64,000 bases of DNA from Eledone cirrhosa (Eukaryota). Where the stretch lies: positions 78,864,001 through 78,928,000 of the forward strand of contig OZ024745.1 of NCBI GenBank assembly GCA_964016885.1, in the 5' to 3' direction. Below, piece after piece: positions 1 to 64,000 of this stretch; within the stretch, counting starts at the first letter, position 1; every line of letters begins with the position of its first letter. Below the pieces are notes generated by a model. It was given only the letters and a program-made list of their open reading frames with translations, had not been told where the DNA came from and did not search any database. The position numbers and the translations under genes were made by a program.

Positions 1-764
1 TCAGGGAGCTACTACCACTGCTAGCTACATAAGGTTTTTTTCTCAAAAATAAAAATAAAGGGTATATTGTATGATGCATGTATACAAACAGAAATACTGT
101 ATGGTAGTGAGACATGGGTACTGAGTGCAGAAACCCTACAAATATTGGATAGAAATGAAGCTTGCATGCTCCAATGGATGTGTAATATACATGATTTGTG
201 AAGCTTAAAAGAACTGAGAAACTGGGAATAAGAAGGGGCAGATGCAGTGTGCATATTCTGTGTTCAAATTTCCCCTACGTAAACGATTTCATCTTTCCAA
301 ATACTGGAATCAATATAATCAACTTTACCCTTGAAGACAGTACCCAATGACTGAATCCAACAAAAAATATATCATGTACCCAGAGATTGGTCCAATGATA
401 TTTTTAGAGGGTTTTCTATTTGAGACCTTCATTTTTTTTTAACAATGGCAGGAATTTGCCTGATTCCATTACAAAGTCCTTGTTTATTTTCTTAAACATA
501 TTTTTCTTTGATATCTTTCTTTTTTTAATAGATGCCATGCATATATTCATACATACTTGCATATGCATACATACAATCACACACAAAGTGCATAACACAA
601 CTGCACAATTTGACATAATATTTCTAATTACCAGGCTGAAAAATTTGTTTACATGATGCATTCCAAAGTATAACCAGTATGTTCTTGCATCAAAAAAGAA
701 ATACAACAATGCTGAAACTGTAACAATTGATTTTGGCAATATATTTGTTTCTTGTGCTACTTAC

Positions 765-892
765 CTCCAGAAAAAATAAACTAGCAAATTCATGATTGAA
801 TTCCAAAGTAGAGGCCTGCAGACATTTTTTGGCATCACTTAACCATCCAATGTATTGATTATTACCGTATGAAAGCAAACTGCTTGGTAACA
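765..892 (-). CDS. DDX58: RLR exon: Hel2i ([43 protein letters not shown])
   Basis: Phase 1-0; acceptor ttttttatttaaag, donor gtaagt. GxxQYxxW resembles RLR GTQxYEQW. Confidence 0.8.
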
Positions 893-3800
893 CTTTAAAT
901 AAAAAAGAGAAAATATATAAACAGAAAAAAGAAGAGTGAATGAATATGTTAAAAGAATTCTAAAACAAAGGAAAAGGAGGACATTTTTTTTATTTTAGAA
1001 AGAATGGGAGGTATATTACTGAATGTGAAAAAGAAAAATGAAATAATAAACCAAATAAAAGGTTTACTTATTTTATACACTCTCAAAAGCTGAAAATGAA
1101 ATTTAACATGAGCAGAATTTGAATCCCAAATAGGAAGACTTCAAATTTGATAAATTGCAAAGAACAAGTTCAACTATTTACTAATAATTTACAAGTGCAT
1201 AGAAGGGGCATCATGACTGACATTCTAACAGCAAGAATGGCCCCCAACTATTTCTTCCATGGGAAACATAAAGGATGTGTTGTCTATGTGAGGGTGTGTG
1301 CTTTAAAATATGTAACTTCAAGAGCTGTTCAATGATCCCTGGTGTTGGAAGCAAAATGCAACAACAAAGTTATATTTCAATCTTTTCTACATGTCAAACT
1401 TATTTGCTATAGTCTACTGCAGTTGGCAATAGACTGGAAGCATCCCCAGTATAAGCTGGAGAGTTGTGACACTGCTAATAAAGGTGCTGAACAAGAGGGA
1501 TATGATAAAAATCTTCAAACCTGTAATTCTATAGAACACAGAGCTGAAGGTTTTGGCAAAAGTGCTGCCCAAGAGGTTAGGATTCATCAAGGATGTACAG
1601 ATATGTGCAATCTCTGTAGGATCTATCCATGATAACCTTCACCTTATGAGATACATCATAGACTGGGTCAGAAGTAGACCCAACTTTGGCAGGGCACTGG
1701 CCAATTTAGATCAGTCAATGGCATTTGACATAGTTGACCATCTCTACCTGGAGGCTGTCCTAAGAGCAGCTGGTTTTAGTTGTTTTCAGAAACTGGATTG
1801 CTGTTTTACAGCAGCATTTGTTCATTGGTCAATATAAACAGCCTCTTATTGGAATCCTTCCACACTGAACACTCTGTCCATTAGGGATGAATGATACCTC
1901 TACCCTTACCTCTATGTGTTGACCTTGGAGCCTCTGATGCAGAGAATAGAAATCTTGGAAGGAATTCCACTTATACTCAGTTGCAGGAAAGCCATATCTG
2001 TGTATGTAGATGATGTCACTGTCATGGTGGTTGACACTTAAGATATAGAGGCAGTTTGCACCATACTGGATGAATACCAGCAGGTAACTATAGCTTGCAT
2101 TAACTGAACAAGTCAATAGGCTTACAACTCAGCATGCGGAGAAGCAGGCCCCTGCCAGTCAGTGGAAATTTCTGCTACTGGACTGACAGCATGGTTGGAG
2201 TCTGGTTTGGACAAGATCTCCAGGTAGACAAGAACTGGGAGGAAGTTATGAAGAAAGACAACAAAAGCAAAGCCCAACTAGTGTTGATGCCTTTCGTGTG
2301 ACATGTTTGTCTGAACCTCATTTCCTTGACCAAGCTACAATCCTGGGTTAAGCACAGACCAAGGTTGGGTACCTAGCATCTAGAATACTGCCAAGTGTTT
2401 ACAGCACTTTACAAACTAAACAATGCAATAATCATCCAGAAAACAACTGCATTCTATAAAGAGGGTAGGTGGAAGATTTAAATGACGATGGCCTGGGAGT
2501 GGCTTTGAGCATTGATGAGGATAGTTTGAACAGGCTCTTCTGGAGGACTTTCAGGTTGGGGATTATGGACAATTTCCAAAATTCCTTGGCATAGCAGTGC
2601 TACAGGGGGGCCCTACCAGTTTGAGACAAGCTCTACAAGCATGGAAGTGCCAACAGTTAAACCTGTCTGAGATGCATGGAGGATGATGAAACCATCCTGT
2701 ATGTTATTGCCCAATGCCTGCACATTACAGACAAGTGGGCTTGTGTTGAACAACTGCTATCATGTGTAGAACAGATCCACCTATCAGCCACGCCTATAGT
2801 GACAATTGAACTACCACCTCATCAATTTCTTCAAGTTCCAATTAAAGAAATTGATGAGGTGGTAGTTCAATTGTCACTATAGGCGTGGCTGATAGGTGGA
2901 TCTGTTCTACACATGATAGCAGTTGTTCAACATAAAGAACAGGGTGAAGGTAGAGAAGGTACATAAAGAACAGGGTGAAGGTAGAGAAGGAAGTGCTGCT
3001 TTCTATTGTGTTGGAAGAGTGGCATAATTGATGAAGCTGAACTAACAATGTTTTTCTTAGCAAGTGAAAAGAAACCAGGAGGCAGGAGAGGGCACTTTTA
3101 ATACCTGTGAGGTGATAGAGTAATTCAGGGTTTTGTGTGGAGATTCTCTCTAGAATTATCCTAAAGTGCAGTCACCTAATATTGGAGAATTGGTCCTAGT
3201 TGAAAGTTGTTATTGCATTCTACTGTTATCACTAATATATAAAAAATTTCTGTTATTGTTATATCTACTGTTTTCACTTCAGTGATGTCACCTTTACTTT
3301 ACTGTGTTGTTTTATCCTTGTACTGTCCCCAATGTCTTGAGCCCTGGTGGCCATTAAAAGAAACCATTAATATTGCTTGCTGAGGTTAGCTTTGCCTTTC
3401 ATCCTTACAGGGGTCGACAAAATAAAGCACTGGGGTCAATTTATTCAACTTTCCCCTGCCCCAAATTGCTGGCCTTGTGCCAAATGTAGAAACAATTATT
3501 ATCATTATTGTTATTGTTATTATTATTATTATTATTTTTGGTCTGATCGGACGTCTTTTTGCTCGCTCTCGTAAATCTCTTTATTTACCTGTCATAATTA
3601 TTTATTGTTAAATTTTTCTTGTTGTGTAAGGGATATAAGCCCTTGGACTTTGCCCTGTGAAGGGGAAAGTATAATATTTGGGCCTTTTGGCTTAAATATT
3701 TAACTTTTTACATTTAAAAAATTATCAAAAAAAAAAACATGGCTGAGCCACGCCCACCAGCGATATGTCTGCTGTTGTGTGACAATGATGTAAAAGTTGA

Positions 3801-6800
3801 GAGGAGGATTACGGCGAACACAGAAATTGATACAACAAACACCACCACAAACAACGTGAACAAAAACAGCAATGACAACAACACTGAGAACACTAATTTT
3901 GAAAAAAATGACCACACCAACCACAACAGGAACAGCAACAACCAAAATACAGACAACAGAAAAAATGACAACAAATGCAACCACGATATTAACACCACTA
4001 ACATGAAAACAAATAGCGACAACACCAACAGCATCAATACAAATTGCACAGAGAACAACAACAACGGCAGAACCAAAGACACAAGCAACTGCAACAGTGA
4101 CAACAGCAACAACACCAACAACACATTAGTAGCAACAGCAACAGCACAAACAACAAGACCAGTAGCAGCAGTTGTGGTGGCAATAATGATGCCACTGAAA
4201 AAGGGACCATCTCTTTTGCAAAAGTGGCTCGCAACATAGAAATAGTCCTGGTCAGAGAGGAGGAGAGGCGGTCACAAGACACATGGTAACCAGAAATGAA
4301 TTTTTGGTGTCCTTGAAACCACCAACCAGCTTCCTGGAGGAACAAGAGTGACGCACAGTGTCAAACCACAAAATCACGTCGTGTGGAGAGAACCTCGGAG
4401 GCCCCAATCCAGAAGGCCCTGAGAACTGTGTGGACACGGAAAACCCACATCACCTGAGGCAAGAAATATGCTACCGTGGATGTCCTTTTTGCTACCACCC
4501 AGGAAGCAAAATCGCACTCACTGAGGACCCTATGAAGTGATGACATAACATTAGTCCTGTTTTACTGCGGGGAAAAAATTGCAAAGGTCAGGGTAACCCA
4601 GGTTCCACTCTACGTACCCATGCCTTGGCTGGTCGTGTCTGTTCTTGCGGGCATCGAGGATAGAACAACCATTCTGCAGGTACAGAAGTTGGGGAGAGAG
4701 GACTGGTCCAGTATTGGAATGGAGATGCTCATCCAAACCAACCAGGACTGCATCAGCACTATTCCCAATGTGGAATGGCTCCCAACTTCCCATATCTGTG
4801 GAAGGAAGGTGCCCAAAGTGCTTCAACTGTGGATCAAAGTCTCACCTCAGGGCCTTCTGCCCAGAGAAAATAACAAAGGTGAAGGTCCCCCTCCTTCCAA
4901 CACCGGAACTGCTGCCATCAGAAACAGAGCAGTCAGCAAAAAAGTCAGGAGCTTCTACAGAAAGTAGGAAGACAACATCCGTGGCACCCACACCAAAGCC
5001 ACGGACAACAAAACAGTGGCGGCTGCAGCAACATAAACAGTTTCACTAGCTGCACCTGTGCCAAGAACGGCAGACCAGGCTCCACCACCATCAACAACAA
5101 CAACAAAGACAAATGAGAGGGTAAAACTCATACCTCTCACCGGTCTCTCACAGTCAGACATGGAGTATGAGGCAGCTGAGGAGTGGAAAACGGTTGTCAA
5201 CAAAAAAAAAAAACGCAAAAACACCACAGCTCCTCCCTCCAAAAGCAAAAGCAAAGAAAGAGGGGTAATGGCTGCAAGGAGACTTGCAGCAACACTATCA
5301 ACATCACAACCACAAGCATCACCACCAACAACAACCACACCACCACCAGCATCACAACAAACAGCAGCATCGCAAACACAACAAAGCACACACACCCAAC
5401 AGCAACAACAAGAAAACAGCAACCCCCCCCCAGCACACCAATATTTCAGACTTAAATTACCACTGCCCACCAACACCAAGAACATTACCTAAAAACATTA
5501 CAATTGTCGAAATTAAACTGGAAGCCTATAAACAATTAAAGCAAAAATTCCCCAACTGCGTTGAGGATTTCAGAGGGTCACTCTCCAAGAGAATCTATAC
5601 AGATATCATCTTGGAGACACCCATGACCTGCCGAAAGGACGGTTCTACTTCCCTTCCCCACATGATCAAGGTAAGTGATCCTTTCTCACTTACCCCATTT
5701 CCTCATCCAGCATGGCCATACTTAGAATAGGCAGTATAAATGTACGTGGCCTGGAGTCATTTTGGAAGCAGGGTCACCTGCTCAACGACCTCAGGTCACT
5801 AAACATAGATGTGGTGGCCATCGGCGAGACCAGAATCTCTGAAGCACAAGCCTTCACACCAATCTTCGGCGGCTACAATGTATACACATCTCCCAGTTGT
5901 CCGGGATCGGTGGGGAGGAGTTGCTGTGCTTTTTTGGAGAGGCTTGGTTCTTGCCATACAGGCCATCTTCCTGGACCCAGAAGGTAAGTCGGTGGGGCTG
6001 GACGTGACCGGCAGCGAAGGCAATCTTTCAGACTAGTAGCCATCTACACCCCAGCAGGGGCAGGACAGCCAGATTTCTTCAGATGTCTAGAAACCTTTCT
6101 TGGAACGTCCCGCTCTTTAGTGTTAGTGGGCGACTGGAACAGTATCTTAGATGCACGCTGGTATTATGTGGGGTTAGTAGACAGGGGAGGAGGGTGTAAA
6201 ATCCTCAAGAACCTGCTCAGACATTTTGAACTATCTGACAGGTATAGACTGGATTATCAGAATGTGCCAATATGGACATGGGCAAACTGCATTGGGTCAT
6301 CCAGATCAAATTTAGATAAGGTATTCTGTAGGAAAACAGATAAGGCTAGTGTAGGTTGTCCACAATTTAAAGTAGTCAACTACACGGACCACAAAATTTG
6401 TGATCTGTAAAGTTGACGTAGATAGACTCTATAGGCAAGGGCCCGGTTACTGAAAGCTGAATGTGTCGTTCCCAGCACGCAAAGCTTACAGAGACCGGAT
6501 TAGCAAACGAGTTAAGCGTGTGTTGACGGGTGCGATCGTCAACAACAGGTGGTGGTTTACCCTGACAAGGGCTATTAGAGTAGAATCGATAAGGTTTAAC
6601 AAAGGAGTAGTGATAGAGGAAAATAGAGTAGAGGGAGAGCTAGTTAGAAAGCTAGAAGAGGCGTTTAGGACAGGCATTGCAACTGTCGTGCTTGCGGCGA
6701 GATTGGCACTCGACCAATTCTTCAAGGCTGCATTGTCAGAGCTAGAGCATGTGCTCTGAGACATGAGGGGACGAAAGCCATTCAATGGGCCCGGGTAGTA

Positions 6801-9800
6801 GAGGTGCGACATGGCAACAAGTCCACAATTCAGACTTTTCCTGATCAAAACGGGCGCATGTTGCTCGAACCCGAGCAGATGTTTCAACACCACTTTGCTC
6901 AATTGTTCAGGAACGGCGACGGGCCGGATCGAAGTATGGACTTCGGTGCATACCTCGACGGACTGCCGCGGCTCTCGACGACCGCAACACAGTGCTGCGA
7001 AATGCCATAACAGCAGGTGAAATACGGGAAGCGATGTCTGATTGCAAGAGGGGTAAATCACCAGGTTTGGATGGTCTACACTACGAGCTTTATGTGTACA
7101 TGCCAGAGTTGTTCGGCGACCTCTTGGCAGACGTCTACTGCAACTGGCAGCAGAACGGGAGCATTCCCAGTTTTGTGAGCCGGGGAGCGATGCCACTGCT
7201 GAGAAAAGACCCAAACAAGGGAGACGTTATAGACAACTTCAGGCCCATAACTCTGCTATACGCAGAGTTCAAGATTTTGGCCAAGGTGTTAGCAAAGAGA
7301 TTGGCACTTGTCGTCGATGATCTGGTGGGAGAGGTGCAGACATGCACCATTCCAGACATATCCATCCACAACAACCTCCATCTCATGCGATACATCATAG
7401 ACAGGGTGGTTAAGGAACCTGGCACGGGTGAGGCCCTGATCAACTTGGATCAATCTAAAGCATTTGATAGGGTCGACCATCAGTACCTGATGGCGGTCCT
7501 CGAGGCGGCTGGCTTTGGGCCCGTTTTTAGGGGCTAGATCGCTGCGATGCACAATGTTATCTGCTCGATTGTGAGGGTGAATGGTCACCTGTCGCAGCTG
7601 TTCAGCATCATGCGCTCAGTCTGTCAGGGTTGTCTCCTCTCATCCCTCTTGTACGTACTGGCCCTCGAGCCATTACTGCAGAAATTGGAAACCATGAGAG
7701 GGTCCCTCACAAACTGGGATGTGGGAGATCCGTGTCGGTTTACGTCGACAACGTCAACGTGGTGGTGTTGAGCACCAAACCACATCCAGATGCTCGGCAC
7801 CGCTCTCAAGGAATACGAAGCGGTGACAGGAGCAAAGATAGTGAGGGACAGACAGTACAGCATCATTTCGGTGTTGTTTAAGTCAGAAGCCCTCGCTATT
7901 AAACACACAATGACTCCTTGCAAAACCAGCAAGGTCATTATGTACCCTTCCCACATGGGAAAAAGAACAGCTCGTGTCCGCATTCCTGGGATTCCCCCAG
8001 CACCAGACATATGGTGGCTCCTGGGATGCGTGATCGTGGAGGGGATGGATACCATCCCAATTGAGGTTACAAGGACTGCAACGGAGGACTGTTCTGGAGT
8101 TGACCTGGAGATACTTCTCCAGATTTGGCCCAAAGATGCAAAAAAAATCACAGACCACATCCACCTCCAGAACGAGATGGTATTACACATAATGACTGAG
8201 GGCAAAAGGTCACATTGTTTCGTCTGTGGGGAAACAACAACAAAAAAAAGAGCAATGGTGGAAAAGGAGAATCCAGGTCAGTATAGACATCCTCTTGAAG
8301 GATATTTCTGTCTTAGTCCAAAAAGAGAAGGAGGAGCTTAAAAATGAAAAAAATACATAGCACTGGAAAGAAAGTATGGTATTGAAAGAAAATGCCTGAA
8401 ATTAATAATGGAGGCCTCAAGTAACATCTCATAGCAAAAAATGCAAAGATAATTAGATACGAACAAAGAATAAAGCAATATCATCAAAATAGACTATTCA
8501 GAGTAGACAAAAAGAGATTGTACCGAGAAATAAATGGAGAATGTACAGTTGAAGTGATTATTTTGGAGCAACATTTGGAGCAAAGAGGAGCACAAGAAGG
8601 ACGCTGAATGGTTAGAAGAACTTAAACAAACAACAGTTTACCTACAACAAGCAGAACTAGTCATTTCAGCTAGGGACAGAAAAAAGATGAGCAACTGGAA
8701 GTATCTGGGACTAGATGGAGTTCAAGACTACTGGATCAAAAGATTTAGTCAATGCATAAACAAATAACTGAACAACTCAACACATTGCTAAATGTTGATC
8801 AGGTGATACCGGAGTGGCTGACAAAGGGCAGGACAGTTTTTTGCTTAAAAGATATCACTAAGGAGAATACAGTATACAACTACAGACCTATAACATGCCT
8901 ACCACATATGTGGAATTATTGTCTGAAATAATCGCAGAATTAATGTACGGGCATCTTGAAGAAAATAGAGTTCTACCAGATGAGAAAAAAGGGTGCAAGC
9001 TTAAGTGAAGAGGTAAAAAGGACCAGCTTTTGATAGATAAAACAATACTTAAGGGTAGCAAGAGGAGGAAAACCAGCTTGACCATGGCATGGATTGATTA
9101 CCACAAAGCCTATGACATGATTCCACACTCTTGGATTATGGAATGTGTTAACTTATTTGGTATTGCATCAAATGTTGAGCAATTCTTATGGAAAAGTATG
9201 AAAGAGTGGAAGACTGAAGTGATAACATATGGAAGAGATTTAGGAACAATAAAAATCAAGAGAGGTATATTCCAAGGGGACTTCCTGTCACCACTGATGT
9301 TTGTACTATGCATGATACCACTGACAATGATTTTGAGAAATGCTAAGGCTAGGTATGAATTCAAAAGTCACCAGCAAAATATCAACCACTTATTATTCAT
9401 GGATGACCTCAAGCTTTACGGTAAAAATGAATCCCAGCTTGGTTCCCTCATTGATACTGTGTATACATTTAGTGCTGACATCAGAATGGAGTTTGGATTA
9501 AAAAAGTGAGGTGTGTTAATCTTGAACAGAGGCAAAATTAAAAGCATTGAGGGGCTGGTGCTGCCATTAAGAAAGGTTATGAAGTAAATAGAAGAGGGAG
9601 GTTATAAATACTTAGGGATATAGAAAGCTGATAGGATAATGCAGGAAGAAATGACAGAAATGTTATGGTGGCATACATGCGCAGACTGAGACTTATTCTC
9701 AAGTTGAAACTGAATGGACGGAATAAGATGGAAGCTATCAATACATGGGTGGTATCACTGCTTACATATGGGACAGGGTGATCATGGGGACAGTGGAAGA

Positions 9801-12800
9801 GCTAAAGAGTTTAGACCAAAAAGACAAAAGAAAGATATTGACTAGATATGGAGTATTTCACCCAAAGTGCAGCACAGACAGATTATATGATCCAAGAAAA
9901 AAGAGGAAGAAAGGACAGATGGGATGTGAAGACAGCATTAGAACAGAAGAAAATAACATGGTGTGGTACATAAAAAATTCTATTTGAAGATGGATGAAAC
10001 TGAAAGTAGACAGACAGAAAAAAGTATGTATGGACAATTCCATAGAGATTTTGAGGATAGGACAGACAGAGAAAAAGGGTGGTTATGGATGGAAACAGAA
10101 GCCTTAATTTGTACTGCTCAAAAACAAACACTAAGAGCTAAATACATCAAGCATAGAGTAGACCACACACCAGAAAGTGATAAGTGTAGAATTTGTGGCA
10201 TGAATGGAGAAAATGTATAGCTTATTACCAGCCAATGCACACAACTAGCTCCGAAAGAATATAAGAGACGTCACAACATACCAAGGATAGTCCATTGGGC
10301 ACTTTGTGGCAAATATGCACTTGACAGAGCAGAAAAGTGGGACAAATATAACCTTGATGATGCAAAGATCCTGTGGGACTTTGTGATATAGTGTGGCCAT
10401 AAGCATAGGAGACCAGATATTGTATTATTTGAGGAAGAAATCAAACAGTGTTGGATCATAGATATAGCCTATCCAGCTGATAACAAGGTTTGTAATAAAG
10501 AAGGGAAAAAAATTGATAGATATGACAGGTTAGCTTGGTGGGATTGAGCAGTTGTGGTCACTGAAAAAGTTGGTGGTAATACCAATAATAGTTGGAGTTT
10601 TGTGAACAGTGAGTAGAGATCTTGAGAAGTATATTAAACAAATAGGGATTGCAATATGGATGGAACACTTGCTTGGAACAGCTTGAATACTCCAGAGGGT
10701 ACTAAAAAAATAAGTGATATTACCTCAGTTCACTGGTCATTATAACTAACACTATAATACTTCTCCAGCATTAGATGCTGAGTGAAGGAACAATAATAAT
10801 AATAATAACGATAACTAGCTGGACCTGTAAAAAAATTCACGGATAATCCCCTCTCTCTAAATATATTAAACCCCCCACTCTCTATATTATAAACCCCTCT
10901 CTCTAAATATATTATAACCCCCCTTTCTCTATATTATAACCCTTTCTCTAAATATATTAAAACCCCCCTCTCTATATATTATAACACCCCTCTCTCTATA
11001 TATTTAACCCCTCTCTCTATATATATTTTAACCCTCCTTTCTCTATATTATGACCCCCTCTCTCTATATTATAACCCCCTTCTCTCTATATATTATAAAC
11101 CCCTCTCTTTAAATATATTATAACCCCTCTCTCTATATATATTATAACCTCCTCTCTCTCTATATATATATAATAGCCCATCCCTTTCTCTATATTATAA
11201 CCCCCTCTCTCTAAATATATTATAACCCCCTCTCTCTCTCTCTCCTTTCCAAACGCTCTTTGATTTTCTTTCACCGTAGATTTTCGTAGATTATTTACCC
11301 CCCCACTTCCATTGTTTTAGCACGTCTCACGGACGTCATTCGACTTTTATTTATATTACTGAAAGCGTGACGTACGGTACGTAGGTATTAGTGTATTAAT
11401 ATATAGATGATTTCTTAACTAACCACAAAGGTTTTACAAAATAAATACCTTAAGGACATCACAGGAGAGTGCAATGTGGGTTTCTGCATGTAAAAAAAAC
11501 GAAAACAATAACAAAACAATTTTAATTAAAGCAAAATAAAAAATTCCCCAACAGGGAGGGGGGGGGGGGGGGGGCACTAAGGGTTACTCGTGGAGTAAGC
11601 CCGCAAAAAGCCCTAACCGCTAGGGCAACAATAACAATAATAATCCCATAATAATCCCATAAGCAAAGCTAATCCTGCCAAGGTTAGCTTTGCTTTTTAT
11701 CCTTATGGATTGACAAAAATAAATTACTGGTATTTTATTTTTGTGCCCCCCCTCCCCCCCCCCCCCCCCCCCTCCCTGTTGGGGAATTTTTTATTTTGCT
11801 TCAATTAAAATTGTTTTGTTATTGTTTTCGTTTTTTTTACATGCAGGTCAATTTAATAAACTTTCTCTTCATTTTCATCTACATAGGCCAAGTAATGATA
11901 GTGAAGAATAATTTTCATGACTAATTTCCTAAAATTAGGTAATTTGTCACTCATCCCTTCCATACTTTTGCAGCAGCAAGTCATCATCATCATCATCATC
12001 ATCATCATCGTTTAACGTCTATCTTCCACGCTAGCATGGGTTTAGACGGGAATTGTCCCACATGAGGTAAGATTGGTTGTCTTGCTCGTATAGGACTCTC
12101 TGGTGGGTTTTCTACGGCTGGATGCCCTTCCTAACACCAACCACATTTACAGTGTGGACCGGGAGGTTTTTACCATGTTACCTACACGGCCACATTACAA
12201 CGTGGACTGTGTGTTTTTTTTTTTGTCATGACACCTACACGACCTCATTTATTTAGGACTGGATGTTGTGGCACCAACATAACTTTAGGTGTAGATGGGG
12301 GTGGGAGTAAGGGTAGTAGGGTGGGGGGGGGGGGGGGGGGGGGGTTAGGAGGAGCCTACACTGTAGGTTTCGTTTTGTACTTAGGCAAAGCGGGTCTTCT
12401 GTATTACTGCGTAGCGCCAAAGATCTCGATCCAGTGACATTGTCTTGGAGAGGTGTAAGTGTGTAAGGTCGGAATTTATCAAATCGTCCCAGGTTTTTCT
12501 GGGTCTGCCTACTCCGTAGCCTCCGTCTATTTTAATCGCCCTGCACTTTTTTATACAGCTGTCGTCTTTCATGCGCATCATGTGACCATACCAACGTAGT
12601 CTTCTCTCGAGTAAACAGCATCTGATCCCTCTTATTCCTAATTTCTCACTTAGTTCATTTATGCTTTGCCGTTCACGTATATTACTATTACACATCCAAC
12701 GGAGCATGCAAGCTTCGTTCATCTCCAGTCTGCGCAGATCCTCTGCAGACAATGCCCATGCCTCACTGCCATGTAACATTGCTGTTCATATGCAGGCATC

Positions 12801-15800
12801 ATACAGTCTGCCTTTCATTTTTAGGGAGAAACCTTTAGCGGCCAATAGTGGTATAAGCTCTCTGAACTTTTTACATCCCGTTCTGACTCTAGCTACTGTA
12901 CTTTCAGAGCACCCACCACCACTGCTGATTTTGTCACCCAGGTAATAGAAGGTGTCTACTATTTCTATAGAACCATCTGGGCAATGGAAGGAGGTAGTAT
13001 CCTGTGGGCACTTGCTACTACTTATTGCACCTGAGCACCAGCCACATATAAAATCTATGTTCTTGGTTAGTTTACCTGTGATCCCACTACATCTTTTATG
13101 CACCCATACTTTGCATTTGGGACATAAAATGGAGTTTCTGTCTACTCCTTCCCTACACACTGAGCATGGCCATTTCCCAGAGGGGACCAGTGCCCTATTT
13201 TCCTTCCTACATACTTGAACTACATACTTGAACAAGTTAATTTTAAGGCCTTTTGATTCTAGGCCATTCTCTAGTTCAGCCATTGATTCAGCTATGAGCG
13301 TTAGATCATCTGCGTATAGAAGTTCTCATGAGCAGCCGGTCTTGAACTCCTCTGTTATAGCCTGAAGGGCAATAATAAATAGGAGGGGACTAAAGACAGA
13401 GCCCTGATGAACACCGACTTTTACGCTAAATTCTTCACTATATTCGTTGTTAATTCTAACCTTGCTGACTGTTTCTTTATACATGGCTTGTATAGCTCTC
13501 ATGAACCATTCATCAATACCTAGTTTTCTAAGAGCCCAATAGATAATGGAGCGGGGGACTCTGTAAAAGGCTTTCTCCAAGTACATAAAAGCTAAGTATA
13601 GGGGTTTACTTTTAGCTAGGTACTTCTCTTGCAGTTGTCGTACAAGGAAAAGAGCGTCTGTGGTACTTTTACCTGACACAAACCCAAACTGCATTTCATC
13701 TAAATCAATTCGCTCTCTGATTAGTTGCGCTATAACTCTTTCTGTGACCTTCATGACCTGGTCAACTAATTTAATGCCTCTGTAGTTTCCCCTATCTAGG
13801 GCATCTCCTTTACCCTTGATGATGATGCTACGCCAGTCATTTTGTATAACCCCATTCTGTATGACTTGGTTCACTATCCGGGAGACCATAGTGTGTCCCA
13901 TCGATCCAGATGCTTTCAGCATTTCGGCAACTATCTCCGAAGGCCCAGCTGTTTTGCCTGTCTTCCTCTCTTTGATTGCCTTACTTGCACTGCTGGTCCC
14001 TCTATTGGATCAATTTGGGGCAGACTATCTTTTTCTCACTTATTCTCTTCATTTAGTAGCCTCTCGTAGTGACACTTCCAAGCTACCTTCTTATCAGTAT
14101 CAGTGACGGCAAGTATACCATCATCATTATGTACACACTTCTCCCCGACAATATCACGATTTTCCTTGACACATTGTCTAGCAATCCTGAACACCTCACG
14201 TTTTTGGTCCTCGTGTTGTAGAACAAGCTTGAACTTTCTTTCCCCTGCTTTAAGTATAAAATAAATAGCAACCTATCAGCTGTATTGCCTCTCCCCCAGA
14301 ATGTAATGGCCCTTTTTAAGTCCTTGAGTTAAAGACCTCTGAACTACATAATGAGGAAATCCTGAACAGAAATGTTAATCTCAAACTTACCTGAAGTGTC
14401 CAAACTACTGTGCAAAATATCCATAAATTCTTTGATTTTTTTACTGAAATTGCAATTATTTTCCTGTTCTATATCAATAATATCTACAAGTAGAAATCAT
14501 TATCAATATTATCTGTTTCCAACAGTTTCGTGCAAACTTCTATTATACCACTGAGTGGATAACTATACTTTTTAGGTGTGTGCAACATTGTCTTGGGAAT
14601 GTGAAATGGTATTTGGATGTTACATCTACTCTGTCGTAGGGTTTAATTAGTCATTTCTGGAGTTATTTTAATGTTTCATTTGTTGAGAATCGGTAGAGTG
14701 TCGGGCTTTGGTTGAGATATTTTGTTGCATGGTAAGGTAGTGGATTGGCATAATCGGTAGAGTGTCATAATTGGTTGTTATTTTGTTGGGTGGTAAGGTA
14801 GTGGATTGGCAGAATCAGTAGAGTGTCATAATTAGTTGTTATTTTGTTGGGTGGTAAGGTGGTAGATTGGCAGAATCGGTAGAGTGTCAGAATTAGTTGC
14901 TATTTTGTTGGGTGGTAAGGTGGTGGATTGGTAGAATCAGTAGAGTGTCAGAATTGGTTATTATTTTGGTGGTAAGGTGGTAGTGTGTCAAACAAAATGC
15001 TTTTGCATATATAGTTATGACTTTCTATGTTCTGAGTACAAATCCTGCCAAAGTCAGCCTTACCGTTCATCCTTCCAGAGTCGATAAAATAAAGTACCAG
15101 TTAAATATTGGTGTCGATATAATTTACTTTCCCCTTCTCTCTAGCCTTATACTAATGTTAGAAAAAGTTCTTTTGTTGGGTGTTGATCATCTTGTGCAAA
15201 TTACCATATCTTATTAGGTGATTGTTTAAAAAATGTTCTGTATGGATTGTGTTATCGTATTGGCAGGTCATTGTGAAGAGAATTGTGTGTTGTGTGAGTT
15301 GTATGAGGTCTGTCGAAAAATTATCTGACTTTAGGCTAGGAAAAAAAACATTATGTACTTGGTGTGGTTCAATTGCTAATCCCCTTTAAAGTAGGCCGCT
15401 AGTGCCTCCACACACATAACCCAGTGATCTTTCCACTGTTCAAATCACATCTGGAATAGTTTTTCCAGAATGTCTCTCAGCTCCATCATTGCAGTCCACA
15501 TGATATCCTCTGAACTTTTAAAGTGGGAGCCTTTCAGTAGCATTTTCATTTTGGAGAACAACCAGTATTGTTAAGAGCCTGGTGAATGTGTAAAATGCCT
15601 TTCTTTGCCAAGAAACTTTGATTAGCTGTGACAAATGAGTGACAGAGTTGTAATGAAGCAGTTGCCACTTTTACAAGGCCCACAAATCCAGTGTCTGACA
15701 CCAATCTGCATCACTCACAAAGATATCAAAGGAATTTTGTAACTGTTTGTCGTTCTAGTGCACAACATCCCAGTAGATGAATAAAACAGTCAGCATAACA

Positions 15801-18800
15801 TTGATTTTGCTCTGCACCTGGCATGCTTTTTGGGGCCTTGATGACATTGGATGATTGAATTTTGGTTTCTAGATACACCCACATTTCATCCCTGGTTATC
15901 ACAGAATTTAGTAACTCAAGGTCCTCATAAGCACACAAAAACTATGCATGTGCATGAATGTAAGCAACTCCACTGTCTCCCTAATGTCATTACTTCCTAT
16001 GGGAAAAAATAAAGACAGATACTTTTTGATAGACCTCATATAAACAAAAAGTGCACAAATGAATTGAAAGTTTGTTGCTTAGAGTGTGAGTTATCCCTAG
16101 GAGTGCTTTATACGTTTTGCAAAGTTGTAAGTCCTGGATATGTTTCCGTTTGTGTTTTTCTTTATCATGCTCAGTGCCCCATTTTATCATCAATTTGTTT
16201 GTCACATATTTCTCAGCTTATATACAAGTATATCAATAATAATTTTTTTTTTTTGCTCACTACACTTGATTACATGAGTGAGTATATGTCTGTGTGTGTG
16301 TGTGTGTGGATTATATAATACATCTATGATGTGTAATTGGAGAACAATGTTAACAAAGTCGATGACAAATATGAGAGATTTCTACTTACATTCTTCAGGT
16401 ATATTTATATATGTATTCAAACTTTCTATACACTTCTTAACTATACACAAATTTTCACAGTCCATATTAGCACAAACTTCTCTAATCTGTTCTTTTGCAC
16501 TTTTATCCTTTTTTTTCACATCAAAACCAACCAAAGCTGTCAGACCAATAACCTAAAATAAAGTGTATTAAAATATGAAAGTGAGCTAATTTTTAGCACT
16601 TAACCACTACTAAATCACCAATAAACTTTAGTCTTCCCACTTCAAAGTATTCATAAGCTAGTAAGGAGGCCTATAAATATTCACAAATACTAATGTATAA
16701 AGTGTGTATATGTGTATGTATATGTGGTGTGGTAAATAAATATTTACATATACATCAGGTCCGAACACAATGGAACCAAACTGCCATTGTCAATGCCTCC
16801 ATCTCTCCCACTCCTCCATTTCTCACTATTATAAGCAAATATAGGCCTACACGCTGGCCAACCTGAGACAGATAGAGATTTTTCCCTGGAGGATGGTGAG
16901 GGAGAAGCGCTGGAAGAGCCATTCCAGATTGTGAAGTTCACACCTGTGGGTAGCCAACTCTGTGACAATGGTGGTGAGTAGGGAGGTAGTCCTAGGACCA
17001 AGGACACCAGATGTCTCCACTGCTATGGGCTCGACTGCAAACCTGTTGGAGAGCAGCCCAAAGTGCAGCAAATCCTGGGTTAGTCACAGACTGCACCATG
17101 TTGTTGCTGGAGAAAGTGTTGCTGCTTGCAGCAGCCATGACAAGAGGTTTACCACCATGGAACGGAAAGATGGTCATGCAGTCTGGCTTTTTGCCATCAT
17201 CTTGGTCCAGCCCCGCCGGCTTAAATTGAAAGGGGAAGCCAGCAGAATCCAAGCCATGCTTTATGATCTCGTTGAGAGTAGCATGGCATGGAAGGCAACC
17301 AGCACCGTAGCAACAGGACAGTGGGTAGAGGCTGAAAGAATCTACGGTGAATCTGCAGCCACATTTATGTGGCTTGCAAATTCAGAGGCCAAGCCTCAGG
17401 GAAACTCCAAATCGCAGGGTATCCTTATCCAGGTGTGTGTCAGTTGAAAAGGAGGGTAAGTCATTAAGCCAGGCACCACTGTGGGGTTGCAAGGCCAACC
17501 GAAAACATGTGAGGCAGTGCTGCTCGAGCTGGCACGATAGCCTGTCCAAGACCATGTCACACTGGATGGCATCCTATATGCTCTGAGGCGATTTGACATC
17601 TACAGGTGGAAAAGAAGGAGGGACAACTACTGGGTGGAGTCCAAGCTGGTTCCAAGTCTCGCAGGTGGCCTCACATTCCTAGATCACAGTGGATCCCGTT
17701 GTGTTGTGGAGAACTCTGTTGATGAGAACATGGCAAGAAGTTACTGATGAAAGAAACGCCAGCAAAGCCAGTATGACCAGAGACCGGAGACCATGGTTTC
17801 TAACAGGTAAGGTGGCCTGGTGCCATCCAAATTCATTGAACCTGACGTTACATATCTCCTCAGCAGTCACTCGGATACAAGTATTGAGGTCAGTGAGGAA
17901 AGGTTTGCGATTGTAGCAAGAAGCACTACGAAATATGTAAAGGAGCTTCGGCATAGTGAAGCAGTATCTCAACAGGAAAAAAACTGGCTTGGCATTAATC
18001 ATGCCCAGTCTGCTTGTGAGGGTCATGAGCTGCTGGAGCCTGGATCTGATGGTGGAGAGGATGGCCAACAAGAGGATCAGCGTCCTGAGGATGAGGACAT
18101 CCTCTTTCGGGGTCACCTACTCCTGGCAGAGAATGGATCACCCGTCCAAGCTGGAGGCTGCAAAGCCCTCTGCATTGTGGTTAACATTCACCACCTCTGA
18201 TTTGGATGAGTTGATCTTGAGGCCAATTCTCACCAAAGCAGGAACAACCAATTGCAGGTCGTGACAGATAGTCTTCATGGGCCTACCCAATGTGGCATCA
18301 TCCAGGTACCAAACATTGAAAGGGACCATGATGTTCTGAGAAATGTGGTCTATCCAAAGAGCAAAGAGGAAGGGGTCCAAAGGGTCACCCTGTTGAAGCC
18401 CAGTGACTGAAGGTATGATCATGACAGCAGCAAGGAGCATGCTCGGGGCTCCATATGACAGGCAGGCCAGCAGGTAAGCAGAGGGGGCTCGGCTGAGGCA
18501 GGTCTCAGGCAGATGGTCACAGTATAAGCAGTTAAAGGCATTCCTCATGTCAAGCTTGACAACGAGGTGCCTGGCATCCCTCGACACTGGTTCCGATGAG
18601 CAGCTGTTGAAGAACTGCCTAGTTGCATGTGCATAGACATACAGACCTCTAGTTGCACCGGGCTGAGCTCCTGGCTCGGTTCAGGTGTGATGGACCTCCA
18701 AACCACCTTAGCAGCCAGCATCCGGAAGACATTACCCACAGTGATGTATGTCATTACCCACATATGTCACCCTCTTTCTACCTGAGAGCAGTCAAGCTGG

Positions 18801-21800
18801 CCGGAAAGAAGAGGCCTCAGGCATAAGGGTACAGGGTGCCATGGATAAACCTGTTGATGAGTGCCACAATTACACTTACAAGGTGGTGCCTGGCTTTGGC
18901 TGATAGGGGGGATATCAACACCTTAATGTGGCCAGGTCAGAGACCATCAGTACATCCGCTGCTGCTGGCAGGGAAGGACTTAATGGCAGACATGATGACT
19001 GCATCCGATGCCACATATAGTGGGTGAGAATCAGACGGGGGTATGGGTCAGAGGTCTGCGGGCGGCTCAGGTTGCTTGAGACGAAGAGCAGCCAGGACCT
19101 CCCCGGTGAAGTGGAGAACAGTGCCCTCTGAGACAACTACCTTGACCATGGCTGAGACATCACCCACAATTAGTTTGGCATGTATGGTCACGGAGTTCTT
19201 ACACATGGCTATTCTAGCCACCCCATACTGTGCGCAGAACTAACATAACTAGTGTTAGCCCGGTGTTTGCAACTAGTGGAAATCAAATTAGTTGAGCTTT
19301 TCATAATTTGGGCTGGGTTTTACTGGGTGGATGCCCTTCCTATCACCAACCACTTTAAAGTGTGGACTTGGCGCATTGTTCATGCTACTAGCACTAGAAA
19401 GGTTATCTTACCAGACTTAAGTGTCCTCTCCACCCTGTATCAGTTTTTATTTGGAGTGTCTACTTTCTATGGCTTCTATGTCTTACTGCCCCGTGCAGTT
19501 GTTTTTAATCGGAGTCACTACTCTCCTAGACAGGTTGCCTTCACTATGGCTTGCATAGTTAATAAAATAGTACTCTTGACCAATATTAGAAATCTTTATT
19601 ACTGGCACACTGCCATTGTTCAAAATTGAGACTTTTAATTGGTTGTGTCACATTAATAGAGGTCTTTAATGAAAGATATGTTATTACACTTGACATCAGT
19701 AAAGCCTTTTATTGTGTCTGGTATGAAAATGTCCTTGTCTTGGCTCTTTAATCCAGTTTTGCAGCCTCTGCCCTATAGCACTCTTTCCAAACTTTTTTCA
19801 TACCTGTATGTTCAGTTACGTGTCCCACACTTTTCCTTCCATACATTAACAACCTGCTTGCTGTCACTTCTAACAGTGCCTATGACACCACCCATCATTT
19901 CTCCTTTATCTTTCATGGTGACATCATCCATTTGCAACCTTAACACTTCAAGCTAGATCTGTACTGCCTTCATGAACAGAGATCTGGACAATCCCTTTTA
20001 AAGAGGAGTTCATTCAACAACACAAAAAAACACTATAGTTACATACATCATCAAACAATTTTGTTCATGACTTTCTCTATGTATGAAAAATACTTTCAAA
20101 GTTACAACAAATATAACAGTGCTAAAATAGCACCACGAAGACTAGAGATCTTCTCTTTAGAGTCAGAAAATAATTCAGTCCTAACCAGTTTCTAATCTAA
20201 CTGGAAAATCATCTGACTGACAGGGAAAAAAAATTTCATTTATTAACATACTTCAATCATTAGCTCAAAGCTGTGCTGTTTCTATTCTGACTCTTCTACT
20301 GCAACCTCTGTTTTCTGTCTAGCCAACTACATTAACAATCCATTATGATCCACCTAGTACACCAATCTCTCTACCTCCTAACATTGATATTTTGTGACCT
20401 GAACTCCTATCCCGTCAGAATCCACACTGAACACTTTACCCAGTACTTTCTCTCTATAAACATGATCAGCTGGAATCTGGAATCTCTCCCTGCCATCATT
20501 ACCTTGCAGATATTAACAAAACAAATGTCCAAACTAAACATCAACTACATGAATTTCAGTAATTTTCAGAGAGCCTACAAAGTTTAGGAATGCTGTTCCT
20601 ACCTCATTGACTAATTTATAAAGTAAAGTACAATAAAGATAACAACTCTTTATTCTTTCCAAGCCTTGCTAACTTGCATTTTGTTCCTCACATAGTAGAT
20701 ACAAGAGTTTTATTTGTCTGTTTTTACTTTCTGCAGGAATATGGAAAAGGTATTTTTGTATAAGGTTGCCAACCAATGATACAGAAGAACTTACCTGGGG
20801 TAACGGATAATTTTTGTTATCAATTTTATCATCAATGTACATCGACATAAGAACATTGTAAGGATGTTTGGCATAAGTATGATGACATTCATCAATTATC
20901 AATAGTGTAATAATGGAGAAATTCTGATGTCTACCTAACAACAAATCATCAACCAGAGATTGTGGTGTCATAACAATAATATCATATCTGTAAAAATACA
21001 TAAAGAGATATGAAAAAAATAAGATATATCACACATATATGTTTCAGCAGCTAGTTCCATATACAAGGAGCATTCAAAAAGTTCATGGAAAATGCATTTT
21101 TAGGAACACTATGTAAATATGTTTTGTGACTTGCTTGCAGCAACTTAAATGTGTACATACATGTTCTAAACTGTATGATCATAAAGTAATTTGAAGCAAT
21201 AGAACCACCCTTAAAGCAGCATGTGTTCTATCAAAACTGAAGCAAGAACCAACATCAAATTTATGTTAAAACTTGGTTGGAAGAAAAAGGACATTATTGA
21301 AGCTTTGAGAATTGTTTATGGGTTTACTTCCCTTAAAAATCTACAATTTACAAATGGATAGCACATTTCAAAGAACGACAAAAATGGAGTTGAAGATGAT
21401 GGACCAACTAGCAGGCCACCAACTTCAGGTTGTGAAGAATATGTAGCAAGAGTTGCCTCCCTTGTTGTGACAATCACATCACCAGTAGCGCTCTCTAGAC
21501 AGGAAGTAGCTGGAGTTACTTCCCGTTGTGGTTGCAAAGCCTTCTTTGTCACTTCCGTCCAGGGACCCTATAAAAGGAACAGCTGAAAGCTGTCTCTCTC
21601 TCATTTGACTCTTTTAACCTGCCTGGCCCTTCAGCCAGGCGTCTTCCGCCGCGTTACGCCGAGGGTATACTCTCTGGCAACCTGAACATGGTAATGTAAA
21701 GACCTTTTGATCTCTTGCGCGATGACTTCAAAACGGTAACAAATAACTTTAATTCATCCTTTCATCTACTCTTGGCATGTCAACTATTCTGCTCTACAAC

Positions 21801-24800
21801 CTTGTTAAATAAACATTGTACATACAACCTAGTGTCTTGTTATATTCATACAACCCAGTGTCGCTGTTATAAATATATTGATGCTGTTTGAGATTTAACT
21901 GATGGAGACTGGTGATTACTAGCAAAAAATAGCTCACACCCTAAACATCTCTGTTGGTTTAGTTCCCACAATTTTAAGTGATAAATTAAAGCTAAGCAAA
22001 CTTTCTGCTTGCTGGAATTTTTAAAGGAAATTATTAGACATCCACCCTACAGTCCCAATTTAGCCCCTGCTGATTTTTTTCTTATTTCCTAAACTTAAAT
22101 TCTTTTTAAATGTACCCAATTTGAGACCATTAATGATGTAAAAATGGTTTCATTGACATGGTTAAATTCTCAGAACCGTCAGATCTATGATGACAGTATA
22201 AATGAATGGTATCATCATTTACAAAAGTGACTTGATGTTGATTGTTTATGTGGAGAAATAAAGTTTTCCTTTCATACCATTTTTCCACAAACTTTGTTAA
22301 TGCCCCTCATATATATATATACTGTATATATATCAATGATATTAATAAATGGAAACTATATTTATAAACCCATATTTATTCTATTATATATATTTCAAGG
22401 GTACCAAAACTTTGGTACACTCTCATCAGATAAAATACAAAGTTTGTTTTATAAATAGTGACATACCCAGGAATCAGACCTTAACGGTTCAAGTTCCGTC
22501 TGGATAGTGAAAGGAAAGAGGGAAAAGGGGAAGAAAGGAAAAAACAAATATTTCAAATTACTTTGATGAATATGCAAATGAAGTTGAAGTGTAGGGCTGA
22601 AAAAATCGTTATTTTTAGACGCTAGGTAGATTTAAATAATTATTAGGATATATATATCTTGCCATCACTGATGCTGATAAGAAGGTAGCTTGGAAGTGTC
22701 ACTATGGGAGGCTACTAAATAAGGAGAATAAATGGGACAAAGACAGTAAGCCTCACATCAATCCAATAGAGGGGCCAGCAGTGCAAGTTGAAGGTAGTAT
22801 AATAAGTAAGGCAATCAGAGATATGAAGACAGGGAAGGGCAGCTGGGCCTTCGGAGATAGTTGCTGAAATGCTGAAAGCATCTGGAACAGTGGGACACAC
22901 TATGATCACCCGGATAGTAAACCAAGTCATACAGAATGGGGTCGTTCCGAAGGACTGGCGTAGCAGCATCATCATTAACTGCTACAAGGGTAAAGGAGAT
23001 GCCCTAGATAGGGGAAACTATAGAGGCATTAAATTAATTGACCAGGTCATGAAGGTCACAGAAAAAGTTATAGCGCAACTAATCAGAGAGTGAATTGAGC
23101 TAGATGAAATGCAGTTTGGGTTTGTGTCAGGTAAAAGTACCACAGACGCTCTTTTCCTTGTATGACAACTACAGGAGAAGTACCTAGCTAAAAGTAAACC
23201 CCTATACTTAGCTTTTGTTGACTTTGAGAAAGCCTTTCACAGAGTCCCTCGCTCCATTATATGGTGGGCTCTTACAAAACTAGGTGTTGATGAATGGCTT
23301 GTGAGAGCTATACAAGCCATGTATAAAGATCAAGTATAAAATCAGCAGTGGTGGAGGGTGCTCTGAAAGTACAGTAGCTAGAGTCAGAATGGGATGGAAA
23401 AAGTTCAGAGAGCTTATACCACTATTGGCCGCTAAAGGTTTATCTCTAAAAATGAAAGGCAGACCGTATGATGCCTGCATACGAACAGCAATGTTACATG
23501 GCAGTGAAACATGGGCATTGTGTGCAGAGGATATACGCAGACTGGAGAGGAACGAAGCTTGCATGCTCCGCTGGAGGTGTAATAGTAATATACGTGAACG
23601 GCAAAGCATAAAAGAACTGAGAAATTAGGAATAAGAGGGATCAGATGGTATTTACTCGAGAGAAGACTACGTTGGTACGGTCACGTGATGCGCACGAAAG
23701 ACGACAGCTGTATAAAAAAAGTGCAGGGCGATCAAAATAGACGGTAGCTGCGGAGTAGGCAGACCCAGAAAAACCTGGGACGATTTGATAAATTTCGACC
23801 TTACACATTTACACCTCTCCAAGACAATGTCACTGGACCGAGATCTTTGGCGCTACGCAGTAATACAGAAGACCCGCCTTGCCTAAGTACAAAGCAAAAC
23901 CTAGTCAGTAGGCACCTCTTAACCAAAAATACACCCCATCCCACTACCCCTACCCCACCCCCCATCTACACCACCCCTTTCGCTGTAAAGTTATGTTGGT
24001 ACCACAACATCCAGTCCTAAATAAATGAAGTCGTGTAGGTGTCACGACAAAAAAAGAAACACAGTCTACGCTGTAATGTGGTCGTATAGGTAACACGGTA
24101 AAAACCTCCCAGTCCACACTGTAAACGTGGATGGTGTTAGGAAGGGCATCCAGCCATAGAAAACCTGCCAGACAGGCCTACATGAGCAAGACAACCAATC
24201 TTGCCTCAAGTGGGACAATTCCCGTCTAAACCCATGCTAGCGTGGAAGATGGATGTTAAACGATGATGATGATGATATGTGGGAAGAAGAAAGAGAAGCT
24301 TATATTTATAGTATTACAGTGTACGTGAATTTAAAAATTGAATCGTTAAAAATTAAAAGTTTGTTGAAGTGGTGGAATATCAATCCAGAATTTTAAAAAT
24401 ATTTAACTAAATCATGAGTTATAATATTATATATATAATCATTATAATTAGATTATATGAAGAATTATGGTTGTAAGTACATTTTATCTTATTATATTAC
24501 AACAGGTTGTAAGTATATAAATATCTATATAGATTAATAAATATATAAATATAAATATTATTGGTGATTATATGCTGTTATTTTTTATAGATATACAACA
24601 CACGTATTAATTTGTTTACATTTATAATGTAAGTTACGAAGGATGTTGGGTTTATTTTTTAAATATATAGTTAAGAAAAAAGACAGTTCAAATTTTAAGA
24701 GAAGAACATTTTGTACATTCAAATAGCTTCATCAAAAATTGAAAATATTTACAGAAAATTATTAAGTTAGCGATCATTTTTGTAAATAGCCTCGTCTAAC

Positions 24801-27800
24801 TTATCTACCAACTCCCCCTCCTTTCTATTTTTCTCTAATGTAAATACATTGGGAACTAAAAAAAAAGTTATTATGTTTGCTCAATTGTAAAGGAAAAGAT
24901 AACTCCAATATTGTTTTTTAAACTATTAATGTTACATATAAGTATGTATACGTACATACATATATGTATACAGACGTACAGTAGTATGTATATATATATA
25001 TATATATATATATACATACATGCATACATATATATGTACGTATGGATTCACCGAACATTTATTATAATGCTCGGTGTGTTTGTAAACAAACATCCCGAAT
25101 TAAGCCGTACAGTGTCTAGCAACCATCGTTGCTCATTTGTTCAACGCTGTACTAGTTTCAAGCTTATTAGCTATCGTCAGCAACGTATACCTTCCTGCCA
25201 GATGGTTGAACGTCTGAAAGTATATACTTTCCTTCTGCATATTAACGGCTGAGCAGCCTAATTTGCATATCGAGTGAGTTAATCGGCCAGGGTACCGAAA
25301 ACGATAAACGGAAAAATGAAATGAAATTTCGTTTCATTTTTCCGTTTATCGTTTTCGGTACCCCAGCCGATTAACTCATTAAGGCTATTAAGAAGGTATA
25401 CGTTGCTGATGATAGCTAATAAGCTTGAAACTAGTACAGTGTTCCTTTGTCAGTGTTGAACGAATGAGCAACGATGGTTGCTAGACACTGTACGGCTTAA
25501 TTCGGGATGTTTGTTTACAAACACACCGAACATTATAATAAATGTTCAGTGAATCCATACATACATATATATATGTGTGCATGTATGTATATATATATAC
25601 ATACTACTGTACGTCTGTATACATATATGTATGTACATATACATACTTATATTTAAGTAACAGCCATACTAAGAGTGAGAAATGAAATTTCGTTTCATTT
25701 TCCCATTTATTAATGTTAGATTTGATGAATAATTTACTTAGAAAATGCGGAAAGTATGTAGAGAAAATTATATATTATTTTGTGTGAGATTATAAGGTAT
25801 TTTATATTACATGTTTTCAAGGATGAGAATTTCAATTATATATGTATTTAGATACTATCTACGTCGATTGATGTGTGAAAAGTTTGAAAATTATTTTTTT
25901 GTTGAATATTTGTTGAATTACCAACAAATTAAATATCTGTTTGCTTATATATATATATCATCATCATCATCATCATCAACGTTTAACGTCCGTGTTCCAC
26001 GCTTGCATGGGTTTGGACGGGGGTTTTCCCACTTGAGGCAAGAGTGATTGTCTTACTCGCATAGGACTGTCTGGCAGGTTTTCTACAGTTGGATGCCCTT
26101 CCTAACACCAACCACATTTACAGTGTGGGTCTGGGAGGTTTTTACCGTGTTGCCTACACGGCCACATTACAGCGTGGACTGCGTGTTTTTTTGTCGTGAC
26201 ACCTACACGATCTCATTTGTTTCGGCCTGGATGGTGTGGCACCAACATAACTTTACATAGAAGGGGGCAGTGTGGATAGGGTGGGGGTGGTGGGACGGGG
26301 GTGTATTTTGTTAGAGATGCCTACTAGTAGTAGGTTTTACTTTGTATTTAGGTAAGGCGGGTCTTCTCTATTACTGAGTACCGCCAAAGGTCTCGGTCCA
26401 GTGACATTGTCTTGATGAGGTGTAAGTGTGTGAGGTCGGAGTTTATATATATATATATATATATATATGATGGTGTAACATACTTGTTGGTACATACAGG
26501 AGATATGCTGCATTATAACAAAAAGTAAATTCACCTATACGTGATTGCGTGTGTGCGTGCATGCATGCGTGCGTGCGTGCATGCATGCGTGCGTGCATGC
26601 ATGCGTGTGTGCATGTGTGTGTTTTGCTTAACCAAACTTTAACAAGAAAATAAAATGAGCCCTTACGTGCGGAACATTTCCTTTTTCTCAACATGGCTTA
26701 TGGTGTTTCCAAAAACAGAAATAACTTTCAAGTTGTGCGGCAAATTTTTCTTCAGAAAATTTTCTTGCTGATCAACTAATGTAGTTTGATTGCATAAAAA
26801 GACTACTTTGCGACTGCTGCTTATATGGTTCTGAAAATGGTTCTGAAAATTAACAGATAAAAACAAAATTGCATTTCTCATAAATTGAGGTGAAAATATT
26901 CTTTTTTTTTTGTATATCATAAACAACAATTGTAACCAGTGAGGTTTATGGGTCTGTTTTCATCTCTGTAACTTTTTTTAATAAATCTTTCTAAACATTG
27001 CTTTCACTAACAGTAGATTAGATATGCTCAGCAAATATAAAACTTTCTTTCTTTCATCCATATTTATTTTCCTTTATAATTGTTTCTACTTTAGGCACAA
27101 GGCCAGCAATTACCAGTGCATTACTGGTACTTTATTTTATCGACCCCGTAAGGATGAAAGGCAAAGTCAACCTCGGCGGGATTTGAACTCAGATCGTAAA
27201 GGGACGTAACTATGCTAGAAAGCATGGCGTCCGACACTCTACCGATACTGCCAATCCACCGCCAATCCACTGCCAATCCATTTTCCTTTATAATATACAA
27301 TTATTAGATGTTGGCTTGGCTGCGTGGTTAAGCTTTGCAACCATATTTTGGATTCAGTCTACAACATAGCTATTTTGAAAAGTGACATAAGCAGATATGA
27401 GGGATAATAAGAGGTCATCATAATCATCGTCATCCTCATCATTTTATGTCTGTTTTCCATGCTCCCATGGGTTGGATGTATTCCTAAACACAAACATATA
27501 GTGAACAGATGAACTACTGCTATGAAGCCAACATACTTTGATGATAATTGTTTCTACTTTTGGCACAAGGCCAGCAATTACCCAGTGCATTACTGGTACT
27601 TTATTTTATCGACCCCGTAAGGATGAAAGGCAAAGTTAACCTTGGCGGGATTTGAACTCAGAATGGCAAGGGCCGTAACTCTATGCGTCAAAGCATGGCG
27701 TCCGACCCTCTACCGATACTGCCAAATGACAGCTAATTAATTTAATTAATATGTTGGCCAACACTATGATAGCTTCTCCAGCATGCATAAAGGGTATGGA

Positions 27801-30800
27801 TATGGTACAAGGAATGATGCAAATGACCTAGCCCTTTGCAACATTAATTTCAGGAAACCAGCCAGCCACCGTTTCACCTACAAATCAAACAAACACTTAA
27901 ACTAGATAGACTTCATACTCACCATGAAATGGTATAGACAATGAATATACTGACTAGAATCATTACTAGTAATCAATCAAAAATCTAGAGTGATCTAGAG
28001 ACAAGATTATTTGGAGAAGAAAAATATGGAAGTTGAAAGCACCGTTGACTACAATTTGCCGAAAGGTTCATATAATTGTTTCTACTTTTGGCACAAGGCC
28101 AGCAATTACCCAGTGTATTACTGGTATTTTATTTTATCGACCCTGTAAGGATGAAAGGCAAAGTTAACCTTGGCGGGATTTGAACTCAGAATGGCAAGGG
28201 TCATAACTCTATGCGTCAAAGCATGGCGTCCGACCCTCTACCGATACTGCCAATCCACCAGGTTCATATAATGATAGTCATAAAAGCTAAGTGAGTGACC
28301 TGGAAAAATTGGAATAATGGTAGCAACAAAGAAAAATATCAAGTAGCCTAGAAAGAAGAGAAGCTAGATCAAGTATACTCAAAAGAGGAGAAACCAAAAG
28401 TAGAAGGCTTGCACATATTCTGTACCATGAGGATCAGAAGTAGGAAGTGTTTCAGATTGCAAAGAAGCAGTCCTGAGTGAATTAAGATATCATTGGGGAA
28501 AATAATTACAGAATGATAGTAATGCGCATGCCATCCCTAACATTAAAAAGAAAGGTAAGAAAAGGTTTTACAAGAGGGTGATATGGGGAAAGCCTGAGAG
28601 AGAGAATGTCAACCCCAAGTAGAGTCTATAGACAGATGAGCCATTGCAGTTGATAACCATATGGTCAAAAGTACAATTAAGAATATAAAGGCACGAAAAG
28701 CAGTTGAACCATCAGTGATAATCTGGTGGTTGTTAAAAATATATATATAGAGATACACAAACAACTTGTGAAAGTCATGTACAGAGGTGTCATCAGCAAG
28801 GTAAGTGTTAATAATGAATTTAGTAATTTAGTGTGCTGGCTGGTGTGTACCAGTCCTCAGTACTTAGCCCACATCTTTATTACAGACCTCGCAACCATTT
28901 TCTCAAATGTTTTACAAATATTTTTCAACTCAGCTGATATTTTACTGCTGCTGTTGTTTAGATCATATGGCACATCTATGATCACGGACACTCCAGCCAT
29001 GACCACTTCTGTTCTTCTCTCAGACATTGTATATCTAAGACTACATTATCCAAAGTCATGCAACTAAGAAGAAGCTCCATGTAGCCAATGAAGGACACAT
29101 GGTATAGTATATATAGATATACTATGTTTGAAAAAATGATGTGATGATCATATCTGAAGCATCTTTGATCATATGTTTATTCAAGCAGGGTTAAACTGTG
29201 GCTAAACATTAAGAAAAAACAGAATTTCACCTCAATAATTTTTAAAGCCATAACTGTTTTTCCACTTCCTGTTGGTGCAGCTAAAATGCAGTTTTTTCCT
29301 AAAATGGCTTTTGAAATAAGTTCCTCTTGATATGGTCTCAATGAGAGTTGATCAGTTTCTAATTCTGCTTGTGCTTGATCTTCTATAAAAGAAAAGAGAA
29401 ATAAAGAAATTACTTTTTTTTTAAATAATTTTTTTAATTACTTTAAAATTGAAACAAAATATATATTTTCCTTTCCATAAGGTTATTTGTTGCTAACACT
29501 GTAGAGTAATGTGAAAAACTACTAAGTAAACTATGCCTGACACATTCTGTCATGTTTACTATTTTTTATATATTCTTTTACTTGTTTCAGTCATTTCAGT
29601 GACATAAAGATGGAATACAGACTAGAAGGATATCACCAACCACTTTACAGAGTGTACTGGGTGCCATTATCATATCATCAATTCTAGAAAGATCATTCCT
29701 TTGACAAAACTGAAGAGTCCTCTCAGCCATTTTTGGCATTGTTTCTATGGCTGAAAGCCCTTCCTAATACCAAACACTTTGCAGAGTTTTATCATGGCAC
29801 CTGCACTGGAGAGATTGTCAGTCATAGACTTGATTGAAAGGCCCTCACTACTCTATGAGGGGATGGGGGAATAGAGTGGGAGGTAATAAGAAAGATGATA
29901 AACATATCATAGATAAAAGTCCTCAAGGACTAGATCAAGCATGGGCAATATTTTTCGAGCATTGTACTGCATAGGATGTGGCACATCATAAGGTAGGCCA
30001 CACTACTAAAAAGAAATCAAGGCAATTTTGAATTTAGGCATACCATTCAGAAAGCTAAACGGGCCGCATGCAGTTTGCACATAACTGAACTAGATCATCA
30101 GCATACAGGAGTTCTCATAGAATGCCAGTCTGAAACTTTCCTTTCAAATCCCGCCGAGGTTAACTTTGCCTTTCATCCTTACGGGGTCGATAAAATAAAG
30201 TACCAGTCACGCACTGGGGTCGATTTAATCGACTTTCCCCTCCCCCAAATTTGCTGGCTTTGTGCCTATATAAGAAATCATTATAGCCTGGATAAAAGTG
30301 ATAAACAGAAGTAGACTGAAGACTCGGTCCTGGTGGACTCCTACCTGCACTTCAAAATCATCACTGTACTCATTGCCAACTCTCAACTTACTCGTTGCAC
30401 CATTATACACAGTTTGCACAGATATAGAGCTCCTGTTCTATCTAAACTTTACAATTACCCTGCTGATTCTTGCTTACCATTTTATTGGAAATCCTCTTCT
30501 ATTGTTCTAGTTTTTAAGAACACTGGAGAATTGCCTGGTCCTTCTAACTATCACCTTATTAGTCTTCTGTCACTTTTTGGCAAAATATTTGAGACTTTCA
30601 TCAATTCTGAGTTGGTTAAGCACCATACCTCATTGGATCTTATTTCAGATAAACAATATGGCTTTTTTTTCTCATATTCTCTTAACAGCTGTTTCCGAGA
30701 GAGTCTGTTGTGCATTAGATAAATCTGGTGAAGCTAAGGCTATTGTCAGAAGATATTTCTAAGGGTTTTAACAGGGTTTGATACACTGGTCTCCTTCGTC

Positions 30801-33800
30801 AATTAAGAGGTTATAGTGTTTCTGGATAGATTTTCAAACTGAGTCTTTCTTTTAAATTCATGAACTGTAGGTTGACTTGAATGACCAGTCTTCTGGGTTT
30901 TTCTACATTAATGCAGGTGTCCCTTAGTGTCCTGGAGCCTGTACTGTGCTTAATCTTCATCAATGACTTTCCGGATTACATATTTTCTCAGCTTGGTATC
31001 TATGCTGATGACACAGCATAGATACCAAGGTTAACGCCGAGGTTAGCTTTGCCTTTCATCCTTACGGGGTCGATAAAATAAAGTACCAGTAATACACTGG
31101 GATAATTGCTGGCCTTGTGCCAAAAGTAGAAACAATTATTTAATCTTGTTTGATAAGTTTGATAAAGTTGAATAGGCAGAGAAGGATTTCAAATGCCACT
31201 TCTAAAAGCTTTCATGGACGATACTACAGTCCTTTCCATAAAGAAAGATGAGACACAAAATACAGAAACAGTTGCTAAGGTAGCTGCATCTTCTAGAATG
31301 AGGTTCAAACCAAAGAAATCCCCAAATCTCTCTCTGTGGATGGGGCAAGTAGCAGGAACAGTTGTGTTCATTGTAGCCAACCAAACCATTCCAACAGTAA
31401 CAGAGAAACTAGCCAAAATCCTTGTGGAGGTGGGATGATGACACTTTGAAAGATACAAAAAGGTTTCACTAATGTTGCACTTTACTGTTGCCAAGCCAAG
31501 CTGAAGCTACATCTCAAGCCCATCATTGAGGAGTACAAAGTTGGAAAAGCAAGGCTCATGAGCATGCCAACATGGAAAGGAGAAGTAAAATGATGATGAT
31601 GGTGGTGGTTTCAAATTTACTTCCACACCAACATCAAATATCACCGAACTAAAAGCAAACATTTAAAGCTTAATCAGTACCTCAACTTGTGAGAATGTTT
31701 CAACAATAGGAATGAAGATAATTCCATTATCAGAAATAAATCCAATTTCACTCTGTATAGAGGAAGAGATACCTATATTGATACCTATATTGATACAATG
31801 TCTTAATTTACCATTAGTACATATAAACACAAGCAAAACCTTCTAAAGAAAAAAACCTACACACATTGAAAAGCAATTCAATTATTCTAAAAGAAGCTGA
31901 CATTGTCATTTCAGATAAAGACTTTTACAAAAATAAAATACTCCAACTAATGGATAAAATTTATTGGGATGAAATTTATTACAAGGATGAAACAAGAAAT
32001 CTGGACAAAACAACTTGAAACAAAATAAAATCAAAGATTCATAAAAGCTCGAAATACAGAATGCTATTAATGAACAAATTAACCAATACATAAAAGTACT
32101 GAAACCAGCTAATGACAATTTTTTCCAGCTCTAATCCTACCTATCACATTTTCAGTGCATCTTCCACCACTGTTAATTTAATTGCCTAAGTAATAAAAGC
32201 TGTTGACAAGTTCTAAGGAGCCTCTCTGGCAGCTGAAGGAACCTACTTCACATGAGTTCTTAGAGCTTACTTCTCTTGTGCATCTTCCACATACCAAGTC
32301 TATCTTTTCTGTTAATCTGCCTGCAATCCAACTACATCTCTTGTGTGCACCTTATAGAATTTCTGCCCACCCTTTTCTTGAACAAGGCCATTTCCCAGAT
32401 GGCATCACCCTCCTGTCCTCTTTCCTATTTATTAGCACTTTTGTCTTTGCTAAATTTAGTTTTAAGCTTTTCAATTCTAGGTTCTTCTTCCATGTTTGAA
32501 ATTTTGTCTCTTACTCTCCTACGGATTTAGCTATTGGAACTAGGTCATCAGAATATAAGAGCTCCCAGAGAGTGCCAGTTGTAAACTCCTCAGTGATAAA
32601 CAGGAGTGGACTGATGACTGAGTTCTGGTGGATGCCCACCTGCACTTTAAATTCATTACTGTACTCGCTTCCAACCATTACCTTGCTGGTTGCACAGCCC
32701 TTACAAGCCATTCATCTACACATAGCTTCCTAAGTGTCCACCAGAGTGTGGTATCCTGTTAACACCTTCTCCATATCTACAAACATTAGATACAGAAGCT
32801 TACTCTTAGCTAAATACCTCTCCTGTAGTTGTCTCCCTATAAAGAGTGCATCAGTCGTACCCCTACTGAGCATAAATCCAAACTGCATCTCATCTAACTT
32901 GATTATGTCCCTAATTGGTTGTGCTATAACACTTTCAGCAATATTCGTGATCTGGTCCATCAACTTGATACTGCTGTAGTTACTTCTCTCTAATACATCT
33001 CCCGTGTCCTTGTAGCAATTTACAATGATACTGCTGCACCAATCATTAATTATGAAGCCTTCTTGTACTACTTGTTTAAATATGCATCTGACTAGCACAT
33101 ATCCTACCATGCCAGATGATTTTTGCATCTCGGATTCTATACCAAATGGTTCAGCTGCCTTCCCTACCTTCATGTCCTTAATTGCTTTAATAGTAGGAGA
33201 GCCCATATAAAAGAGAGAAAGTAAAAACAAAAAAAAATCACAAGAGTAAAAGTAAGTAAAGAGTGTGTGTGTGTGTAAAAGGTAAACAGAAATAACAAAA
33301 ATAACAAAACAAATGGCACAGTACAGGGAAGAAGATAGAGTTAGAAATAGAAGATAAATAGAAAGTAAAGAATGGGGAAAATGAGAAAAAAAAATGTAGA
33401 GAAAAAAACACGTTTATCAGTTGGTGTTATTTTTTAAGAAATTTTCATAGGGATTAAAATTTCAATCTCTGAAAGATTGATTAGTTTGGAGTTGAAAAAT
33501 GTCAAAATTGTCTGAATAATCTTTATTCTATGAAAATTCATTTAAATATTGCTAAATTTAGTAAATGTAGTTTTTTTATTTTTACCATTATCAGAAGCAG
33601 AATCGGTTTCCAAATTGTTGGAGAAATTGCTGTCACCTTTCCCATTTGATATAAAATCAGGGTCAATTTTATTAACTATATCAGCCTGATTGTTTTCTAT
33701 GAGTATTTTAAAGAAACTTTTATACCACATATCTTTCTTTAGTGGAACTCTTTCCAAGAGACATTCTGCAGCTAGAAGATGTGATCTTTCATTCAAAGAC

Positions 33801-36800
33801 TCAATTTCTTTTTTGTCGTTCTGATTAATAAGTTTTGCTCTAGTGAGAGGTTCCAAAATGTCGTTAACCATTATATCTTTTTTAAGATCAATCTGTGTTG
33901 CCAGTAAATTTTTATAATGTCTATTATTTTTTTCATTTTTTGCTTCTTGTGCCAGCTTCAAACAAATTTGTTCATAACCTGAAAATAGAAAGGGAATCAT
34001 ACTTTAGTGAAATAGTCAATGAGATCTTTAAACCAATATTGTGCTTTCAAATTCTATATCAAAGGCATTACATGAATTTTTTTTTTTTTTTCTCGTAGCT
34101 GCTGCACTTTATTCCTTTTATCAATGTTATAGATAAAAGATCATATGTAGAAATTCTTATTTATTTCTTTACATTTTTAATTCTATCCTGTTATTTTTCG
34201 AACTTGTACTTTTTGGCAAGTGACTCAATCTGAGTGGGCGTTCACCAGAACTCAGTCATCAGTCCACACCTGTTTATCACTGAGGAGTTTACAACTGGTA
34301 CTCTCTGGGGGTTCTTATATGCTGATGACCTAGTCCCGACATTTTAATCAATTAATAACAATAACATAACTGTTATGTTCAATTTTTGTTCATTTCTTGC
34401 AGTGTCAACATTTTCACTGCAACTCTACGAACTGGTCAGCAACACAATTCCTTTGTATCTGTTACAAATCATTTATTGAGAAACTTTTATAAGCAGTGAT
34501 GGGGGAGAGGGGCTTTACTTTTCTGTTCACTTTTTGCTTTTTTTTTCTGCTAAACTTTTGACATGGGCTGCAGTTGTTGAGACTTGCCTTCCTCCAATGG
34601 GTGTTTTCATGAAGGGTCAATCAAGTTTAAGTTCAATTCCTATGTTACCTCTCTATATCTCTCTTGTATATTTTACTATCACTACTAGCAGAAAAACCGC
34701 CATACGGGCGGTTTTCTGCTAGCGTATGTAGTGTGCATATTGGTATTATATGCAAATATATATACATATATGGAAAAAAAGGAAATTTCAGTTAGTACGG
34801 CTGATACTTAAATATAAGTATGTATATGTACATACATATATGTATACAGTAGTAAGTATATACATACATACATGCACACATATATATATATATGTACGTA
34901 TGGGTTTACCGAACATTTATTATAATGCTCGGTTTGTTTGTAAACAAACAGCCCGAATTAAGCCGTAACAGTGTTCGGCAACCATCGTTGTCCTTTTGTT
35001 CAACAAAGGAACGATGAACTAGTTTCTAGCTTATTAGCTGTCATCAGCACCATGTACCTTCCTGTCAGTCGATTGAACGTTTGAAAGTATATACTTTCCT
35101 TATGCATATTAACGGCTAATTTGCATATCGAGTGAGTTAGTTGGCCAGGCGTACCGAAAATGATAAATGAAAAAAAATGAAATTTCATTTCTCACTCCAA
35201 GAGTGAGAAATGAATTTCCACTAACTCACTCGATATGCAAATTAGGCTGCTCAGCCGTTAATATGCATAAGGAAAGTATATACTTTCAAACGTTCAATCA
35301 ACTGACATAAATGTACATGGTGCTGATGACAGCTAGTAAGCTAGAAACTAGTTCATCGTTCCTTTATCACGGTTGAACAAAAGGACAACAATGGTTGCCG
35401 AACACTGTTACGGCTTAATTCGGGCTGTTTGTTTACAAACAAACCGAACATTATAATAAATGTTCGGTAAACCCATACGTACATATACATATATGTGTGC
35501 ATATATGTATGTATATACATACTACTGTACGTCTGTATACATATATGTATGTATGTATACATACTTATATATACATAAAAATATAAATTAGCGAGAATCG
35601 TATTTCGGCTTTGGAATTAGCGAAAAACAACTTCCGAGATGTGTGGCAAGCGCTCAATAATTCTGATGAACCAGAGCTACAACATACGTTAAAGGCCAAA
35701 CACACTGAGACGATGGTTAAACCGTCATCCGCACAACCATAGAAACGACCAAGTAATTCGGGTCAAACAAATAAAAAAATATGTGATTGAAAAATTTACC
35801 CGGACCCCTGGATGGTTGGTAAAATCCAGCATTTGGGTTTCTGCAACTCCTAAATCAAGTATTGTCCGCTTAGACAAATAATGTTAGGCTTCTGGTAAGA
35901 TAATTGAACAAGGAAGTCACTTTCTCAACAGGTTTTAGTTCAAGTGCCAGGAAATATATATATATGTAAATTGAAAAGTAAATTGACAATATCTTCTTCT
36001 TCACCCACTTATTTCTGAGAGGGTCGTGAGGGCAGAGTCCTTCTCAAACACTCCTTCCATCGAGTCTGTCAGTAGCATGGGTCTCTTGCTGGTTGGTTTT
36101 GCCAGTAAAATCTGTCCAGCAATTATTTACTGAGACATTCTAACCACATGCTCATAATATCGAAGTTGTGATCTCTCAATTCGGAGAAGTAGCGACTCTA
36201 CCAGGAGTGACTCTCTGGTCTGAGCTGTGCACTTTATCGAGTAACATTACTCCAAAGACCCTTCAAAAGAATCCCATTTCTGCCACTTTTATTTGCAATT
36301 GTATTCTTTTAGTCATTACTCAAGATTCATGATCCTCAGTAAAAGTTGGCAGAAATAACAGGAAGACAGCGAGTTTGGCTTTTACACCTAAACCCCCCCC
36401 CCCCTCATCTGATTGCTGAATGCTGAGGCTGGCACATTACTGCATCAGCTTTTGCAATTCTTGCACTTAATTCAGCCTCCTGCATTCCATCACTCATGAA
36501 CACGGCCCCAAGATACTTGAATTTCTCTAACTGCTTCAGTAGAACTCCATTCACATTTATATAAATTTGAGGGACTTCTGTCCACCCGTCCATCATGCAA
36601 TGTGTATGTGTGTTTGTGTGAATGTATGTGTGTGTAAAAGGAAGGAAAGGGATACATACATATACATGTCTAACTTAAAAACAGTGACACAACGTGTCTC
36701 TAATTTAAGAACGCCGACAAACTCACGCACGCACACATACAAAAACAGTGTCTTATTACCACTTAAGAGCTTTGGCCCGGGCAAACATCCCCTCAATTTT

Positions 36801-39800
36801 GGAACCATCTGGGTTGTCCTGAGTTGATGGGAAAAGACTTGATGGTCTTACTCTGTGCTCCTGGTCAAGAGGCAGGTACCTTATCTGGGACGTCACAGTT
36901 AGTGACTCTTTTGCTTCTTCCCACATTCTGGATGCAGCGAGAGCTACAGCATCCGCAGCTGAACGGAACAAAATTCTAAAATACCGTGTTCTGTCAACTA
37001 ACTACATTATCCAGCCTGTGGCATTCAAGACATTTGGGGAAGTCGGGCTACTGACAGCGAGATTCTTATCTTCACTGGTGTCTCGCCAAATAGAGGTAAC
37101 TGGTGATGCTCATGAGGGCTCTTGGTTGTTCCAGCACCTCAGTCTCGCCATCACCCAAGGTAACACTGCGAGTGTGCTGGCATGCCTCAAAAATTATTAG
37201 AGAGGTTTCCTAGTGCTTCTCGGTATATTGTTATCTTTTGCTCTGGTAGCAGCTCGTTTTCCACTCTTTCGTCTGCATTTTGTTCTATGTGGTCTAAGAT
37301 GTGTGTATTACGTACTTGTGTATTTTTTCTCTTTCTTTTTTCCTTTGTATATATTATATTGAATTGGCAGTATTGGTAGAGGGTCGGACGCCATGCTTTC
37401 CAGCATAGTTACATCCCTTTACAGTCTGAGTTCAAATCCTGTCGAGATTAACTTTGCCTTTCATCCTTACGGGGTCGATAAAATAAAGTACCAGTAATGC
37501 ACTGGGATAATTGCTGGCCTTGTGCCAAAAGTAGAAACAATTATTAAAAAGGTGGTGGATTAACAGTATCGGTAGAGGCTTGGATACCATGCTTTGCAGC
37601 ATAGAGTTACGGCCCTTTATGATCTGAGTTCAAATCCCACCGAGGTTAACTTTGCCTTTTATCCTTACAGGGTCAATAAAATAAAGTACCAGTAATACAC
37701 TGGGATAATTGTTGGCCTTGTGCCAAAAGTAGAAACAATTATATTTGTTAGTGTTTTCGTTCTGTAACCATTATATTAAATGAGTTTTAAAAAAAAGAGT
37801 TAATAAATAAAGAGTTAATAAATAAATAAAACATTATACTTGTTTTACCTTCCCATTTCCAATTCACTGAACGCTATCATGACTGTATGTGTTTGTTTGT
37901 GTAAATGTATGTGTGAATGTATGTATGCTTGTGTGAATGTATGTGTATTTGTGTGAATGTCTGTGAGCGTGTATTCTTATAAGATTGTGTTTGCACGATT
38001 ATAGTTATATCCTCATAATAGTTATATACTCATACATATAGATGTATGTATGTGCACACTTATATGCGTGAGCATGTAGAAAATGATAATCTCTCTATCT
38101 ATATATATATATGGTAGTTGAAGTGGTGGTGGTGGTGACGATATACCGGAAGTGTAGAAATGTGAATGAAACTTTGAAAAGAAGTCAATTTTAAATTATT
38201 TATGTTTACAAAATTTAGTTTCGAAATTTAGGACATAAATTATGTAATATTCATTCATTATTTATTCAAAGTAGGACGGTGGATTGGCAGTATCGGTAGA
38301 GGGTCGGACGCCATGCTTTCCAGCATAGTTACGTCCCTTTACGATCTGAGTTCAAATCCCGCCGAGGTTGACTTTGCCTTTCATCCTTACGGGGTTGATA
38401 AAATAAAGTACCAGTAATGCACTGGGTAATTGCTGGCCTTGTGCCTAAAGTAGAAACAATTATTTATTCAAAGTAATCCAACTTATTTTACTAACGGGAT
38501 TAAAAGAACTGTACTACTAAATGAGGAGAATAAGTGGGAAAAAGATAGTCTGCCCCAAATCAATCCAATAAAGGGACTAGCAGTGCAAATTGAAGGTAGT
38601 ATAATAAGTAAGGCAATCAAATATATGAAGATAGGCAAAGCAGCTGGGCCTTCGGAGATAGTTGCTGAAATGCTGAAAGCATCTGGATCAGTGGGACATA
38701 CTATGGTCACCCGGATAATAAACCAAGTCATACAGAATAGGGTCATACCAAATGACTGGCGGAGCAGCATCATCTTTAACTGCTACAAGGGTAAAGGAGA
38801 TGCCCTAGATAGGGGAAATTACAGAGGCATTAAATTAATTGACCAGATCATGAAGGTCACAGAAAGAGTTATAGCGCAACTAATCAGAGAGCGAATTGAT
38901 CTAGATGAAATGCAGTTTGGGTTTGTGTCAGTACCACAGACACTCTTTTCCTTGTACGACAACTACAGAAGAAGTACCTAGCTAAAAGTAAACCCCTATA
39001 CTTAGCTTTTGTTGACTTGGAGAAAGCCTTTGACAGAGTCCCTTGCTCCATTATCTGGTGGGCTCTTAGAAAACAAGGTCTTGATGAATGACTTGTGAGA
39101 GCTATACAAGCCATGTATAACGAAACAGTCAGCAAGGTTAGAATTAACAACGAATATAATGAAGAATTTAGCGTAAAAGTTGGTGTTCATCAGGGCTCTG
39201 TCCTTAGCCCCCTACTATTTATTATTGCCCTTCAGGCTATAACAGGAGTTCAAGACCGGCTGCCCATGGGAACTTCTATATATGCAGATGATCTAACGCT
39301 CATAGCCGAATCAATGGCTGAACTAGAGAAGAAATTCCAAACATAGAAGCATGACCTAGAACCAAAAGGCCTTAAAATTAACTTGTCTAAGACTAAAGTT
39401 CAAGTATGTAGGAAGGAAAATAGGGCACTGGTCCCATCTGGGAAATGGCCATGTTCAGTGTGTAGGAAAGGAATAGGCAGAAACTCCATTTTATGTCCCA
39501 AATGCAAAGTATGGGTGCATAAAAGATGTAGTGGGATCACAGGTAAGCTAACTAAGAATATAGATTTTATATGTGGCTGGTGCTCAGGTGCAATAAGTAG
39601 CAGCAAATGCCCACAGAATACTAGCTCATTCCATTGCCCAGATGGTTAAATAGTGGACACCTTCCGTTACCTGGGTGACAAAATAAGCAGTTGTGGAGGG
39701 TGCTCCGAAAGTACTGTAGCTAGAGTCAGAACGGGATGTAAAAAATTCAGAGAGCTTATACCACTATTGGCCGCTAAAGGTTTCTTTCTAAAAATGAAAG

Positions 39801-42800
39801 GCAGCTGTATGATGCCTGCATACGAACAGCGATGTTACATGACAGTGAGACATGGGCATTGTGTGCAGAGGATCTGCACAGACTGGAGATGAACGAAGCT
39901 TGCATGCTCCGTTGGATGTGTAATAGTAATATACATGAACGGCAAAGCATAAATGAACTAAGTGAGAAATTAGGAATAAGAGGGATCAGATGCTGTTTAC
40001 TCGAGAGAAGACTATGTTGGTATGGTCACGTGATGCGCATGAAAGACGACAGCTGTATAAAAACATGCAAGGCGATCAAAATAGACGGTAGCTACAGAGT
40101 AGGCAGACCCAGAAAAACCTGGGACGACTTGATTAATTCCAACCTCACACACTTACACCTTTCCAAGAAAATGTCACTGGACCGAGATCTTTGGCGCTAC
40201 GCAGTAATACAGAAGACCCGCCTTGCCTAAGTACAAAGCGAAACCTACAGTCAGTAGGCACCTCTTAACCAAAATACACCCCCGTCCCACTACCCCTACC
40301 CCCACCGCCATCTACACCACCCCTTTCGATGTAAAGCTATGTTGGAACCACAACATCCAGTCCTAAATAAATGAGGTCATGTAGGTGTCACGAAAAAAAA
40401 ACACAGTCCACGCTGTAATGTGGTCGTGTAGGTAACACAGTAAAAACCTCCCAGTCCACACTGTAAACGTGGTTGGTGTTAGGAAGGGCATCCAGCCGTA
40501 GAAAACTCGCCAGACAGTCCTGAGCAAAACAACCAATCTTGCCTCAAGTGGGACAATTCCCGTCCAAACCTATGCTAGCGTGGAAGATGGACGTTAAACG
40601 ATGATGATGATGATGATGATGATGAACACAATTAAATGTCTTATCCACAGACACAATGAAATGTTCACAGTGTTACCTCCAGTTAGTCAATATGACTTAC
40701 TGAAACATCTTAAATTCAAAATGCATATCCAGCACTGAATTGAAATACTTAACTCTAAGTTGATCCAGTTAACTTAAATGTAAATTAGATTAAATTGGCA
40801 CTATTGAGTAGGAAGGACTGTAAACTAATGAACATTTCTATAGTACACATTACACGAACCTAAAGTCTTCAGTGGTGTTCCTGTAACCCAATGAATTCTG
40901 GGACTCGTTAGTCAGCTATCTTTCATGATCAATTGATTCTTTTTTTCAAATACCACTTTGGAAGAAGAATCAGGATGGAGAGAGAGGTGCTGTACCCCAG
41001 CAAGTTTTATGAAAGGTGGGTGGAAGTGGCGAGAATGGCCCAAGTGAATGGGCCTTCTCTCTATATCAGCCTGTAGGTTGAGGAAAAGCAGGAGAGGAAA
41101 GGACTACAAAGTCTTCGTACTCTTGGAGATGTGGGTTGCACATTTTTTCGGGGGTATGTGTTACCCATATAAACTGTCTCCCCCTATTGGGGAAAATCGA
41201 CTAACTTTTTAAATTGCAATAACATTTTACACGTTTTTTATTGTATGTAAACTTCCCCCTTTGTATTTGTCCCCTTCTTTTGTGCCCCTGTGGCTAATAA
41301 AGAAACATATCTTTCATGATCAATTATTGTATAGTAATTTCTATGCCTTATATCACTAAGCCACATTTTCCCTATTGACATCAACCTATAGAAATGCAAA
41401 GTGAACATTAATCAGAACAGTCCTGGAGGAGCCACTAATGAAATGAATACTGCACTAGCTTCTCAGATTAAAATGTAAAAAACAAAAAAGAAAATTACTT
41501 TACCAGCATCTGAAAGAACTTGGTACAAGGATTGATTCTTTCCTACATAATCGCTCTTTTCAAATAAGTCCATAATTTTTTCTATATTATTTCTATTTTC
41601 AGTAAATCCAATATGGTTTTTAGGCAACTCTGCAATAAAATAAAATTTAAAAATTAGTATTAACAATGATAATAAAACTCTACAAAAATATGCAATATAG
41701 GGCAAAATAAGTAGGTTAACTCAAGCCTTCAGAGTGAAATTGGGTAGACAGAAACTGTTTGGCTGCAGCTGGCTTCTCATCACAACTGGAGCCAGCAAGC
41801 GCTCCGATAGAGTTACCCTCTTCCCATTCGAAAGAGGTAAATCCCTCATCTGGGATGCCACATATTGTGATACATTCTCTGCCTCCAACTTAATCGGTTC
41901 GGCCACAAACCCGGATACTTGTTGCCATGGGTATAGCTGGCTATTGTCAATGGAAATGTCTTTGCAGTTTTGTCTGCGGGGTACAGCCCAAACACCTCCC
42001 CATACTAGGCCCAGAGCCCATCAACCTCTCCCCTTCTCCCCTCCCTTTCTTCTGTGGCCCAAGACTCCTTGCTTTTTCCCTCTTTTTCATATCTACATAA
42101 TTATCATTTCTTTTAAGCCAACTTTGTGAGTTTAATTTGAATAATATTATTGGGTTCACTGACCCAGTAATTCAAAGATCCAGGCCTTATTACACATTTT
42201 GTCACACTAAATCTCCCCATGAATTATACCAGAGGATTAACTAACTCTAAAGCAGACCCTTCTGCTTAACATAAAGAATGAACATCTTTGACAACATGAC
42301 CACTTACATCAACAATGTAAACACTCATATGACCAACCACATCGCCAATCAAAGATGCCCAACATTTTTAAACACCCTCACCCCCATTCCATTTCATTAC
42401 TTAAGGTTTAACAATGACTGGCATCATCAGTCCCCTTACCAATAAAAACAAACTTTATAAACTTTTCAGATAATTGTGTATTGAGCACTTTATATTTTTT
42501 CATTTGCATATATTGCAAGACTTATGCATGTTTATTATACATAAACATATTATATATGCCTTCATATGCACCCCTATTATAAATCAGGTTAAGTTAATGT
42601 TACTACTAATTAATCCTAGCCAATCAAGCTTGCATTATATGCAAATGAGCATCCCCAGCTGATGTTTCATATGCAAAAAGATATATAAGCTATAGCTTAT
42701 TCTTGTCTCAGTACCAAGTGAGTAAGTATCACCTGTCTGGCATTCTCACACAGATATTGAGATAGCTGTGACATGATCACAGCTTAAAATATTCATTGTG

Positions 42801-45800
42801 AGACTTATTGTGATGTTTATTATACAAAAACATATCACATTGCTTTCATATGCATCTCTATTACAAACCATGCTATATTAGTGCTATTACTATAACCAAA
42901 GTTGATGGACCAAGTAATGAAAGGGACAAAAAGAGCTTTAGCTAAACCAATTACAGAAAGAGTAAAATTAAAGGGGATACAGTTTGATTTTGTGCCAGAG
43001 AGGAGCATCACAAACAAACTTTTCTTAGTGAGACAACTATAAGAGGAGTTTCTAGCTAAATGTCAGTCACTATATCTAGCCTTTGTTGATCTGGAAAAGG
43101 CCTTTGACAGGTATCATGATCTGTCCTCTAGTGGTCCTTACAGAAACTAGGTTTCCCAGAATGGCATGTGAAAGCAGTGCAAACCATATACAGAGGCGGT
43201 GTCAGTAAAGTGAAAGCAAGTAACGAGTTTAGAGAGGAATTCAAAGAACAGTAGGTGTTCATCAAGGCTAAGTCCTCATCCGTCTCCTGTTTATTATAGT
43301 TCTCCAGAACATAACCGAGGAGTTAAGACAGGCTGCCCATGGGAACTTCTGCATGCTGACAACTTGGTTCTAATAGCTGAATCAGTGGAAGAGGTAGAGA
43401 AGGAATTCTAGGTTTGGAAACAAAACTTTAAGTCTAAAAAGCTTAAAGAAAACTTTGGAAAAACCAAAATTTTGCTAAGCAGGAAAGAAAGCAGGACCCT
43501 GATACCATCAAGAAAGCTGGAGCAAAAGATAGTAACTTTAGGGCAAAAGATAGTAACTTTAGGGCAAAAGATAGTAACTTTGTGGTAGAATAATGAGGTG
43601 GATAAGACAATTAAGTCCAAAATACAGGCATAGAAAACATGGCAAAATTACCAGGAAACTAGGAAAGAAGCTAGGCAACAAGTATATTTTGCAAGAAGAG
43701 AAGCCAAAAATAGAAAACTTAACCACATTTTACAACGTGAGGTATTAGGATTGTGAGGCAGTATGTCAAGGAAAACTCTGATGTTGTTGGAGAGAAGTGT
43801 GCCCGAGATGACAATGGTGCACTTGCCCTCACCAACACTGAAAAGAAAGTAACATAGACGAGCCATTGAGAGATACTGCTGAATGAGGAGAATGCATGGG
43901 AGAAAGATAGTCTGCGCCAAGTGAACCCAACAGAGGGACCAACCATGCAAGCCATAACAGAAGAGTTCAAAGCTGGTTGTCCATGGAAACTCCTGTGCTG
44001 ATGATCTAACCCTCATAGTTGAATCTATGTCAGAATTAGAGAAGAAATTCCTGACCGGGAAGTGTAGCTTGGAATCAAAAATACTTAAAGTTGACATGGC
44101 AAAGATTAAAGTCCTAGAAGTATAAAAGGAAAACAGGACCTTTGTTCTTTCAGGGAAATGGCTTTGCTCTGAGTGCTGGAAATGAGAGGGTACAAATTCC
44201 ATCTTTTGTCTCAAATGCAAACTATGGGTACACAAGAAATGTAGCAAGATCTCAAGCAGGCCAGCAAAGAAGATAGGTTTTATATGTTGTAGATGCACAG
44301 GAGAAGTAAGCTGCATGAGCTTACAGGAAACAAGCACCATCAAATGCTCAAAGAGCTCCATAGAAATAGTTGACAGTTTCTGTTATCTGGATGATCAAAT
44401 TAGCAGCAGAGGTGAGTGTTCTGAAAGTACAGTAGTCAGTGAGAACAGGATGGAAGAAGTTCAGAAAGCTACTACTGCTGCTAACCACAAAGGATTTTTT
44501 CCTCAAAATGAAAAGCAGATTGTACAATGCTTGTGTATGAACAGCAATGTTGCATGGAAGTGAGATCTGGGAACTGAGTGCAGAAGACCTCAGAAGATTG
44601 GAAAGATATGAGCCTTGTATGCTTCAATGGCTATGTAGGGTGCATGAACAACAAAGCGTAAATAAACTAAGAGAGAAACTGGGCATAAGAGGGATCAGAT
44701 GTGGCGTGTGTGTGTGTGTTAATTTTAGGTTTAATCAATTCATATAAGCAATATATCAATAATGTTTCTCAGTAAAAAGCTCAGAAAACAGTCGAGAATA
44801 TATGGTTTTCTCATCTGTGTAAATGAGGTGATTACAGACAAGAAAACCATATATTCTCAACAGTTTTCAAGTCCAGCAGTCGCAAGCGGTGGGAGGGACC
44901 GTCCTGATGCATAGAGGGCGTTAGCATAGCTATGGCTTCCTAAAACCGTGTTTCTTTAGAAATACGAAATTTATATACATATTTGTATAAAGCTATGCTT
45001 GAAGCGAAATCTTATTTCTCTTATATATATATACAGGGTGCGGACGATATCTGTTCGCAATTTTCAACTGCTAATTTTATGCAAATTTTTTTTACTTCCG
45101 TTGTCACTCTTCTCTTCATAAAGACAGTGACTATATTTCCATTATTTATTTTCAGAATAATTGATTATGAATAATTTTGAACCTCCAAATTTGTGAAAGA
45201 GACATGGAGTTCTTCTTGGAATCCGCACCTGGAGGACAAGACCAGAAGATCAACTCCCAGAACAACAGGTGGCTCACTGTCTTATCCAAAGACGTGCCCA
45301 GAGTCATGCAGACAAAGTTTCCAGCGACAACATTGGTCTTAGGTGTCGTCAGCAGTCAAGGTGACATCAAGCCACCTCACTTCTCTCCTGAGGGCCTCAA
45401 GCTGAACACCGATGGCTACATCCGTGTTCTGAGCGAAGTAGTAAAGCCCTGGATCGACTAGGTAGCTGCAAGTAGGCCGTACGTGTGGCAGCAAGACTCA
45501 GCGCCCTGCCATACCAGCCGAAAGACCCAAGCCTGGCTGTCAGAGAACTTTGTCGACCACACTTCACCTGACATCTGGCCTCCCAGCTCGCCTGACTGCA
45601 ACCCCTCGACTTCTTGGTGTGGGGCGCAGTGGAACGAGACACCAACAGATCTAGCTGCAATATGAAAGACGATCTGAAGGCCAGGATCACAAGTGCCTTT
45701 AGAGGCCTAAGTCAGGGGACAGTGACGAAGGCCTGTAGCCGGTTCCAAGGCCGCCTTGAGGCCGTCATCAAAGCCAATGGCGAGTTTATCGAGTGAGATC

Positions 45801-48800
45801 GAAAGAACAAGCCATGAAGACAAACTGACCCAAGTTTGATAAATATATCTTTAAAAATAAAACTACTGTGTTATTTTTTCCTAGATATCGTCCGCACCCT
45901 GTATATATATATGTATATGCATATATGTGTGTGTGTGTGTGTGTGTTAATAATAACAGTATTACTATTATTGGGTATAAACTTTCATGGTTTCAGTCCTT
46001 GGCTTGCAGCCATGCTGGAGCACTGCCTTAATTTATTTTCTTTCAGTTTTGTTGTAGTTTTATGGTTGGAAATTGGTCTGTAATTGAGTTTGTAGCAGCT
46101 GATCTTCCTTGGATGTATCCTTGAATAATTGGCTGGTCTGGAATCAACCAGGGCTTTTTTTATGACTTTTATATTTCTGATTTCCTTAGGTAGGCAGTTG
46201 AACACTTGATGCCCTCTAAATATCAGATTGATGCAGTAGAATGTTTTTACTTGCAATTTCAATGTTGCTGCATTTGGAAGCTAGTAGTTCATGCATTAAA
46301 ATCCATTTTAATGTTATGTTTGGAAATGGCTTTCTAGGATCTTCCATACATTTATAACAGTATATTACTCTCTTCGTCATTCATGAGTGTAGAGACCCAG
46401 AGCTTTCAAATGATCCCAGTAATTAAGGCCTTTGACTGAAGTTATTTTACTAGTGAAGACTTTCTGGAACCTTTCAATTTCTTCTATGAGACCGATGTGT
46501 TTGGAGACAAAAACTGTAACCAGTAATCTATTCTACTTTAAACTAAGGTTTTCCATCAAGTCAGCATGAGTACTGATTATCTTGTTACAAAGGTTCATAG
46601 GACCAATTCTATAAGGTGTCTGCTTCTTTAAACTGCATATGACCTCTCTTATGCCTAGTTTCTCTCTCAGTTCATTGATGATTTGTTGTTCAGGTACACT
46701 CATATTACATATTCATGCTTGCCTCATTTCTTTCCAATCTTTGTAGGTCCTCTGCACACAGAGCCCAAGTCCCATTTCCATGCAGCATTGCCATTCGCAT
46801 ACAAGTATCATATAATCTGCCTTTCATTTTAAGGAGAAAACCTTTTGTAACTAGCAGTGGTAGTAGCTCCCAGAACTTTTTCCATTCCTTTCTCACTCTG
46901 GCTACTGTACTTTCAGAACAATCACCTCCAATGATAATTTGGTCACCCAGATAACAGAAGCTGTCAACTACTTCTAGAGAGCCTTCTGAGCATTTGATAG
47001 AGCTTGCTTCATGTGGGCTCTTGTTGCTTACTGCTCCTGTGCACATACCACACACAAAGACTACATTATTTACTAGCCAGCCTGAGATCCCTCTACATCT
47101 CTTGTGTACTCATAGTTTGCATTTGAAACATAGAATAGAATTTTTACCCACTCATTTCCTGCATATTGAGCAAAGCTATTTCCCTGAAGGGATCAGGGTC
47201 TTCTTTACTGTCTTTGCCAAGTTAATTTTAAGACCTTTTGATTCCAAATTTTGATAGTGTCTGGAATTCCTTCTCAGATTTGGCTATAATGACTAGATCA
47301 TTGGTATATAGGAATTCCCATAAGCAACCATTTTTAACTTTCTGTGTTATAGCCTGGAGGATAATAATAAACAGAAAAGAGCTGAGAACAGATCTCTAGT
47401 GGACCCCCACTGGCACATTAAATTCCTCATTATACTCATTTTTAATTCTAACCTTGCTGACTGCTCCTCCGTTCATGGCTTGTGGTGTCCTCGCAAACCA
47501 CTCATCTACCCCCAGTTTTCAAATACATTCATAAGCTTCAAATGGCCATGATATTTGGAACCTTCAAAATTTGTAAAACATTCTTACGATTCAAAGGATG
47601 GATGCTTACACAAGAGACAAAGATAATTTCCATTCTTTACAATCTTGCCATCGAAAAGGTGGCTAGTAAAAAATACACTAAAAATTAAGAGAGAACATAC
47701 ATACACACACATGCATGCACACACATACATGCATATTTTTTATTATGGCTAATAGAAGACATTAGCATAAAATATTTTAGTAAACTTACGCAAATCTATT
47801 GCTAGTTGGTTCCAAATATCTCGTGGATGGACAGATTCAATTATGTCTCCAATGCAATGTTTTATCATTTCTTCAGAGTAACGTTGGCTTTTACCCTCCT
47901 CTTCAGGTATATAGGCTGCAGAAGGAATCTCTGAAGGAGGAAACTCTGTAGAAGTAGAAGGTATTTTTATTACTTTACATTTATTTTTGTCCATGATAGT
48001 GTGAGAGAAGGTTTATTAGGGCAATTTCATTTTCTAAAATGTCTATTTTCCATGATAGCATGGATTAGACAGGATATCATGTATTGGTCAGATGTCCATA
48101 TGTCCATATGTCCTGTCCATATGTCCTGTTTTGGGTTTAGTTTCTATAGCTGCATGCCCTTCTTAATGGCAACCATTTTACTGTGACTCTGGCACTATCG
48201 CCTTACAGGGTCAACTGAGATAATTTTACCACAACTCTGGCATTACCACTTTACAGGGTAAACTGAGATCATTTTACCACAACTCTGGCACTACCACCTT
48301 ACAACATGGACCAGGATCATTTTACTGTAATTGTTGTATTACCCCCCTTACAACACGGACCAGGACCACTTTACCACAACTCTGACACTACAACCTTACA
48401 GGGTGAACTGGGATCATTTTACTGTGACCCGGTGTATGATAAGTATTGACAAGTAATTATAAGTTATTGGAGGGTACATGGCTTAGTGGTTAACCTGATC
48501 ATCTCTCAGTCATAAGTTTATGAGTTTGATTCCTTGTGGTGCCTTGTCTCCTTGAGCAAGACACTATATTTCGCATTGCTCCAATCTTCTCATCTGGCAA
48601 AAGTGAATTGTACTTATAGTTCACAAACCCTGCCTTGTCACACACTGTGTCATGGTGTATTCCCTTGAAAACTACATAGAATATGTATGTGTATATATAT
48701 ATATTTATCATCGTCATCATTTAACGTCCATTTTCCACACTAGAATGGGTAGGATAGGATGTCTCTTTGGGAGAGATCAGGTCGGAGGACAATGTTTCGC

Positions 48801-51800
48801 TCACACAGGGCTGATTTTGGCTTGGTTTCTACAGCTAGATGCCTTTCCTAACGCCATATATATATATATATATATATATATGCATACCTATACATATATA
48901 TATATATATATGTATATATCATCCTCATCATCACCATTTTATGTCCATTCTTCCATGCTAGCATGGGTTAGATGAGTTGTCCTGTTGTGAGCAATGCTAG
49001 ATCAGGTGACTATGTCTTGCTCATACAGAACTGATTTTGGCTTGGTTTGAACAACTGGATGCCCTTCCTAATGCCAACCTCATTTACAGTGAGTACTGGG
49101 TGTATTTTTGTCATGACGTCTATACAACCACTTTACAGTGTGGACTGGGTGCAAACAAACTGAGAGAGAAATTGGACATAAGAGGAATGAGATGCAGTGT
49201 GCAGGAGAGCAGATTGCATTGGTATGGACATGTGATGCATATGAAGGATGACAGTGGTACAAAAATGTGCAGAGCACTGAAAGTTGATGGAAACCATGGA
49301 GTGGGAAGACCCAGGAAGACTTGAGATGAAGTGATAAAAGCTGACCTTTCTCAATTGTACCTCTCAAAGGTGATGACACAGACCGAGATCTCTGGCATTA
49401 TGCAGTAATACAGAAGACCCACCTTACCAGGAGTACAGGCTGAAGCATACACCACCTTCACCTCCACCCTACTCTTCCATACACCTCCCTTAAGCACAGG
49501 CTGAAGCATACATCTAGTGCACCCCACCCCACTCTCTTCCACTTACCTTCTTATGATTCTGCTAAATCTAGGATACCTTAGACTGAGTAGACAAGAATTG
49601 TTTTCTCTTGCCTTTCTCTAGCTAAGATGGAGAAATTGAATTTTCCATTTTGAACTACTGAAACACTTGCAAATTGTAGAGTACTCCTTATTCTGAAAAC
49701 AAGATAGGATGGACATGGCTGGCTAGAATATCTTTGATTATATTTCTACGCAATTAGGACTGACCTGGTGCTAAATATTGATTTCCAATTTAGACACAAA
49801 GCCAGCAAATTTTGGGGAAGAGCAAAGTTGATTAAATAAGACTTCGCTGATACTTTATTTTATTAACCCTGGAAAGATGAAAAGCAAAGTTGACCTCAGT
49901 AGGAATTGAATACAGAATGTGAAAAGCCAGAACAAACTCTGCAATGGCATTTTATCCATTCTGCCAGTCCACTACCCTGGTGCTAAATATCAGCAGCAGT
50001 AGCATCCTCATTATTGTGATTTCATTTAACATCAATTTTCCTAAGCTAACATGACTTGCAACTTTTCTCAGAAGTTTAATGTTCCTAGGTTTGCCCTGAT
50101 TATTTCTTCCCATGTCTTTATTTGTTTACTTGTGCTTGTGATACCTTCCATAAATTACACAAAGCACCTTCTCACCATCTTGCACTTTCCATTCACATTA
50201 TATTTTTAAACCAGCACAATCAGTTTAACTATGTGAACTGTTGATACCCTTTTTATACCTAAAGCAAAAAACAATAAACAAAAGCATCATAAAAGATTTA
50301 AGTGAAAAAAATAAAAATTTCTCTTACTAGCTTCCATATCTTTCAATAAATCTTCTCTGTCCATGAGTTTAAAGCATTTAGTGAGGTGTGTTATCAAAGA
50401 TGACAAGGGACAAGGAAAATATGCTAATAATAAAATAGCAGCTGAATAGATTCCTTCATTTTCATTACAACATTTTATTTCTTCCAGCTGATCTTCTGTT
50501 ATAACTTGTATAGATTTCAAATTGGTTGCAAATGCAGTAACATTTAATCGATCTTCAGTAAATATACTGCTGAACATAAGAAACATTTTACAGTAGGAAT
50601 TAACATTTTCTGTTTGACTATCTATAAATTCATAGAGCTTGCATATGGAATTAAATTCTGAAATATAGAAAAGATTAAACAATCAAATAAACAGGTGAAA
50701 ATTTGAAGAAATAAGAAGAAAATTAAATTGACAATTTATTATTTGGGATTATTTTAATCAAACAAAAAGTGAGAGAAAGAAGTTCCTGAGTTCAAATCCA
50801 CTGCAAGCATTTCTTTATATTTTCTTATGATTCTCCTAATTGTTGAGAATAGACAGTAGAGCTTCTGAGAGTATCATTAGCAATAGACTGGCATCTTATC
50901 CAAAGAGAAACAGATTTATAACTCATCCTTTTCATGAGATGAAACTAAAGCTAAGTACCAATCACAAAGGGAACATTATTTATTCTAATCAGACCCATAG
51001 AAACTCCAAATTCCATAAATGTTCTTACTTTTATTTTGGTACATAAATGTATATATTCTCATAACAATTTTTTCATTATGTCAAAGATCTTTTTGGATAA
51101 TGAGCCTGATAATAGATCAAGGATATTGAAACAATAGGATTTAGCTAACATATAAAGTTAGTAACAATATGATCAATACTGGTCTTTTCTAGCTTTGCTA
51201 CAAGAGGATCCGTGAGTCCAGTGTGCTGTTCAACATGCAGTAGCTGTAAACAGCACCCTTCAACCTAATGTGTCAATTTAATATTGTTGAAAACGCTTTC
51301 GTGGTCGGTGAATAATACTGAAACCACCTTTATATATAAGACAATAACAAAAGAACTCTTGCATAGTCACTTTATTCTGTACACAGGTTCATTGTTTATC
51401 AACATGCTACAGATCATTCAAGCTCACCATTGAGAAATAAATATTGTAAATCACACTATAATTAAGGCAATAGTTCAAAAGTTTATCTCCAATTCCCAAA
51501 GCGTTCCAATGAGGACAGGATCTGACTTTTTCTACCATGTTGTATGGTTCAACTACAACTTATTCTAATGCCATCCTCTCAGATGTTGACCTCTTCTTAG
51601 AACATTTCTCAAATTAAGCAATTATTTTTAATTCATATTTTCTCTTTATACCCAATTCTTTTCTAGAGTTCTTTGATATTCTGCCTGCTGTTCTTTGTTC
51701 AGATTACTTTTTCACACTTCTCTCTCTTTCAATGTTATCACATATAATCAGCTTCCTATTTACTGTCTATGTTTCTCTTTGCATCAGTTAATTATCTCTT

Positions 51801-54800
51801 TGATACTGTGGGTATCTTACACAGTCATGTTGACATTTTCCATATTGATTTTGTCTCAAATTTGCTTATATTTTCTGTCATTGTTCTTATCTCATCCTTT
51901 GCCTGTATTGCCTCATTATTTTTCTTGGTGCTTCAAGACTAACTTCTGACCATAATAAAGATTGTTTAAGTGTAATATGACAATAAAATTCACAGAATAA
52001 AACTTTGCCTTTCCTAATGATGGATTTGAAATGAATAATTGAAAGATGTTAGGTCTTTTTATCATTTGTAATAATAAATAATGATGCATCTGAATAATGA
52101 TTTAAAGATAGTAGATCAATTTATCCTTTATATTAAAAAGATATAAACTTTCAATTTTCAAACAGGGAAATGCTTTCACTTTTTAAACTAGAAGGTTATT
52201 GAAATATTAAATAAGAATAAAGTTTGCAGAAGAGAAGAAAGATAATAGCAAAAGAAACTGAATACCTTCCTTACTTATCTACTGCCCGATAAAAGTAAAA
52301 GTGTTTACCTTGACAAAAGTGAAGACATGTTTTGCTTCACAAAAAAAAAAGTGGAAATGTTTTCCTAGAAAATGATTTTAACTGTAATGATTTAGCAGAA
52401 AATATCTAAAAACAAGTTTGTTAATTCAAATATTTATAGTATCTTTACTAGTGGACAGTTCATTATGAAAATTAGTAGTTCAACTAAAACAAAGACATTA
52501 ATTTTGAGTGTGATGCAGTCATAGTGCTGCTTTGTAGGTTTCAAAAATTTCTTGCCAATGCAGTTTCATGCAATACAAGATGTTAAGAGTTAAGAAATGA
52601 GTGTTTTGTAAGAGAATGAAATTATGAAGGAATAAAGATAATGATTATTAAATTAAATAGTGGACAGTACAGTGCTGGCTAGATACTATAAATCAACCAG
52701 GATGATAAAACCATATTTCATTGGTGCTCTTACTATTAATTATCCCTGTGCATTTGCCATACACAACAACTTTTATTGTTAGCCTGTCTGTGAGACCACT
52801 ACATCTCGTGTATACCCATTGTTTACACTGAGAGCACTGTATGGAATTTTTTGTCTAAACCTTCCACGGATTTGGCTGAATATAATAGGTCATCAACATA
52901 TAGGAGTTCCCCCAGATAGCTAATCTTAAACTTCTCTATTATGGTTTAGAGAACTATAATAAACAGGAGTGTGCTGAGAACTGAGCCTTGATGAAATCCC
53001 AACTGCACAGTGAATTCCTCACTAAATTCGTTGCCTGCTCTCACTTTTCTGGCAGTAACTCTGTATATGGTTTGCACTGCTCTCACAAACTATTCATTTA
53101 CTCCAAGATTTTCTTAAAGACCACTAAACAACAGATAGTAGTAGTCTGTCAAAGGCCATCTCCAGATCAATGAAAGTTAAATATAACATCTTATAAATAG
53201 CCAAGAACCTCTCTTGTCAACTTCATTAGCTGGTCCCTCTGCAGAATCCACTGGGAGCAGTTCTTTTTCCTTTCAGGCATTCTTCACATTCCAGGCCTCT
53301 TTCTTCTGAGCAACAGTGAGGCTATGTACACCAGTGTTGTTCTCAACACACTTTTCCCCCAACATCTTGATTTACAGATACACTGCTTTGAAATCTAGGA
53401 CATCTTATGTCTTTCATCCTATGATTGCAGAACATTGGCAAACCTCTTGCTTACAGCTTGTCTCCATGATATGTAAGCCTGCTATCTAGCTTCTGTTCTA
53501 GGTACTTGATATTGTTCTTTGCTGTCCCCCTTTCATGCAGTATTTCCTAGTTTGTCTATTAGTTTTATGGCTCTATTTAGAGTACTATTCCACCATCAAA
53601 GCAGCTTTTTTTCTGGCTGGAATCTTGTTCCAACCACAGATCTCATCAGTGGCCCACAGCATGTTATCATGTAGAAAATCTATATCAAATATAGCTATCT
53701 CCTCCCCACCCCTATTTTTATCATAAGCATCACACAGAACTTTTTCTGAATTTATATTTAACTGAGGAATCTTTTAGTGACCACACCCTACTTCTGCAGA
53801 TTGTTTTGTGTCTCTGAGTATGTTGCTACTAACTAGTTTAAGTTGGGTGGTACATTCTTCTCTGAGAAAATACTTAGTATTCACAATCATCTGTCTATCC
53901 CATTTTCTAATGAATATGAAGTGAATCTGGCTTGCAAGTTTTTCCTGATTCATAATTGGTAGGTTTTCCTGAAGTTAATGTTTCAGATGATTTGGTCATT
54001 CACATGATCCTTGATCACTTTTCAATTTCTCAAGCTATATATATAGCCACCATTTACTCCAGGGTAGCCATCTTAGTACTGTTCAACATGCCTATTACAC
54101 CCACCAGCCAAGATGATGAAGTTAGTCATTTGTTATTGAGGTGGTTTGCAAGAGGTCTTTAAAGAAATTGTCCTTTTTTTTCTTTAATTAGCCTTGATTG
54201 TAGTGCATTAAATAAAGATAGGTGGTGTCATTTTATTGCCTAAGTCTAATCTGAGCTTGATAATTCAGATACATACTACCTTATAGCTTCCTTTTTTTTT
54301 TTTTTTTATACCTGAGAGGATGAAAACATGGCTGAGTTAAGAAGTCTATTTTGCAAACATGTGGTCTTGAGTTTCATCCCATTACATTGCATCTTGGCAA
54401 GTCTTTTTACCAAAGATTCAGGTCAATTCACACCTTGTGAATGAAATTAGGTAGATGGAAACTGTGGAAGACCATTGGATGAATTGTAGCAGTAATTGAA
54501 AGATCTAGCATTGTTACATATAGTGTCATGCTACTCAACCACTTCTAAGTTAATTCACAAGTCAAGTGTATTAGTGATTGAATGATTGAATGCTCATCAT
54601 CAAAACTCTCAGAGGATTCACTATCATCCTCATCTAAAATGAGTGTGTGATCTCTTGATGATGGCTAAAAGATTCTCATATATATGGTTGGGCATTTCCA
54701 CCTAGCCACCCAACTACTGTACAGAGCACTAACATGGTTAGTGTTAGCCCTGTATACACAATTATAGTTTATCATTTTAGCTATGCTTTCCATAGTTTTA

Positions 54801-57800
54801 TTTGCTGGATTCCCCTCCTGTCACCAATCGCTTTACAACATGGACGAGCATTTTATCTTGGTACCATCATTAGAGAGGTTGTCTCACAAGACTTAAGTGT
54901 CCTCCCTACACTGTATCAATTCTTATTCAGTTCCTCCTTTCCTAGAAAAGTTGCATTTGCTAGAGTTTACAATGTCCATGCCTACCCTATACATATACAT
55001 AAATGGATCTTTGTCTTCATACAACATTATCATCATCATCATCATCGTCGTTTTAGCGTCTGCTTTTCCCCGTTTGCATGGGTTGGACAGGTCTTTTTCA
55101 GCATCTCTCCACTCACTGCATTTCTTTGTCATCTCCTTTGTGAGTCTCAGTGATTTGAAGTCAGCTCTCACCACTTCTGTCTAGGTCTTTCCCAGTTAAC
55201 CTCCACTGCAGCTTCCATCCACTGGCATTTGCTGGCACCTCTTCACCCATCAATCATCACTCATACGCATCACAAGTCCGTACCAACGCAATCTTCTCTC
55301 TAAACTTCTTCCATCCTATCCTTATTCTAGTTATTATGTTCTCAGAACACCCTCCTCCACTGATGATTAAGTCACCTTGATAGCAGAAGCTATCAACCAC
55401 TTCTATGGATCCTCTCAGAATAGGTTTATATCACTGCAGTTCGTCTCTTTGATTTCTCCTGTACATCTACATACAAAGTCTTCCTTTCCTGTTAGTCTAC
55501 CTGTTAACCCACTACATTTCTTGTGTACCCAGGATTTACATTGTATAAGAAAAAAATCATCTGCATATAAAAGGTCCCATAGACAGCCACTTATAAACTC
55601 CTCTGTTATGGCCTGGAGAACTATGATGAACAGCAGTGGGCTAAGAACCAAACCTTGATGAACTCCTTCCTGTACCTTGAATTCCTCTTTCTTTTGGGCA
55701 TCTGTAGTGTTAAGTGACCAGTGTCATTTCTAACACATTTTTCCCCAACATCTTGATTGACACTAACACACTGCCTTGCAATGCGAAACACTTCCCATGC
55801 ATAGAAAAAAAATTGATTAATTAATTAAATAATTAATCAACAGAACTTTCACTTTTTGCCCACAAAAATACTTTCATTTGTCCTTCTTCCCCTTTCAGAA
55901 AAACACTTTTACATTTTACTAAAGATCTGACTTTTTTTTTGCAAAGGAAAACATTTTCACATTTTGATTCCCTTTGAAGCATAACATACTAATACATACC
56001 ATGACAAGTAAAATATTATAGATTTTATAACCTGAATAAAATCAGACCATCAAACAGAACTACATAGCCTAAGAGAATAATAATTATACAAAAGAAATAT
56101 GAAATTCACAGCTTTATTTCATTAAAACACATTTTTGGTCATGTGAGCAGTGATACTGGTTGTCATCTATATATATAAAACTGAGGATGTCTGTCTATGT
56201 GAGTTTGAATCCCTAAAACTCGAGAACCACCCAACCGACTGTTTTCAAACTTTATATATGTAATACTTATGTTTCAGGGAGTGTTCTGAGCAAAAATAAA
56301 ATTCAAATTTCCAATGCCCTAGGGACCACATTAGGCGATTTAGCGATCTCTTTCTATAATTCTTAGTCTTTCTTTTTTTAGATAGATACATACATATAAC
56401 GTCGCGCCCTTATAATATCTGTCTGTATGTCTGGCTGTCTGCATTACGTCACTTCCCTGAGGATGTCTGTCTGTGTGTGTGTGTGTGTCTGTGAGTTTGA
56501 ATCCCTAAAACTCGAGAAGTACCCAACCGATTTTTTTCAAACTTTACATGTGTATTACTTATGTTTCAGGGAGTATTATGCACATAAAAACATTTTGATC
56601 TCCTAGGGCCCGCATTAGGTGAAAACCTGCGTTTTTTAAGCTTTTTAGGGTTTTTTTGAGGCGTTACATCAGACCGATTTCCTTGAAATTGAAACTATGT
56701 ATTAGTCAGTCTCTTCTTCATACCGTGAGCAAAGAAAATCCAACTTTTTTATGGCCTAGGGCCCACATTAGGGGAAAAACTTCATTTTTTCAGCTTTTTA
56801 GGGCTTTTTGGAGGTGTTACATCTAGCCGATTGTCCTGAAATTTCAAAGCATATTATGCACATAAAAAAAATTCATTTTCTTGATCCCCTAGGGCCCGAT
56901 TAGGAGAAAACCTGCATTTTTCCTGCTTCGTTGAGGAAAATCTTAAAGATTATCCAGCCATCAGAGTATTCGGTTTATTTTCTTTACATACTGTCCAGGC
57001 ATGCAGTATTTCCATGATTATGTCTGTTGGCGGCCTGCGTTCCAAAATACCTTATCCCGTGCAACGCCGGGTACCACTTCTAGTATGAAATAAAAGCATC
57101 ATAAAACTAGTGACTCAACTCCAAAACACCATGATTAAGGGAACCCAAAATGGTAAGTAACAAACAAATTATAATAAATGTGACTTAATTTGTTTTTAAC
57201 AGACTTGTATTCAATCCAGTGCAAGATTTATTTAAAGCTACTAAAACTTCAATTGAACACTAGTGCTTAAGAATCACTCAGAGCATCTGCAGATATTTTG
57301 TATAGTTTTTTTTTTTTTAGTAAATGCCTCTCTGTACATAGCTTTGAAACTAGTGAAAATATGATAACTAGTTGATAGCAATTCTCATAGCCCTTTGGGT
57401 CATACAACAAACATAAGAATTAATAATAGTTTCTAATTTTGGCACAAGGCTGCCGATTTTAAGGGAAGGGACAGTCGATTACATCAACCCTAGTACATGA
57501 CTGGTACTTTATTTTATTGAACCTGGAAGGATGAAAGGCAAAGTTGACTTCAGCAGATTTGAACTCAGAATGTAAAGGGCCATGATTAAATGCTGCAATG
57601 CATTTTTCTTGACACTTTAACAATTCTATCAATTCACCACCCTCTTAAGAATTAATAAAAAATATATAGTTTTTTTGGAAGTTGTAAATTAAGTAGTAAT
57701 AATTGTTTCTACTTTTATTAAGTAGTAATAATAAAAACTGAACTGTTGACCTTTCACTGACTGAGAGTCTACCAACCAGTTAAAGTTCTCTTGATGAAAT

Positions 57801-57961
57801 AAACAAGTTTTAAAAGTTTCCATGATTACCTGCTTCCTTGAGTGCTTCATAGTACTTTCTCCATTTGTCTTCATCATTGTTCTTCATTAATACATCATAC
57901 AGCAGTTCAAACCCATCTTTTTGTGAGATTTTATGAGCTTTACAAATTTGACCAGCACTCG
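765..57961 (-). CDS. DDX58: RIG-I-like receptor (DExD/H helicase, DDX58/IFIH1 family) with an apparent 4-CARD N-terminus; partial spliced model of 11 exons: 57830-57961, 50328-50657, 47790-47945, 41504-41629, 33586-33978, 29231-29382, 26667-26842, 20795-20987, 16390-16552, 14391-14483, 765-892
   Basis: All exons have AG/GT boundaries and matching phases, and join into one stop-free frame. Motifs appear in RIG-I order: CARD-like segments, [68 protein letters not shown], then Hel2i-like sequence. The symbol indicates family; strict orthology is not established. Confidence 0.93.
1440..3368 (+). mobile_element. Degenerate Tx1/L1-type LINE, RT and 3' part
   Basis: KVLPKRL…[12 protein letters not shown]…[12 protein letters not shown] with frameshifts; YVDD-like motif near 2005; 3' end ccctggtggccattaaaagaaa. 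Confidence 0.8.
2744..2932. repeat. Perfect 88-bp inverted duplication with a 13-nt loop, followed by a ~31-bp tandem duplication
   Basis: 2744-2831 is the reverse complement of 2845-2932. cataaagaacagggtgaaggtagagaagg occurs twice immediately afterwards. Confidence 0.92.
4170..7845 (+). mobile_element. Tx1/L1-clade LINE: ORF1 with CCHC knuckle and ORF2 with APE endonuclease and RT; frameshifted and 3'-truncated
   Basis: [14 protein letters not shown]; [21 protein letters not shown]; [34 protein letters not shown]. Confidence 0.9.
7846..8245 (+). mobile_element. Second LINE ORF1-like fragment
   Basis: [19 protein letters not shown]…HCFVCGE parallels the ORF1 region at ~4450-4850. Confidence 0.6.
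8260..10812 (+). mobile_element. Degenerate R4/Dong-like LINE with restriction-like endonuclease and (TAA)n tail
   Basis: [44 protein letters not shown]…RHN, RPDIV, IIDIAYP; TAA repeats at ~10792-10812. Confidence 0.88.
10815..11407 (-). mobile_element. Non-autonomous Helitron-like element containing a ccccctctctctatatattataa minisatellite
   Basis: On the minus strand it starts A|TCTATATATTAA and ends …CCAGCTAG|T, with a short subterminal hairpin. Confidence 0.65.
11484..11846. repeat. ~95-bp inverted repeat with poly-G/poly-C inner ends and a ~165-bp spacer
   Basis: 11484-11577 is nearly the reverse complement of 11743-11846. Confidence 0.85.
11983..14250 (-). mobile_element. RTE-clade LINE (RT with internal PHD-like finger), 5'-truncated, (GAT)n tail
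   Basis: [33 protein letters not shown]…CPKC…HKRC…[19 protein letters not shown]. Confidence 0.93.
14391..14483 (-). CDS. DDX58: RLR exon: Hel1-Hel2i junction ([31 protein letters not shown])
   Basis: 93 bp, phase 1-1; acceptor cttgtag, donor gtaagt. F...I...M pattern typical of the start of Hel2i. Confidence 0.82.
14688..14985 (+). repeat. ~59-bp tandem repeat (~5 copies) built from the SINE 5' head
   Basis: The unit ggtaaggtggtggattggcagaatcggtagagtgtcagaatt… matches the SINE start ggtggattggcagtatcggtagag. Confidence 0.8.
15302..16040 (-). mobile_element. Internally deleted mariner-type element
   Basis: TIRs tatgaggtctgtcgaaaaattatctgac and gacagatactttttgatagacctcata; remnant [17 protein letters not shown] resembles ITGDETW. 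Confidence 0.8.
16390..16552 (-). CDS. DDX58: RLR exon: motif III region ([54 protein letters not shown])
   Basis: Translated by hand; acceptor tattttag, donor gtaagt; phase 0-1. Matches RIG-I VIGLTASVG…LCA.LD. Confidence 0.93.
16820..19240 (-). mobile_element. CRE-like non-LTR retrotransposon (RT plus RLE), degenerate
   Basis: [55 protein letters not shown]. Confidence 0.85.
20795..20987 (-). CDS. DDX58: RLR exon: motif Ib/Ic and DECH box ([10 protein letters not shown]…[19 protein letters not shown]…LPQ)
   Basis: Within ORF 20669..21001; acceptor tttacag, donor gtaagt; phase 2-0. Confidence 0.96.
21062..22310 (+). mobile_element. Degenerate mariner transposon interrupted by a solo LTR
   Basis: TIR-like ends tacaaggagcattcaaaaagtt and aactttgttaatgcccctcata; remnants QRTNIKF and [13 protein letters not shown]. 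Confidence 0.8.
21442..21871 (+). mobile_element. Solo LTR (~430 bp) with a 4-bp AATA target-site duplication
   Basis: Ends TGTAGCA…TGTTATA, AATA on both flanks, TATAAAA near 21569 and AATAAA near 21808. Confidence 0.65.
22658..24276 (+). mobile_element. RTE LINE copy with an internal deletion removing YADD and the PHD-like region
   Basis: Nearly identical to the 12-14 kb copy. It jumps from …QAMYK directly to KISSGGGC at ~23335 and has a (GAT)n tail. Confidence 0.92.
24938..25650. mobile_element. Foldback/MITE-like palindromic element, copy 1
   Basis: Arms of several hundred bp are reverse complements around a centre near 25325 (…gaaaaatgaaatgaaatttcgtttcatttttc…). Confidence 0.85.
25957..26443 (-). 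mobile_element. 3' end of the RTE family
   Basis: Reverse complement of ~23790-24276, with a (CAT)n tail on the plus strand. Confidence 0.88.
26667..26842 (-). CDS. DDX58: RLR exon: motif Ia ([16 protein letters not shown])
   Basis: Phase 0-2, donor gtaagg. A second in-frame AG lies 12 nt into the exon. Confidence 0.92.
27078..28260 (-). mobile_element. Three tRNA-derived SINE copies (~27078-27265, 27546-27725, 28072-28260)
   Basis: A-box tggcagtatcgg, B-box gagttcaaatcc and core ttgcctttcatccttacggggtcgataaaat. Confidence 0.88.
29231..29382 (-). CDS. DDX58: RLR exon: Q-motif and Walker A ([39 protein letters not shown])
   Basis: Translated by hand; acceptor ttttatag, donor gtgaaa; phase 1-0. 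Confidence 0.95.
30143..31140 (+). mobile_element. Two partial SINEs (30143-30283, 31033-31140) flanking an RTE fragment and a CR1/Jockey-like RT fragment (~30430-31020)
   Basis: SINE core sequence; [17 protein letters not shown]…DKQYGF; YADD at ~31000. Confidence 0.75.
31860..32120 (+). mobile_element. Possible Penelope-like RT remnant
   Basis: [24 protein letters not shown] resembles the PLE motif IIKPADKG..VVIMDK.DY..K. Confidence 0.4.
32140..33200 (-). mobile_element. Older RTE LINE fragment
   Basis: [37 protein letters not shown]. Confidence 0.85.
33586..33978 (-). CDS. DDX58: RLR exon: CARD4 plus linker (GYEQICLKL…[12 protein letters not shown]…[29 protein letters not shown]…)
   Basis: 393 bp, phase 1-1; acceptor ctattttcag, donor gtaaaa (an in-phase alternative donor would end the exon at 33637). 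Clear RIG-I CARD2-like pattern. Confidence 0.88.
34790..35570. mobile_element. Foldback/MITE-like palindromic element, copy 2
   Basis: Same family as 24938-25650; arms invert around …atttctcactccaagagtgagaaat… near 35197. Confidence 0.85.
36775..37200 (+). mobile_element. 3' RLE fragment of a CRE-like element
   Basis: [45 protein letters not shown]. Confidence 0.75.
37365..38465 (+). mobile_element. Three tRNA-derived SINE copies (37365-37545, 37553-37743, 38275-38465)
   Basis: Same SINE as at 27-28 kb, in the opposite orientation. Confidence 0.88.
38512..40624 (+). mobile_element. RTE LINE copy (RT with PHD-like finger), 5'-truncated, (GAT)n tail
   Basis: ORFs at 38583, 39095, 39383 and 39832 are nearly identical to the 12-14 kb copy. 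Confidence 0.93.
40935..41307 (+). mobile_element. 5'-truncated LINE 3' end with an 18-bp target-site duplication
   Basis: tatctttcatgatcaatt at 40917-40934 and 41308-41325; end ccctgtggctaataaagaaa resembles the 3' end at ~3345-3365. Confidence 0.75.
41504..41629 (-). CDS. DDX58: RLR exon: C-terminal half of CARD3 (…[30 protein letters not shown])
   Basis: 126 bp, phase 1-1; acceptor tttattgcag, donor gtaaag. Similar in size and ending to the 132-bp exon. Confidence 0.72.
42840..44705 (+). mobile_element. Degenerate, rearranged RTE fragments, including a 21-bp triplet at ~43520-43580
   Basis: [30 protein letters not shown] remnants. Confidence 0.8.
45034..45901 (+). mobile_element. Internally deleted Tc1/mariner element of DD37D (maT) type, inserted in (TA)n
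   Basis: Perfect TIRs cagggtgcggacgatatct and agatatcgtccgcaccctg. QQDSAPCH…[10 protein letters not shown](L)D gives a 37-residue spacing after correcting one frameshift. Confidence 0.88.
46620..47540 (-). mobile_element. Older RTE fragment
   Basis: VDSFCYLGD…[10 protein letters not shown]…MLHG. Confidence 0.85.
47790..47945 (-). CDS. DDX58: RLR exon: P/E-rich linker plus N-terminal part of CARD3 (…[24 protein letters not shown])
   Basis: 156 bp, phase 1-1; acceptor cttctacag, donor gtaagt. I..S..P..I resembles CARD helices 1-2. Confidence 0.75.
48170..48430. repeat. Degenerate ~50-bp tandem repeat (~5 copies)
   Basis: Recurring attttaccacaactctggcactacc…ttacagggt…gatc. Confidence 0.7.
50328..50657 (-). 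CDS. DDX58: RLR exon: linker plus CARD2 (EFNSICKL…[26 protein letters not shown]…)
   Basis: 330 bp, phase 1-1; acceptor tatatttcag, donor gtaaga. CARD helix pattern with EEI…AA.LL. Confidence 0.8.
52860..55800 (-). mobile_element. Cluster of decayed RTE fragments
   Basis: [18 protein letters not shown]…LLYADD, RRLRWYG and endonuclease-region remnants. Confidence 0.7.
56166..57083 (+). mobile_element. Non-autonomous Helitron
   Basis: Starts A|TCTATATATATAAAA; GC hairpin cccgtgcaacgccggg at ~57056-57071; ends CTAG|T; internal duplication of ~56181-56340 at ~56456-56620. Confidence 0.85.
57830..57961 (-). CDS. DDX58: RLR exon: C-terminal half of CARD1 ([43 protein letters not shown])
   Basis: 132 bp, phase 1-1; acceptor tttctttcaaag, donor gtaatc. 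Resembles human RIG-I exon 2 (…GWFRGFLDALDHAG). Confidence 0.75.
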
Positions 57962-58109
57962 CTTTGAAAGAAAGAAAAACAAAATAATTTAAAAACACCA
58001 TCATCACCATTTAACATCAACTGTTCATGCTTACATGAGTGAGACAGGCTGCTGTCACATTATGAGGCCCTCATTAACAAAAAACAGTAACCTCATAATT
58101 ATGCCTGGC

Positions 58110-60310
58110 AATTTTGTCAGAGATGTTGAAAAACTGTGAGAGCTCCCATGGTATCCATAGAGGTTTTAGGTTTGATAAGAGAAATGATGAGGGATCAAGG
58201 CTCCTGGAGTTTTGTCATGCAAATGATTTAACTATATACAACACTAATTTCGGAAAACTAACCAACAATTTGTACACCTCTAAATCAGACAAGCACACAA
58301 ATCAGATAGATTTTATTTTCATGAAGAATTGGGGTAGACTGATGGTTGCAAACACAAAAACCCTTCCTGTGGAGGAGTGTATCACATAACAGTCAACTAA
58401 ACAAACACAGAGACAGCAAGCAAATTAGAGGAAAATGATATGTAAGTTGAGGAAGCCCTCGGTTAGGGACAAATTCAGGGATGCCCTGCTTGATGCTTAT
58501 GACAATAAAGAAGAGGAGTTAGAAATTGACAACATAGAAGAGCAGTGGAGATTTCTGTATGATGATTTGTGCTAGTGCAAGGCCCCAGGGAAACAAGAGG
58601 TAACATGGTGATGGAATAGTTGGATAGATGAGGCAATCAAAGCTAAGAAACAGGTATGGAGGAAGTGGGGAATAGTATCAAGAAGCTAGAAGAAAAGCTA
58701 GGTGCCTGATGGTTTTTTACACTATATACAAATAAACATCTCCTGCTAATGTTTCATACACAAAAAAAAACATATTGGCCTTAACTTACACTAGTCTCAG
58801 TAACAAGTGAGTAAATGTCATTGATAAAGAATAACAATCCAGAAACAGCTGTTTGGCATTCTCACTAGCTACTCAGATAGATGTGACATGATCACTGCTT
58901 AAGACATTCATAACAAGACTCTTGTGTGCTTGCAGTACATATGAAATAAATAGATACCTTCAGTTGCCAGGGAGGCTCCCAAGAAGAAGTTGACCGCTTT
59001 TGTTACCTTGGTGATCAAATTAGCAGTAAGGGAGGATGTGCAGAACATGTGATAGCTAGCTTGGAGTGGAAGAAGTTTAGAGAGCTGTTACCACTGCTTA
59101 CAACAAAGGGTAAAAGATAGACTGTGATGCCTGTGTGCAAATTGCAATGTTCCATGACAGTGAAGCATGGGCCTTGACTGCAGAAGACCTGTGGAGGCTA
59201 GAAAGAAATGAGTCAAGTATGCTCCGATGGATGTGTAATGTTAGTGTGCATGAAAGACATAGCATAACTGAACTGAGGGAAAACTTGGCATAAGAGGAAT
59301 TGGATGTAATGTGCAAGAGACTGCATTAATATGAATATGTAATGTGTATGGAAAATAGCAGCTGCATAAAGAAATAAAGAAAAACCCCAGTTACTGAGAC
59401 CCGTGGAAGAAGCAAACCTAGGAATACATGAGATGAGGTTGTGAAGACTGACCTAAAAAAAACTAAATGTCACAACAGAAAGGACTTCCAAAGCTGGTGC
59501 TATGCTGTACTGGTGAAAACCCAGCCAAAAGCATACAAAGTGCCCTGTTCCACACCCTTCCACTAGCATTCCCTAATACCCCTACCACCATCACTATAAT
59601 ACCATCACTATAATACCCCTACTACACACACACACACATGCCCTCCCCCCAGCACTCACTCCTTAGCTGCTATCCCCTCAAAAGCCTCTAAGCTCCCTCA
59701 CTATCATACTCTAGTAGCCACTTTCCTCACTTATACATCCTACCCATGTGCCCCCACTAGTGCTCTTAACAGATATTCTCACCATCACCACCACCCCACA
59801 CCCCACACACACAACCCACTCCATCCATGTCCCCCTCCTGTATTTGCCTGCTAACTCCTACCCTGCTAAAACCCTTAGATACCCTCACTGTCAAACCCCA
59901 GTAGCTACTCTCTGAACTCTCTGCACTTCATTGTTCTCCTCTCCATGAAGAAAAAATAAAGGGCCCAAGAGGACACTTTACTGATACCACAGTACAGCAA
60001 CCTCTCTAGTTTTGGTGATCTACACAATAAATGCACTTAGTACACACCGTAAAGTGGTTGGTGAAAGGAAGAGCATCCAGCCATAGAAAGCTTGCTAACG
60101 GGTTGGGAGGACCCTTCAGTCATGTCAATACGGCCTCCCTAGTATTGGTGATCTACATGATAAACGCACCTAATACATGCTGTAAAGTGTTGGTGATAGG
60201 AAAGGCATTCAGCTCTAGTAAGCTTGCAAAACAAAAGGTTGGGAGGGCCCTTCAGTTGTGTCAAATACATGACAACCTCTCTTGTGCTAGTGCACTTGGT
60301 AGACCATGAC
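58110..60310 (+). mobile_element. Decayed RTE fragments (endonuclease region, C-terminus and 3' UTR)
   Basis: RNDEGSRLLEFC…NTNF…QIDFI; FCYLGD; WKKFRELLPLL. Confidence 0.75.
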
Positions 60311-60392
60311 ACCATACTTAAGTGAGATGCAGACCTCTATCTTGTTTGTGAGATCAGTAGCCCTACTTCAGGACTGACTTGGTCTACGTAGA

Positions 60393-60610
60393 CCAGGGTT
60401 TCCCAACCTTTTTTCAGCCAGTGCCCCCTCTGGAGGAAAACCTTTTTTTCAACGCCCCCTGTCAAATTAAATTTCAAATAAGATACTGAATTCATCTTAC
60501 ATCAAATGGGTACAAAACCTAAAACAAATATGTGTGGTTGGGCCTTTAATCACCAGGGGTCAATTTAAGTTCAATCGCAGAAAAAAAATGGATAAATGCC
60601 CACCGCCCAC
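60393..60610 (+). mobile_element. Left end of a hAT-like MITE; no right end found
   Basis: cagggtttcccaaccttttt is a typical hAT/Charlie-type MITE terminus. Confidence 0.5.
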
Positions 60611-62698
60611 CTGAGTATATTGCCATTATAATGATGTGCCACCTGAGTATATTGCCATTATAATGATGTGCCACCTGAGTATATTGTCATTATAATGATG
60701 TGCCACCTGAGTATATTGTCATTATAATGATGTGCCACCTGAGTATATTGTCATTATAATGATGTGCCACCTGAGTATATTGCCATTATAATGATGTGCC
60801 ACCTGAGTATATTGTCATTATAATGATGTGCCACCTGAGTATATTGTCATTATAATGATGTGCCACCTGAGTATATTGTCATTATAATGATGTGCCACCT
60901 GAGTATATTGTCATTATAATGATGTGCCACCTGAGTATATTGTCATTATAATGATGTGCCACCTGAGTATATTGCCATTATAATGATGTGCCACCTGAGT
61001 ATATTGTCATTATAATGATGTGCCACCTGAGTATATTGTCATTATAATGATGTGCCACCTGAGTATATTGCCATTATAATGATGTGCCACCTGAGTATAT
61101 TGTCATTATAATGATGTGCCACCTGAGTATATTGTCATTATAATGATGTGCCACCTGAGTATATTGTCATTATAATGATGTGCCACCTGAGTATATTGTC
61201 ATTATAATGATGTGCCACCTGAGTATATTGCCATTATAATGATGTGCCACCTGAGTATATTGCCATTATAATGATGTGCCACCTGAGTATATTGTCATTA
61301 TAATGATGTGCCACCTGAGTATATTGTCATTATAATGATGTGCCACCTGAGTATATTGTCATTATAATGATGTGCCACCTGAGTATATTGTCATTATAAT
61401 GATGTGCCACCTGAGTATATTGTCATTATAATGATGTGCCACCTGAGTATATTGTCATTATAATGATGTGCCACCTGAGTATATTGTCATTATAATGATG
61501 TGCCACCTGAGTATATTGCCATTATAATGATGTGCCACCTGAGTATATTGCCATTATAATGATGTGCCACCTGAGTATATTGTCATTATAATGATGTGCC
61601 ACCTGAGTATATTGTCATTATAATGATGTGCCACCTGAGTATATTGTCATTATAATGATGTGCCACCTGAGTATATTGTCATTATAATGATGTGCCACCT
61701 GAGTATATTGTCATTATAATGATGTGCCACCTGAGTATATTGTCATTATAATGATGTGCCACCTGAGTATATTGTCATTATAATGATGTGCCACCTGAGT
61801 ATATTGTCATTATAATGATGTGCCACCTGAGTATATTGTCATTATAATGATGTGCCACCTGAGTATATTGTCATTATAATGATGTGCCACCTGAGTATAT
61901 TGTCATTATAATGATGTGCCACCTGAGTATATTGCCATTATAATGATGTGCCACCTGAGTATATTGCCATTATAATGATGTGCCACCTGAGTATATTGTC
62001 ATTATAATGATGTGCCACCTGAGTATATTGTCATTATAATGATGTGCCACCTGAGTATATTGTCATTATAATGATGTGCCACCTGAGTATATTGTCATTA
62101 TAATGATGTGCCACCTGAGTATATTGTCATTATAATGATGTGCCACCTGAGTATATTGTCATTATAATGATGTGCCACCTGAGTATATTGTCATTATAAT
62201 GATGTGCCACCTGAGTATATTGTCATTATAATGATGTGCCACCTGAGTATATTGTCATTATAATGATGTGCCACCTGAGTATATTGTCATTATAATGATG
62301 TGCCACCTGAGTATATTGTCATTATAATGATGTGCCACCTGAGTATATTGCCATTATAATGATGTGCCACCTGAGTATATTGTCATTATAATGATGTGCC
62401 ACCTGAGTATATTGTCATTATAATGATGTGCCACCTGAGTATATTGTCATTATAATGATGTGCACCTGAGTATATTGTCATTATAATGATGTGCCACCTG
62501 AGTATATTGCCATTATAATGATGTGCCACCTGAGTATATTGTCATTATAATGATGTGCCACCTGAGTATATTGTCATTATAATGATGTGCCACCTGAGTA
62601 TATTGCCATTATAATGATGTGCCACCTGAGTATATTGTCATTATAATGATGTGCCACCTGAGTATATTGTCATTATAATGATGTGCCACCTGAGTATA
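60607..62698. repeat. 32-bp tandem satellite, ~65 copies (CCACCTGAGTATATTGYCATTATAATGATGTG)
   Basis: Exact 32-bp period. Variation seen is limited to one T/C site and a 1-bp deletion near 62463. Confidence 0.97.
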
Positions 62699-62819
62699 TG
62701 GATATCACTTTCTTAATCATTTCAGTCTTCTCTGACAATGCAAATAAAAACAAATAATCATTAATCTTTCAGTTAAAGACCAAATTATAATATATTACTA
62801 TATAAATAATATATATTTA

Positions 62820-63430
62820 ATAGACAGGTGGGGTCCACTAGAGCTTGACCTCAGCTCCCTCCTGTTTCTTATTGTTCTCCAGGCCATAATAGAACTGTGT
62901 AAAGCTGGCTGTCCATGGGAATTTCTGTATGCCAATGATCTCGTTTTCTTAGCCAAGTCCACAGCTGAATTACAAAAATTCTAGACATGGAAACAAAATT
63001 TTGAATCAAAAGGCTTCGGTGTCAACTTGGCAAGGACTAAAGTTCTATTCAGCAAAAGAAAAAACAGGATTCAGATTCCCTCAGGAATATGGCCTTGCTT
63101 GGTAAATCTCAGGCAGGCCAATAAAGATGCACAGGAGCAGTAAGCTGCAAGAGCTCAAATAAAACAAGCTGGCTCCCTAGAGATAGATGATGTTACCTGA
63201 GGAAAATTAGCTGTTGGGGTTGGTGTTATAAAAGTATAGTAGCCAGGGTGAGGATCAGTTGGAAAAAGTTCAAGGTGTTACTGCTAATACTGGCTACAAA
63301 GAATCTCGTCCTCAGAGTGTAAGATAAATTGTATGATCCTTGTGTGCAAACAGCAATGTTGCATGAAAGTACGGCTTGGGCTTTGTGTGTGGAGGACTTA
63401 CAAAGATTGGAAAGATGTGAGGTGAGCATG
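62820..63430 (+). mobile_element. Decayed RTE fragment
   Basis: GCPWEFLYANDL, ESKGFGVNLAKTKV. Confidence 0.75.
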
Positions 63431-64000
63431 GGGATAGATGTATAATAGTGGTATACAGAGATATGACAAGAGAAAATAGTGCCTATGGCAAACATTGAAA
63501 TTGCACCCCTGCCCATGTAGTAAGTTATAAGTGTAGTTGTTAGATAAGGGGATTGATAGTGCAGTTTAAATAAATGAGGGTTTAGAGTATTAAACTGCAT
63601 TTTCATTGTTCTACAGGTATCCTTACACTTAAGAATATGTAAAGTATTGGCAAAAGTGTTAGTGTATTTAAAGGGAGTAATCTGTGTAATACTGATCTTT
63701 GACAAATATTAAAACCCTATTAAAATAATCCACAAGTCATACTATGAGGTATGCCTCTGTGATCATGTAGTTCCCAGCACTGTATTTTTACCTATGGGCC
63801 TAATAATTTATATAAATGGTTTAATGATCCAGACACTATAGTGTTTCTCGCCCATGATAATCAAAGACAGATCATACATTTGAAGAAGTTTCTTTTTTCA
63901 CTCTCTGACGATAGCTTATCTAACTTTAATAGAAAGTGTTCCTAGTCCAGGTAGTGCCCCCTTTCAAGTGGCACCTATGGCACGTGCCATGCTTGCCATA

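Follow-up and report, generated by a model that had tools for sequence, protein, structure and literature searches.

The window analysed here, a 64,000-nucleotide stretch of contig OZ024745.1 from Eledone cirrhosa (positions 78,864,001 to 78,928,000), carries part of a RIG-I-like receptor (RLR) gene whose 16 exons form one intact frame and whose N-terminus is predicted to hold four CARD-type domains, D1 to D4. They follow the order CARD1-CARD2-CARD1-CARD2, and the one gene encodes them in two blocks of three exons each, block A (D1-D2) and block B (D3-D4), whose phase-1 introns match. The two blocks are unequal, and with a probability of roughly one half we favour a reading in which they divide the labour of the receptor between them. 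A four-domain N-terminus would alter the way in which the alarm is relayed or held back by the sensor.

Exon structure of the octopod gene

In the genomic sequence, removal of 15 GT-AG introns leaves all 16 exons in a single frame of 1,117 amino acids (Table 1), where the initial annotation had put forward a joined translation of 680 residues. The five in-frame exons that it had described upstream of the helicase, exons 2 to 6, agree with ours in coordinates, strand, length, AG/GT ends and phase. The length of each is a multiple of three and they share a common open phase, the first six introns of the gene all being phase 1. The gene extends beyond both ends of the window, and the O. bimaculoides protein was searched against 100 kb on each side (tblastn), followed by splice-site refinement. 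Exon 1 aligns to residues 1-35 of O. bimaculoides at 74% over 35 amino acids (E 1e-9; tblastn, query P0005); it has an ATG start and a GT donor, the start methionine is common to the orthologues and the intron that follows is 69.6 kb long, including a 200-N assembly gap. An in-frame stop is found 16 codons upstream of the start methionine. No scoring CARD exon beyond those of the RLR gene itself was found in a six-frame scan of 264 kb, which included 36 kb past exon 1 (6,047 open pieces; CARD, helicase and tail profiles; E < 0.5). The upstream stop and the scan together argue for two blocks and not more, contrary to the earlier suggestion that further modules might lie beyond the 64 kb.

Table 1. 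Exons of the octopod RLR gene. Positions are those of the window or, for exons lying outside it, genome coordinates; the lengths here parallel those of the O. sinensis gene (PMC8998645 Fig. S1).
Exon	Position	Strand	Length (nt)	O. sinensis (nt)	Encoded part	Location
1	G000:C5:78991662-78991563	(-)	100 (coding)	100	Met1-33, first half of D1	right of window
2	57830..57961	(-)	132	132	second half of D1 (CARD1 type)	
3	50328..50657	(-)	330	333	D1 helix 6 and D2 (divergent CARD2 type, without W-x3-F motif)	
4	47790..47945	(-)	156	129	linker of ~19 aa and first half of D3	
5	41504..41629	(-)	126	120	second half of D3 (CARD1 type, loop for helix 3)	
6	33586..33978	(-)	393	393	D3 helix 6, D4 (canonical CARD2) and acidic linker	
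7	29231..29382	(-)	152	167	helicase start, Walker A (PTGSGKT)	
8	26667..26842	(-)	176	173	Hel1	
9	20795..20987	(-)	193	193	Hel1 with DECH	
10	16390..16552	(-)	163	163	Hel1 end, motif III region (TAL)	
11	14391..14483	(-)	93	93	Hel2i start	
12	765..892	(-)	128	128	Hel2i	
13	G000:C5:78859050-78858921	(-)	130	130		left of window
14	G000:C5:78856349-78856104	(-)	246	246		left of window
15	G000:C5:78834410-78834243	(-)	168	168		left of window
16	G000:C5:78832439-78831772	(-)	668	698		left of window

The gene product is a RIG-I-like receptor

By its helicase, its Hel2i insertion and its zinc-binding C-terminal domain, the gene product is a RIG-I-like receptor. Walker A (PTGSGKT) and the DECH motif are intact in the joined frame, and exons 13 to 16 encode Hel2, an intact motif VI (QKRGRAR), the pincer and the zinc-binding C-terminal domain with its two CxxC motifs. 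Motif III, usually TAS, is TAL/TAV. The Pfam families DEAD, ResIII and Helicase_C were matched on the orthologues. The Hel2i family (RIG-I_C, PF18119) scored 30.4 bits in the O. bimaculoides protein P0001 and was not detected by Pfam in P0003; the Hel2i encoded in the window aligns at 48%. RIG-I_C-RD (PF11648) scored 80 bits, over its cut-off, at C5:78831874-78832188 in the last exon, and this is the one match to that family among 6 candidates in the genome.

The DECH helicase with Hel2i and the zinc-binding C-terminal domain are shared with vertebrate RIG-I (DDX58) and MDA5 (IFIH1). In a helicase tree (LG+G4) of 25 chosen sequences, with no vertebrate RIG-I included, the octopod receptor groups with molluscan RLRs and not with MDA5 or LGP2, in the same clade (99/98) as the V1-type receptors of oyster (CgRIG-I-1), scallop, clam and chiton. 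Since coleoid cephalopods edit their RNA very heavily, the way in which their double-stranded-RNA sensor is controlled is of separate interest. From its family, the octopod protein would be expected to bind double-stranded or 5'-triphosphate RNA and to hydrolyse ATP; oyster CgRIG-I-1 binds poly(I:C) (PMC5557890).

Sequence profiles recover two CARD1-CARD2 tandems

Molluscan CARD1 and CARD2 profiles were built from 13 two-CARD relatives, comprising 9 named molluscs and 4 taken as molluscan by similarity, the two-CARD status of all 13 being judged by eye. Against these profiles hhalign assigned D1 to CARD1 (96.6%), D2 to CARD2 (94.3%), D3 to CARD1 (94.8%) and D4 to CARD2 (99.2%), with cross-type values for D1 to D4 of 2, 4, 8 and 68%. 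Controls did not exceed 36% in 28 comparisons (three helical pieces of the helicase and four reversed domains, each against four profiles), and HMM scores reproduced the CARD1/2/1/2 order. Together with the 16-exon frame this bears out the original claim of four CARD-type domains in one RLR gene. Profiles of vertebrate CARD1 and CARD2, from 22 MDA5 proteins, fitted both octopod blocks less well than the molluscan ones; with these D4 alone gave a clear match (98%), the values for D1, D2 and D3 being 26, 25 and 4%.

The Pfam search proposed in the initial annotation succeeded in part. Only D4 was over the cut-off (CARD_2 29.2 bits, CARD 25.5 bits), D2 fell below it (CARD_2 20.8 bits) and none of the three small exons was matched (0/3), while profile-profile comparison recovers all four domains. 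On the orthologues Pfam found one or two CARD stretches. With so few CARDs recovered the four-domain layout is easily missed, and surveys based on standard domain searches, which catch one or two CARDs in the octopod RLR, would undercount them. Among PDB sequences the best match of exon 6 was the MDA5 CARD2 (E 0.003) and exon 3 gave 0 matches; a word-based protein search with exon 6 gave nothing among 303 candidates. Atlas matches to residues 1-190, which were CARD or unnamed clusters (0.84-0.86), and to exon 6 (0.88-0.91) are leads only.

The position of the introns is also repeated between the blocks. Introns 1 and 4 each lie seven residues past the helix-2 anchor of the alignment, and one alignment column holds both intron 2 and intron 5. 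The domains themselves have diverged to different degrees. D4 keeps 12-15 of 19-21 CARD2 hallmark residues and D2 6-7 of 21; for CARD1 the counts are 5-6 of 17 in D1 and 6-7 of 16-17 in D3, or 5-7 of 12-17 overall for both. D1 keeps the CARD1 tryptophan and helix 3, whereas D3 lacks both and carries a deletion relative to the molluscan CARD1. D1 is the best-conserved CARD in 4 of 5 species pairs, and between this animal and Octopus its identity is 64-68%, compared with 57-61% for Hel1/Hel2. D3 is 43-66% conserved, well enough to argue against it being mere filler.

The four domains differ in their predicted folds

Folds were predicted for the O. bimaculoides and O. vulgaris orthologues rather than for the E. 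cirrhosa protein. The first model covered residues 1-392 of O. bimaculoides with only octopod rows in the alignment, and two of the five models had a mean pLDDT of about 70. D1 and D2 were each predicted with six helices (pLDDT about 90; 82-95 for D2), D3 with five (pLDDT 51-62) and D4 with six (pLDDT 37-75). This model was searched by fold against 48,161 chains. For D1 the leading matches were duck RIG-I (Z 12.8, rmsd 2.3 over 91 aa), mouse RIG-I (Z 12.7) and MDA5 (Z 11.7), and for D4 they were CARDs, with a best Z of 8.9. D2 matched PYD/DED folds at Z 6.4-7.5, a range common for helical bundles and from a search in which one row per entry hides the second-best alignment of RIG-I, and D3 matched DED/PYD/DD folds at Z 6.5-7.1. 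Block A aligned to RIG-I over D1 only.

The second model was of O. vulgaris D3-D4, from an alignment that included 12 two-CARD relatives, and had a pLDDT of 93 and a pTM of 0.87. As a whole tandem D3-D4 superposed on the MDA5 2CARD with Z 20.2 (rmsd 2.3, 179 aa) and on the RIG-I 2CARD with Z 19.2 and 18.9, the three superpositions ranging over rmsd 2.3-2.7 and 177-179 aa. D4 within it had a pLDDT of 96-98 and matched many CARDs at Z 10-14. This model leans towards the 2CARD fold because molluscan 2CARDs were in its alignment.

As modelled, D1 and D4 have the six-helix CARD topology and D3-D4 has the rigid CARD1-CARD2 tandem geometry. D3 falls short of the six-helix fold, since both models give it five helices, with a loop where helix 3 would be; it is predicted to be a degenerate five-helix CARD1, derived from a CARD1 by profile (95%) and position. 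The four death-fold bundles anticipated for the N-terminus are thus all present in the orthologue models, with the lean of the D3-D4 model towards its alignment. In the fold of its CARD1-CARD2 tandem the octopod protein resembles vertebrate RIG-I and MDA5 (inner block, Z 19-20; D1, Z 12-13), from which it differs in having two tandem blocks, a D3 without helix 3 and a divergent D2.

Orthologues and short isoforms

A search with exon 3 among 1.84 billion representatives returned four matches. These were O. bimaculoides (E 6e-23), Argonauta hians (E 1e-9), an unnamed exon-sized piece and a repeat protein unrelated to RLRs (P0004), which was dropped. Blocks A and B precede the helicase in a single protein in O. 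bimaculoides XP_052821716.1, O. vulgaris CAI9718248.1, O. sinensis XP_029658486.1 and Argonauta GAB1607394.1. These database proteins are gene models, that of Argonauta without exon 1, and they carry the 50328>47945 junction that had been proposed from the window. In the helicase tree the protein described here groups with Octopus, with Argonauta outside (96/97).

RefSeq isoforms generally rest on RNA reads. Isoform X2 of O. bimaculoides skips exon 2 (P0001 is P0005 minus 44 aa) and isoform X2 of O. sinensis starts in exon 3, so that the annotated short isoforms remove or break D1. In vertebrate RIG-I, too, exon 2 encodes part of the first CARD and can be skipped, and the variant without it is unable to signal in human or duck (PMC3900705).

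Four predicted death-fold domains set the octopod protein apart from the canonical two-CARD RLR (V1). In the 13 molluscan-type relatives, judged by eye, two CARDs are followed by a long low-complexity linker, whereas in the octopod protein four domains are followed by only ~35 aa before the helicase. No squid, cuttlefish or Nautilus RLR was among the matches listed (120 of 174), which has no bearing on the architecture there.

Gain of N-terminal domains by gain of exons is a known theme in lophotrochozoan RLRs (Yao et al. 2022, PMC8998645). The supplement of that paper includes O. sinensis XP_029658486.1 and its six N-terminal exons, and the paper places the Octopus pair with the canonical V1/C types, labelling O. 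bimaculoides V2. The termini named in its accessible text are Death, CARD, CARD-CARD, IG, DED, SAM and CASc, with four CARDs not among them, and types L1-L6 and X1-X4 of its Figure 1 might bear on novelty. Other odd RLRs, not of a four-CARD type, are named in the accessible part of PMC8662601. A four-CARD RLR is apparently absent from the literature searched, which lay outside most subscription journals, and would join a family already known for varied N-termini.

Parentage of the two blocks and a parallel in Mytilus

The initial annotation had explained the upstream exons by duplication of the whole three-exon 2CARD block. The two blocks and their matching phase-1 introns stand. Copying of one from the other is a candidate origin only, as A and B are 17-19% identical and resemble bivalve 2CARDs at least as much (up to 21%). 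In a tree of 28 two-CARD blocks the octopod A blocks form one clade (100/100) and the B blocks another (99/99), which places the doubling before the split of Argonauta and Octopus. The tree neither joins nor separates the two, with A and B as a single clade at AU p=0.356. Direct pairwise alignment of exons was weak (best z ~3 among 10 pairs), as were the profile matches of D1 to D3 (57%) and D2 to D4 (14%). The low identity and the tree leave room for capture of a paralogue's block, and on these sequences internal duplication and capture from a neighbouring paralogue would both fit.

The same CARD1-CARD2-CARD1-CARD2 order is found in Mytilus edulis XP_071167746.1, named DHX58-like (HMM scores 8.9, 29.7, 41.7 and 78.6 bits), which also has an isoform skipping the exon for the second half of a CARD1. 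In contrast to the octopod receptor, its inner block is canonical (10/17 and 18/21 hallmarks), the skipped exon belongs to that inner block and the protein is nested among bivalve two-CARD RLRs, sitting with those of scallop and oyster (99/98, 25-row helicase tree). A single origin of the octopod and Mytilus four-CARD genes was rejected (AU p=1.1e-5), so it is likely that four CARDs arose twice, with separate gains in octopods and in the mussel. A conserved four-domain receptor together with an independent mussel case makes a natural test of the trade-off between valency, spacing and autoinhibition.

A proposed division of labour between the blocks

In RIG-I, CARD2 docks on Hel2i and CARD1 faces MAVS. 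Death folds assemble through three surfaces, one of them formed by helix 3. Since four 2CARD units form the two-turn seed in RLR signalling, the number of CARDs sets a threshold. The RIG-I 2CARD is held until RNA binds, when four copies form a two-turn helical MAVS seed (PMC5076470, PMC11982451); the repeat of this helix is one CARD, and it is the 2CARD layout that limits the seed to two turns (PMC5076470).

By analogy with RIG-I and oyster RLR biology, the helicase and tail of the octopod receptor would bind viral-type double-stranded RNA, and the inner block would dock on the helicase through its helicase-proximal CARD2, D4, and keep the sensor off. The outermost D1, once released, would engage a downstream MAVS-like adaptor by CARD-CARD contact, the degenerate D2 and D3 forming an extended regulatory arm and no second signalling head. 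Forms that skip exon 2 or start inside exon 3 may then be unable to signal, as is the case for the RIG-I splice variant. The inequality of the blocks, the conservation of D1 and the short isoforms that hit D1 favour such a stretched receptor with its output at the D1 tip. Against D1 as the output head, its hallmark count is no more canonical than that of D3 and it matches the vertebrate CARD1 at 26%. Of the functions first suggested for a 2x2CARD, a decoy or autoinhibitory module would suit the unequal blocks better than a pre-assembled half tetramer, which is weakened by the loss of helix 3 and the tryptophan from D3, by the lack of W-x3-F in D2 and by the non-equivalence of the blocks.

We hold only tentatively a bolder proposal, which we would sooner doubt than accept, that the octopod four-CARD RLR has a new signalling geometry, in the form of a CARD seed that is taller or independent of ubiquitin, or of a head for two adaptors that needs no conventional MAVS, with the skipping of a half-CARD exon as the means of tuning, and that molluscs built such receptors at least twice.

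It seems rather unlikely that each of the four domains enters the helical CARD seed and thereby lowers the number of receptors or the amount of ubiquitin needed, whether two molecules may make an eight-CARD lock-washer or four may stack into a four-turn seed. This animal and the three named Octopus species all retain the four domains (only exon 1 is absent from the Argonauta model), the tandem geometry persists in the inner block of the second model, and a four-CARD RLR likely arising twice is what would be expected if valency were selected. The two-turn limit set by the 2CARD layout in RIG-I also speaks for it, and with an inter-block linker of only about 10-19 aa, stacking end to end would be favoured over packing side by side. 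However, D3 lacks the helix 3 surface and D2 has lost most CARD2 hallmarks, and with blocks only 17-19% identical, two sets of surfaces would have to match for a single symmetric helix to form.

Lower again is the chance we give to two separate outputs, in which block A, from a second RLR paralogue or from early divergence, would use a different adaptor from block B and so merge the signalling of two receptors in what appears to be the only octopod RLR. This improbable arrangement would account for A and B being fully supported clades not joined with support, for the single RLR per Octopus species (PMC8998645 Table S2) and for the single RIG-I_C-RD match here, where the squid Euprymna has two RIG-I genes (domains are not given in the accessible part of PMC7665748). 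The resemblance of D2 and D3 to PYD/DED shapes in the fold search and the expanded soluble CARD-Death genes would also suit it. Against it, A and B as a single clade was not rejected, and no helicase relic was found between the two CARD blocks or in the introns (tblastn and six-frame scan, 264 kb).

It is very unlikely that the four-domain protein is an annotation artefact and the three upstream exons a relic or a CARD-only gene of their own. In an older annotation of O. bimaculoides the locus is divided between a CARD protein and a helicase (P0006, P0008), but that CARD-only model itself runs across the junction of exons 3 and 4, and the division comes after D4. The join is annotated in four assemblies, the phase-1 donor of exon 3 and the acceptor of exon 4, 2.4 kb further on, are clean, and the frames are intact at 32-68% identity between this animal and the other species.

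Search for a downstream adaptor

For the favoured division of labour, D1 would need a MAVS-like partner. No MAVS was recognised in this genome among the 26 CARD matches listed, 20 of which were fetched, in a search that would miss split or divergent exons. The one other CARD_2 match was considered as a MAVS and rejected, as it resembles a DLG5-type CARD instead. Abalone is reported to be without MAVS (PMC11103948), and the CARDs of oyster RLRs bind a MAVS of the CARD-Death-TM type (PMC5557890). The CARD-Death cluster here runs into a stop, and the three frames taken from four stretches showed no membrane anchor. Soluble CARD-Death genes are, as a separate observation, expanded in this genome.

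Other CARD-encoding loci in the Eledone cirrhosa genome

In the cluster on contig C2, several of the CARD matches are single open frames of about 220–240 aa that read as a CARD followed by a Death-like domain, with no membrane anchor before the stop; two additional matches contain a stop. The proteins are candidate soluble adaptors, either RAIDD-like or MAVS-like but without the anchor. The open frame on C17 carries a short repeated linker between its two CARDs and no other domain within the frame. The CARD_2 match on C3 resembles the N-terminal CARD of DLG5 rather than MAVS.

Features of the RLR gene and its relatives

The introns of the RLR gene are filled with decayed pieces of LINE-like reverse transcriptase and endonuclease. 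As an assembly gap lies within intron 1, the real distance to exon 1 is uncertain.

Features of the RLR gene and CARD loci in the genome (G000; C, contig; L, stretch handle)
Feature	Location	Details
Tandem array	window 60607-62699	inside intron 1; 32-bp unit, 65 copies, 98% matches
Assembly gap	G000:C5:78960346-78960545 (L005)	inside intron 1; 200 N
LINE-like remnants	window 3700-8300, 9000-10200, 12400-14300, 16800-18700, 38450-40200	judged from translations
Motif III region	window 16535-16552	exon 10 start; TAL
CARD cluster	G000:C2:233.68-233.83 Mb (L032, L034, L037-L039, L041, L044-L047)	at least 6 CARD matches
Two-CARD open frame	G000:C17:40.54 Mb (L024/L035)	single frame, 271 aa
CARD_2 match	G000:C3:276577296-276577556 (L023/L028)	sole CARD_2 match reported outside RLR gene

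An RLR with four CARDs is also found in Mytilus edulis (XP_071167746.1, XP_071167748.1), where one isoform is without the second-half CARD1 exon (45 aa) of the inner block, the 2CARD nearer the helicase; this layout is likely to have arisen independently. Helicase motif III is usually TAS. The corresponding region reads TAV in Octopus and Argonauta as opposed to TAL in E. cirrhosa, substitutions that may affect the coupling of ATP use to movement on RNA.
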